Assembly: GCF_000143415.4 (NCBI RefSeq)
Contig: NW_003314366.1
Span: forward strand, 186,001-250,000
Length of the DNA: 64,000 bases
Direction: 5' to 3'
Origin: Selaginella moellendorffii
Lineage: Eukaryota; Plantae; Lycopodiophyta
How positions within the stretch are numbered: position 1 is the first letter of the stretch; each line of letters opens with the position of its first letter. The translations under genes and the position numbers were made by a program. The notes under the pieces were generated by a model, which saw only the letters and a list, made by a program, of their open reading frames with translations, was not told the origin of the DNA and ran no database searches. Shown here piece by piece: positions 1-64,000 of this stretch.

Positions 1-64
1 GGCGTCCAGTAAGTCGCGGCTTGCCTCGCTTGGTTCTCTAAGCTCTTTGCTCTTCGTTTTGCAG

Positions 65-708
65 CAATGTCAAACCAGCAACTCATGGACGCTGGCAAGA
101 AAACCATGGACGAGACGGATCAGACGATCGAGCGCTCCAAAAAGGTCCAATAGATGCGTCGCTTTGTGACTCCCTGCGATTTCATATATCTTTCACAGGT
201 GGTCGAGGACACCATCAACGTCGGCGCTCAAACAGCTCTTACGCTCAAAGGACAAGTAAGCATTTTTCTCTTTCGGGGGCACTTACAGACGAGTGATTGG
301 TTTTACAGACGGAGCAAATGGGCAGGATCGTGAATGAGCTAGACAACATCCAATTCTCCATCAAGAAGGCGTCTCAACTCGTCAAGGAGATTGGCAGACA
401 GGTAAACTCTTTCGCTTTGCAGCTAGTATCTTTGCTCCTTACACTGGTGGAGGATCCATTTCTTGTTTTGCAGCTTGCCACAGATAGATGCATACTGTTC
501 TTCCTGTTCCTCATTGTCGTGGGTGTCATTGCCGTGATCGTCGTCAAGGTAAAGTCCATTCTCTTTGTTTCCAGGAGCGCTCAAACGAGATTTCTTTCGA
601 TGGCAGGTTGTGGATCCCAAGAACAAGAACATCCGCGATCTTCCCGGATTGACTCCCGTCGCGAACACCAGCCACATTCTTTTCAACCGACGCATGGGTG
701 GACTTTGA
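65..708 (+). CDS. Novel plant SNARE (NPSN11/12/13-like), 3' exons; 5' end outside window
   Basis: Spliced exons give MSNQQLMDAGKKTMDETDQTIERSKK, QTEQMGRIVNELDNIQFSIKKASQLVKEIGRQ, LATDRCILFFLFLIVVGVIAVIVVK and VVDPKNKNIRDLPGL...; SNARE coil plus C-terminal TM helix; TGA at 706-708. Confidence 0.9.
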
Positions 709-808
709 TGATCTTTCCTCGCATCGCATACCTTAAGAGTTTTGATTGATTGATTAATGTATAGAAATAAGTACTTAATCGCTAGTCCTACACTTGTTAG
801 GGTTCATC

Positions 809-1971
809 ATGGCTGCGTCTGGGTTTCCCAGGGGTGTGAGCGATGACGATGATGACTGGGAGGAGGAGGAGGAGGAATCCACATCCACGCGTGACGCGCA
901 GCACAAGAAGAGGGGCAAACAAGGCAGCGGGGGTCTGGTTCCATCCAAATCCACCGTGTATGTGAGCAATCTCGATTTCGCGCTCACCAACAGCGATCTC
1001 TACACGATCTTCAGCAAAATGGGCAAAGTAGGCAAGTAAGCAGGTATTTCTTTGCGATCTTGCGAGGGGATTTTGCTCACGAGCTCGCGATCCAGGGTGA
1101 CGGTGATGAAGGACAGGGTAACGCGGCAGAGCAAAGGAGTGGCATTTATCTTGTTCACTGCGCGAGAGGATGCCGAGAAAGCGGTGAGAGCTTGTGAATG
1201 GAGGAGATGGAAGCTCTGCTAACCAGCGCATTGCGTTTCCCAGGTGAAGGCCATGGATGGAGTGGTGCTCAACAAGAGAACCTTGAAAGTTTCCATTGCG
1301 CAAGACAATGGCCGGGCTCGAGAGTTTATCCGTCGCAAGGTAGAACAAAGGAAGACCATCTCTTTCTCGCTCGGGCTTGCTTGGATTGATCATGTCTCCC
1401 GCTTGTTTGCGTCCACCAGGTTTACAAGGACAAGAGCCGGTGCTACGAGTGTGGCGAGGATGGCCATCTATCGTACGAGTGTCCAAAGAACAAGGTGGAG
1501 TTTTGCTCGTAAAGTTTGCTCTGTGACATGCGTTTCATTCACGCAGCTTTTCAGGGAGCGGCCTTGTCCCAAGAAGCAGCGTCGGGGACAAAAGGACGTA
1601 ACGCAACCGGTGGACGATCCAGCTGAGAGGTTTGCAAATCTTTTCTCTGTCACTGCTTGAATGGATTTGTGCAGCGAGGACGAAGAAGGAGAAGAACAAG
1701 AAGAAGCTCCAGCACCTGAAGGCTGGGCATCAATTGTAGACACGAGGTAAAGGTTTGCTTTTGACAAACAGCGTCCCGGAGATGATGATGCTCGTTTGGG
1801 TTTTTGCAGGAATACATTTGATACGCAACACACTCAAAAGCAGCCATCACGAGGACTCAAGGTCTCATTTTTTCTTCTCTTGCTTTCCTACTGACGCTTT
1901 GGTTTGCTTGTGTTTCAAAGGGGCCGAGAAAGAGCAGTGGCTACTTTAGTGATGAAAGCGATCACGATTAG
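809..1971 (+). CDS. U11/U12 snRNP 31 kDa protein (ZCRB1-like; RRM + CCHC zinc knuckle), multi-exon
   Basis: [71 protein letters not shown] and C-terminal SGYFSDESD; GT-AG introns. Confidence 0.88.
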
Positions 1972-2023
1972 ATTTCAAGCAGCATGGCATTCACTGTCTG
2001 TCTTGTATGGTATGGCAACTCTC

Positions 2024-2581
2024 TCAACCAAGGCTAAGAACTTCGATCTCGAAAACAAGCTCGGAATTTGGTTCAATGCCCCACGCAGGGAATCCATCCT
2101 TCCCGTAAGCATAGTCCGGAGTGCACTGGAGCAACAAAGAAGCCTCATTACTGCCAGTGAAATCGACAAGAAATATAATAAGCTTACCTTTAGCCGAGCG
2201 ATTTCTCCCAGTTGCATTGCCATGACACCTTCGTCCCACCCTGGAATGAAGAGCAAAGACAACTGAGAAACAAAGGCATTTTTCTGGATAGATCCGAGAA
2301 CCTTTGATCACACTTCCCTGTCCAATCTTGAACTGAAAGGGTTTCTGTCCAGGGTCCTTGGTGCTGGATGGAGAGTGAGACAAAGCTAGAGCTAGAGCTA
2401 GAGCACACTCACCTCCAAAACTTTTGGTTGAGATCCCTGTTTTTGCCTGTAGATTGGAATGAATCAGAGCTATAGTTGAGCGCCTTCACTCACCATAGCC
2501 AGTGCAATGCACCGTCACATTCTGGCCGGGCTTTGGAATCGCGCCAGTGCCAGCCCTGAGAACCTCCCTGACCACGCCCAT
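2024..2581 (-). CDS. FKBP12: Peptidyl-prolyl isomerase FKBP12
   Basis: MGVVREVLRAGTGAIPKPGQNVTVHCTG, STKDPGQKPFQFKIGQGSVIKG, WDEGVMAMQLGEIARL and CTPDYAYGKDGFPAWGIEPNSELVFEIEVL across 5 exons. Confidence 0.95.
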
Positions 2582-2689
2582 CCTCTCTCTTTTGCAAACC
2601 CTAGAGGCCTTTCCTCCAGGAAAAACTCTAGACCTTTTTAGAGAGACCAAAAAACTTGCAAAACAAAAAAGTGGTATAAACTTATGATC

Positions 2690-3934
2690 CTATTTCTTCT
2701 TCTTGGACTTGCTTTGTTGAGAGATGCTCTTGGATATTTTCGCGGTGAACGCAGTGCCCTGCGCAAATCAAAACAAAAGAAAAACAATGACCTTAGCAAA
2801 CTCTTCACAAACTCTGAAAGAAAAAGAGAGACCTGTAGCCATTCATTGTTCGCTGCATCGGCGTTCCGAGTTCCCGTCTCAACCACCTTTGTCTTCCGCG
2901 TCTGGTGAAACCAAAAACCACGACGAATGGATGCATCCATCCAGTCGGAGCTAAGCGAGAGTGATGATAGATAGCTTTGCTTACCTTTGAGAAACGTTGG
3001 AGTTGTCCGTGGATCCACAGAGACAAAAGTCCCATCAGGCCAAGCCCAAGCGTGACCAGGAAGAGCGTCTCGCCGCTTAGGAAACCACCAGACTCCACGA
3101 TCTCGACAGTGCCATTGTAAAAGACGGTCTTGTGGATGTCGCCGTCGACTTCATATAGCACGCTCGCCACTAGCGAGAAGCTCCCTGGCTGCGCAACGAG
3201 CATGGAGTCCAATCAATCGCGAAAACATCCGAAACTCACCTGGAGGAACTTGGTCACGGTGAAGGGATACGCAAACGTTGCCTGGACGCCCGGAGGGACG
3301 GTTGCATTCCCAAACTCCTGCTCCAGGAAAACGCTGGTGATGATTGATACGTAGAAACAACTCTCAAACCTGGACAGTGAAGTTCTGGACCAAGTACTTG
3401 TGATCAAACGGGAGGTGAAGAGTTCCCCGGATGGAGTTCACTTTGACAGCAGCGTCCCCTGGAAGGAACACGAGAGTGACTGAGAAACCAACAAACCCTG
3501 TGTGTAGCTTACCAGTGTTGCCGATCCCGACGAGAATCTCGGCGGTCGCTCCAGCAGGAACTACTGCAAAAATTCCACAGCACCATGGTTAGCACGGAGG
3601 AGCGTGGCATGGATCTCAACAAGCTCTTTCACGTTTTTGCGGATTGTTTGGAAAGTGGTAGACCGTGTCGACTCCAGCCGCTGGGCCGACGGTATCGAAT
3701 GCGTCAATCACGCCCTCGTCCACGACTCCAACCTCATCGCCAGCCCCGGGCGACGAATCCACGTCGCTCCCTTCCTCCAATTCGGCCCTGGATCGAGCTG
3801 CAAAACAAAATTCTCTCGAGTCAAATTCGGCCAGATCCAATCCGGCCCCGATCTGTGTCACCTGGGAAGCAAGCGATGGCAGCGAAGACGAGGAGCGCCA
3901 GGACGAGCAGCCAGCCGCATCGCGATCGCGCCAT
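2690..3934 (-). CDS. Translocon-associated protein alpha subunit (TRAP-alpha/SSR1-like)
   Basis: Signal peptide, acidic N-region, EFGNATVPPGVQATFAYPF, VFYNGTVEIVESGGFLSGETLFLVTLG (TM) and KVVETGT...NEWLQGTAF with a basic tail. Confidence 0.88.
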
Positions 3935-4044
3935 TCTTTGTCCTCCCCAGCCGCAAACCCTAAACTCTTTGCCCGGCGACCGTCGGATGAGATTCTAGTG
4001 CCACGTCAGCTTAGAACCCTAGCGCGAGAGGGAAGAGAAGCGCG

Positions 4045-5662
4045 ATGGCGATGGAGGGCGATGGAGGAGGAGGCGACGCGAGCGGCAGCGCTGGAGTGGC
4101 CGCCGGCGATCAGGTGGACTTGGAAGCGTACGCCGGCTTGTATAGCGGGCGAACCAAGGTGACCCGCCTCTTCTTCATAGCCGACCATGCCAAGTCTCAC
4201 AACTTGGAGCTGGAAGCTCTGCGGATGGCGCACAACGAGATACGCAGGGCCGAGAACACGCTGCTCTACAAGGAGGTGGTGGACAAGATTGGAGGCCGCC
4301 TGGGGGCCGCCTACGCTCGCGACCAGGAATGGGTCGACGTGGTCGATCGCAGGGCCGTGCAACGCCAGGAGAAGCTCGACATGGAGCTCAATGGCTACAA
4401 GGTACCGCTCGATCGAGCAGTCCTCTTCTCTTTCTTTTCTTTCTCGTCTCGTAGGAACTAAGATCTCTCTTTGGATCGTTTCCTTGCGCAGACCAATCTC
4501 ATCAAGGAGAGCATTCGCATGGGCTACAATGATCTGGGAGATTTCTTCTACAGCCGTGGAGATCTCCAGCAAGCTTTCAAGTGCTACGTCCGGACTCGCG
4601 ACTACTGCACCACCTCCAAGCACATCATCGCGATGTGTCTCAACGTCATTCTCGTCAGCATCGAGCTCGGCCACTTCGTGCACGTCTCGAACTACGTCTC
4701 CAAGGCCGATCAGACGCCGGACATCCAGGATCCCATCATCCTCGCCAAGCTCAAGTGTGCGGCCGGGTTGGCGTACCTGGAGAGCAAGAAGTACAAGCTC
4801 GCAGCTCGCAAGGTAGGCACTCTTTTCATTCGCTCCTCGGCCAACCTTCTTTCCAGTTCGTAGAGACCAACTTCGAGATTGGTAACAACTACTCGGAAGT
4901 CATTGCGCCCCAGGACGTTGCAACTTACGGTGGTCTCTGCGCTCTCGCCTCCTTCGACAGGGCCGATCTCAAGGTTCGTGCTTTGTGTTTTTTTACTAGG
5001 ACCAGCCACCGTAACTCTCATCCTTGCAGAGCAAGGTGATTGATAATGTCAACTTTAGAAACTTTCTGGAGCTGACACCGGAAGTGCGAGAAGTGATTCA
5101 TGATTTCTATGCGAGGTATCTCTATGGATCTCTTAAGGCTGAGGGAAGAAATCTTTTGTGATCTTTGCTCTTTTCTTTTTCCAGTCGCTATGCGTCATGC
5201 CTCAGCTGTTTGCAAAAGCTCAAGGGCAGCCTAGTGCTGGACATTCATCTCTACGATCACGTGGAAGCGCTGTACGAGCAGATCAGGCACAAGGCTCTCA
5301 TCCAGTACACGACGCCGTTCATATCGGTAGACCTCAACACAATGGCCAACGCATTCAAGACCAACGTGTCTGGCTTGGAGAAGGAGCTTGCGGCCTTGAT
5401 CATGGAGGACCAGATTCAGGTAAGCTAGATGGATGGTTTTTTAGTTTCTTACTCTTCACGTTGTTGCCAGGCCCGGATCGACTCCCACAACAAGATTCTC
5501 TACGCTCGCCACGCTGACCAACGCAAGGCATCGTTTCAACGCGCCATGCAAACAGGCTACGACTTCCAGCAGGACACGCGCGCAATGCTGCTGCGAGCAA
5601 ACCTGGTGCGCAACGAGTTTGTCATCAAGGGGGGAGGAGGAGGCAACAAGAACAAGGATTGA
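4045..5662 (+). CDS. CSN1: COP9 signalosome subunit 1 (PCI domain)
   Basis: [62 protein letters not shown] and [13 protein letters not shown]. Confidence 0.95.
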
Positions 5663-5782
5663 CAGTCTCTGCTTTCTCCCGGTTAAGTTCGTTTTCCCTT
5701 TCTGCTTTCTAGCATTGGTAGAGCTAGTGTGAATATAGAAGCGAAAGGGAGCTCGCGAGAGCTCGCTTTGACGAATGGACTG

Positions 5783-7388
5783 TCAAGAGATCACTGAAGT
5801 ATCGTTGCCAACGTGTGGATATGGATCCAGGTACAGGCCGAACGAGGCAACCAGTGGTGGCGCAGCTCGGGAGTCGAGGATGACAAGCTTGACGAGCTGA
5901 GCCTTGACGATCAGCTTGAGCCGATGCAGCCTCTTGTAGCCGATGGTGGTTCCTTGTGCGACGGTCGTCCACCCCCTGGTGACGCTGAGTACGTCGACAC
6001 GGTGGTAGCGAACTCTCTGGCCCCAGGCAATGGCCTCTTGGATCCTCACCAAGTTGAAGAGCGTGGGCTTTCCCAAGTCGAGCATGAGCCATCCAGCGGC
6101 CTCTCCCTCGCGCGGCGACCAGAAGGAGGAGATGTCCGGGGTGAGAACTTGGTGGGGGCCGTGCTCGGTGCTGTAGGCGCTGCTGGCGGTGACCGAGAGA
6201 GGCGAGGCGGCCAGGTTGACGGAGAAGATGGTGGTGATGGCGGTGCTCAAGGCGCGGAGAGTTTTGGAGTCCTCGTCCGAGATGAGGCCGGACGAGTTAG
6301 GCGGAACGTTGAGCAGCAGGACGCAGTTCCGGCCCACGGAGGTGTAGTAGATATCGAGCAGGCTCCACAGATCTTTCGGACGCTCGCTCCGGTGCCAGAA
6401 CCATCCCGTCCGGATCGAAACATCACACTCGGGTGGTACCCAGTCGCTGCCGTGCTCGTCCCCCTGGTTGAGATACCTACAAACAAGAACAGCCAAGGAT
6501 GATCAGATCCAGCTCGTCACCAGCAACTTGACAACTTACTGCAAGATGGGGCCCGAGTTGCCGATCTGGATGCTGCTCCTCCGGACCATGGACCAGCAAG
6601 TTGCTCCGGCCCGGCCTTGCTCGTCCCCGACCCACCTCGTGTCCGGCCCCGCGTCCGAGAAGATGAGCGCTCCCGGCTGGAGCTGATGGATCGTCTCAAA
6701 CCATTCGTCAAACTTATACTCCATGCTGATGTTGCCTTTTGCGCCATCCAGCCACACCTCCGAGATGTTGCCGTAGCTACACACAATACAGAGACCAAGT
6801 TAGTTATCTCTACGACCACCATAGCTGGAAATGGTGTTCCACTAACTTGGTGAGGAGCTCTCGCATCTGGGCGAGGTAGTACTTGTTGTAGTCGAGCGTG
6901 TTGCCGTAGCTGGGCTCGTGGCGGTCCCATGGCGAGAGATAGAGGCCGAGATCAATGCCGGCCTCGGCTACCGCGTCGGCGAGCTCGCGCACTACGTCTC
7001 CTTTACCGGATCTCCAGAAGCTGCTGGCCACGGAGTGATTGGTGTACTTGGACGGCCACAGGCAGAAGCCATCGTGGTGCTTGGTGACGAGCACGACGAG
7101 CGTGAATCCGGCGTCCTTGGCCACGCTCACCCATTGCCTTGCGTTGAGGTGCGTGGGAAAGAAGAGTCGCGGGTCCTCGAGCCCGGTCCCCGTCTCGGAG
7201 TCGGTGAAGGTGTTCATGCCGAAGTGGAAGAAGATTGATCGCTCGCGACGCTGCCAGTGGAGCTGCTTGGACGATGGGATTGGAAGCACGGGAAGTGGTG
7301 GTGGTGGTGGTGGTGACGATGGAAGTTTGGAATCGCTCGCTGCTGCAATGACGAGCAAGCTCGAGCACAGCACGAGCAGGCAGCTCAT
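5783..7388 (-). CDS. Alpha-L-fucosidase, GH29, with signal peptide and C-terminal F5/8-like domain (3 exons)
   Basis: FFHFGMNTFTDSE, TKHHDGFCLWPS, YLSPWDRH, EVWLDGA, WVPPECDVSIRTGWFW and SVGRNCVLLLNVPP. Confidence 0.95.
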
Positions 7389-8051
7389 GATCTAGCGGAC
7401 GCAAGTTTTGGAGCTCGTGAGGACGATGCTCGCTCGCGGCCTTAAGTGTTGGTGACAAGCAAGGTTGATGCTCTACGTACGAGACAACTTAGAATATAGG
7501 ACGTAGGTGACCAACAAGATATCCAGATTGGCTCTCGCTCGCTCGCTCGTTTTACTCCGGAGGTCTTCCATGTCTCCAAGAACAATGTGGATTCCACGCG
7601 ATGGTTTTTTCCTTTTTCGTTTTTGTTCTACGCGACCGATACCGATCGCCCACCCGTATCGCGTGTTTTCTAGCGCGGCGTCCGGAATCTTTCAACCCGG
7701 CCAGAGTGGAAGAGCCAGGCGCCAAGACATGACAGGCTTGCTGCTCGCCACCACGTACGTTTCTCGCGCATAAACTACGTGCTCGTCACATCTTTTCACA
7801 GAATTCCATCCAGCACTGGCACCGCTCTATCCGATCACGATCACGCAGGCGAGACAAAGCCACTCTTTAAGCTGATGATCCTTCCCAGCGCCAAGAACTA
7901 CGACTAAAGTAATGAGGCAATTATGTTACAGGCAAAAATTTCCACACCGGACAGCATTGTCAAGAAGTAGAAACAAAGGGATGCGATATTGATGCTGCTC
8001 AATCCATATAGTAGAGTGTGTGTGTGTGGGTGATCGAGTGATCATGATCGA

Positions 8052-8511
8052 TCAGCCCGACTTGAAGAGCAGCACTGCGACTTGGCCCAAGTAGAAGTAG
8101 ATGAAGTGCTTGGTCTCGTGAGTCACGTATGATCCTGTTGTCAAAGAGCGCCCAAGAGAGAGAGAGAGAGAGAGAGAGATCAAAAGAGTGTTGTCATGGA
8201 ACAAGAACTTGTTTGTCTACGTACCAAAGTTGCGGCCGACGATGCAATGCCATGTCGGGTTATACTTTTTATCGAATTCCTTCTTGATGTAGGCCGCAAT
8301 GTCCTTCTCCACATTGTACTTGTCCAGGGCCTGGGATGGAAAAGAAGCAAGGCGACGAGGATGAGAGATTCACCAAAGATTTGGGAGATTTGCGAGTCAC
8401 CTGGGACGCGCATTCGATGGAGTCTTGCTGCATATCCTCGGTCATGTCCGCATTCTTGATGATTGCCTTGCGCTCCAACACGGCCGACTTCTCCACGATC
8501 TTCTCTGACAT
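8052..8511 (-). CDS. Dynein light chain LC8 type
   Basis: [59 protein letters not shown] and [26 protein letters not shown]. Confidence 0.95.
8155..8179. repeat. (GA)n microsatellite in the LC8 intron
   Basis: Direct reading of the agagag run. Confidence 0.9.
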
Positions 8512-8769
8512 TGTTGTGGCCACGAGCAGTAGCGCGCGCGCGCGAGCGAGAGCGAGAGAGAGAGCGCGAGACGAGAAAACCCTAAAAACTGACACGAGAG
8601 GGAGCGAGAGAGAGAGCGCCACAGCCAACAAACTGTCCCCTCTTTCCCCTCGCTCGCTACCTCTACAACGACCTAGATCCGACGTGGCACCCTCCACGTC
8701 AGCACCGTCCACCTCAGCACCCGGAATCTTCTTCCCATTCACACACGGGATATGCCGCCTTCGTCTAGC

Positions 8770-10661
8770 TTACAATCGTTTCATCCTCGCGCCTTGGAGA
8801 TCGACAAGATCACTGAACAGGCTGTTGCTGCTGCTCGGCGTCGCGCTGCTCGACATCGCCGTCGGCTTCTCGGCCTGCTGCTGCTGCTTGGGCTGATCGA
8901 ACAGCGCGGCGTATGGGTTGTGCATGTGTTCTTGCTCTGATCGATCCTCGTCCCACACTGGCCTGTGGTGCTGGAAAAACTGCTGGCGCTGGGAGTTCTT
9001 CTGTGGCGGCGGAGGGAGAGGTTGCGGAGTTGAAGTCGCAGGCGCGGCGCCGTTGGAAGGCTGCTTGCGCAAGGCGAACGGGTTGATGTTCTCCTCCGGC
9101 TCCTCCAACTCGTCCAGGCCATGCGTGTGTAGCACAGCAGCTTTCTTCGAGTCACTCGCGGCTCCACCAGCGCCGAAAGCTTCGCCGCTGAGGAGATCTT
9201 CACTCGTTGGTTTCGTCGACTTGTTGTTGGAAGGAGGCTGGATTCTCGTTTGCGGGACTGGAGGGCCGGGAATCCGGACGAGTTGAGGGGGAGCGCTTGG
9301 TTTCGGAGCAGGCTGATCCGAGTTTTGCCGGCTTCTGCGAAGGCGGCGTGTCAAAGCTGAGCTTTTGGAAAGAGAGAGCGAACCTGCGAGCAAGCCGTGC
9401 GAAGTCATCTTCGCCTTCCTCCTCCACGCGTGGGAAAACAGGAGCAGGCGGAGCCTCTGGCTGTTTTCCCGCGGCCGGAGTAGCACCCGACGCCATTGCG
9501 TCACGCTTGGCAAGGACTTTCTGCAAGTCGTCGTTCAAGGAAAGAGCCTGAAACAAGAGTGTCTCGTCGCTGGAAACCAAAACACACTGGTCAGCCACTG
9601 AGTCGTTCCATAATACGTATTAGCAATCTCAACTCACGACGTGGTGCTGACGAGATGCATGACTTGCTTCTGCGTCCGTTGGCATTGCTCCACAAGCTCC
9701 ACAATGAGCTCCTCCCTCAAAGCCTGTAGAAAACCTTTGTGGTGTTACGGCCTGCCATCCAGTAAGAGAACAGACTATACCGATTTATCTCGAGGATCGA
9801 TCGCGTTGAGCATCTCCGAGAGAACCTCCATCCCGCTCCTTGCACTGTCAAGGTCCGCTAAGCTGCAACAAAGAAGAAACGATCTCTTGGATAGAGCACC
9901 AGAGAAGAAAGCTTTGGACGCACCTCAGGCGCTGGATATCTACGTCCAGTGGTGGCAATGGCGGCTCCGGTGATGCTGCTGCTGCTACAAATCCCGGGGC
10001 TGGATATGCAGTGATAGGATGCGACTGAGGAGGAGTGAAGATAGGCGGAGCATCTTGACGCTGGGGAAAATCCACTCCCGACCGTCTGAGTTCATCATAC
10101 GCGGAAAAGAACTGCGGGTACCTTCCTCTCTGGCCACCAAATGCCTCTTGCCACGAATCCAGCAAGCCGAGTATCTTCTCTCGCACGCTCAAGTCGCCCT
10201 GCGCGGTCCAGCACGCTTGAGACGAGCAGCAAAAGCTACACACGAGACATTCTCGCTTACCCTCTTCTTGACAATCTTCACCATCTCGTGCAAAACATCC
10301 TTCTCGGCAACTTGCTGGTGGACAGCGTCTCCGCAATTCTTCACCAGAGTCTCCAGGACCTGTGAAGGACAATAGAAATGACCGACTGGAACCGATAGAA
10401 TAGAGATTTCGCGCGGCTTACGGTGAGAGTGAGGAGCTGGACAGTCGGATTCTTGTGCGCCAGCCGCTTCCTGGCCGCCTTGACAACCTCCTTTGCTTGC
10501 CTGCGATGGAGAGAGCCCGCAATGAATCGCAAAACAAGCAATTGGGTCGACACATACCCTGGATCATTGTTGAGCGCGTCGCAAATCTCCAAATTCCTCC
10601 CCCAATCCGGGCCGATGAGCAGATCGCTGGTCGCCTTGTCCACGAGCGATGCCACGGACAT
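8770..10661 (-). CDS. TOM1-like (TOL) VHS-GAT protein
   Basis: MSVASLVDKATSDLLIGPDWGRNLEICD (VHS), VREKILGLLDSWQEAFGG, GAT region SDETLLFQALSLNDDLQKVLAKRD and a low-complexity tail ending LFSDLVDL. Confidence 0.92.
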
Positions 10662-10956
10662 TTCTCCAGCACAGCGCAGCGCAGTCGAGACAAGCACACA
10701 CGAAGAACAAAACCCTAAGTATCCCCGCAACGCGGAATGCCCAGAATATTCAAACCAAAAGAATAAAAAGTTTTCTATAGGCTAACTCTCTGTCTCTCTC
10801 TCTCTCAAGTTCTCACTCTCTCACTCACTCTAAGTTCTCTCTCTCACTCGCTAAGTTCTCTCTCTCACTCTCTCTCTCTTTCGCGATTTTCTCTGCGAAT
10901 TTTTCTCACTCCCTGCGATCTTCCTTCTGCCACTCTCTGCGATCTTCTCACACTCC

Positions 10957-12242
10957 TCACGCAACGTCTTCAACTTCCGAATTGAATACAAAGCTCGGGA
11001 ATGCTGTCGTGATATCTCTACACACAGAAACACAGTTGAGTGGCTGGCGCTGGGCTCACAGAACACTATCATCAACACCAGAATTGAAAAGAAAGCTGGG
11101 GAATGCGGTTGTAAGGTTCCTGCAAATATCCCACCACACACATCAACCAAGCCATCACGGGATGCAAGCAAGCAAGCAAGCCAGCGAGCGAACTAGCAAG
11201 GACGCAAACTAGAAACAATGCTGCTAGTCCCAACTAATGAGTGCTTTTCCAAGTAGAGTGTGTGGTGAGCTTACTTGAGGTACGGCAGCGTCATGTTCTT
11301 CATGAGCGAAGGATTCCTCAGCACGAAGTTCTGCCACTCCTCCTTGTCAATTCGACTGTCGTTGTTGGTGTCGGCTTCCGCAAACGTCTGCATCACAAAA
11401 GAAAAAGAGACAATAGCTTATTTAGCGTACGAAGAAGAAGAGCGATCAACTTCTCGACCTTATCAAGAATAGTTTCGATGACGTCGTCGGAGAGCTTCAT
11501 ATCCGACTCTGATAACAAGGCGATTAGCATCTGCTTCACCTGCAGTTTGATCTTAGTTTTCATCTGAATAGCATCTTCACATGCTTTGCTAGTACCTCTT
11601 CTCGTTCGATGAAACCGGTCCTGCGCAGATCATACAGCTGGAAGGCAACTGCAAAAGGAGAAGAAAACAATCATGAGAAAACAACGCATGAGTTGAACGA
11701 GTTATCCATCTTACAGTCGATCTTGTCTTCCAGCGGTGCATTGGGGTGGAACACGCTGAGGGAGCGCACGAACTCCCCGAAATCGATCACCCCGTTTCTC
11801 TTCACATCGAAAAGGTCAAACACCTGCAGGAAGAGAGAGAAAAAAAAAGAAAAGAACTTGTCAAAAGGAGCAAACACGAGTGGAAAAAGAAAAAAGAAAC
11901 AAGTACCCGATCTGCGAACAAGTTCTCCTTCTTGCTGTTCTTGAAGAGCGCCAAGCGGAATTCCTCCTGAAGTGAAGCCGAGCGAGATCTAAGCGAGCCC
12001 AAGAAGAAAAATCGAATCACACACCTTGTGGATGAGGCCATCGTCAATGACGGAGCTGCTGATCTTCTTGAAGAGCTCATACAGCGCTTCGATCTCACTC
12101 ACGCTGACTGGAAGAAGCCACCGCATTTTAGCAGGGAAAAACGCGGCAAATGATCAAACTCACAGGTGGTATCACTGGCCAGAGCTACAGGATCTTCGTA
12201 CCCGGCCGCGTGCTGCGAGGGCTTCGAGTGGAAGCAGCCCAT
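10957..12242 (-). CDS. Calcineurin B-like calcium sensor (CBL) with N-terminal MGC lipidation motif; two candidate last exons
   Basis: [74 protein letters not shown], then [17 protein letters not shown]. Confidence 0.93.
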
Positions 12243-12569
12243 GAGAGCGCCAGCAGCATGATCGAGCGCGAGAAAGAGTGCCAAGGCGATCCTCGCCACG
12301 AATTGCGTCACTCCGCCTTCTACTATGGACAATGCAGAGCCTGGCAAGCCAGAATTTAGGGCATGGGGGCGCGGAGGGAGGAGGCGGCGCTCGAGATCTT
12401 ACCACCGCCATCGCTCTTGCCGGCTTGTTGCATTCGCAGCTCCCCACCATTCTTAGGGTTTATCCCAAGCTTTTAAAATGTTATACGTAACAAAGTTCTT
12501 CCTTGTGTTCTTTCTCTTTGTTTCTTCTCTTTGTTCTTGCGCAGAAGAGAGAAGAAGAAGAAAATCTTT

Positions 12570-15371
12570 CTAGTAGCCTCCTCGCTGCTGCTTGCATTCA
12601 AACGCGCGGTGGCCAGATTGCCCGCATTTGTAGCAAGCTCCATCAAAATTTCCACCGCCGCCACCGCCGCCACCCCATGATCTACTACTGCTGCTCCTCG
12701 ACTCGCCGAATCGAGACGACGAAGAGAAACTCCTACCATTGCTCGAGTATCTTCCTCCTCCTCTGGAATCGTCAAACCGGCCAAACGCTGGCCTTCTTCC
12801 GCCGCCTCCTCGGTCGCCTCCAAAGGAGCTCCCGTAGCTCCGCCGGCCGCCATCGTCCCAGGAATCTTGGAGGCTTGGAAGCTGCGAGAGAGAGCCATGC
12901 AATGTTGGTGAGAGATCAAACGAGTGAAGAAAAAGAAAAACCTCTTTGATCGCCTCGATCCTAGTGCCGGAAGGCATCGACTTGGAGAGGAGATCCGTTG
13001 CTATGTGCTCCGGAAGATCGAAAACAGCACCCTCAACCTGTAAAGCACGCAGCGAGAGAAAGTTCTTGAGCTGGAACAACTTGCGATCTCACAAACTCAC
13101 ATTTTTCTCGTCGATCATCTGGACTTTTCCAATGTTGTCCGCGGCCTTCTCGGACAGGCTAGCGATGGCTCCCACGACGTGCCGCACAGCGAGCGGGAAG
13201 TTCCCGGGAGCACGGGAGAACTTGAGAGTCATGTATCCCTGGAGAGAGCACCATGAGTTAAAGAACAAGCACGAAACGAAAGCTTACCGCCTCGAGGGAG
13301 ATCAAAGATCGCTGCTCGGGTGGCTGGCTGAAGCCACTCATATGAGCAATCGCGGCTGCAAACGCGGCCGTCCCATGCTCGTCCAAGAGCTTCTCCGCCG
13401 TGGCCATGAAGACTTGCTTGAGATCCGGATGGACACCTTTGATGAGCTCCACGGCTTGCGAGGACGACGCCGCGAGCACCTCGTCGAAATGCGGCATGCT
13501 CTTGAACTGGAAGCTGCAGCCGACTTGTCGCTCAAAGTGTTTCAAGATCCTCCTCTCTTGCGGAGAGAAGAAAACCAGAGCGCTGCCATCCTTGCCGGCC
13601 CGGCCAGTTCGACCAGATCGGTGGACAAACGTCTCCGAGTCCCGTGGCAAGTCGTAGTGTATGATCTGCGCAGAGGTTTGATCATAGCTGATACTTCTGG
13701 AGATGTTCTCGAGAGCTCTCGAGGAAACAAAACGAAACTTACAAGGTCTACGTCCGTGATGTCCAGGCCTCGCGCAGCAACATCCGTCGCGACCAAGATG
13801 AGGAACCTCCCCTCTCGGAAAGCTGCCAAGGTCTTCTCCCTTTGGAACTGTGCGATATCCCCGTGCAAGGCCTCGCAACCGAGAGTTCTGTTCATTGCCA
13901 TGGAGACTTCCTCAGCATCCCGTTTGGTCTGCGTGAAGACAATCGTCTTGCCTCCCTTGCCATACACCTGAGATCACACGATTCAACAGAAATGAGAAAA
14001 CGAAAACGAAGAAGAAGATATAAACGCATCATAGTTACCGTGATCACGTCGCTGAGGATCTTGCGTTTCGCAGCTTGTGAAGTCTGGACAGCATACAACT
14101 TGATACCCTCGGCAAGCTTCTCGTCGGACTCGCCAACCTGAAAAACAAAGTCTACGTTAGCTAAGAGGATCGCCACTGCTTTCGCGACGACTACGTACCA
14201 GGTCGATCGTAAGCGGCTTGTTTAGAAACTTTCTCGAGAGCTTCTGGACCCAGCCCGGCATGGTCGCGGAGAAGAGCATGTTTTGACGCTTCTCTGGGAG
14301 CTGCTCCATGATCTTCTCCACGTCCTCCTCGAAGCCCACGGCGAGCATCTGGTCCGCCTCGTCCAGAACCATGCACTCCACTTGACTGAGATCCAGGCAT
14401 CCTTGCTCCAGCAAGTCGATGATCCGGCCGGGAGTTCCCACTGCAACATCGACACCGCGAGAGAGCAAGCGCTTCTGAGACATGATGGAAACTCCGCCAT
14501 AGACGCAGACTGTCGCAAGCTCTTTGCCCGACTCCATGAACTCGGTCTCCACCTGCTTGGCAAGCTCCCTCGTCGGAGCCAACACCAAGGCCGCCGGACC
14601 TCTGAAAGATCTCCTGCGAAAGCCATGAACAAGAAAAGTTCGCGTTATCAACCAAAGTTCTAAGATATGATCGTAGAGGAGCACCTTTGAGACTTGCTTC
14701 GCGAGCGATAGATGCGATCCATGATGGGAATTCCAAATGCCAAAGTTTTCCCTGTGCCAGTCTTCGCTCGAGCAATGAGGTCGACGCCCTTCATCGCTGG
14801 TTGGAACACGGCTCGCTGTTGCACAAGCCGGGATAGGACTTAGAAACTTAGAACTCTCTCTCTCTCTCTTTCTCTCACGCTTGAGATCTCTCTAACTCAC
14901 TTGAATCGGGAACAAGTGCGTGATGCCTCGGTCCGCAAGGTGGCCAACAATCTCCTGCGAAACTCCCAGCCCGGCAATCGCAAGCTCATCATCAGCCTTG
15001 CTCTCACCTTGGACACCATCCTCTTCTTCCTCCTCCTCCTCCGAATTGGAGTGCTGGGACAACTCGCTATCATCCACATAGAGAATCTTACCATCCTCCT
15101 CCTCACTCTCATCCGTTTGCTCGTCTTCCCAAGTGGTAGTCACTCTCTTCCGAGGCGCGAAGTCTGTCCTCACAGCCGAGACCTTCCACTCCTCCGCGGC
15201 TGTGACCAATCGAGGAGCCCTGGTGGAGCCATAGCCATGCTGCTGCTGGAGCAAAGAAGCACGCAACCAACAGGGCGCCGCCCTGCTCGCTCCTCCTCCT
15301 CCTCCACCTCCATCGCCAAGCACTTGCAATGCAGGAGCTCTAGACGCGCCCGCGCCGGCAACCAGCGCCAT
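12570..15371 (-). CDS. Plastid DEAD-box RNA helicase RH3-like (DEAD + HelicC + GUCT + RGG + CCHC)
   Basis: Transit-like N-terminus, [38 protein letters not shown] and C-terminal [14 protein letters not shown]. Confidence 0.92.
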
Positions 15372-15565
15372 TCTTCCTTGCTACACTACACCCTACACTA
15401 TCACTAAGTAACAGCCTTAAACCCACAACTCCAAGATAGATAGCTCGATTTCTGGGTCCTCGAGGGGCCACGTAGGAACTCATGATCTTACGGACTAAAC
15501 CCCGAGAGTTTGGATCAAAGATCAAAGATCAAAGATCTGGATCGCAAAAAAATATCTTTTTTCGA

Positions 15566-17730
15566 TCAGGTGGTGACCACAGCAGCAGCAGAATTGTTGT
15601 CCACGAGAGCAGCACGAGAAGGAGGAGGCTGTTGCTGATCTTCGCCCCAGTGCCAGAGCATACTCTCCCAGTAGCAAAACTCCTCGAAACACGTCCGGAG
15701 CCTCGAGTCCCTGATCTTGATCCGCCAGTGCCCGTCCGGGAAGCGCTGCTGCTCGGCCTGCCGCCTGTCCCACTCGAGGCTCGCCTTCTGCTTGCTGCGG
15801 AGGAGGCAGTAGCCCTGGAGCTTCTTGCTCATGCTGTCGTGAACTCTCCACCAGCGAGCGTGCGCGGCATCGTTGGCGTACTCGTGCAGCTTCTGCTGGT
15901 TCCAGTTGCAATCGTAGTCGCGGAAGCACAGCCACGGCTTGAGGCCGAGGAAGTGCATCGCGTACACCACCGGTGGCTCGCTTCCCAGCAGCTCCAACCT
16001 GTGCGCGAGCTCCTCGCTATCGTTGAGGCCGAAGTGCTTGAGGAAGTTCATGTGCTTGGGCAGTCTGTGCCACCAGGTGTACACCTCGTTCAAGTATCCC
16101 TGGTCGCCACCGTTGTACGATTCCACCTCGTTGATCTGCTGCATGAGCATCTCGAACGTGCAGTTGGATGGCTCGATCACCATGACGCCCGAGTTGAACA
16201 TGCTCTCGTGGTTTCCCGTCGCGGAGATCTCCGGCATCTGGAAGAGGAAGTCCATGTTGCGCAGCAGGATGATGTCCGCGTCGATGTATATCAGCTTGTG
16301 GTACTCGGTCAGCTGCCATAGCCGAAACTTGCTGTAGTTCCACTCGTTGTATGACTCGGGCTCCGCCTTGGGGTTCCGTATCCTCTGGATCTGGATCACT
16401 CTCCACCCGGCTGCCTCGAGCCCCTCCCTGTGATGCGGATGGATGTTCTCGTCAACCAGGATGACAAGGTCCCGCTTGGACCCGCTCATTCGGATGCTCC
16501 GAGCGAGCGAGATGGCGCCACACACGTAGAACTGTGCCGAGTGGAGGATGGTTGCGTAGGCTTCTCGTGACGCATGCTTGCGGGGTGCACGCCGGTTACC
16601 TGCAATCTAGAGCACGATCAGCGGCTTTCCGACGAGAAAAAAGAAGAAGAAAAAAGCAGAAAAGACTGCTACGTAACGTGACGTACCCGTTATCGGCACC
16701 GAAAGTTGGCATGATCCAGGAGGAAGCGCGAGAGTCTTCTCGAGCCGCTTGAGGTCGGCTTTGAAGAGCCAGAAACTCCCTTGGTGGCTGACAAGCTCGC
16801 GGCAGGGGAAGATGTTTGGAGATGGCCTGCACTCGTCGTCGAGAAGCACGTATGTGTAGCCTTGTTGACGCTGGCCGGTGTCGAGAGCAACTCTAGCTGC
16901 GACGAGGAGCGTGTGTAGACGCTTGACACTTCTCGTCCAGTCTTTCGGATCCTTGGCTCGATCACAAGGCACCTTTGCAGCCACAAGGTGCAGGTTGAGG
17001 TTCTTGTGCTTCGTAGGCATTGGAAAGTGTGGGCATGTCGGGGTGTTCCAGCGCTCCTCCTCGTCAATCCACTCGGGGTAGAGGTCGGACCAGCTGGTGT
17101 TCTCGGAGACAGCCTCAAAGCGTATCAACCTGGGCGTCTCTCCACCGCTGAAAACCTCCCACGGAAGAGTGCTCGACTTGTCGTCGAAATTGACGAGGCC
17201 AATCTTGAGAGCTCCACCCACGTCCAGGCTGCTTCTCAAGGCCGTCAGCTCGCCAGTGTCTTGCAGCCAGCGCAAGAGCTTCTCGTCACTGGTGTTGCGC
17301 AAGGACCCCCGGACCTGGAAGCTGGAATGGAAGAGAGCAACGATTCAAACGACTCCTATGAACAAGATAGAGAACTTGGTACCTCGAGTCTTCAGAGCGC
17401 GACGTTCCTCTTCTGGTAGACGTAGGAACGAAAAGAATGGTCATGGATGCTGCCGCAAATAACAAGACTACCAGGAGCCGAAGAGCAAAGCTTCTTATCA
17501 CAGGCAGCGCCACCCCGCCGCCGCCACCACCTCCTCCTCCTCCTCCTCCTCCTGGTTGTGAGATATCATCCTCGTCGGCCTTCTTCTTGTCATTGGTGCG
17601 CTTGCGCTGGAGCTCGGCATCCCTGGCAAAGCCGCAACAACACAAGCATTTCAAACCGCTAGCCTAGAATCCCATCAAGGAGTACTCACACGCCTCCATT
17701 CTGGCGATAGCGCCGGGCTTCCGGCCTCAT
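15566..17730 (-). CDS. GT8 glycosyltransferase, GUX/PGSIP-like (xylan glucuronosyltransferase-like); start codon approximate
   Basis: REAYATILHSAQFYVCGAI, YNEWNYSKFRLWQLTEY, YIDAD (DxD), NGGDQGYLNE, HFLGLKPW and N-terminal TM anchor. Confidence 0.92.
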
Positions 17731-18354
17731 CTGACCTCGCTGCGATCGATCGAATCGCCGGCGGCGCGCCGCGATTCGCGATCAAGCCTCCATTGCCATA
17801 CCTGTGGAAGGGAAGGAATACCCGCGGATCGATCAACCCTAGCTACTGGGCGGCATTAGAGGCGGTGAGCGAGGAAGGAGTCTCTCTCTCTCGCGAGTAG
17901 TGCGCGTTCGTCTCTTTGTTACCGGCTAGGGCCGGTCACCCGGGATGGGCACTTGGCATAAAACTTAAGTATGAGAAATCTTACGTGGAGTAGGGTACAA
18001 GCGGCGCTGTGCTGCCAGCATTCCTTCCTTTTGATTTAATTCGCTTTGGTGGTGGTGGTGGCCCGGCTCTATTAATTTGCTAAGATCGAGATTGGAAGCT
18101 ATGGCATTCCCATCCGATGTTGTTTGGTGGCTGTGTCCCGGAATAACCGTCAATCCATCCACGACCTACCGTGATGTTTCGATTTGACTAAATTCCCTGT
18201 CATAGCAAAGAATTCTAGTCCAATAGGCTTAAGTCATGGCGCATTGACCGACCATGGAGTTTGTATTAGTTGGAAGATACCACCTAGTTTCCCCTCTAGC
18301 TGATTTTCTCGTTGTATAGCCTATTCTCTTGAAACGAAATCGGGAGAAATATGG

Positions 18355-19095
18355 ACGATCCTGATCATAAAAGTGAACATCGTTGCCACCGCTGTCTTGT
18401 CCCGGGCTCAAGCTCGCTGGGCTTCGCATTGATCCCGCATGTATGGTGATTTTAGTTGCTTTTCCTTGTCCAAACTTGCAGTTCTATCATAACGCACAGG
18501 TAGTCCTTCCTACGTCGGCCCCGGCACGTCGTCCTTCCTCCACGATGGGCTTGTGGGAGTGAACGTCTCGTTACCGGGTTACCAGGATCGATCAACTTTG
18601 CAGGGTCTTCCAAGTCGCAGAGTCACTCGTTGGGATGGACAAGGTACCCCTCTAACTTTATACTGGTTGAACTTGCGTAATGGAGTCATCTTTCTCACAG
18701 GAGGATGGGACAAGGATTGAGCTGGGACTTTGGGATCACGGACGTGCAAACGCCAGAGAGCTGATTGGACCTCCAAACAACTGCCTTAACACCGTGTTCG
18801 ATTCGTAAGCCATCATCTTTCAGCATACGTACGTGATGCTGATTGTGTGCATTGTTCCAAGCGCTCGGGGTCCTCCACCCAAGGAACCACTCACATCGCC
18901 ATTTCCCACCTCTCATCAACGACCGGACGCACCAGGACCTTTTGGAGCGAAGACGTCGTCGATTGGTATGCTACCAGCGAGCTCGTGACCACGTCGGGAG
19001 ATGTCAATCGGCTGGTTTCTTTGGGGTGTGATGAGAGCAGGACGAAAAGAATTTCCTTCTTTCGAAATGTGTTCTACAGGGTGGAAACTCAGGAG
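18355..19095 (+). pseudogene. Deletion-riddled partial duplicate of the CGEP gene (copy 1)
   Basis: Co-linear exon and intron blocks match 26860-28085, e.g. gctcaagctcgctgggcttcgcattgatcc and gccagagagctgattggacctccaaac. Confidence 0.85.
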
Positions 19096-19150
19096 GGAGA
19101 AAGAAACATGTCTATACTAAACCCCACGCCAGCACTCTTCACTCTTTACT

Positions 19151-21044
19151 CTACTTGCAGATCTCGCAAACAAGCATCTGTTGAGGGATGGGACTCGCGC
19201 ATGACTGGTGATACCAACTCTGGCACACCGTGCACTCTATCCCGTCCCCTTCAGGCTTCCCACATTGTAAACAGGCTCCTTCCTCTTCAGCAAACAAAGG
19301 TTGTCCCTCCTTAGCAGCAAGCTCCATATCTTCCATCACCTGCTTCAGCTCCAGGCAATTATGAGGAACAACATCTGCTGTCTCAGGTCGACGGAGAATT
19401 ATCCGATTCCAATGCTTCAAGTCCTCCGTTGAAAAAGAGACCCGTCCATTTGGTGTACGCAAAACGTTCCCATTTGCATCCTTCATAGGCACCTTGAGCT
19501 TGATATACGGCATCTGGGAGTTGCCTTCGGGAGTGACGAATAGGAAGATGGGTTCCCTCCCACAAAGCAGTCTGCATTTGTCAACCAACGAATCATAATC
19601 GGACTTCCACATGGGCGACCCACTCTTGGAACAAGTTACTTGAAGCAGATACTTAAACCTACCAGCAAGCGCGTCCACCAGCGGATAGCTCTGGCTCGGA
19701 AGAAGAACATACTTGTCCATGTCCCTGGTGGTAAAAGGGAAATTGTTGCCATAGTGATGCTTGATTGTTGCCGGTGGAAGGATGATAATGCTACCATCAG
19801 CCAACCGGAAGTCCCCTCCTCTACGTAGAATGGAATGAGCGAAGTCCTCAAAGACACCTCTAGCAGCTGCAACAAGTCTTGGAACAAAAATAGTTTTGCT
19901 AACGAGCTCCAGTCGCTTATTCACCTCGGACTCATAAAACAGTTCGTTAAAGCGCCTCAGGCACCAGGAGGAGACAAACTCCACTCCACCAATGTGCTTC
20001 ATGTCATGGTCGGGAATGTCCAAGAACACACGGTGGTAGGTTGAGAAGTTCTCTGCCAGATTCTCGTAGTAGTAAAACACCGCACGATTTGCATTCTCTA
20101 CCACCCACTTGAGGTCGCTCTTGAAGTTACGGACAATACCGCCACAGATGAAAACCCGAGCCATGAAATTTGCAGCACTCGTGAAGCCTGGGAGACTCCC
20201 CAAGCCCTTGTCCGCCTCTGCTAAAGTGTATCCAGTCCTCTGCAACTCGTCACCCAATGTCTTGTTCCACAACACTAGAAGCTCTGCGGGCTTCTACGCG
20301 CACATATGCAGCTCTGTGAAGTATTGCTCGTCCATAGTCTTTTCTGCCTCCACAGCACCATTCCGAGAGTTTGGACTGGCAAAGAGCACAGACCGGCCAA
20401 AGGAATTCCTTATGCCTGTGAACCTGTCGTCTACCAGCAACCATGTTCCCGGCATTTGAAGGTAGCTTAAAGCAGCATCAAAATCTGGTACCTCGAAGCA
20501 CTTGCCACTCGGATCGAAATAATACAAGTAGGAGTGTTGGGCCACCACGAGCTGCACTACAATGGCCTGGCGCTTCTCACGTAGCCGTGAAACGAAGTAC
20601 CACAAACAACATGACTTGCCGATGCCCGGATTGCCAGAGATGTAAGTGAACGTGTACTCCGAGTTGAAAACCTTGTGAAACAGCCTCTTGTACTCAACGC
20701 GAACATAGATCTCAGCCTCACTAAATTTGAAGGGTAGACTCAGGAAGCCATCCTTCACGATGAAGTCGCTCTCCCTCAAGCTCAGCTCCGTTGACGTTGG
20801 CACTGCAAGCGAACGCACGGTAAGAGGTAAGGATAGAAATGAAGAAAGAAGCCACCCTCCGCTGCAGTAAGATAAGCTTCTCCTTGCGCAGCAGCTGCTT
20901 GTCCTTCCATAACCGCTTTACTCTGTCTTGCAGAAACTGCTTATCCTGGGCATCCGCTGTTGATTTCAGGTGCTCCTCAACCTTATCTATTTCTTCTTGG
21001 ACTTGATCGATTTCCCCTTGGACAATGGAAATCCGATCATCCAT
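19151..21044 (-). pseudogene. Crinkler/RHS-type protein: coiled coil + P-loop NTPase + PD-(D/E)xK-like nuclease + PHD finger; single in-frame TAG at 20294-20296
   Basis: Walker A GNPGIGKS, Walker B WLLVDD, CGGIVR, LVDALAG...LLQVT and C4HC3 finger CLQC..CTVCQSWYHQSC..CEIC; ORFs 20294-20818 and 19151-20275 are in the same frame. Confidence 0.7.
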
Positions 21045-21189
21045 CACAGCTCGCTAAAAATATTTGAAAGGCACTTTAGGATTTATAGTTTACAGCAGGT
21101 TGGCAGGTGATATTTTCCGCAACCTTCGTCCTTTGATCATAAAAAACTTAGCAGAATAAGAGCTTAAGATCTATTTTTTCAAGACTTCT

Positions 21190-22050
21190 TGCTTGATCAG
21201 AGAAAATGCTCCAAGACGTCAAGAGTATGGAATTCGCGGTTTGTATTTCCGTCTTGTTTTGTAGAACTCCAAGCTTTCCAAGGCGGAGGAGCAGCTATAC
21301 GAGCATTGGAAGCTAAGAATCAGAGAATGCCACGCTGAAAGTAAAGCCCAGCGAAGACACCAAGCTTTGGAGCAGAGTCTCGTCAGCCTCGTGAAAATCA
21401 AGTCCAACAAGGTATCGTCTTTTCATAGTTTTGAAAACCATGTCTCTTCGTTGTCATTTATGTGAACTAGCTGAGGCGACCAAGAAGCTCGAAGCTCGAG
21501 ACTACCGAGAAGAATAGCGAGTACAAGCAGGAATCTGCGGCTCAGAAGACTGCGGCTTTGGAAAAGATTCGCAAGTTAGAAGCCAAGAAAGAAGACATTG
21601 AGAAACACCTCATATTGCAGAAGAACGATCAGGTAATCAGCTTTTTCGTTCAGCCTCTTGCATAAACATAGCGCTGTTTCTTTCTTGCAGGCGATTCTTG
21701 AGATGAAACGCCACGAGGTTAGCCAAGAAAGAACAGCCACCGATTGAATCGTTCTCATTTGTTTTTATCCAGATAAACAAACTACAAGGGAGTCACAAGC
21801 AAGCTTTGAAACTGGCTTTTGTGAAGCAGGAGGAAGTTCAGTCGCTGTGCAACTGCTTGTTCCGTCCTGTGGCTGATCAAGTCTATGGCGATCCTGAAAT
21901 GTTTGGCGAGACGAGGCAGATGTGTATAAATTGCATGGTAACAATTTTGTGTGATGCTTTCGACGATGAACTGACGTCTGCTATTTTCTGTTACAGGAAA
22001 GAGAAAGAGATCATTTTTCGCAGTTCATTACAGAAGGCTTTACTGTACTG
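21190..22050 (+). pseudogene. Fragmented spliced coiled-coil gene remnant, family not recognised
   Basis: Short GT-AG bounded segments encoding E/K/Q/L-rich peptides (ESAAQKTAALEKIRKLEAKKEDIEKHL) with stops and frameshifts. Confidence 0.35.
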
Positions 22051-22054
22051 CAAC

Positions 22055-22402
22055 GTGTTCTTTGCGCTCTCTCACGCACCGGTCCCTACGTCGGCCTCGG
22101 CAAGTCGTCCTTGTCACGACGGGCTTGTGGTTGATCGTCTCGTTACCGGGTTGCCACCCGGTGCCAGGATCGCGTTTTCTTCCTTCGTTTTCTTGATGCG
22201 TCTCTCCTGATGGTAGTCACCTTGCATTCGGGGATGGACAAGGTACTCCTTTCTATCGCATAATGGAATCAAATCTTTCTCACAGGAGGAGTGAGCTGAG
22301 ACTTTGGATCGCCGACATGCAAATGCCAGCTGCCTTAACTCCGTGTTCGGAACTTCGTCAAGTCATTTGTGATGTTTTCTTGGCTGGCAGAGGCTCACTC
22401 TC
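22055..22402 (+). pseudogene. Partial duplicate of the CGEP gene (copy 2)
   Basis: Matches 27025-27430 and 28230-28263 with internal deletions, e.g. cctacgtcggcctcggca..tcgtccttgtc and tggctggcagaggctcactct. Confidence 0.85.
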
Positions 22403-22429
22403 CAGGGAACGATTTCCTGGCTCTGGGGG

Positions 22430-22735
22430 ACGAAAGAGAGTTTTCCACGAGCTCACTTCCCTCCTCTACTTCGAACGAAGTCCTCAAAGATGATTAACTT
22501 GGTAGCTCCAGTCGCTTATTCAGCTCGGACTGAGACATTAAAGCGCCTCAGGCTGACCAACTCCATCCCACCAGCGTGCTTCATGTCATGGTCGGCAAAC
22601 TTCAGGTGGGTTGAGACATTCTCGTCGTGGTAAACACACCGATCTGCATTCTCGTTGCAGGAACAATACCGCCACAGATGTAAAACTGAACCCTGAAATT
22701 TGCACTCGTGAAGCCTGGGAGACTCCCGAAGTCCG
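22430..22735 (-). pseudogene. Degenerate fragment of the Crinkler/RHS-type gene
   Basis: Matches about 19850-20205, e.g. agctccagtcgcttattca..tcggact, gtgcttcatgtcatggtcgg and gcactcgtgaagcctgggagactccc. Confidence 0.8.
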
Positions 22736-22991
22736 AACGTAACATAACACAAGGATCCACATAAATCACAATTTAAGATTAGAAAAATGAAACTTTGTGT
22801 TGTTTGGTGTCCACCTTCATGTTTTGATTTGATAAAATTTCCTAGCAAAGAATACCATTGCGTAGGTGTCCAATGGTTTGAGCGCCAATCGCCTTCGTCC
22901 GCCCAGAAATGCTGCACAAAAAATCCCGTGTTGACCAAAGGGAATAACCCAACGTTAATATCGCTCTCGTTCTCGTAATTTGTGTAGAGGG

Positions 22992-25900
22992 ATGGAGGAG
23001 GATGATGAGCGCAATGCCGGTGCCGCCGGTGCCAGCCGGATCGTAGCTAGCACAACTGAACAAAGAGGAGCTGGCGGGAGATGAGGCCCAGGCGATCAGC
23101 ACAGGATGCCAAAGATCGAGCTCATGCCTCCTGATTTCCTCAGTTTTTTTCCCATCAGGAACGAGGCTGCCCTGAACGATGATGCAGTTGACAGAATCGC
23201 TGTCGCCCAAGGCCGAATCGCTGTCGCCCCTAAAGTATCCAAGAAGGTCGAAGTAGAAGTTTTGGAGAGCTGGAGAAAACGGCGGTTCCAGCACGCAAAC
23301 GATGCGAGGTAATTGCACTTTCGATTTTTTTTTGGGATGGAGGTAATCCCTTTGCTTCGTCTTGTAGCTAGCATGGACCATGTACGCATCCATCCCAAGT
23401 TCCTTCATTCTAATGCAACAAGCCACAAGTGGGCTTTGGGCGGTACTTCATCTAGTTATTCTTTTGTACTCTAAGATCTTGCTCCTTTCTTAGCGATAGT
23501 GGAGCTGCTTGACAATGCGCTTGACGAGGCACCACATGGAGCGACGTTCGTGAACATTAATGTTCTCAAGAATCCAGTTGATGGCTCGCCAATGCTTCTG
23601 TTTACAAGATGTTGTTTTTTATTTTCTTGTGAGCAACACTTTGTTTGTCAATTCTCGCAACCCAGATGTCTTTTGGGTATACTGAAAAGGATAAAGACAA
23701 CTACATGATATGTCGTGCTCTCTTTCTTTTTCTTCCTTTTTACTCTGGAAATCTGTTATCAGATGGAAACGGGCAATACAGCACCCCCTCTCTTACGTGG
23801 GTGCCTTTTTGCCACGTCTGTAGCGCACCCAGCTCTACACCCTAAATGCTTAATGACTAATTTTAAATTAGTATCGTTAAATTTTAATTAGTAGATGTTG
23901 TTAACGGATATATTAAAGACTATAATTTTATATTTAGCCAGTGCATGAACGGTTATAGTATATAACTTACACTTGGTTTAGGTTTTTCCTCATCGTGTTT
24001 TATGTTTGTGCTCCTTATATTCTCTTTTTTATTTTATTCACTCTCTTTAGTATTATGGCTAAATTGGAATATGTAGATCTTGCTCAAAATAGTTTCTTTT
24101 TCTTTTTTTTGATCTTATTGAGAGAAGTATATTTGATTTGTAATTTTAAATACTTAAAAATAATTGAAAATAATATACTAGAGCAATCTTTAATTTATAG
24201 TAATAAGGTGGCATGCCTATGTGGCATACAAATGCAAATAAGCAAATGGGGCACACACTAAATAAAGGGGTGTATTGTGCATTCTACCCCACTCGTTGGT
24301 TCACTATAAGTTTTATGAACTTCATGGTTCTTTGAGTTCATTTCTTGTGCCTTGGTGTCATTGTATTTTCAAAATCAAATGCTAAACAATGCAAGATGTA
24401 TGAGAGTTACTTACTAGAATTTTTTCTATACCAATTTCTGTTACAATACAGGCCTACACAGAGTGTGGGGTTACTTTCTTACACCTTCCTTTGTGACACA
24501 ATGCAGCAAGATGTCATAGTTCCTACAGTACATAGTAGAGAAATTCCCATAAATTGTATGGGTTGTGAATTCACTTTGTTCTTTAGTTGGATTATGAAGA
24601 GCATGGGGTGAGTTGAGAGAGGTCCAAAGAGGTACACATAAGGATTGGGAATATTTCATAGGCACAATCACAAGATGGAGTCCTTATCAATCTGAAGAAT
24701 CCATTCGTAACCAAGTAAGCACTTTATAGATTTGCAATATTTTATGTTATAGATCTCTGTGATTTCAGTTCAAGAAAATCAAAGACCAAGGCACAAGAAT
24801 TATCATCTACAATCTTTGGGAGGATGAGCAGTAATGGCTAGAGCTGGACTTTGAATCAGATCCTCAAGTATGCTTTGAATTTTTCCATGGTTTATTTTGC
24901 TGATTACCTTCAAGATTATTCGAATTAGGGGTGGTGGAGAACATGCTCATATGGTGGGAAAATATCCTAGTGTAAAACAATTCTTTCTGTACCAAAATTC
25001 TCTAATGGTGAGAATGAATATTTTCACTTACTGACATTTATTTTGATTTGCAAATATATGCATCAATTTTGTACTTGCATTTGTCAAAAAAATTCAAAAT
25101 CACCCTTTGAAACCAAGAGATTTTACACCATAACATTCTACATTGAAGAGGTGGTTTACAAGCCAATGTAGGTGTTTTCTTTTTTTTTTTTCTCTTTGGT
25201 TCTTTGAAATTTATGTGTCTTTTTGGGTGTCTGCAATAGTACACCTTGGATTTTTAATGCAAGCGAGCACATAGATGTGCAAATATTCAATATCACAAAA
25301 ATTGGCTTATAAAGGTAATCATTCGCTCTAAGCATTATTTTTCTCATTTAATCTGTAACAGCCTTTTTGGAGAATCTGGAATCAATCAGGCAGCCAAGGA
25401 CGAGGTGTCATTGGCATCTTTTTTACATTCTTTCACCGATCTAGGAGTTTTTGGAAGCAAATTTTGTAGAACCTACTCATGAGAAGCAAGGATCAACGTT
25501 TAGAGTATCATCTATAGCAAATGCAAAGAAAGTTTTGGTTAATATTCACCTTTTCTGCCATTTTACCTTTATAATGCGTTTTTTACTAACTGTCAGAAAG
25601 TGCTACTACTGCTTCTACTACCAGGAAAAGAAAGATGATCCATGAAGTACAGCAACCTCAGATTGCAGAGAGAAGATGGCCTCCAAGGTAGGATTACTCT
25701 TTTTTAACATTTATGTTGAATCCTATGTGGCAGCCACATTGACCGTGCCCTCATTGCATCTCCCCATTCAACTTGGATGAAACCTGGCTGCTGGAGGACA
25801 AGAGGGGAGAAATTCAGTGAGAATGGAAGGATGCTAGAACGTTCTTCTTTTGTTTGAATTCTTCTAATAAACATTTAGAGGAAGTGCCAAAGATTTGCAT

Positions 25901-26340
25901 TGCAGCAGATCTCATTCCACCCTAAACAGCAAGCGCTGTCAAATGCTAATGTGTGAGTAAATGAGATGATGGCAGGAGGACATACTCGGTCTCAGTGGTT
26001 GCCATATAGGATTCATGTTAAAAAAGAGCCATTTTACCATTTATTTCCGACTAGAATGATGTTTCTTCAAGAATTACTAATGCCTCTAAAGCTGAGGAAC
26101 AGGTTGAACTAACAGATCCACCAGCTGAGAGAGAGACGAATGTTATAGTTATAGTTACAGAGTTTTGTGCGTTTTTTTTCATTACTACTGACTTTTCAGC
26201 TTCCCTTTCAAACTGGAGAGGCTGAAGGCAGCCGGGGTTACTCAAAGCCCAGGAGCTGGAAGAAACTGTACTAGCATATTCCAATCTTTTTCAACAAGCA
26301 ACATCGTGACAAATGAGCTGAGTTGACGGCTATAGCTGAG
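22992..26340 (+). pseudogene. MORC-family GHKL ATPase pseudogene; 3' limit uncertain
   Basis: SFWRAG, MDHVRIHPKFLHSNATSHKWALG, ELLDNALDE, TQSVGLLSYTFL and GTRIIIYNLWED followed by an in-frame stop; decayed exons. Confidence 0.85.
23778..24278. mobile_element. Possible MITE interrupting the MORC GNG exon
   Basis: AT-rich ~500 bp with imperfect ~35-bp inverted ends (acagcaccccctctcttacgtgggtgcc vs ggcacacactaaataaaggggtgtattgt). Confidence 0.4.
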
Positions 26341-26525
26341 TTGACATATTCTCGCTGTTCCCGCAAAGAGTCTCCACGTCGAGGACGTAACCTGTGGTCA
26401 TCCTGGACAAGAAATGGTCGAGCCACAAGACATGGTTAAGCTTTGTGGAGGCGGATTTTGATCCAAAAAGAAAAAATGCATGGGATAAAATTCCCTTTAG
26501 TGTGGGTGTCCAACAGGTTTAAGTA

Positions 26526-29500
26526 ATGGCGCATTGTCCAAGCATCGTCTCCCTTCTGCGCCCTCCTCCTCCTCTTGGGCCTGGTCGAGTTTTTTTAGGT
26601 CATCTCGGTTCGTGGAGGAGGATACCCATTTCCAGGGCGAGGAGAATGACGATTCATGGCGCTTCTCGCCTTGTCGCTACCAGAGCTGCCGCCGCCACCA
26701 CCGCCGCCACCAATGGTGACTTCTCCTTCCTTGTTTCCCCTCTCCAAGCTGATTTTCTCCTTGTGTAGCTCCTCCGCTTGGCTACCAGTTGCCAGCACCA
26801 GAAATCCGGAGGATTGTGGACGCTCCTCCCAATCCAGCGCTCTCCTTCTCACCCAAGCGCGACAAGATCCTGTTCATGAAGCGCACGTCGTTGCCACCGC
26901 TGTCGGAGCTTGCTCGTCCGGAGCTCAAGCTCGCGGGCCTCCGCATTGATCCGGAATGCAACTGTCGCAGCCGCATGTATGGTGATTCTACGTTGCTTTT
27001 CCTCGTCCTTGGAGTTCTAACGTGTTCTTTGCTCTCTCTCACGCACAGGTCGTCCTACGTCGGCCTCGGCATGTCGTCCTTGTCCCACGACGGGCTTGTG
27101 GGAGTGGAGCGTCTCGTTACCGGGTTGCCAGCCGGTGCCAGGATCAACTTTGTGAGCTGGTACTTCGTTTACTTCCTTCGTTTTCTTGAGTGGCTTGTGC
27201 GTATCTCCATCCCAGGTCGCCTGATGGTAGTCACCTTGCATTCGTTCTTTGGGGGATAGACAAGGTACTTTGCATTCTCTACTTACTGGTTTCTCGTGTA
27301 ATGGAATCCAACCTTTTCTCACAGGAGGACGGGACAAGGAGCGAGCTGGGACTTTGGATCGTGGACGTGCAAACTCTAGAAGCCAGAGAGCTGATTGGAC
27401 CTCCAAACTACTGCCTTAACACCGTATTCGATTCGTAAGCCATCATCTTCCAGCCTACGTCCGTGATGTTCTTTTCTAACTCACTCTCGCGTCAGATACT
27501 CGTGGCTGGATCCCTCGACACTGGTAGCGTGCGTTGTTCCGAGCGCTCGGGGTCCTCCACCCAAGAAACCACTCACCCCGCTAAGTCCCAAGGTTCTCAT
27601 GAACGAGGAAAAGCGGGTCGTGCAGAACCGGACGTACCAGGACCTCTTGAAGAGCAAGCATGACGAAGACGTCTTCGATTACTATGCTACCAGCGAGCTC
27701 CTCCTCGTGTCCACGTCCGGAGATGTTGATCCGCTGGTGCTTGGCGAGGCTGCGGTGTACACCTCCCTGGATCCATCTCCTGATGGAAACTACTTGCTGG
27801 TGTCGACCATGCACCGGCCTTATTCTTTTTCGGTCCCCTGCGGCCGATTTCCCAAGAGAACAGAGGTGTGGACGAGATCAGGACGACTTGTACAAGAAGT
27901 AGCAGACTTGCCACTCGCAGAAGATATACCAATAGCTCATGACAGTGTTCGTCAAGGTCGAAGGTCCATCAACTGGCGCTCGGACAAGCCTTCATCCCTG
28001 TATTGGTAAGAAATGACTGTTTATTTTTTCTTTCTGTTCCTCATGATATGTATATATGTGTTTTACAGGGTGGAAACTCAGGATGGTGGAGATTCGAGGG
28101 AGAAAGTATCTCCCCGGGACATAGTGTACTCACTTCGAGTAGATTCCAGTGAAGCACAGGAACCGGAGATTATTCACAAACTTGATCTTCGCTACGGGTA
28201 CGTATTCTGCTGCTTAAGTCAATCGTTTGTGATGTGTGTTTTTGGCTGGCAGAGGCTCACTCTGGGGTAACGATTCATTGGCTCTGATTTATGAATCGTG
28301 GTATAAGACGCGGCAGACCAGGACATGGATGGTTGCTCCTGGTGCACCAGGCACCGAGCCTCGCGTGCTGTTCGATAGATCGTCGGAAGATGTCTACTCA
28401 GACCCCGGCTCTCCGGTGTTACGCAGAACCTCGTTCGGTACTTACGTTCTGGCTCAAGTAAAGACGAGTGATGGTAATAGGAATCTACTGCTTGATGGCA
28501 ACGGGGCAACTCCGGAAGGAAAGATACCGTTCCTTGATCTTCTCAACATGTAAGCTCGTTCACTCGCTGTTGATTTTGCAAACACTTTCTTTGCAGTGAT
28601 ACGGGTGCAAAAGAGCGGATTTGGCAAAGCCAGAAGGACAAGTACTATGAAAAGGTCACGGCTCTCATGTCCGATCAGATAGACGATGATCTCGACGTGG
28701 ACAAGCTGCGAATGCTCATCTCAAGAGAAAGCCAAACGGAGCCTCCGCAGTACTTTCTTTGGTTTTGGCCCGACAAGACTGCTGTTCAAGTCACAAACTT
28801 TCCGCATCCTTACCCGCAGCTTGTCAACCTCCAGAAGGAAGTGATTCGATATCCCCGCTCCGATGGTGTGCAGTTAACAGCAACGCTCTATTTACCACCC
28901 GACTACGAGCCATCAAGAGACGGCCCGCTGCCGACGCTGGTGTGGGCATATCCGAGAGAGTTCAAGAGCAAAGAAAACGCTGGACAGATGCGGCGATCAC
29001 CGAACGAGTTTGCTGGTATTGGCTCGACGTCGCCTCTACTGTGGCTGGCGAGACGGTGAGTTAGCTCTTGCCCTTCGTTTTCCTTTTCTCCTTTAGAATT
29101 TCATCTTATACTCGTGCTGGTGATCAGCTTTGCAGTCTTGGATGGTCCAACTATACCGATTGTTGGAGAGGGTGAAGCTGAAGCCAATGACAGGTGCTTG
29201 TCATTGTATTTTCTCATGCTCGTGTATTGATTGATTGGCATTGTCTCAGCTACGTCGAGCAGCTGGTTTCTAGCGCTGAGGCCGCAGTTGAGGAAATCAT
29301 TCGTCGCGGGGTAACTATCTAGATAGAGCTCTTTAGCTTCATGCTTGACAACTTTTGGAACTTTGCAGGTGGCTCATCCCGACAGAATTGCTGTAGGAGG
29401 GCACTCGTATGGAGCATTCATGGCCGCCAATCTCTTAGCTCATGCTCCACATCTCTTCTGCTGTGGCATTGCTCGAGCGGGAGCATACAACAGAACACTC

Positions 29501-30002
29501 ACACCGTTTGGATTTCAGGTGGGTCTCCGTTTCTCAGTTTCGTCTGACTCGCAACTTTGGTTTGCACAGAGCGAGGATCGGACACTCTGGGAAGCTCCCA
29601 AAACTTACATCGACATGAGTCCTTTCATGCTGGCAAACAAGATGCAAAATCCCATCCTGCTGATCCATGGCGAGGACGACAACAACTCGGGTACGCTGAC
29701 GATGCAGGTAAAAGTTTTTCTTTTTCTTTCTCCTGCTCGGCACTGTCCTGACAAGCTCACTCCAGTCGGAGAGATTCTACGACGCTCTCAAGGGTCACGG
29801 GGTGGTTTGCCGGCTCGTGCTACTTCCATTCGAGAGCCACGGATACGTAGCACGAGAGAGCGTTATGCACACTCTCTGGGAGTCGGAGAGGTGGCTGGAC
29901 AAGTTTTGCGTGGCTGCTACTAGCACCACCGGGATGGCGGAGGAGAGCGAGGACTCCGAGAAAGATGCTAGCACGGCTGCAGCTCCACTCTCATCGCTGT
30001 AG
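26526..30002 (+). CDS. Chloroplast glutamyl endopeptidase (CGEP, peptidase S9D)
   Basis: Transit peptide, PPLSELARPELKLAGLRID, YPRSDGVQLTATLYLPP, catalytic GGHSYGAFM, IHGEDDNNSGT and LPFESHGY. Confidence 0.93.
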
Positions 30003-30038
30003 CTACCAGTGTGGAATAAGCAAGCCCTAGGAAGGAGG

Positions 30039-31114
30039 ATGGGGTGGGCTCTGGCTCTCCACGGCGGTGCCGGCGACATCAAGCGCTCCGAGAGGACCGA
30101 GGCCGCGGAGTCGGTCCTCCTGGAATGCCTCAGCCTCGGTGTTGCGGAGCTAGAGTCCGGGCGATGCGCTCTGGACGTGGTTGAATTGGTGGTAAGCGTG
30201 GCTTTCTTTGCGTGACAATCGATCGCCATGCCACCTTTTTTGCAGGTCCGCGCGCTGGAGAACAACGAGATGTTCAATGCCGGCAAAGGATCGGTTTTGA
30301 CGGCCGAAGGCACTGTGGAGATGGAAGCCAGCATCATGGACGGTGCCACGGGTGACTGTGGAGCGGTCTCGGGCCTCACCACGGTTGTCAACCCGATCTC
30401 CCTGGCTCGCCTCGTCATGGAGAAAACGCCTCACATCTATCTCGCCTTTGACGGGGCCGAGGCCTTTGCAAGGCAACAGGTTCGAACGCTTTCGTTTCTT
30501 TGCTCTTGTTCTTGTTAACTGCAAAGCTCGAGTTGACAGGGAGTTGAAACTGCCGATCCCGGCTACTTTGTCACGGAGAGGAACATCCAGCGCTTGCGTC
30601 AAACCAAGGAGACGCAAACCGTTCAGGTAGAGTGGCCTAGCCTAGTTCGTTTTGTTCTCGCGCAACCGCTAACTGGAACTCTCTTGAAAAGATCGACTAC
30701 TCGGTGCCTTCCGAAGCTGGCGAGACTGTGGGCTGTGTGGCCGTGGACTGCCATGGCAAGTGCGCGGCTGCCACATCCACCGGAGGCATGGTGAACAAGA
30801 TGGCAGGACGCATTGGAGACACTCCGGTGATAGGCGCAGGAACTTACGCAAACGGGGTGTGCGCGGTGTCCACAACCGGGAAAGGCGAGAGCATCATGCG
30901 AGGCATGGTTGCGGCGGACGTTGCTGCTCGCATGAAGTACAAAGCTCTCAAGCTCTCCGAGGCAGCGGGCAGTGTTGTCAAGGAGCTCGAGGCAGGGACG
31001 ACAGGTCTGGTGGCAGTCTCGGCCAAGGGAGAGATCGCAATGGACTTCAACACAACCGGCATGTTTCGAGCCAGTGCAGATCACACAGGGCACCTCGAGG
31101 TCGGGGTGTGGTGA
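30039..31114 (+). CDS. Isoaspartyl peptidase/L-asparaginase (Ntn hydrolase)
   Basis: [31 protein letters not shown], nucleophile ETVGCVAVD and [19 protein letters not shown]. Confidence 0.95.
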
Positions 31115-31206
31115 AGGAAAACGAAGGAAAACAGCTCTTTTCCTATCTACATTCTAGGAGACTATGGCAGTGGCACGAATAAAAGATGGTCAGGATGGTT
31201 TACGAC

Positions 31207-32466
31207 TCAGGAAGAAGAAGAGGAAGATCTCACGGGCTTCTCGAGCAATGCCGAGAGGTAGACTTCGTGGTTCTTGATGCCGTTCTTGTCGAGCTTGAGG
31301 CCGGCCACCCACTTGAGCTTGGTGTATCCCAGCCGCTCCACCATGGGGGCGTAGAGGGTGTGGAGCTGGTCCTGGGTGCAAAAGAAGTGATCCAGCCACA
31401 GGATCCCTCCGGGACGCAGCACCCGGTCGATGTCGAAGAGGATGAACTCGAGAGTGCGCGTGGGGATCCAGCTGCTGAGGACGTGCATGCTGTGGACGAG
31501 ATCCAGCGTGTTGTCGAAGAAGGGGAGGCGCTGGCCGACGGTGAGGAAGATCGGGACGAGGCCGCGCAGCGCGATGAACTCGTTGAAAGGCCCGTTGAGG
31601 TTGAGCGAGGTGGTGACGATGGTAACGTTGTGCTCGGCCATCCTGGCGGCAAAGCTGGCGGTGCCGCCACCGATGTCTAGCCCGATCCGGAGGCTCCCGC
31701 GCTTGAGCGCCACCAGGTCCTTGATGGTGATCACGTCGTTCTTGCCTCGCGGCACCACCCACCTCGTCCTCTCGGCGCCCGTGAGCTCGAAGCAATCCGC
31801 GCAGTCGACGAACACCTTGCTCTCCTTGGCGCGCCGGTTGAGGCAGTCGAAGCTCTTGCAAGTGTAGTGGCTCCAGCGGATGGTATCGTCGGGCGGGGTG
31901 CTCCAGCGGCAGCCCGGCAGCGGCAGCGGCGTGGAGTAGGAGGGTGGCGAGCGCGCAAAGCAGCGGCGCCGCGGCAGGGGCTCGCAGCCGCGCACCATGA
32001 GAGCTTGGGCGATGTTCCAGTCGTCCGGGCAGAGGCTCCCGACGGTGTAGTTCATGTAGGTGTCGAGGAGAGCCATGTGTTGGAAGCAGGCATGGCCGAT
32101 GGGCGATACCATCGTCTCGCCGCCGTGTGTTGGGTTTCTTCCCAGGGGTAGGCTGCGCTCCTCCGTGTACTCGAGAAGCTCCGAGCTCATGAGCAGAGAT
32201 CTGGATCCAGCGCTTGGTCTTGTCCGCGCCGCTGTCAGTGCCTGCCGGATCTCTTCTCTCAGGGATGCTATCTCTGCGAGGAGTGGAGTGGAAGAGGGCG
32301 ATAGGAGATTATCTTGCCTGACCCCCCGTGACACGGAGAGGCTGTAGAGCGCCATGAGATTGGTGCTGACGATCGAAGCCACTAGGAGGAGGTTCCATGC
32401 CACGCTCCACATTGAGATCGAGGAGGAGGAGGAAGACCTCTCTCTTGCTGCCTCGGCCTTCTTCAT
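31207..32466 (-). CDS. Type II membrane putative SAM-dependent methyltransferase (plant Golgi type), intronless
   Basis: N-terminal TM, CPDDWNIAQALMVRGCEPLPRRRC, IGLDIGGGTASFAARM, RLPFFDNTLDLVH and FDIDRVLRPGGILWLDHF. Confidence 0.9.
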   Translation of the reverse strand: MKKAEAARERSSSSSSISMWSVAWNLLLVASIVSTNLMALYSLSVSRGVRQDNLLSPSSTPLLAEIASLREEIRQALTAARTRPSAGSRSLLMSSELLEYTEERSLPLGRNPTHGGETMVSPIGHACFQHMALLDTYMNYTVGSLCPDDWNIAQALMVRGCEPLPRRRCFARSPPSYSTPLPLPGCRWSTPPDDTIRWSHYTCKSFDCLNRRAKESKVFVDCADCFELTGAERTRWVVPRGKNDVITIKDLVALKRGSLRIGLDIGGGTASFAARMAEHNVTIVTTSLNLNGPFNEFIALRGLVPIFLTVGQRLPFFDNTLDLVHSMHVLSSWIPTRTLEFILFDIDRVLRPGGILWLDHFFCTQDQLHTLYAPMVERLGYTKLKWVAGLKLDKNGIKNHEVYLSALLEKPVRSSSSSS

Positions 32467-32817
32467 GCCACAGCCCACCTCGATCGAAAGCAGCGAGTGG
32501 GATCTATCTGGACACTCACATTTCCAGTCCCACTCGAAGACTCGACTTCGTGAATGTCTTGTTTGGTTGCATCATGCGAAGAGCTTCACGATCCACGACG
32601 CGATGAGATTCTTTGACATGCTACATGTGAATTCTTGTCGGTGCGCGAATGGAATCACCAGAGTGGACTTAGAGCGGATGATACATGTTTTGGATTTTCA
32701 AAGCTTCGCGGGGCGTTGACTTTCTTGACTTTTCTTGACCGGATATTCCATATGCTGCTCTTTGGGCAATCCCTCGCGAGTCGATAAAAATGAAGGTGGC
32801 AAAGCTGCTTTATATGT

Positions 32818-33545
32818 ATGTTTTCTACACACCAAAGGTTGTATAGAATGATGTTTGTGCTTGCTAATGTCTTGCTTTCTCTCTTGTGCTGCGAATTTGC
32901 CTTTGGTGTTGATCCCACAGTTGGTTTTGAGAAGCAACAGGTCTCTTGGAAAATCCAAAAGCCATATGATCTCCAAGTTTCCGATCGCTACAACTTCAGC
33001 GATGGCGTGCATAAGCTGTGGGTGTATACTAGTGACAAGCCCCAGAACCCGCATAGTCCTACAAAGCCAAGGACGGAGCTTAGATTTCGAGTAAGTTGCA
33101 AGAGAATCTAGTTCTTAGTTTTGGTGTTGATAGCAGTCTATCTTTGTAGCAACCACAATACTCACAAGGAATCTGGCAATTCGAGGGAGACTTTTACGTT
33201 CCTTCGGGCACCACCGGAGTGTGTATAATGCAAATCCATGGCGGAAGGAACAGTGCCACCGCGCTCCAAATTCGAGTTGATGGGCCTGGTGATTTGATTC
33301 GCACTGGAGCGGACTTGGAGCACGCGACATTCGCAACGCACATCTATGACAAATGGATCCATCTCAATGTCATTCACGATGTAGACCATGAGATGCTTAG
33401 CATTTATCTGGATGGAGAGCTCAAGCATTGGGAGGTAAACGAAACATACGAGGAGCATTATTTCAAGTGTGGAGTGTACACCCAGAACAATGCTAGTGAA
33501 TATATGGAATCCAGGTGGAAGAACATCAACATATGGAAGCTTTAG
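32818..33545 (+). CDS. Citrate-binding protein-like / PL7 alginate-lyase-2 fold secreted protein (2 exons)
   Basis: Signal peptide, DPTVGF, IQKPYD, WVYTSDKP...TKPRTELR, CIMQIHGG, YFKCGVYTQ and MESRWKNI. Confidence 0.88.
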
Positions 33546-33699
33546 TTGTGAACTGAAAAGGCATGTTTAAAACCACAAAACTCTTGAATCTCACCTTTTG
33601 CTTCCCTCCTCACAATGATATTCCGCGAGGATGAGCGCGAGAACAGAGGTGGTGATGCTGCTGTGATGATGATAGAAAGCCTGGTTCTTTTCTTTGTGT

Positions 33700-36577
33700 C
33701 TAGCCAGATGGAACTGGAGTTGGAGATGCCGGAGCTTCTGCGGCTACAGGAGACGCTGCCGGGGATGCTGGGGCTTCTCCTGTCGCCGCTGGAGCTGCTT
33801 CACCATCACCATCTTGAGCAGTGCCTTCGCCCGGCTGAGCTTCCGACGTTGATGCTTCGGGCGCTGGCACCACTTCTGGCTCTGGCGGCGGCGGCGGCGG
33901 AGGGAGTGGCTCGCCAGCACTGAAGAGCTTCAAAGCGTAGGCTAGATCTTTTAAAGTTTCCGTGTATCCTGGGCAACCCTGCTCCATCTTCTCGATCGAC
34001 TCGTCCGAGAATTTGCCGCGCAGAGTAACGAGCAAGCTCGCATGGTACTGGGAGAAAAGAAGAACAACTCAGTTCCTGGCGCGAGGAAAAAAAAAGTATA
34101 CCTCTGTCGTAAACTCTTCTTTGTATTCCGGGGATTTAAACTCGGTCAAGTTGAGAAGAGCGTTCCCTTTCTGCTTGTACAGGACGTGTAGCACATTCTT
34201 GCTCTGCGATCACAACAGGTATAGCTTGGCTGAGCTTGAAACTTAAAACTTGATTACCTTGTCAAACGTTGGCGGATATTTGGGTTCGGGTATCTCAAGA
34301 AATCGAAACACGCAAGTCTGAGCGTCCGCGTGAGCGTTCCATTTGCTGCTTGCGAAAGCAGCGGCGGGAGCTGCCATGGCCAGATCACGGCATGCATACA
34401 TCTCCACTTCCGGATCCTTTCAAAGCTAGCAAGATATCACGGCAATAGCTTTAGTAAGCTAACAAGAGGCTCTGAAGAAGCTGACCTTAACAGTAGTTTT
34501 TACGTGCCGGAAATCGTCTTCGTCGGGGAGAAGATGGATGCCACACTTGGATAAACGCTACAAAGGACCGCAAGAGATTTTAGAACCATGACCAACCAAA
34601 AACCATGCTCAAGCGTTCACCTTTAGCAGGACTCGAGGAGCCAGTTTTTGATCGTAGAGATGCTTGCATTCCGGGAAGTGAGGTTCCACCAGTTTGCACC
34701 ATCCATCGCCGACCTCAAACTTGAGTATAAGCGAGGCAGCGTGCAGTGTCAAAAAGGCCTCGGATTCCGAAATGGGATTGATACTCCACTTTGTGTGTGG
34801 GAATTGCCTCACTCGGTTCTGCCAATAGCAACAGTCGGCAATAGAGCTACAGAAACAAGTTTAAAAGCTACCTGAAGCATGGCATGTGGTCTTATAATAA
34901 TCGTGTGGAACGTCAGCTTCCGTGTTTCAGGTTCATACACCACGTCGGTGATATTTTCAAACTTCCAGCAGTGCTCTTCCTGGACAGGACAAATGTCAGT
35001 ACTCAAGATTTCTCATGTCGCGTACTCGCTTACCGCAAACCAGCATCCAACTTTTGGAACAGGATCAAAATGGATGACAAACTCTGGCAATGTATAGGCG
35101 ACGATGATCGGAGGTATGACGTTTCCAGGTCCCAAAGGAACCCCAACAAACGGGTATTCGACTGGAATAGTTGCTGCTGTCAATGGAGTAACTGCAAGGA
35201 AAGATTGTTTCTGTCATATTACCTGCTTGTGAAACTCGTGTGGACGACGGTGCTGACCTCTTTCAAAAGTCCATTCTTTTACGGTCTTTGAAAGCGGTGG
35301 AAGTTGGACAATCTCAAACCTGAATGCCCCACCCTGTGCACAATCCTCAAAACCAAGAGCTAGAGAAAAGAAAGAAAAAGAAAAGAGATTGATAGATCCT
35401 TACCAGTGTCATGTAAATGTCTTTGGACTTGTAAAGAGGATCAGTGACTTGATGGTACATGCGAACTCCAACATGGGCGAACACGAAAGGTTTTGGAACT
35501 TCTACAAACAAGTTGATCGCCGGGAAATCAAGGTTGCGAGCTCGTGGATTTTTTGCATGATTCGCCCACAAAGCAAGTTTCCAGCCTGCTTGTCCAGAGA
35601 ACAAGCTGCACTCGTTCGTCCTCTTGTAGTAGTCGTGGGATTTCTGCACTTTAACCAGTGGAACTTTAGAAGGCTTTCAGCGCTAAAGGACAAGTGCCCG
35701 GTACATACTTCAAGTAGATAAGCTGTGTTATGATTAAGTCGTCTGTTTGCAAGCTCTTCCAGCCTTCTCATGTAATCGTGGTACCTAGAAAACGTCGAAA
35801 AGCCATCGTCTTAGAGAGTAGAATAAGGGAAAAAACTGAACGACATTACTTCTCGACGAGCTGTGGCCTCCCTTTCTGCTCTTCCACTAAAGCAAGCTCT
35901 TCGGCCCCTGCAAAGATCTTAGACAAGAAAGCTGTGTCATGTTTGTCGCAGCTAGCACGAAGATATCTCACCGAGTAAATATCCGTGAGAGTGCGCATCA
36001 CGTCGTTTATATCCTTGTCATATCCCTCCGCCATAACGTTGAGATAGCCGTTCATGCTTGGATCATTGCCAGCATAAGGAAGAGGACCAGGCTCAACATA
36101 TCTCTTCCACTGTATTGCCGGCAAGAACGCTGCTCAAGAACAAGAAGCTAAAACACGAAAGCAAAGCTTACCTCAGCAGCTCCATCGTAACGAGCTTCAT
36201 GCTTTGCAAGTCCCTCCCTGCGACGTTTTAGAACTGGTTCTAAGCTTTCCCACTCGCCAACTATTCGGTCGTGCTCGGCTTTAAGCCGTGCTTGTTCTGC
36301 CTCCCATGCTAGTCTGGCTTCTTCGGCGATCCTTTGCCTCTCTTCTTCTTCTAGTCGCAGCTTCTCTGGAGAATAAAGAAAGAAGAGAAGAGTGTAGCCA
36401 CATTTCCAAGTGATTGATTACCTTCAGCCGCTTTGCGCGCTTCCTCCTTTTTCCTCTCTATAAGAATGTGAATTGTGAAGAGCCAGAGAAGAAGAATGCC
36501 AATGCCATACCTTTCTCCTTCTTCTTGAGCGCCTTGAGCTCCTTCTTGGAGAGCTTCTTATCACCCTTGGGCGCCAT
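33700..36577 (-). CDS. CASC1/IC97 (DNAI7)-like flagellar inner-arm dynein-associated protein, many exons
   Basis: MAPKGDKKLSKKE lysine-rich start, E/R coil, WKRYVEPGPLP, LALWANHAKNPR and a Pro/Ala/Glu tail; recognition by eye. Confidence 0.7.
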
Positions 36578-36763
36578 TCTTTTCCTAGAGATCTAAGACT
36601 AGAGAAACCCTTGGATGATCCATCGCCTTGCGCCTAGGTAACTGCCTCCATGTCCCAGCCCTTGGAAAAAGAAAGACAAAGCCTAGGGCTTCCCTGGGCG
36701 CCACGTGGACAGTAGAAGCCCTAAAATCATTGTGTTTGAAGAACCCCGGCCAAAGCTCGAGCT

Positions 36764-38159
36764 ATGGAGATCGAGGAGGCGCCATCGCCTAGGGCAGGCG
36801 ATCCCAGCGGCGATGCCGCGGCGGCAATCCCGCTCATGCCGATGAAGCGCAGCAGCAGCGCCGATTTGGATCTGGAAGCCGGGCCGGGAGAGCAGCCCCA
36901 GTGCCGGATTTGCCTCGAGTCGGACGGTAAGGAGGCCCTAGCTGGTAGCTGCGGTGGGGAATGATCGCTTGTTTCCATCCAGGACGCGATTTCATCGCGC
37001 CATGCAGGTGTAAGGGATCCTCGAAATTTGTCCATCGCGCGTGCCTGGATCACTGGCGGTCGGTCAAGGTGCTCTTAGATTTCTAAGCAAAAACTCGCTG
37101 ATTATCAGCAAGCCGGGGTTGGATCGTGGCAGGAAGGCTTCGCTTTCGCGCACTGCACGACGTGTAAGTCGCCGTATCATCTCAGAGTTCTCCAGGCACC
37201 GGCTGATAGGAAATGGAGGCAGCTCAAGTTTCGATTCTTTGTCACTAGAGACATTCTCTTCATTTTTGCGGCCATCCAAGTTGTAAGTCAAGTTTCTTCC
37301 GCCATAGCTCTTTCCATCTTGACTGACCTTTTGCTTTTGCTTGAAGATCACGTCGGCCTTGGCGTACATGGTTTATTTGATCGATTATCGGCAGAAAGAA
37401 TGGATGCGCTTGGCATTTGGATTCGAGAGTTTATACAAGTTCTACTATATATGCGGTTTGTTTCAACCCTTCCACAAGAGCTTTGTACCTAAGAGCTTTG
37501 CTTCTTTTTTTTTTTTTTTCCTTAGGTGCGTTTCTCTTCTTCTCCTTGCTCGGGCTTTCAGGATGTTTCTTGACGTGCTACGATCGTCGCGTTCGCAACG
37601 ATCTCGCACAGCCATGCCGAGAAGTCTGTATGTGCTGCTGCCATCCCGGGTGAGTGAAAAAAAATTTCGGTTTTTAGACATAGCGATTGATGTCGTGACG
37701 TTTTTTCCAGAGCTTGCGCCGACTGCCATTTACCAGGAACAATGTGTATGTGGACCGATTGCACGGCTTGCTTCGAAGGCTGCGCAGCAACCATGGGAGA
37801 ATGCGGCACTTGCTTGAGCGGAGCGGGAGAAGCCGGGGCCCCGGTGCTGCTCGTCGTCGGCCTTGCAGTCCTGGCGCTCTTTGCAATCGTCGGGATCTTC
37901 TACAGCGTTTTGGTGGCGACGATGGTTTGCCAGAGAATTTGGCAGCGGCACTACCATATCTTGGCCAAGCGAATGCTAACCAAGGTAAAATTTCGGTTTT
38001 TTTTTCTAGAGTTCTATCTAGCTCACGAATGAATGGAAAACACATCGGCAGGACTATGTGGTGGAAGATCTGGATGGAGAGTCACTGGGACCGGATTGGA
38101 CGCCTCCTCCCCTTCCGCCGGATCACGTCCAACATCTCAAGTCGCTGGGATTGCTCTGA
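36764..38159 (+). CDS. RING-CH (RINGv) membrane E3 ligase
   Basis: QCRICLESDG, DFIAPCRCKGSSKFVHRACLDHWR, AFAHCTTC, TM helices and QRIWQRHYHILAKRMLTK. Confidence 0.92.
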
Positions 38160-38239
38160 TAGAGAACTCTCCCGGCTTGTAACATATAAACGAGAACTTA
38201 AGATTTGTAAGGGGCATTCCAGATGGAAGCCAAAAAGGC

Positions 38240-38410
38240 GAGCGGCGGCCACCACCATTGACAGCCTTCCGGACGATGTCATCCTCGCCAAGTTACCTCA
38301 AGACTATCATTCCGAGGATTATTACCCTCTGGTGAGCAAAAGTCCCTCAAGAGCTAGCAGCTTCCTAGATGGAATAGAAACCCTCAAAAGCTTTTGTTTC
38401 CACGGTTGTC
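38240..38410 (+). pseudogene. F-box-like remnant
   Basis: TIDSLPDDVILAKLP...YPLVSK resembles an F-box start; no intact ORF. Confidence 0.35.
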
Positions 38411-38417
38411 ATGGCGA

Positions 38418-41366
38418 ATGAGCAAGAGGCGCTTGCTTGCGTGGGAGGACGAGATCGCTTATCGGCTGCGGCAATGCGGGGACGCGAAGGATCTCTCGTG
38501 GGGCAAGCTCATTCACGCGTCCATTCTCGACTCCACCGAGCTCCTCCCCACGTATCTCGGCAATCTGTTGATCCAGATGTATGGCAAGTGTGGCTGCCTG
38601 GACCAGGCCCACGCCGTCTTCTGCAGCCTCGAGATGCCCAACCTCTTCTCGTGGAACATCTTGTTCCAAGCGTATGCCGCGAACGGGCATACACGGCGAG
38701 CGAGAGACTTGTTTCAAAACATGCCGCAAAGAAGCGTTGTGACGTGGAATGCAATGGTGAACGCTTTGGCTCAAGATGCGCAGCTTGACCAGGCTTGTGC
38801 CGTATTCAATGTAATGCCCGCGCGAGACGTTGTGTCCTGGAATGGACTTGTTGCAGCATATGCCGCAAAGGGGCATTTTTTTTTATGCCAGGACTTATTT
38901 GATCTGATGCCGCAGCGCGACGAGGTCACCTGGACCGCCCTCGTGTCTGGTCTTTCTGAAAGTCAAAGGCCGCTTGAGGCTGCTAACGTATTCGCTTTAA
39001 TGCCACACTGGAATGTTGCGGCAGCGACGACTATGATAGCAGCAAATGCCCAGATGGAAAATCTGGATGAGGCTGCTAAGACTTTCGGGAGAATGCCGCA
39101 GCGAAATGTAATTTCCTGGACGACCTTTCTTGATACATATGCTTGCAAGGGGCTGCTAGCTTTTGCCACGCAGATTTTCGACCGAATGCCGAAGTGGAGC
39201 CTTGTAAGCTGGACTGTCATGGTGCAAGGATTTGCGCAAGGCGGCAACCTACACGAAGCAAAGCTCTACTTCAACAACATGCCGGAACGAAACGATGTCA
39301 CTTGGAATGTGATGCTCTCTTGCTACGCCCAGAGCTTTCACAACCACGATCAAGCTCTGGAAATCTTCCAGAGAATGCCCCGCCATGACGTTGTGTCGTG
39401 GACTGTGATGATCCAAGCTTTTGGCCAGCAAGGCGACGTTGGAGAGGCTAGAAGTTTCTTCGACAAGATGCCGAGTGTGAGCTTGGTGTCGTGGACGACG
39501 ATCATCGTGACCTACGCCCAAAATGGTTATCTAGACGAAGCAAAGTCCGTGCTGGAAAAAATGCCGCTTTGGGACCTCGTTCCTTGGAACGCAATGGTTA
39601 CCGGGTACGCTGACGCTGGTCACTGCTGTGCTGCAAAGGATTGCTTCGACACGATGCATCATCGGGGAGTGGTGACCTGGAACTCGATGATCCAGGCTTA
39701 TGCTCAAGCTCGCGATCGTATCAACGACGCGGAGGCTGTTTTTGAGAGGATGCCACAGACCGACATCGTTTCCTGGAACTGTTTGATGGGAGCGTATTCT
39801 CAAAACGGTAATTTCTCGCAAGCAAAGTGGACATACAATCGAATGCCGGACCGAGACGCTGTTTCTCACGCAGGAATCATGGCTAGCTTGTCGGGGATTG
39901 GCCAAGTCGAGGAAGCTCGAGTAGTGTTTAGCAGGATGGTCGGCAAAGAAGTGGCTTCCTGGCTCGCTTTGATGCAAGTGTTTGCTGCAAATGGTCGTCA
40001 CCAAGAGGCAAAAGAAGTTTTTGGCAGGATGCCACGGCACACAGTCTCCTGCTGGAACGCTATCGTTTCGGTCCTCGCAAGCAGTGGAGATTTGGAGGAA
40101 GCCTCCAACACTTTGAAAGCGAAAATGCCAGAACAGAACACCCTCTCGTGGAACATCCTGCTGAACGCTCACGTCCACCAGGAGAGCAGCGAGCTCGATA
40201 CTGTAAAAACGCTGTTTTTCGAGGCACCGGCCAAGAACTCCTCGTCGTGGAACGCCCTAGTGGAAGCTCACGTCCACAACGACGAATTCCAGCAAGCCAA
40301 GGCCATCCTCCTCGCCAAAATCCCGCAGTGGAACATGTACGTGTGGAACGTCTTGCTCACGGGGTTTTCTCACAGTGGTTTCATGGACGAGGCCGAGTGG
40401 AGCTTTGAAACAATGCCGTACAGGGACGTGATCTCCTGGACCGCAATCATCACCGCGTGCTCGCAAAACGGCCTCGCCAGGAGAGCTCTCGACCTCTTCC
40501 AGGCGATGAAGATCGAAGGCATCGATCCCGATGGAGTAACTTTCGTGAGCGTCTTGAGCGCCTGCAGCCACGAAGGACTGATGAAACAGAGCCGGAGCTA
40601 CTTCCTCTCTATCGCCGGAGACCACGGATTGGATCACAGGAAAGAACATTACTGCTGCATGGTGGACAGCCTCGGACGATCCGGCCGCCTTGATCTTGCC
40701 GAGGAGCTCATCACCACCATGCCGTTTCGCCCAGATGGAGTGGAGTGGGGAATGCTGCTCGCTGCTTGCAAGCTCCACCGCGATGGTGATCGCGGAGCTC
40801 GAGCTGCCGAGCGTGTCTTCGATCTCGATCCAGGAAACGTTGCTCCTTATGTGCTCCTCGCCAACATCTACGCAGTGCTCGGCAAGCACGACCAAGTTGC
40901 CGCGGTGAGAAGGATGATGATCGCCAGAGGTGTGAAGAAGCAGCCGGGAGTCAGCGTGATCCGGCACGATGGCTCGCTCCATCGGTTCGTGGCTGGAGAT
41001 TTATCCCACCCTCGATCTCCAGAGATCATTGCGGAGCTGGATCGGCTGAGCGCTGGGATCAAGGAAGCTGGCTACGTTCCAGACACCATCGAAGTTTTGC
41101 ATCACGTCGCTGAGGAAAGCAAGGACGAGCTGCTGTGCCACCACAGCGAGCGGCTTGCGATCGCGTTTGGGTTGATGGTGATCCAGGACGATCGCGCCAA
41201 TCCACGCAAACCAGTGCGGGTGCTTAAGAACCTTAGAGTTTGCTCGGACTGTCACAGCTTCACGAAGCTCGTGTCTAAGCTGGTTGTCAGGAAGATCATC
41301 GTGAGAGACGCTAGCCGGTTCCATCACTTTGAGCATGGGAAGTGCTCATGTGGAGACTACTGGTGA
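38418..41366 (+). CDS. PLS-class PPR protein with E and DYW deaminase domains (organellar C-to-U editing factor)
   Basis: About 20 tandem ~31-aa repeats (MP.R.VVSW...), EHYCCMVDSLGRSG, KKQPGVS, HSERLA, CSDCH and terminal CSCGDYW. Confidence 0.96.
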   Translation: MSKRRLLAWEDEIAYRLRQCGDAKDLSWGKLIHASILDSTELLPTYLGNLLIQMYGKCGCLDQAHAVFCSLEMPNLFSWNILFQAYAANGHTRRARDLFQNMPQRSVVTWNAMVNALAQDAQLDQACAVFNVMPARDVVSWNGLVAAYAAKGHFFLCQDLFDLMPQRDEVTWTALVSGLSESQRPLEAANVFALMPHWNVAAATTMIAANAQMENLDEAAKTFGRMPQRNVISWTTFLDTYACKGLLAFATQIFDRMPKWSLVSWTVMVQGFAQGGNLHEAKLYFNNMPERNDVTWNVMLSCYAQSFHNHDQALEIFQRMPRHDVVSWTVMIQAFGQQGDVGEARSFFDKMPSVSLVSWTTIIVTYAQNGYLDEAKSVLEKMPLWDLVPWNAMVTGYADAGHCCAAKDCFDTMHHRGVVTWNSMIQAYAQARDRINDAEAVFERMPQTDIVSWNCLMGAYSQNGNFSQAKWTYNRMPDRDAVSHAGIMASLSGIGQVEEARVVFSRMVGKEVASWLALMQVFAANGRHQEAKEVFGRMPRHTVSCWNAIVSVLASSGDLEEASNTLKAKMPEQNTLSWNILLNAHVHQESSELDTVKTLFFEAPAKNSSSWNALVEAHVHNDEFQQAKAILLAKIPQWNMYVWNVLLTGFSHSGFMDEAEWSFETMPYRDVISWTAIITACSQNGLARRALDLFQAMKIEGIDPDGVTFVSVLSACSHEGLMKQSRSYFLSIAGDHGLDHRKEHYCCMVDSLGRSGRLDLAEELITTMPFRPDGVEWGMLLAACKLHRDGDRGARAAERVFDLDPGNVAPYVLLANIYAVLGKHDQVAAVRRMMIARGVKKQPGVSVIRHDGSLHRFVAGDLSHPRSPEIIAELDRLSAGIKEAGYVPDTIEVLHHVAEESKDELLCHHSERLAIAFGLMVIQDDRANPRKPVRVLKNLRVCSDCHSFTKLVSKLVVRKIIVRDASRFHHFEHGKCSCGDYW

Positions 41367-41801
41367 TCCTGCTTTAGAAGCTGATCGTTTTGCCTTCTCA
41401 TAACTCACAATTGGATTGATCCTTCTGTGGAAGAAGGAGAATATTTTGGTACACTAAATAATATTTTGTTAACGTTTTAATAGCTGGATGGATATATTTA
41501 GAATATATTTGGTTATTTTAGGATATTCTACCTTGTTATTTATTTAGATTAATTTTGCATTTATAAATTACAAATAAGCTTATAATTATAAAATTTATTT
41601 GATTAATTAGATTAATAAGTAAGAATAACACTACTATTAAGCAAACCAAGCGTTGTTACATGCAACACATAGCAATTTATCCTAATATCTAATCTTAATT
41701 GTATTTAATAGAGGTTTTGCCTTATAGAAATTATTATTTTAATATTTAATAATTAGTATTTATATGAATTATTTAAGCTACTTTATAATGTATATTATAT
41801 T

Positions 41802-41977
41802 TGTGATTGCATGGAATATGGAAAAGGAATATAGAAAATGTGTATATCAATTAGCCCAAAAACCCTAGCTTATATATAAGAGCAAGTGGTTCGGATTAAA
41901 ACCAATCCGATGGCTACCAAAATCCCATTACACTAATATTAGTGTACGGCATTGTAGTTGTACACTTGGACCTTACA
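41802..41977 (-). repeat. 3' LTR of the outer gypsy element
   Basis: TG...CA ends; similar to 59280-59440; polypurine tract adjacent. Confidence 0.85.
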
Positions 41978-44651
41978 TCATCCCCTTCTCTCAGAATGAT
42001 AGAAGACTATTAGGGTTCTCTTATAGATAAGCCAGGATCTAGAGGAATGTCAGGAGAAGGCATTAGTGGATTTGTAAGTAGTATTAGTTATTCCGGATCC
42101 CTTTATACAAAACATTTCAACTGTTGTGCATGCACAATTTTTGGAGGATCGGCCTGTTGGACGTTATACCAAACTTCATAAACTTATGATCCAACTTGCT
42201 ACAACACTTGATACGGTCCTTTCCATTGAGCAAAAAGCCCCTTAAATAAATCACATACCATAAGATAGGGAAAACAGACTAACACTAAGTCATCCACTTT
42301 ATACTCCACAAGTGGACGATGATGGGAGTTGTAGTATCGTTGTTGTCCCACTTGTATGCGGCCTAAGTGTTTAGCAGACTCTGCTCAGACAAGTGGAAAA
42401 ATGTTTTTCAAATACTAATCCTATGACTTAGCATCGGTAGCTCGTGGCAATCACGAAGGTAAACCCAACTTCATTGGTAATATTGGAGTATGACTATATA
42501 GAAGTTTATATGGTGAAGCATCAACAGAACTCTGCACCCTTGTGATATATACATACTGAAGAGATGGCAAATAATTATCCCAATCCGAATGGTAGGCATG
42601 GAGAAACTGTGGAATAAAGACAAAAGACACCACCAGCTATAAATGATCATCAGGATCTGTCCCCATAAAATAAAAAAGGGCGTCTTTAGGGCGATATTCA
42701 AAATGTAAATGCTGGAAAGACAAGTCATCAGCAAGTCATCCTCAGGATTCTCAAACTCATTTCAAAGCATTCAAATTTATGGCTCAATCTTTTGAGCCTT
42801 GCGAACTTCATCAAGAGAAGGTAGATCTTGCTCTACACCTTGTGGACACTAAACGTCAAGTACAGGAACTGCCAACAGCACAAAATTCTTATTTAGAACA
42901 TTCACAAATGTTGGAATAATAGGCTCGTCATAAACATAAAAAAAGAGTGAAGAAGGAAAAGGAGCTCGAAAAAGGGTATCAGCATCAGCCATAACACTCC
43001 CTGAGCAATGAATAACATTAAAATTATATGTCTGAAGCTTCAAAGCCCATCGAGCAATATGACCAACTAGGTTCTTTTGCTTCAATAATGAAGTAATGGC
43101 AATATGATCACCTTCTAGTAACGTCTGAGAACCATGTAAATATGCATGAAGTTTCTTGAAACCCTAAACTGCTATTAAACACTCATCTATCGTAAAGTAG
43201 TTCATCTTCACCAGTTGTAATATATATCTTATAAAAACAATAGGATGGCATTGACCAAGCACACTTGCATCAACACAACTCCAAGACCAATATCAGAAGC
43301 ATTCACGCACAAAATAAAAGGTCGAGTGTAGTTTGGATATGCCAACACTAGAGGAGTCGTCAATAGCTCTTTGAGATCTATGAACGCCCACTCACAATTT
43401 AGAGATCAGATGAAAAATGACATTGACGCCTTCAACAACGCTCATAGTAGTGCAGTGCAATTAGAAAGATGATCCACAAAACGACTAAGATACTGCACCT
43501 TGCTTAAGAAGCGTTGCACATCATTCACACAGTTCAGAGTAGGGAACTTTAGAACAGCCAAATCAACTTGCAAACCCTCACAAGAAATACAGTACCCAAG
43601 ATAAGTTGTGTTCTTGGACCCAAATACGCACTTCGACCACTTCAACTTTAAACCAATGTCCTGTAGTCGATCTAACACTTTACAAACATCATGGACGTGC
43701 TCTTCCTATGTCCCCTCCGAGTGGATCAAGACATCATCAATGAAGTCAGTAATCACCTCCACATATCGCAAAGAACCTTGTCCATCATCCGCTGGAAAAT
43801 TGCTGGAGCATTGTTCAAACAGAACGGCATCACTAAAAACTTGTATAAACCAAATGGTGTATAAAAAGCAATCTTAGGAATATCTTCTTCGGCCATCGAT
43901 ACTTGCTAGTACCTAAAAGCAAGATCCAACTTAGTGAACCAACGACTTCTCCCAAATGATCCAAGAGATCAGCAGTGTGAGGAAAAGGGTACATATTTAG
44001 GATCATCAAGGCATTTAATGGATGATAATCAATGCAGAAATGAATACTCTCATTAAGCTTTGTCACAAGATAATGTTCAAATACCCAAGGACTCCACGAC
44101 TTCCGAATAACACCTTTCTCTAACATCTCCTTGACATTTGCACGTAAAATCTTGATTTCTTTGGGTGACCAACAACAAATAAGAACTTTAATTAGGTGAG
44201 CATTCCCGGTTGGAGTAGGATGATGTGTGGCAATTTTGGCCTCAGATGATAGGTTAAATTCAAAGAGATCGGAATACTCTTTTATGAGCCAGTCAACCAC
44301 TGCAACACAAAGACTGTCAGAGGGATTGGAAAAGGGAAGAGCAGAACAATACGGAAACATAGGAGGAAGTAGTGGGGGGACAAAAGTAATAGAAGTAGAG
44401 GTAGAAGTAGAGGGATGAAGAAGTACAGAAAAGCTCTATTTCGTTAAAGTGGGAATTGTCATTATCCCACTTGTAAAATAAGGTTTCCAAACCTTTATAT
44501 AGTATATAAATATAACAAAATTCAACTGCATTGAGGCACATGCCATTTTATTTTAAACAAGGAAATGTCTACTCAATCACTTCTCCTCCCCCTGCCACTG
44601 CTTCACCTCTCTCTTCTCCTTGTCATCGTCGTCCAATTTCTTTCCATCCTT

Positions 44652-46310
44652 TTAATATTGGCTCAGTTGCTCCGAGTCTAGGTGGAGCCCAAGTCCCCAT
44701 TCAATCTTTAAGATCCAATCCTTCAATAGCGCACGAGCTCTCAGAGTCGTGCACAAGTCCTCGTATGTCACAATATGGCCGGGAGTCATTTTGGTCTTGT
44801 TGAAGACAACCTCACCACGTAGAAGAGCATTAGCCACTGTCAGAAGGTCGTCGTCGTCTAGAGACCGCGAGAAACGCAAGGCGTTGAGCTTCAAATCATT
44901 GGGCTTCCGGCCGTCCTCCACACCCATTGAGTTTGGCAACTCCCCGTCATGGTACCTCCTCAGCACATCTACCCATTTGTCAAAAACAACTTTTGTCGCG
45001 AGTAGAATGTTATGGATGCTGAGTGTGTCATTGACCCCCAGTGTTTTCGAGAGAAGACTCGAGAATTCCTGCAATGGAAATGGCGTGAGGCCACATGCTA
45101 TGCCACATACAACGAGGCTTACCTGCCAGGCGCTAGTTGCTAGTGCACGTCCTTGTCCTGGTTTTTGTGGCTTCTTCAGTTGAACCCAGAGCTTCCGTGT
45201 TCGTGCCAATGTCTCGTGCAGACCCGATTTGTAGCACGTTTCTTGCTTGACATTCTGCGCGTGGGAGATGTATATGATAGATCGGAGGGGCGAGTTGCCT
45301 TTTATCAGGCGGACAACTCTTGTCTTGAAGACTTTCTTCACCTCCTCGCCCACCATAATATCCACAGCTATCTCTTGCATCGCCAAGCTAGAATGCTGCC
45401 CGGAGACGGCATAGAACCGGATGTTCTGATCGTCCAACACCTTCCTATTGATCAAGTCTGGAAACCTCATCTCGCCCTTCATTTTTTGGTAGTAGGGGAT
45501 CACGTTTGCGATGTCGGGTGTTACTGGACTTGCCAGCATCTTCTGCTTCAATTTCTCCACCCACTCATCAGATACTAGCCTGTGGTTGTATTTGCTTTGG
45601 ATGTCGATACGGCTCACGTCGATTGTATATACTTTGTTGGAATAGTAACAAGTACTATTATCTGCGACAATTTTTGCTGCCTCTTCTTGCTCTTTCTGCT
45701 CTTTGCGGCTCTTCTTTTTGGTGGGTGTAGTGTTCGAACCCGAGGCAATGGCATCACTGAGTAGCTTCTTTTTTGGAGCAGGAGAGTCGGACGTCGGCTT
45801 GAGCTTGACCACCCTTTTCTGCTTCGAGGTAGTTTCCAGATCGACCCCCTTCCCCTTTGCTTCGCGAACTGGAGTCACTCTCAACGGCTCAATGTTGGAA
45901 TATAGTTTTTGAACATCGCCGTAGGTGAGGTCCGTGGATTCCATGTGATCTTCATAGACCCGCAGCGTCTTTGAAATTGTGGGCCTCCTGGACAACCTCT
46001 CCCTAGCTCCCTCTAGGAATTCCTCATAGCCGCTGCCCCCCTCCGGGAAGCCGCTAGGATGTGCAAGGTGGATCTTGAAGGCAGACGCTGTCTCTACCAG
46101 AAGTGCCAGTCCATATTCTTGCATGGAACTGCATGGAGTGTCTGTCACTTGGATGAGGATCCCCATGCATTCTTTTCTCCCACCATCTGTGTTGTACAGC
46201 TTCAGATCCTCGCCTTCCATCCCGAAAGTCCAACTGGTGAGCTCCTCCCCCTTCTCTACATCCACATTGACAGTGGCTGGAAGAAGAACGCAATTCCTCG
46301 CCTGTTCAGA
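44652..46310 (-). CDS. Element-borne protein with a ParB/Srx-like domain; probably 3'-truncated; in-frame 54-nt intron at 45069-45122
   Basis: YTIDVSRIDI...NHRLVSDEWVEKLKQKML...FYAVSGQHSSLA resembles the ParB-N 'R...V..L...I.....DGxHR' pattern, followed by a helical region. Confidence 0.6.
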   Translation of the reverse strand, partial: SEQARNCVLLPATVNVDVEKGEELTSWTFGMEGEDLKLYNTDGGRKECMGILIQVTDTPCSSMQEYGLALLVETASAFKIHLAHPSGFPEGGSGYEEFLEGARERLSRRPTISKTLRVYEDHMESTDLTYGDVQKLYSNIEPLRVTPVREAKGKGVDLETTSKQKRVVKLKPTSDSPAPKKKLLSDAIASGSNTTPTKKKSRKEQKEQEEAAKIVADNSTCYYSNKVYTIDVSRIDIQSKYNHRLVSDEWVEKLKQKMLASPVTPDIANVIPYYQKMKGEMRFPDLINRKVLDDQNIRFYAVSGQHSSLAMQEIAVDIMVGEEVKKVFKTRVVRLIKGNSPLRSIIYISHAQNVKQETCYKSGLHETLARTRKLWVQLKKPQKPGQGRALATSAWQVSLVVCGIACGLTPFPLQEFSSLLSKTLGVNDTLSIHNILLATKVVFDKWVDVLRRYHDGELPNSMGVEDGRKPNDLKLNALRFSRSLDDDDLLTVANALLRGEVVFNKTKMTPGHIVTYEDLCTTLRARALLKDWILKIEWGLGLHLDSEQLSQY

Positions 46311-46719
46311 AATGCACAACAATTAGAGCTGACAGATGAAAAGCTAGTAGCTGGAAATAACGTGAGGCCACACGCCATTCACCACTGCATCAGATGTCTT
46401 GAGGCTGCATCCTAAGATGGCATGAGGCTACACGCCATCTGTAACCGGACTGCACTCGAGAGCCCAATCGGTGCATGCCAATGTTGCTACTGAATGGCAT
46501 GTGGCCTCATGCCATTTTCTACTTGGCCTAAAAGACTTACCATTTGAAGCCGAATGGAGGCGTGACAACCGGACTCGCTGGCGAATGTGCACTGTGTGTG
46601 CAGCGGATTGTAGCAGCAAGGCTACTCTGCCACTTACAGTTGGAGAGTGGCGCTGAAATCTCCCGGGACGCCAAGTGGGCTGCGTGTGGGTGGCGGAGTG
46701 GGCGGCGGAGTTGGCGGCG

Positions 46720-46900
46720 AAGTTACAAACTGGGTGTGTCTTGAAGTGGACGCCGATGCACACGAGCGCGATGCGAGCGTGATGCGAGCGCGAGTGTGAT
46801 GCAAGCGCAAGTGGACGCCGATGCACACGAGAAACCTATAGAGAAGTGGGAGCGCGAGTGGGAGCGCGATGCGAGCGCGAGTGTGCGAGCGCGAGTACGA
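46720..46900. repeat. CpG-rich degenerate short repeats (gcgagcgcga...)
   Basis: Direct reading; aagtggacgccgatgcacacgag occurs twice. Confidence 0.75.
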
Positions 46901-47789
46901 AGCAAAATGCAAAACCTAACCTCACACGCGTGAAATGTCACGACGGTTGGTAATCCCGCCACGTCATCATTTCTCGGACTTGGGCGCCACTATTAATTTC
47001 TGGATTGGCGCGCGCATGCGTGAAATCCAAAAGAAATCCGCAACGTCATCATTCCTCGGACTGCATGCACGCGAAATCCAAAAGAAAGATCATGATTGGG
47101 ATATCATTTAATACCCTCACTATATTTATACCATGCATGATTGGATATTCCAAAGCATTTTGTATTTCCAAAAATGCCAAATGTTCAGCTAAATAAATTG
47201 TCAGAGGATGACGTTCAAGCATGTGGGCTCATGCAATTTTGATCCCAAAAAATGCACCAAAAAATGCTTGGCGTCATCTGGTGTTATCTCTTGAATGGCG
47301 TGGGGCCGCATGCCATTTTCAGGAGCACATAGGAGTATATTCCTAGAATATTCTGACACGCGCGAGATTGTTTTGAGTTTCCTGGAGATCCAACCGTTAG
47401 ATCGCAACTAAATTTTACAGAATGGTATACAATGTCCTTCTTGATGACCCTGCAAAGAAGCATCTCGATCGGACACCACATGAGACCACACGAGCCTTAC
47501 AATGTTTCAGGGGCATTTGCCATAGATCCGACCGTTATTTTGCTCCAAGATTCTACAGTTTGGTGTGCATTGACCTTTCCATCGACACTGCAAAGGGACA
47601 TCACAATCAGATGCGGGATCACAAGAAACCAACTTCACTAACTCTGGTTTCACCAAGATCTACGTAAGGAGTTATGAAATGAAAGGACCCTCTCTATTGA
47701 AATGTGTTTATGGTCCTAGGGGCATTGTGACATATCAAAGGATTTTGCATCAAGTTCTGTATTTGCATGTTTATCAAGCTACTGAATTG

Positions 47790-47821
47790 CTAAACCCTAA
47801 ACCCTAAACCCTAACCCTAAA
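47790..47821. repeat. Interstitial plant telomeric repeats (CCCTAAA) x ~4
   Basis: ctaaaccctaaaccctaaaccctaaccctaaa. Confidence 0.9.
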
Positions 47822-48619
47822 CATGTGGCAAATGCTGCGTGAAGAAAGATGCCCTTTCTGGGAAAATGCTGTAAGAGGCAGATTCCGAGCAGATGTATCT
47901 CAGGCCAGCGAAGGGGACAAACGAAAGCTAGCTATAAACATGACGGGATGCAAATAGATTACTAGGCTGGTCCTGCGAAAATCAAAAACCATAATTGAAA
48001 ATATTGAAAATGCAAAAAGAAAGGTTTATAATATTTTTGAATTTTAAGCAACCAAATGAATGTAAGTAGGGCATGTGTTTGTAAGTTTAAAAATGCCTCA
48101 ACCACTTAAATTCCCAAGTAAATAAAGCTGTTTCTATTTTTGGTACAGGTAAACTTTATAGCGTGTGGGCTCATGCAATTTTGAACCCAAAAATGCACCA
48201 AAAAATGCTCGACTAGCATTATTCTTTGAATGGCATGTGGCCTTATATTGCCATAAATGGACGTACACACACAGCATAATTATTCCTTTACACGGCGAAT
48301 AATCTTGGTGCGGATCGCTGACATGGCATGGCAAAGTTCGAATCACTGACATGGCACAGCTGGATCGAGGCAAGGACATGATGTGACAAAGTTTAACCTC
48401 CGACAGCAAAGTCTAGAAGCTACTCAGTTTGAAATTTGTCAGAGGAATCATAAGATCTGGTTTGTCAGAGGATTTGATGTGACGTTCAAGCATGTGTTAT
48501 TTTTGAATTCTCGAACTCATTCCTAGGTCTATCATTTTTGTGCGCCGTGTTCTTGGTTCCGCTGAGCGCAGTGAGCGCTGCTTGTGTAAGCGGCGTTGTG
48601 AGCTGTGGTTTATGCGTCT

Positions 48620-48752
48620 ACAAGCGGTTGCGGCATTGCGAGCGCCATTGCGAGCGGCAGTTTATGCGAGTGGCAGTTTGTGCGAGCGGCGCTACGAGCA
48701 GTTGCGGTGTTGCGAGCGGCGCTACGAGTAGTTGCGGTGTTGCGAGCGGCAC
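48620..48752. repeat. GC-rich minisatellite (30-bp unit gcgagcggcgctacgag.agttgcggtgtt)
   Basis: Two full tandem units plus partial units upstream of the transposase. Confidence 0.8.
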
Positions 48753-49116
48753 TGTCTTTGGTGTGGCTACCGCTTCCTCTTGATATTCGGCAATTGTGCT
48801 TCCTGGTATGTTCACCATGGAATGGTTTAGGACCACATTTAGAAATGGCATGAGGCCACATACCATCTTGGGCCCTTGCAATTTCATGGCTAGCGTATTG
48901 TCATGTATGTTTTTACTTGCCTGCAGCTGTGTGTATATCAAGATGGCATGAGGCCTCATGCCAATTTTGTGAATGCGAAATTTCACGTGGGTGTCAATAG
49001 CATGTTTGAATAATGGCATGTGGCCTCATGCTATTGAGGTTGTTTGGTATGTTATGATTTAGGCCATTCTCCAATCATTTTTTGTATGGTCTTAACTTCT
49101 TTTCTGCACTTTCAGA

Positions 49117-52100
49117 ATGGCCTTCAGGGTTGGGGAAAAGGTTTACATTTTGAATGGTGGGAAGAGAGTTGCAAAAGGGACCCTTGTGTCTATAGATCGG
49201 AACTTTGTTATACACTGTCAAAGGCTTGGGGAAGGCAATGCTGCTGTATCAGTAGAGACTGTCTTCGATGGGAATGTGGTCGCTATTGAACGAGGAGAGA
49301 TGGTCGTCGGGGTAAATGTTGTTGTTGCCTTGAAAAATCTGCAGAAGAAAGCAAATGTTGGGGACAGCGCAAGTGCGACGCATGTTCCCTCCATGGATCT
49401 TAAGAACCGTACTACATGGATTCAGGCAAAAGTGTTTCTAAACAACCCCGAGGGGGAGGTGGTAGCTGAGGGCTTAGCCACAGTTGTCGATCCAAGAGAT
49501 GCGGTTGCTAATCAAAAATTGGGCTGGGATGATATTGGAGTTGCGATTTTAGAGGTTGTTGACACAGAAGAAAACAGTCTGACTATTGGAAGCATTGTGC
49601 GGTGGAAATTGAGGCATTTAGTGTTTGAGAATGTGAAGGATTCACAATCAAACACCACTACAACTGATGACAGAACATCTCTTCATGGGAAAAGAAAGTA
49701 CACCTTCCTACAGCGCAGCCAAAGGGATCTGAGCAACGAACCGAAAAGGCAGAAAATGGCGATGGAGGTTCGAATGGTCTCGACAGTTGCTTGTTGCAAG
49801 AGGAGGTGCTGTCAACATGCTGATTGGGATGCTATTGAAGAGGAGAGAGCAAGATACAAGACATTGTCCTGGAAGGCAGCTCGCAATTTTGTGTATGAGG
49901 CATTACGGTCATCTGTTGATGCTTCAGAACATCAGGTGGGGGGCATGGTCTTCCAGAGGGGTTTGGTCTGCATGAAGGCATGGAGAATCATTTATGGAGT
50001 CCCTCGAACCACATTCTACAGAATCAAAACTGAGTTCGAGGAACAAAGGGTTCAACAGGCAGTCCATGGGAACGACGGTACGCACAAAACCAGGGGTCAT
50101 GTTGTATATGGAGAGGCAATCTTCAAGAGGTTTGTCGAGACATGTAGCAAGCAGCAACCACATAAAACCCGCCTCTTGGAAGATGGAACACGAGACACCC
50201 AACGAGTTCTCCCTTCCATGTATACCAAGGGGGCCATATTGGAAGATGTGAATCGGGAACTCCAGAGTAATGGCTACAGGAAGCTGAGCCAATCTAGATT
50301 TAGTAGATTGTGGAGCAACAGGTTCAGGGATGTGAGTATAGGAAAGTACTCCAGCTTTTCAAAGTGTGACGAGTGCACTGCTATCAAAATGGCTTTGTCG
50401 AAGAATTCTTGCAGCGCTCAAGAGCGAGAGACGTTGGTTAGAAGGCGGCTCGACCACAACATCGAGCAGAAAAGCTGCAGTACTGCATATTATCATAACA
50501 GGATTCTCTCCATGGAGAGACCTGACTCTTACCTCTGCATCATCCACGACAAAATGGACCAGAAAAAGACGTGCTTACCTCGACTCAATCCTGCCCCCAA
50601 GGCAATCTCTTCATCCATGCAGCTGCCTGTGTCTCTGTTTGGCATAATCGCTCATGGGCATGGTGCCCAGAACTATGGGAACTGCTTTGTACCTCTATGG
50701 GGTGGCGGGGGTGCAAACATGATGATTGCGTCCCTAGCAAAACACTTAAGGTCTCTGCAAAGTGCACAGACTGAGCTGAACGGCCAACCCTTGCATAAGG
50801 CCCTTGTCGATCGAACCCCATACAGGGTTCAGCTGGAGGAGGAGCAAAGGCTTGCAGTATCGCGTGGGGCCCCATGCCATCCCAGTGAATATGTTGGCCG
50901 TCAGATTGTAGGGTTATCACGTGAGGCCTCATGCCATTCTGACGAGGCTGGTCGCCCGGTGAATGCACAGCCTCATCCAAACGAAGCAGAATCTCAAGGA
51001 AGTTTTTGCGGCCGATGTGGCCTTCCACCCCATCTTCTGCTCCAAACAGACAATGCTGGCAGTGAGAACAAAAACATGTACGTCTTCGCGTACTTGGCGA
51101 TGCTTGTTGCCAAAGGCATATTTGAAACGGTTACACTTGGCTTTCTCATGGTTGGGCACACTCATGAAGACGTCGATGCCATGTTCAGTCACCTGGCAGA
51201 GTCCCTCCGGCGATCCAATGTCCTCACCCTCCCACAACTCTACGATGAATTCCAAAATTGCATCAAAGGCACTGTTGAAGCTGCACTTGTGACAGAGGTT
51301 CCAGACTTTAAGGGGTTTGTAAGAGGCTACATCAGGGACGGATCCGAAATGCTGATTGGCCACTCCAAGCCTCTTCAGTTTCATTTCAGCATGCGTGACG
51401 GTGCTCCAGTGATGAGGTACAAGATGAGAGAATGGGACACAGTGTGGCTGCCAGTGGACGGCATTGAACTCTTCAAGAGAGATCCCATTACTGGGGAACC
51501 TATGATTCCTCAGGGTTCCCCACGGCCGATGCACCCGGATGGACTCAAAAACCAGGAAAGTATAGTGGCCGGGATTAGACAGCATATTGCCTTCTGGAAG
51601 AGGGGGTTGGTGTTTGGTGGAGAATCCTATTTTAAGAGGTGCAAGCCTTTGCTTGAATACTGGGAGAAGATTATATCTGCTATCCAAAATGGGCCGGTTG
51701 TATATGAAGAATTGGAAGAGTCCTTTTGGCCAGAACCCAGAGCACCAGATAGTAGCGGAAAAATGTCCTCTGGAAATGCAGTGACAGATAACGATGTTGA
51801 GGATCACTATTGTGGGCCGAGGAACAAGAAGCCGGATTCAGCATTCAATCCAGTACAAGTCTGCAAAGGAATGGTCGTGCTTGTCAGACCCAGTAATAAA
51901 AAACAAATGATATGGGTGGGGCGCTGCATCACTGATGCAGAGGAGGACGCGGAAACTAACTCCTTCAATGTAACTGTGGAGTGGTTCAAGCCAAGTTCCG
52001 GATATACGAAGGATTGCCTAGAAAAGAGATGGGTGCTGAATCCAAGGGATCCCAGCATGAGCATATCGGTGGATAATGTTGTGCATGGTTGGATGCGGAA

Positions 52101-52255
52101 ACAGAGTGCCACCATCACCTTGCCAGACCATGCAAGAGATGCAGCAAGAGCATTCATAACCCGGGTTCAAGGTGAGATTTAATATTCCTTTACTAAGTTT
52201 CTAATGTATTTTATTTCAAGGTGAACAATCCGAATCTGAATCAGAGGAGGCGTGA
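49117..52255 (+). CDS. Intact Sola-type DDD transposase (~1030 aa) with extra N- and C-terminal domains; short last exon 52221-52255
   Basis: VCMKAWRIIYGV, KCDEC..H..H, IHDKMDQKK, LQTDNAGSENKN and FLMVGHTHEDVDAMFS; uninterrupted 1021-aa ORF; GT-AG intron 52172-52220 adds EQSESESEEA*. Confidence 0.8.
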
Positions 52256-52979
52256 TGGCATGTGGCCCTTTGCACTAGTATATCTTAATACTGGTCTGAG
52301 AAATAGAATGGCATGTGCCCTCAGGCCTTTTACTAAAATCACCTTTGAAAGAAATGCAAGCCTCTATGTCGTAAAAAAAAGGTACTAGAGAAATTCCTTA
52401 ATAATATGAATGTTATTTAGTTTCATGAAAATACACTAAGGGTCAAATGAGTTAAATGACTTCTCCAGACTAGCAATGCCTCTTGCTACACCTTCACAAT
52501 TAGATTCGTTAGAAAAAGATAACATTGAATAATATCTAAATGTTCTCACCATTAAGTTATATGTCTGGCTAATAGGAATGACGTTCATCTTGGAAAGCTC
52601 ACCACACGCTCAATGAACAAACAAATAGTGTGTGCGCGCATGCCATCGCTCTTCTTTAGCTTCAGATTCGGCTTGTTCACCTTGACAATGAGATTTATTA
52701 TACAACCAGATGGACTCAGTCTGGACACAAAGTCACCGCGCTAATCACCATGCCCCAGATATGTCTAGCCCCTGGACAAAAAACAAATGAGCAAGTATGA
52801 GATAAAGGGGAGAAATCTCAAAGTCACACTTGGCATGATTGTGTTGCAACCAATCCATACCAAGGATGAAGTCAAAAGCTTGACTTGGCACCACCCACAA
52901 TGACTGCAACCTAAGCTTGAGATCGCCTATACGCACAACTAGGTCTGCCTCATCCCATGCATATGCATGTGTACAGCTG

Positions 52980-53558
52980 TGTAAGCTCCTGAGTTTGGAC
53001 TTCCCGGGAGGTCACCCAACCCAGTACTATTCAAACCCAAGGACGCTTAACCCCAAATATCCTAAGACCCTTAACCAATTGGAAAAGGGGGTGCACTCTT
53101 GTTCATGGGCCCTTTCCCTCTATATTTGAACCCCATGGATCGTCCCTTTGGTTGCTTACAATCCACCACGCTTCCCTGCAAGTTCACGCCCTCGTGAACG
53201 GAAGCTGAGAGCCGCAACTCTCCCGAGAGCCCCGCTCTCTTGACACCCTACCCTCGGGTCGAGCCTAGCGGGAGCAAACTAGACCAGCCAGATGTCAATC
53301 AACATGTGGTGTGATTCCCTTAGCCAACCAACAGAGTTGGACCCGAGACCCCTCTGATACCAAATGTAAGCTCCTGAGTTTGGACTTCCCGGGAGGTCAC
53401 CCAGCCCAGTACTATTCAAACCCAAGGACGCTTAACCCCAAATATCCCAAGACCCTTAACCGATTGGAAAAGGGGGTGCACTCTTGTTCATGGGCCCTTT
53501 CCCTCTATATTTGAACCCCATGGATTGTCTCTCAAGTCGTTCCCTTTGGTTGCTTACA
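52980..53558 (-). mobile_element. Cassandra-type TRIM with a 5S rRNA-derived core in each LTR
   Basis: LTRs at 52980-53160 and 53365-53558 (TG..CA); perfect 5-bp TSD AGCTG; PBS TGGTATCAGAG (iMet); minus strand of the LTR reads GTTAAGCGT...TAGTACTGGGYTGGGTGACCTCCCGGGAAGTCC (5S A/C boxes). Confidence 0.93.
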
Positions 53559-54172
53559 AGCTGTTGCCATAAATAATGAAAACTGACTTTGCCACACAAC
53601 ACAAGTGTAGACGGCAATATGTAGCAACAAGTCAAGTAATAGAAGATAAACTCAAACTTGTATCAACGAAAATGAAGAGAATAATAGGAGACATCTTGTT
53701 ATAAAAACTAGATTGGAAAGTAAACACTGAATGAATTGGTGTTGAGTGGACCCCTTGATAATACTCCTGAAAGAAATATAGAGTGGTCATTGGCTTATTC
53801 GCACAAAGTCTCTCTATTACTCGTGTGATTCTTCATTTCCTAGATGCATCTTGGTGTCTAGAGCTTCCACTACAGTAACACTAATAAGATGTTGTTGAAG
53901 CCAAGGTCTCCATCCAGGAAATGGTAGCTGTTAATCTGGAAAATGCCAACAACACCGATAAATGTGACCAACTTCATCACACACCCAGTAATGAACATCA
54001 CGGCCACGACCACATCCTCACCCTTGTCCTTGGAATCAAGCAGTACCAATATCAACCTCTATTAGAACAGGACCATCACCCACAGGAAGTGGAGTTGAAG
54101 GACATGCCGTGAGAAGTGGAAGATGTGACAACTCATAATGTTGTGCCAAGCGAAGAGCATCGTCAAGAGTGG

Positions 54173-57100
54173 TGTAAGCCACAAATTTTTCCTTTCTAAT
54201 TTGCTAGTTCACCTCATTTATTCAACCACCATGGCCTTGGCCTTAGTTAAGTTACCTCACCAAGGTCGCCTATTGTACCAACTCCTACTTGGTCTGCTTG
54301 GTTTCAGCTACTCACTGCACAAATAACTTTGTGTTACCCATCCATCCACGGATTCCCAAATCTCTCCCAATCTACCTCCCCAGGTTAGATTAAACTTAAG
54401 GTTTAGATACACTCCCCATAGGCACAAGCATCTAAGCACACTAAGCCACTAGGTTCTTAACATCCCTTGGTACAACAAAACTTGATCATGGGACCCTCTA
54501 AATCATAAACTTTGGGTGCAACACTTACTTCAAGACACCAGGGGGAAACACCATAGCCTAATGGCTCAGTATGAGTACCCCTACTCCCACACTTCCATCC
54601 CGAAGGGAAGGCCCAAACCCTTGGGAAGGGCGAGGACTAATAATCCACAAGGTACTCAAGTGCACCAGTCCATATGAGCTAAGAGCACCACAGTCCATTT
54701 CCCTTCCAGGAGTGGAAGCTGCTTTTGAACACTTCCTTGGGTGGCACTTTCAACACCAGCTGAGTCCATGCTCACTCCAACCCATGGCCCCTTAGCCCCA
54801 GTCTCAAGCTCAAGTCAGTTTGGAAGCACCAATAGAAAGTTCTTTTAAGACTAGTTCTTAGACCTCACTTTTGGAACCCCCTACAGCCCCCCCCCCCCCC
54901 CCCCCTATGAGACACACACTTTGGGCTTTCACTCCATGACCTTCACTCCATGACCTGTATTAGTATTTGGACTTGGTCTCAGACTTGATCTCGAACTCGA
55001 TTTCGGACTTGACTTCAGACTCGGTCTCGAACTCGATCTCGGACTTGATCTCGAACTTGACCTCAGACTCTGTCTTGGACTCAATCTCGGACTCAGTCTT
55101 GGACCTGATTTTAGATCTCGGACTCAATCTTGAACTTGGTCTCGGACTCAGTCTCGCACTCGGTCTTGAAGTCAGTCTCGGACTTGATCTTGAAGTCGGT
55201 CTCGGACTCAATCTTGGACTCGGTCTCGGACTCAATCTCGGACTCGGTCTCGGACTCAATCTTGGACTCAGTCTCGAACTCAGTCTTTGAGTTGGTCTCG
55301 AACTCAGTTTCATCCGATGAACTCTTTGTCATTTTTGTCATGCTTTCAGGGATCATTTAGCCTTCAACACCTCGGGGAGTTGGTTCCTTACAACTCCACC
55401 ACCCATTGTGTAAGGAATGGGTGAGTTCCTTGAAGTTCAATGCCCACATCGAATGCCTCTTTTTAATCCTACGACTTGTTTACCATGTCTTCAAGGGCAT
55501 CCCCCCACTTAGCAATGTGCCTAAGTTAGCCTCTCTGGCCAAGAGCCCATGACAATAGATTATAGGTGTCCCTATACCCCTCCCCTCACCATGCCCTAGT
55601 ATGGGGTTGGGACTTGAACCAAGCCTTGCTTTACTAAGGGGTTGGGACTTGAACCTAACCTCCATAGAATACATTTATGGATTCAATATCCTTGTGGGGA
55701 GTCGGGTGTAATTCTCTATGCCTGGTCAACCTAACTAACCCATGCTAATTAGTTTACCTCTAGTGCACTTTCGGGTCTCAACATATGACATTGCTCAATT
55801 TCTCAAAATAGATTCTTTAATTGAATTTTGCATAAGTACATAGAGTTATACTTTGAAAAAATTCCTCCACTAAATCCCACGTGTTCGCTAAGTTCTCCTC
55901 CGGTTTCTATGTTGCTTTGCAATATGAAAATCCTTTCCACTTCACATGGAATTCCCTCACCTCATGTCCTTGTCACTTGCTCTTGCACATATTGAGGATG
56001 GCCTTAACGTCATATTCTTCTTCCCCTTAGATGATCTCAGGTAGAGGTCTTACTTGGTCCCTGCGAAGCGGATCCTCAAAGTACGGCTTGAGTAAGTTCA
56101 CATGGAACATAGGATGCATCTTTCCCATCTTTCGAGGAAGTTAGAAGTAAGCCACCTTACCAATTTGTGCCTCAATCTCGTAAGGCCCTCTAAACCTACT
56201 TAAGGAACTCAAGATTAATTCATTTCCAGTAATACATGCATTTTTACCTTTGGGTCAGCTTCCGGCTGATCCCACTTGGTAGCCTTAAGTTCTTGGTGTT
56301 CAACCACACCTTCTCCCCAGATTGAAACTCTACATCCTGGTGCTTCTTGTTCACATATTTGGTTTGCCTTTGTTAAGCCTATTCTAAAGAATCCTTCACT
56401 AGATTCCAAATGTTGAGTCTTTCCGCTGTGAATGCCTCCACCCTAGGTATCTCTCCATGATACTTGGCCACGCCGAGTTCAACAGGACCTTCAATAGCTC
56501 ACCCATTGACTCAGCCCAATACTCGAATGTGGTGAGTTGTTATAGTACATTTTCTCAAGTCCCAAATGACTTACCCAATCGGTTTGGTCTCCCGAAACAT
56601 AGCATTGTAAAGAATCCTCCAGCTGCCAATTCACCCTTTCCGTTTGTCCATCTGTCAAGAAGTGTTAGTGCCATCAAGCTTGACTTAATACCCAATACTT
56701 GTCTGTGGGTGATAGGCAGTGCTAAATTTTAACTTGGTGCAATACTATTCCAGGAGAGTTCTTCAGAACCTACTGGTAAAGATCTTATCTCGATCTGAGA
56801 TGATCTCTTCTAGCTTTCCCCACACTTGAATCACTTGTTCGAAAAATAGCTTTGCCACACCTTCCGCATCCACTTCCGTTGTAGTGGATATGAAATGTGT
56901 TGTCTTCAAAAATTGGTCCACCACCAAGAATATCACATCAAACCCCTCACTTAGGGGGAGTCTCATGATGAAGTTCATTGTAAGACACTTTCACGGACAA
57001 TCTGGAATTGGAATGCTTTGTAACAAGCCCCCACTAGCCTTATTTACGGCTTTGACCTACTGACATGTTGGACATATCTTTACATAGTCTTGGACATTCT

Positions 57101-58563
57101 TAGCCCAATGATACTTCCTCTTGAGTAACCCCTTTGTCTTGGGCACTGTAGTGCACCTTATCTCTCTCCCCTTAAGCCAACTGGAAAAGGGGGAATTGCT
57201 TTATGAGAGAGCCCTTAGTGACTATTTTATCCCCATTTATCCCCCAAAGTTCCAAGGATCCATGGTGATAGTATATCCAAATCTCATCCCATGATCATAT
57301 GCGCTACAGGCACTCCGCCATTTTCTTCTTGCACTTCCTGACTTCTTGAAGTTTCTCTTCCCGATCTTATATTGTCAGTTTTCCTCAGTTTTCCTTTCTA
57401 ATTTGCTAGCTTACCTTGTCTATCCAACCACCACAGCCTTGGCCTTAGTTAAGTTTCCTTGCCAAGGTTCCTGCATATTGTACCAACTCCTAGTTAGTCT
57501 ACTTTGTTTCAACTACTTACTACACGAGCATACTTATCCATCTATGAATTCCCAAATCTATCCCAATCCCCCTCTTTGGGTTAGACTAGACTTAAGGTTC
57601 AACTACACTCCTTGCAAGCACAAGCATCCAAGCACACCAAGCCACCAATTTTCTAACATCCCTTGATATAACAAGACTTGATCATAGGACCCTTTAAATC
57701 CCAAGCCTTGGGTTCAACACTTGCTTCGAGACACCGGGAGGAAACACCATGGCCTAATGGCCCAGTATGGGTACCCCTACTACCCCACTTCCATCCCGAA
57801 GGGAAGGCCCAAGCCCCTAAGAAGGGTGAGGACTAATGAGCCACAAAGTACTTAAGTGGGGCACCACTCCACATGAGCCAAGAGCACCGCAGTCAGTTCC
57901 CTTCCAGGAGTGAGAGCTACTCTTGAGCACTTCCTTGGGTGGCCCCTTCAACATTAGCCGAGTCCATGCTCACTCCCACCCAAGGCCTCTCACAACGAAG
58001 ATGCATGAGAAGCTGGTACCTTAGCCTTAGTCTCAACCGCAAGTCAGTTTGAAAGCACCATTGGAGAGTTCCTTCAAGACTAATTCCTAGAGTTCATTAT
58101 CCCTACTATACTTTTGGAACCCCCTACAACAATGCCCCCCCCCCCCCCCCCCATCCGCCCCCGGGAGACACACACTTTGGGCTTTCACCCCACGACCTGT
58201 ATTAATATTCAAACTCGGTCTTGGACTCGATCTTGGACTCAATCTCGGACTTGACTTCAAACTCGGTCTCAGACTTGATCTCGGAACTCGATCTCAGATC
58301 TGACCTCGGACTCTATCTCTATCTCAGTCTTAGACCCAATCTCGGATCTCAGACTTGATCTTGAACTCAATATCAGACTCGATCTCAAACTCAGTCTTGG
58401 AGTCGGTCTTAAACTCGATCTCGGACTCGGTTTTGGACTCGGTCTTAGAGTCAGTCTCAAACTCGATCTCGAACTCGGTCTCATCTGATAAACTCTTTGT
58501 CATTTCGGTCGTGCTTTGGGGAAGCCTTTAGCTTTCGACACCTCTAGGAGTTGGTTCCTTACA
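54173..58563 (-). mobile_element. Chromoviral gypsy deletion derivative with ~1.2-kb LTRs
   Basis: Long direct repeats 54173-55392 and about 57385-58563, both ending ggagttggttccttaca; flanks AGTGG/AATGG; internal decayed integrase (IISDRDKIFTSRF, HPMFHVNLLKPY) and chromodomain (EEEYDVKAIL..VKWKGF). Confidence 0.82.
54965..55310. repeat. Degenerate 12-bp tandem array (ctcggactcgrt) inside the LTR; second copy at 58210-58485
   Basis: Direct reading; produces SPRL/ESET pseudo-ORFs. Confidence 0.88.
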
Positions 58564-59279
58564 AATGGCTGGAGTGCATGCACAAGTCTAACAAGATCTT
58601 GACGAAGTGCTGGCCACAACATTCCTAACTTGATCCGCTCTGATATATTTGGCTTTGCACAAAGCAAAAGACTTCGCAAACGAATGCCAAATTGCATCAC
58701 CAAATCAAATAGCCCTTGACAAAGATGATGCAATTGTTAGAAGGTATCATCACAATTGTCAACATGTTCGAATGTGTGTTTGAAGACATCCAGGAGAACA
58801 CTCCAATCCCCACGAATGGCTACGCTCAAACCATTGTACCACTGCAATGCCATCCCTTGGAAATACGTGGGAAACTCATGCAAATGTCGAACATCATCCC
58901 AAGAATGATATGTGCCAATCACTATGAAGTGATCGAACCAATGATACACATCATTCCAGGATTCTCACAAAAGAACTCCGGCCCAACGCGAGGATTGGAA
59001 TCAAGAGCAAAAGGAGCTGTACCATATACCGTGAATGCCACCATCAATTGAGTTTGGTTGTTCAATTGCAATTGCACCAACTACTGCTCTATAGTCAAAT
59101 GAGGAAGAAACTGCTGATTTGCTATGAAGATGAATGAAAAGGAAAGAGCAAAAGAAGAGAAATGGGAAAAAAGCTAGAAGGAAAGGGAGATCTAGACAAT
59201 GCAAAAGCTATATCTAAACCAAAATCCTAAATCCAAGCACTCCCCAAAGACAATCAAAAGTCCCTCTCAACTCCACCAA

Positions 59280-59440
59280 TGTGAGTGCATGGAATATAGA
59301 AAGGGAATACAGAAAATGTGTTTATCAATTCAAAAACCTTAAATTATATACAGGAGTGAGTGGTCCAGATTGAAATCAATTCGATAGGTACCAAAATCCC
59401 ACTACGCTAATATTAGTATACGGTACACTTGGACCTCATA
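59280..59440 (-). repeat. 5' LTR of the outer gypsy element
   Basis: Similar to 41802-41977; adjacent tRNA-Ala-type PBS. Confidence 0.85.
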
Positions 59441-60167
59441 TATTAATTTTTCATTATTAATATAAAATATTTTAAATGTAAGTTATAAACAAAAATTAGC
59501 CATCTCACTACTTGAACTTGTCAAATCACTTTGTGATGGGGATTATGAAGATTTTCAACCAAACTATAGAAATCCACTAACATTTATAGATTTTGTATAA
59601 GAAGGATCATTCTAAAGCTCTATTTCGTTAAAGTGGGAATTGTCATTATCCCACTTGTAAAATAAGGTTTCCAAACCTTTATATAGTATATAAATATAAC
59701 AAAATTCAACTGCATTGAGGCACATGCCATTTTATTTTAAACAAGGAAATGTCTACTCAATCACTTCTCCTCCCCCTGCCACTGCTTCACCTCTCTCTTC
59801 TCCTTGTCATCGTCGTCCAATTTCTTTCCATCCTTTTAATATTGGCTTAGTTGCTCCGAGTCTAGGTGGAGCCCAAGTCCCCATTCAATCTTTACTTTCC
59901 CCTTATTAATAAAACAACTTCGTAGACTTCCAATAACATGCTGTAACACTTCTAGTATAATGCAAATCCTCTCAAAGAATTGTCTTTTAATATTAATACA
60001 ATGGCATGGAACCCCATGCCATAATAAGTTACATTTTTAAATAAATACATGCCATCTCAGATTGTTATTTTTTGCCTCCAACGCCTATACAATAATCTTG
60101 GAATTTCATCACTCTCCACACTATCAAGATTTAAACCCAATAGTAATGCCATCTCTTCTCTAATACA

Positions 60168-60919
60168 TCAACGCTCATTTTCAGTGGTCAAAGAACCCAT
60201 CCGGTTGAGCAGATTATGGAGATGCGGATAGTGCTTGGCTAGACAATATACATGCCATAAATGATGACTGGTGTCTGTCCGATCAAATGGCTTCTGATAT
60301 ACCGTTCCATCTGCCATTTGGTTGATTTCTGCAGCCACCTCCTGGACTGGCCGGTTCTCTATCACCATCGCTCTAAGCCGTTTTGCAAGGTCCCCCAGAA
60401 CATACAGTTTCTTCTCCCTAGTTTCCATACTACAAGAGATGGGGTGCACTGCATATGTGTGCGTGTTCGCTGCAGTTTTAATCGGCGAGTCATCGATGAT
60501 GAGGATTTCACTTGACCTAGCAGTCCGGTTCATCACTACAGCCTCTAGCTTGATGAAGATGGGCTTGCTACCCCTCACATGGACCATAGTCAAGCAATCC
60601 TCCTGCGTTAGGAGAAAGTCAAATGGTAATATTACTCGCGTCTGATTGTGCATCATCTGTAGCAACGATAATGCATTGTGGCGCATCATGGATGTCCAAA
60701 CTCCCAATTGCAAATTGAACCCGGCCCTCTATTTTAAGTGTCGCATGGTCATTATTAGATCCCGCAGTTTCTCTTGTGTGATTAATGTGAATCTGTCTCT
60801 TTTGACCAACTTGCGACCGCAGGCTTTGGAGGGTGCAATGACATTCGAGGACGAGCCACGCTCATGGGAGAAAAGGACACCGTTCAGATCAAAAATGATA
60901 TAGTACCTTCGCCATGACT
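60168..60919 (-). pseudogene. NIF/FCP1-like HAD phosphatase domain with an in-frame stop at 60729-60731
   Basis: IIFDLNGVL, LGVWTSM...N, LLTQEDC, KPIFIKL and ILIIDDSPIK..AN..AVHP. Confidence 0.75.
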
Positions 60920-60952
60920 CTGAAATGAAATGCGTCAGCATAAAAAATGGTA

Positions 60953-62840
60953 CAAGTCAATTTTACCATCTACAATATTAGCGAATGGTGCTTCCGATGG
61001 TCGTTGAGAGGGTTTTGGTCGAGGAAACGTGAAGGGCGGAAATACTCTCCTCTGCAATATGGGGTCAATCGCATCCGATGGCGTGTGGGCACATGCCATT
61101 TCAGCTGTAGACTCTGGTACAACTGGCTCAACAGTGGCATGGGGTGGTTCCGATGGCGTGTGATCACACGCCATTTCAGCTGGTGCCTCCGTTGGCAAAG
61201 TGGACATGACCGAACAGGCAGCAGGGGCGGTGTAGGGAGGTTCCAACGGCGCATAGTCAGACGATTGGGCACACGTTGAGTCCGTTGGAAATGAGGATAC
61301 GACCGGCTCGGCGGCTGGGGCGGCCTCATGCGGGTCCAATGGCGCCTGGTCACCGTCAGTTGGATACGTGGACAAGATTGACTCAGTGGTATGGGCAGCA
61401 TCAAGTGGAGCGTGGTCAGCTTGCTTGGCGTTGATATGGATAGTAGCCTCCACCAGCTCTGATGACTCTTGCAGGCAAGTAGAGTCCACTGGCGGATCCA
61501 TATGCATGTCCAAATATCTCCCTTCAATTGAGATGGTATCCTCCCGTGCTACTAAAAACAAACTCATTAGCACATTGAATCGACTATACTGATTTACCAT
61601 CAACTGCTATTGAGGAACTAGGACCGATATCACTTGGGCGCACTGCTGATTTTGAAGGATTGGACATACGTTTCGACCCTTGCTTGGCACTATCCTTCCT
61701 CGACACTAAAGGCTAGAGTTTGTAAATTCAACTGAATAATCTCTACTTACCATTTGCTCTGCGACCTACATGGACAATGTTAGAAATGGTAAAAGGTTAA
61801 GAATGGATGTACTATTATTTACCTGATGGTTTGTCTTGTATGACCTTCCTCCGCTGCTCTTTGGCCACCTCAGGCTGGCCATCGTCGTCATCATCGTCGT
61901 CGTCGTTATTGTGATCGTCACCATTGTGAGGACCATCCAAGTCCTCTTCGTCCTCCTCTTCTTCGTCCTCCTCTTCTTTGTCCTCCTCTTCGTCCTTCTG
62001 CTCTTCCTGCTCATTATCTTTCTCTGGCTCCTCATCCCCCTCCTGCATTTCTTCCATAGGCTGCTCAGGCTGGATGGCTTGTTCTTCCAGGACCATCTTG
62101 GGAAAATCATCTGGCCGAGTCTCCATCTCAAAATACAAGACATCCATAGCCTGTTTTAGTGCGTGACCTAGGACCGTATCCTCACCCGACTGTCTTAACA
62201 TGGTTTCTGCACGTTCTTGCACCCTTCGAAGACGATGAGATGAGAAAAACGTGGCCCTGACTTGAAAAGCATCCCTCATCCATTGTACCTCTCCATTGAG
62301 ATTGGGGAAGGGGAGTCTGCCATAGGAATCTGAGTCAAGAGGTGGTGACTGCCTGCTTTCACTCAGCCCTTGATCTGCAATGAATGGCATGAGCACACAC
62401 GCCATAACCGCGAGGCATTACCTATCATCTTTTCGTTGCCCTTATTCCTTTTTGAATCAAACGCCTCTGATCTCGATGACTGTCCAACGTGCTTTCGCTT
62501 TTTATGACCACTGTCAGTTTGAGCTTGGCTGGTGCTTGCCTGTTTTGCCTTTGAAGAAGTGTCTCCTGCAAGGAATGGCATGAGACCACACATCATTGCA
62601 AATATAATTTGTACCTCCTTTTTTCCTATTGCTTGTCTGTTTGTCCTTCTTCGATGTGCCACCAGTGCGCTTTTCAGTCCTTGTGTCTGAATATTCACAA
62701 CGATCTATAATCAAAATGGCGTGAGGCCTCACGTGACCTTACCTTGTGCAGGTTGTGAGCTCGGCCCAACATGGGTATCTTCAACAGTAGCTGTTAACGT
62801 TGTTTCAGCATCTGGGGGTGGCCACGCTCCTGCATACAGA
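60953..62840 (-). CDS. Low-complexity exons (acidic D/E tract, basic linker, Pro/Ala/Thr repeats), probably part of the same spliced element gene
   Basis: ORFs 61815-62405 and 60935-61603 plus small GT-AG-bounded segments. Confidence 0.5.
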
Positions 62841-62862
62841 GCTTGTGAGATAACATTTAAAC

Positions 62863-63885
62863 TTAAAGTGTGTACTCACCAGGTTCGCAGAGAAGATACT
62901 GTTTTTCTTTGGCAACTGTAATTATATGCTCCATTGAAGTCACCTCTTCAATGGAGTTTGTCACCGCAACACACGGGACACCCTTGAGTAGTGCGGCTCG
63001 AAAGAATAGTCTGCCGCTGTTGTACTCGACAACGCATTTGCCCTTGGAGTCGAAAGCAGGTGACCCACCCGCTATTGCGTTGAAGACCCAGCTGAGCATT
63101 TCCCATGCTGCACCTGGAGCTTTCTTTGGATTCGAAAGCTCCATAGCCGTCTTTAGTTCCTCAGGCACGGGTAAATTGACCTCCCTCAGATCAATTGGAT
63201 TGGCCTTGTCGTACGAAGTTGGGAAGTCACTCCAATCCCACTCTGCTGCAAGACCAATAACAAGGGCAAGTGTGAAGATGCGGACATTCGTTGGTATCTT
63301 CTTCTTAGCCATTATCCCATGGATCTCCCGCATCTCCTTGCCTTTCAACCGAGCCTTCACCTCGGACGTCGGCTTGAGCTTGACCACCCTTTTCTGCTTC
63401 GGGGTAGTTTCCAGATCGACCCCCTTCCCCTTCGCTTCGCGAACTGGAGGCACTCTCAACGGCTCAATGTTGGAATATAGTTTTTGAACATCGCCGTAGG
63501 TGAGGTCCGTGGATTCCATGTGATCTTCATAGACCCGCAGCGTCTTTGAAATTGTGGGCCTCCTGGACAACCTCTCCCTAGCTCCCTCTAGGAATTCCTC
63601 ATAGCCGCTGCCCCCCTCCGGGAAGCCGCTAGGATGTGCAAGGTGGATCTTGAAGGCGGACGCTGTCTCTACCACAAGTGCCAGTCCATATTCTTGCATG
63701 GAACTGCATGGAGTGTCTGTCACTTGGATGAGGATCCCCATGCATTCTTTTCTCCCACCATCTGTGTTGTACAGCCTCAGATCCTCGCCTTCCATCCCGA
63801 AAGTCCAACTGGTGAGCTCCTCCCCCTTCTTTGCATCCACATTGATAGTGGCTGGAAGAAGAACGCAATTCCTCGCCTGTTCAGA
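62863..63885 (-). CDS. Element gene copy 2: shared N-terminus joined in frame to a DNA-methylase-like C-terminal segment
   Basis: First ~179 aa near-identical to the 44652-46322 ORF; then KKAPGAAWEMLSWVF...GKCVVEYNSGRLFFRAALLKGVPCVAV; splice donor near 62878. Confidence 0.55.
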   Translation of the reverse strand, partial: SEQARNCVLLPATINVDAKKGEELTSWTFGMEGEDLRLYNTDGGRKECMGILIQVTDTPCSSMQEYGLALVVETASAFKIHLAHPSGFPEGGSGYEEFLEGARERLSRRPTISKTLRVYEDHMESTDLTYGDVQKLYSNIEPLRVPPVREAKGKGVDLETTPKQKRVVKLKPTSEVKARLKGKEMREIHGIMAKKKIPTNVRIFTLALVIGLAAEWDWSDFPTSYDKANPIDLREVNLPVPEELKTAMELSNPKKAPGAAWEMLSWVFNAIAGGSPAFDSKGKCVVEYNSGRLFFRAALLKGVPCVAVTNSIEEVTSMEHIITVAKEKQYLLCEPGEYTL

Positions 63886-64000
63886 AATGCACAACAATTA
63901 GAGCTAACAAATGAAAAGCTAGCAGCTGGAAATAATGTGAGGCCACACGCCATTCACCACTGCATCAGATGCCTTGAGGCTACATCCTAAGATGGCGTGA

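What the first reader, a model, noticed from the sequence alone, without database searches (positions are those of the whole stretch)
44530..64000. About 20 dispersed copies of a 22-bp palindrome ATGGCRTG-n6-CAYGCCAT confined to the element: parS-like sites?
Seen: near-complete copies start at about 45080, 46357, 46417, 46494, 47295, 48230, 48845, 48943, 49013, 50859, 50916, 52255, 52308, 60001, 61078, 61153, 62384, 62575, 62716, 63932 and 63992, with half-sites at about 44532 and 59716. The spacer is usually (A/T/G)GGCC(A/T/C). They occur in introns, UTRs, near both ends and inside coding sequence. I did not notice any in the host genes or retroelements. Known: ParB proteins load at dispersed palindromic parS sites. 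Inference: these are binding sites for the element's own ParB-like protein or its transposase, perhaps for end synapsis, self-recognition or anti-silencing.
Basis: partly seen in the sequence, partly recalled or inferred. Interest (0 to 1): 0.88.

Follow-up and report, generated by a model that had tools for sequence, protein, structure and literature searches.

The report
Plant transposon studded with family-specific palindromes
A multi-copy cut-and-paste transposon, probably of a seedless land plant, carries 23 scattered copies of one 22-letter mirror-image DNA word and a second gene with the fold of bacterial ParB, and related transposons carry different words of their own, so the word likely marks the element for one of its own proteins, an idea already raised for seaweed transposons and still untested.

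Summary
ATGGCRTG-n6-CAYGCCAT occurs 18 times at up to 2 mismatches (chance mean 0.04). A profile finds 25 sites, all inside two internally deleted copies of one DNA transposon, and none in 51 kb of host and retroelement DNA. The element has a DUF7869 (Sola-like) transposase and an opposite-strand gene with a ParB-fold domain, a weakly supported methyltransferase-like part and a NIF-like domain. The 23 distinct sites have unrelated flanks and avoid coding DNA (4 of 23). Their arms do not co-vary, which fits protein binding to double-stranded DNA better than a hairpin. Among 80 related transposase loci, many carry a different palindrome of their own, and two close families differ by one symmetric change in nearly every copy. 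Best reading: binding sites for an element-encoded dimer, more likely the ParB-fold protein than the transposase, for self-recognition or anti-silencing. A canonical parS/CTP clamp is doubtful: the GxxR arginine is missing in 18 of 18 family members. ParB genes beside inverted repeats were already reported in algal transposons in 2025, so this is a new variant, not a new kind.

The parts
44430..52785 (.). Element copy 1: left boundary, ParB-fold part of the accessory gene, divergent promoter region, transposase. It lacks segment B and is cut at 52785.
59614..64000 (.). Element copy 2: same left 281 bp, then segment B (59895-63361), then the shared 5' part of the accessory gene. It lacks the ParB-fold part and runs off the window.
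   Evidence: 280/281 and 623/639 identity to copy 1; contig 25 of run X3 holds both alternative parts, 480 bp apart
44430..44710 (.). Left terminal 281 bp, shared by both copies from the same base; has a small hairpin at about 44447-44472 and a degenerate site at 44525
49117..52255 (+). DUF7869 (PF25273) transposase, about 1020 aa, with a short predicted last exon at 52221-52255
   Evidence: E 5.1e-42; 21 other relatives at 28-42% identity
45123..46304 (-). Accessory gene exon: N-terminal region and ParB/Srx-fold domain (about 45230-45660); Box II reads SGQHS
   Evidence: exon limits predicted from sequence
44711..45068 (-). Accessory gene exon: conserved helical domain after the ParB fold, candidate DNA-binding domain
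   Evidence: no fold match
62880..63361 (-). Methyltransferase-like C-terminal part, degenerate (VEYNSG where motif I, recalled as FxGxG, would be)
   Evidence: Weak match to P0027/P0051 (pairwise E 0.017 and 0.002); P0027 itself matches N6_N4_Mtase models
61824..62841 (-). Four further predicted exons (low-complexity and acidic), split by 38-49 nt GT-AG introns, three of which hold one palindrome each
   Evidence: frame open over 455 aa; keeping any one of the four introns gives a stop
60171..60910 (-). NIF/FCP1-like phosphatase-fold region with one internal stop in this copy
   Evidence: PF03031, E 0.0014, below its cut-off; one search shows another letter at 60179 in other copies
45080..45101 (.). 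Palindrome in a 54-nt predicted intron (45069-45122) of the ParB-fold gene
46357..46515 (.). Three palindromes (46357, 46417, 46494) in the predicted first intron region of the accessory gene
47216..48251 (.). Four sites (47216, 47295, 48158, weak 48230) between the two divergent genes
48845..49034 (.). Three palindromes (48845, 48943, 49013) just upstream of the transposase coding exon, in a predicted 5' intron
50859..50937 (.). Two palindromes (50859, 50916) in frame inside the least conserved loop of the transposase
   Evidence: loop 14% identity to relatives against 47% and 56% on either side; loop length 57-118 aa
52255..52646 (.). Three sites (52255, 52308, 52625) downstream of the transposase stop
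60001..60022 (.). Perfect palindrome downstream of the NIF-like region
61078..61174 (.). Two perfect palindromes (61078, 61153) in frame in a Pro/Ala-rich linker, in a 75-bp duplication
62384..62737 (.). Three palindromes (62384, 62575, 62716), one in each of three consecutive short introns
63932..64000 (.). Copy-2 versions of the 46357 and 46417 sites (63932; 63992 cut by the window end)

Best explanation
The 22-bp palindrome is spread over the whole length of a multi-copy Sola-like DNA transposon and is likely the binding site of a dimeric protein that the element encodes, most likely its ParB-fold accessory protein, which would coat the element and so likely keep its two genes from being silenced. 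Shown: the sites, their confinement and spread, the ParB fold, and family-specific motifs in relatives. The methyltransferase-like part looks dead and would act, if at all, as a scaffold or reader. Binding probably does not follow the textbook CTP clamp cycle.
For: Confinement: 25 profile hits in the element, 0 in 51 kb outside. Dispersal: 19 of 19 copies tested have unrelated flanks, median identity 0.29; none lies in a tandem array; the largest gap is 1846 bp over a 12.3-kb reconstruction. Placement: 4 of 23 sites lie in predicted coding DNA, which is 62% of the element (p 1.8e-5), and the two in the transposase sit in its most variable loop. Constraint: half-sites read CA 26, CG 14, TG 2 at the CpG position (p 3e-6), although plain CpG decay should hit both strands alike. 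The arms vary independently (Fisher p 1.0, n 21), as expected for two half-sites read in double-stranded DNA. Relatives: 11 of 80 transposase loci hold 3 or more copies of their own palindrome under a strict test, and 19 of 80 under a looser one, of which 12 of 18 tested have 3 or more independent flank groups. Motifs follow transposase subclades. L051 and L033 (about 80% amino-acid identity) differ by one symmetric change: G/C in 10 of 11 copies against A/T in 12 of 12. ParB fold: Foldseek top hits Noc and ParB (E 2.9e-4); VIA-align Z 10.2, rmsd 2.9, 99 residues to PadC and Z 9.3 to KorB. Published parallels: inverted-repeat arrays beside the ParB-like PAG3 gene in another transposon superfamily and a ParB-methyltransferase gene in Ectocarpus Sola1-1.
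Against: No binding data exist. No ParB-like gene was detected in any of the 80 related loci, including those with palindromes; most contigs are short or decayed, but some palindrome-bearing ones reach 10-21 kb. Motifs track the transposase tree, which fits a transposase reader equally well. The helical domain gave no match to a ParB HTH (best Z 4.6, no Foldseek hit). Box II lacks the GxxR arginine in 18 of 18 sequences. The element is less CpG-rich than the host genes (observed/expected 0.68 against 0.90; retroelements 0.42), so any protection from methylation is partial. Exons are predicted, with no RNA splice support. Sites were picked by likeness to the consensus, which slightly favours the CA-over-TG result.
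Confidence: 0.5

Rival explanations
1. The transposase itself reads the palindromes, as hAT or Spm proteins read subterminal motifs, for end pairing or for activating its own copies; the ParB-fold gene is a passenger.
For: Motifs follow transposase subclades, and palindrome-bearing loci showed no ParB gene. A 2026 preprint reports sequence-specific activation by a Mutator transposase (abstract and passages). The N-terminus has a weak TNP1/En/Spm-like match (E 0.018).
Against: Sites are spread evenly through the interior and introns instead of gathering at the end that can be seen. A similar ParB-plus-inverted-repeat pairing is reported in Plavaka elements, whose transposase is of another superfamily.
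Confidence: 0.25
2. A true parS-type system: the ParB-fold protein loads at the palindromes as a nucleotide-gated sliding clamp and spreads, to bridge the distant ends of a large element or to clear repressive chromatin.
For: ParB fold with invariant G106, H108, R133, R174 and N155 in 17 of 18; multiple dispersed palindromes; element longer than 12 kb. VirB is a precedent for a ParB clamp that counters silencing.
Against: The Box II arginine whose loss abolishes nucleotide binding in tested ParB-fold proteins is S, T or L in 18 of 18. No HTH match was found, and no C-terminal dimerisation domain was identified.
Confidence: 0.1
3. The palindromes act as hairpins in the pre-mRNA or in single-stranded DNA, for instance to control splicing of the short introns.
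For: Four short introns hold one copy each. Among 18 copies in predicted transcription units, the variable pair is G-U on the sense strand 5 times and A-C twice, a slight lean only.
Against: No coupling of the arms; positions 9 and 14 are complementary in only 7 of 22 copies; many copies fold weakly (weaker than -4 kcal/mol); four copies lie between the genes; no Rfam match at gathering score.
Confidence: 0.07
4. The sites are targets of an element-encoded N4C/N6A methyltransferase that marks the element's own DNA.
For: Proposed for Ectocarpus Sola1-1; the Selaginella homologue P0027 has an N6_N4_Mtase-like C-terminal fold.
Against: Motif I is degenerate in the window; P0027 and P0031 show no DPPY/SPPY-type catalytic motif (motif recalled); no Pfam or NCBIfam methyltransferase hit. 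The 480 bp that may hold the catalytic motif are missing from both window copies.
Confidence: 0.04
5. Neutral relics: footprints of local duplication, or of a tiny mobile repeat, with no present function.
For: A few copies come from local duplications (47216/48158, 61078/61153), and in some relatives the motif sits in tandem units (6 of 18 tested have 1-2 flank groups).
Against: Unrelated flanks, strict confinement to the element, position-specific conservation, and repeated independent motifs in other families.
Confidence: 0.04

Closest known systems
Sola1-1_Ec32 of Ectocarpus (PMC12477816; passages and supplement rows read)
   Same: Large Sola-type DNA transposon with an opposite-strand accessory gene fusing a ParB-like domain to an N4C/N6A methyltransferase domain; self-binding and self-modification proposed.
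   Different: No palindromic sites described for it ('palindrom' 0 times in the main text; the one supplement hit concerns an EnSpm family). Here the host is probably a land plant, the methyltransferase part looks dead, and a NIF-like region is added.
PAG3 of red-algal Plavaka transposons (bioRxiv 10.1101/2025.02.11.637652; passages read; supplements closed)
   Same: ParB-like accessory protein with inverted repeats nearby, proposed to bind its own element.
   Different: Another transposase superfamily; ParB fused to a 2OG-oxygenase; repeats in tandem arrays beside the gene, whereas here they are dispersed with unrelated flanks over the whole element.
VANC/VANDAL and TnpA/Spm anti-silencing systems (PMC5735166; bioRxiv 10.64898/2026.08.24.746577; passages read)
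   Same: Family-specific short motifs gathered in introns and other non-coding parts of the element, turning over between related families.
   Different: Their reported motifs are 7-10 bp (YAGTATTAY, CCVTCGCAAA), for VANC arrayed in one orientation and spread by tandem repeats; no ParB link appears in the passages read. Those systems are proven by ChIP and EMSA; this one is not.
Bacterial ParB/parS, Noc, KorB, VirB (PMC12704722, PMC10676424; passages read; structures)
   Same: Same N-terminal fold; multiple palindromic sites; VirB uses the fold against silencing.
   Different: Box II is GQHS, not GxxR; no ParA gene seen in the element; HTH not demonstrated; eukaryotic chromatin context.

Membership tests
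ParB/parS CTP clamp | ParB/Srx N-terminal fold | tested here: met
   Model pLDDT 81; Foldseek Noc E 2.9e-4, ParB E 2.3e-3; Z 10.2, rmsd 2.9, 99 aligned to PadC
ParB/parS CTP clamp | Box II GxxR arginine for nucleotide binding | tested here: not met
   G-Q-H-S; the position is S 16, T 1, L 1 in 18 sequences; definition
ParB/parS CTP clamp | Central HTH domain that reads the palindrome | tested here: inconclusive
   Conserved helical domain, pLDDT 84, best Z 4.6 and no Foldseek match; it was folded without the preceding helix
ParB/parS CTP clamp | Partner ParA ATPase gene | tested here: inconclusive
   None among the element ORFs listed and scanned; the right part of the element is outside the window
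ParB/parS CTP clamp | Sequence-specific, nucleotide-dependent loading and sliding | not testable with these tools
   Needs biochemistry
Sola DNA transposons | Sola-type DDD/E transposase | tested here: inconclusive
   DUF7869 E 5.1e-42 with DKMDQ, QTDN..ENKN and GHTHEDVD motifs; that these mark Sola transposases is recalled, and no reference Sola sequence was compared
Sola DNA transposons | Terminal inverted repeats and 4-bp target site duplication | not testable with these tools
   Right end absent from the window; Sola1-1_Ec32 has a 282-bp TIR and 4-bp TSD
Algal ParB-accessory transposons (Sola1-1_Ec32, PAG3) | ParB-like gene on the strand opposite the transposase | tested here: met
Algal ParB-accessory transposons (Sola1-1_Ec32, PAG3) | Fused DNA-modifying domain | tested here: inconclusive
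   Only a weak 41-residue match to a homologue whose C-terminus has the N6_N4_Mtase fold; the linking 480 bp are unseen
Algal ParB-accessory transposons (Sola1-1_Ec32, PAG3) | Inverted repeats within the element | tested here: met
   dispersed here, tandem in Plavaka
VANC/TnpA-type anti-silencing | Family-specific motif enriched in non-coding parts of the element | tested here: met
VANC/TnpA-type anti-silencing | Protein-induced loss of methylation at cognate copies | not testable with these tools
   No methylome or expression experiment available

The most novel reading that the evidence does not exclude
Eukaryotic DNA transposons have captured a phage-type ParB-methyltransferase gene and turned it into a self-recognition system with its own parS-like code: every family writes a private palindrome into its introns and spacers, protein and site change together, and the protein loads there as a clamp gated by a changed nucleotide pocket to shield the element from silencing or to pair its far-apart ends. 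That would be a ParB site-and-clamp system at work on eukaryotic chromatin, with a natural panel of orthogonal protein-site pairs.
Probability: 0.2. Interest if true: 0.9.

Novelty: new variant of a known kind. Interest (0 to 1): 0.6.

Why it matters
How transposons recognise and protect their own DNA is proven only for a few flowering-plant systems (VANC, TnpA). For ParB-fold accessory genes it has been proposed twice in algae but, in the papers I could search, not tested. This locus supplies a sharp, high-information site (about 25 bits), a candidate reader, and sister families whose sites differ by a single symmetric change, so cognate and non-cognate binding tests can be designed at once. 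A positive result would extend ParB-type DNA recognition to eukaryotic chromatin and offer orthogonal targeting modules.

Tried and rejected
Genome-wide scan: no genome held. Hairpin under compensatory selection within the element: not seen. Tandem-repeat origin of the window's sites: rejected. Structured RNA family: 0 Rfam matches at gathering score in 44000-64000. ParB gene in the 80 related loci: HMM and tblastn searches gave no credible hit (the L038 hit at E 0.005 overlaps its transposase); a candidate ORF in L059 did not match (probability 0.2). Word-based homologue searches for the ParB part and the methyltransferase-like part found none; PDB sequence searches gave only low-complexity or chance hits. 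DNA context for ParB homologues: a genome-contig scan with a narrower alignment found 0 of 22 candidates; a viral-contig scan with the transposase found 0 of 178. The exact motif occurs once in viral contigs, not followed up and taken as chance. HTH fold match: none. Right end, TIR and TSD: not in the window. Expression: no RNA holder listed; run X20 is only guessed to be RNA and showed no splice joints in the rows displayed. A dimer prediction was not obtained. Literature: 10 searches; only the two algal papers combine ParB with eukaryotic transposons. PMC4738411, PMC5751038, PMC12730594 and PMC5753468 (passages) added nothing on such palindromes. Iyer 2011, the original Sola paper, Repbase entries and bioRxiv supplements were not seen and may bear on novelty.
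Full report
Observation. The pattern ATGGCRTG-n6-CAYGCCAT has 18 matches in the window at up to 2 mismatches, 7 of them perfect, against a shuffle mean of 0.04. A symmetric profile from 22 sites has 25 bits and finds 25 hits at 12 bits or more, all inside 44430-52785 or 59614-64000; the 44.4 kb to the left and the 6.8-kb retroelement stretch between have none, apart from one 10-bit half-site at 34879. No genome is held, so confinement could be tested only within the window.

The element. The window is eukaryotic: it holds a PPR-DYW-type gene (family recalled) and LTR-like repeats. Named homologues of the accessory protein come from Selaginella moellendorffii, Riccia sorocarpa and Calypogeia fissa, so I infer a seedless land plant. 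The two motif-bearing stretches share their first 281 bp (280/281) and a 639-bp block (623/639) but differ in between. One contig of run X3 carries both alternative parts in order, 480 bp apart, so both window copies are internal deletions of one longer element. Other copies continue at least 579 bp beyond 52785, where copy 1 is cut, so the element exceeds about 12.9 kb and its right end, TIR and TSD cannot be seen here. Over 100,000 short contigs of differing identity from each of two runs of one sample lie on this 20-kb stretch, over element and retroelements alike, which points to a multi-copy family but gives no copy number. The + strand gene encodes a DUF7869 transposase; that its motifs are of Sola type is recalled, not tested. 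The - strand gene has a ParB/Srx fold (the Atlas places it near fungal DUF3723), then a conserved helical domain with no fold match, then, beyond the unseen 480 bp, a part with weak likeness to the methyltransferase-fold tail of the Selaginella homologue P0027, low-complexity exons, and a NIF-like region (below cut-off).

Where the sites lie. Counting each site once gives 23. They cover the 12.3-kb reconstruction with no gap over 1846 bp, and only 4 lie in predicted coding DNA, which makes up 62% of it (p 1.8e-5). The two in the transposase sit in its most variable loop; the other two are in a Pro/Ala-rich linker. Four short predicted introns hold one site each; keeping any one of the four introns tested in copy 2 (three of them with a site) breaks a frame that is otherwise open for 455 aa. 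These exons are predictions without RNA support. All 19 copies tested have unrelated flanks, and none is in a tandem array.

What constrains the sequence. The two arms vary independently at the R/Y position (A-T 8, G-T 7, G-C 3, A-C 3; p 1.0), and positions 9 and 14 pair in only 7 of 22 copies, so there is no sign of a selected hairpin. At the CpG of each half-site, CA is common and TG rare (26 against 2, with 14 CG). That asymmetry suggests sequence-specific recognition that accepts T, or possibly methyl-C, on one strand only. The choice of sites by likeness to the consensus adds a small bias.

Relatives. A metagenome scan gave 80 loci with related transposases, the best 80 of 240. Eleven of 80 hold 3 or more copies of a palindrome of their own under a strict test, with 10 resampled controls each reaching at most 2. 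A looser test flags 19 of 80 and also 1 of 5 window controls, a tandem array; 12 of the 18 flagged loci tested have at least 3 independent flank groups and 6 are tandem-like. The window's transposase falls in a 29-row clade (support 97/98; 77 rows, 134 columns, so many forks are open). Of 32 loci in or assigned to that clade, 17 have 2 or more copies of their subclade's motif and 15, all of 1.3-4.3 kb, have 0 or 1; none has the window's motif, and 48 other loci (203 kb) hold 1 match to any of the six motifs. The motifs were defined from some of these same loci, and three pairs of loci are near-identical, so these counts overstate independence. L051 and L033 have about 80% identical transposases and unalignable upstream DNA, yet carry TTACGGAC-n4-GTCCGTAA and the version with A and T at the mirror positions in 10 of 11 and 12 of 12 copies. 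A private, co-changing palindrome is thus a recurring feature of this transposon group. Against the ParB reading, no ParB gene was found in any of these loci.

Mechanism. The anatomy fits an element-encoded dimer that binds two half-sites in double-stranded DNA at many points along its own element. I favour the ParB-fold protein because the fold's bacterial relatives bind palindromes and because ParB genes go with inverted repeats in an unrelated transposon superfamily. The transposase remains a serious rival. A textbook CTP clamp is doubtful: the Box II arginine required for nucleotide binding is absent in 18 of 18 sequences, although G106, H108, R133 and R174 are invariant and N155 nearly so, which hints at a changed but retained pocket. 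Anti-silencing or self-regulation is inferred by analogy with VANC, TnpA and VirB.

Known and new. A Sola element with an opposite-strand ParB-methyltransferase gene is described in Ectocarpus (PMC12477816; passages and supplement rows), and inverted-repeat arrays beside a ParB-like gene in red-algal Plavaka elements (10.1101/2025.02.11.637652; passages); both papers propose self-binding, and the passages I read report no test. In 10 literature searches I found no land-plant case, no account of element-wide dispersed sites, and no family-by-family turnover of such palindromes; Iyer 2011, the original Sola paper, Repbase and preprint supplements were not seen. Earlier notes of this scan report the same pairing in animal, fungal, moss-like and protist transposons; they are unchecked leads and show that the pattern recurs in this scan. 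Verdict: real, a new variant of a known but untested kind; interest 0.6.

Noticed in passing
window 52980-53560: Two direct repeats of about 180-195 bp, each with a partial 5S rRNA match (34.4 and 30.2 bits, below the gathering score), around a short spacer with a primer-binding-site-like TGGTATCAGA on the - strand: looks like a Cassandra-type TRIM (family recalled).
   Followed up: partly
window 52639-52700: Inverted copy (79% over 62 bp) of the transposase gene's last acceptor, last exon and adjoining palindrome; part of the element in other copies. It may be the 3' end of a convergent gene or a relic of a related element.
   Followed up: partly
window 47790-47822: About five plant telomere-type CTAAACC units inside the region between the two divergent genes; similar short units precede some palindromes in L030 and L074.
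   Followed up: no
window 60171-60910: NIF/FCP1-like region begins DLNGV where DxDx(T/V) is recalled for active enzymes; this copy has a stop near 60729.
   Followed up: partly
window 44447-44472 and 59631-59656: Small hairpin (8-bp arms) about 17 bases inside the left boundary of the element.
   Followed up: no
L059:2587-10873: Related transposase locus with six copies of its own palindrome upstream of a run of accessory ORFs, one of which looks by eye like a cytosine methyltransferase (7085-8089; no Pfam or NCBIfam hit).
   Followed up: partly
window 54187-58564: Two roughly 1.1-kb repeats, 75% alike and 3.2 kb apart, with 12-bp tandem arrays, flanking integrase-like remnants: a decayed LTR retroelement.
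   Followed up: no
window 38358-41366: Intact 1002-aa PPR protein with a C-terminal DYW domain (by eye).
   Followed up: no
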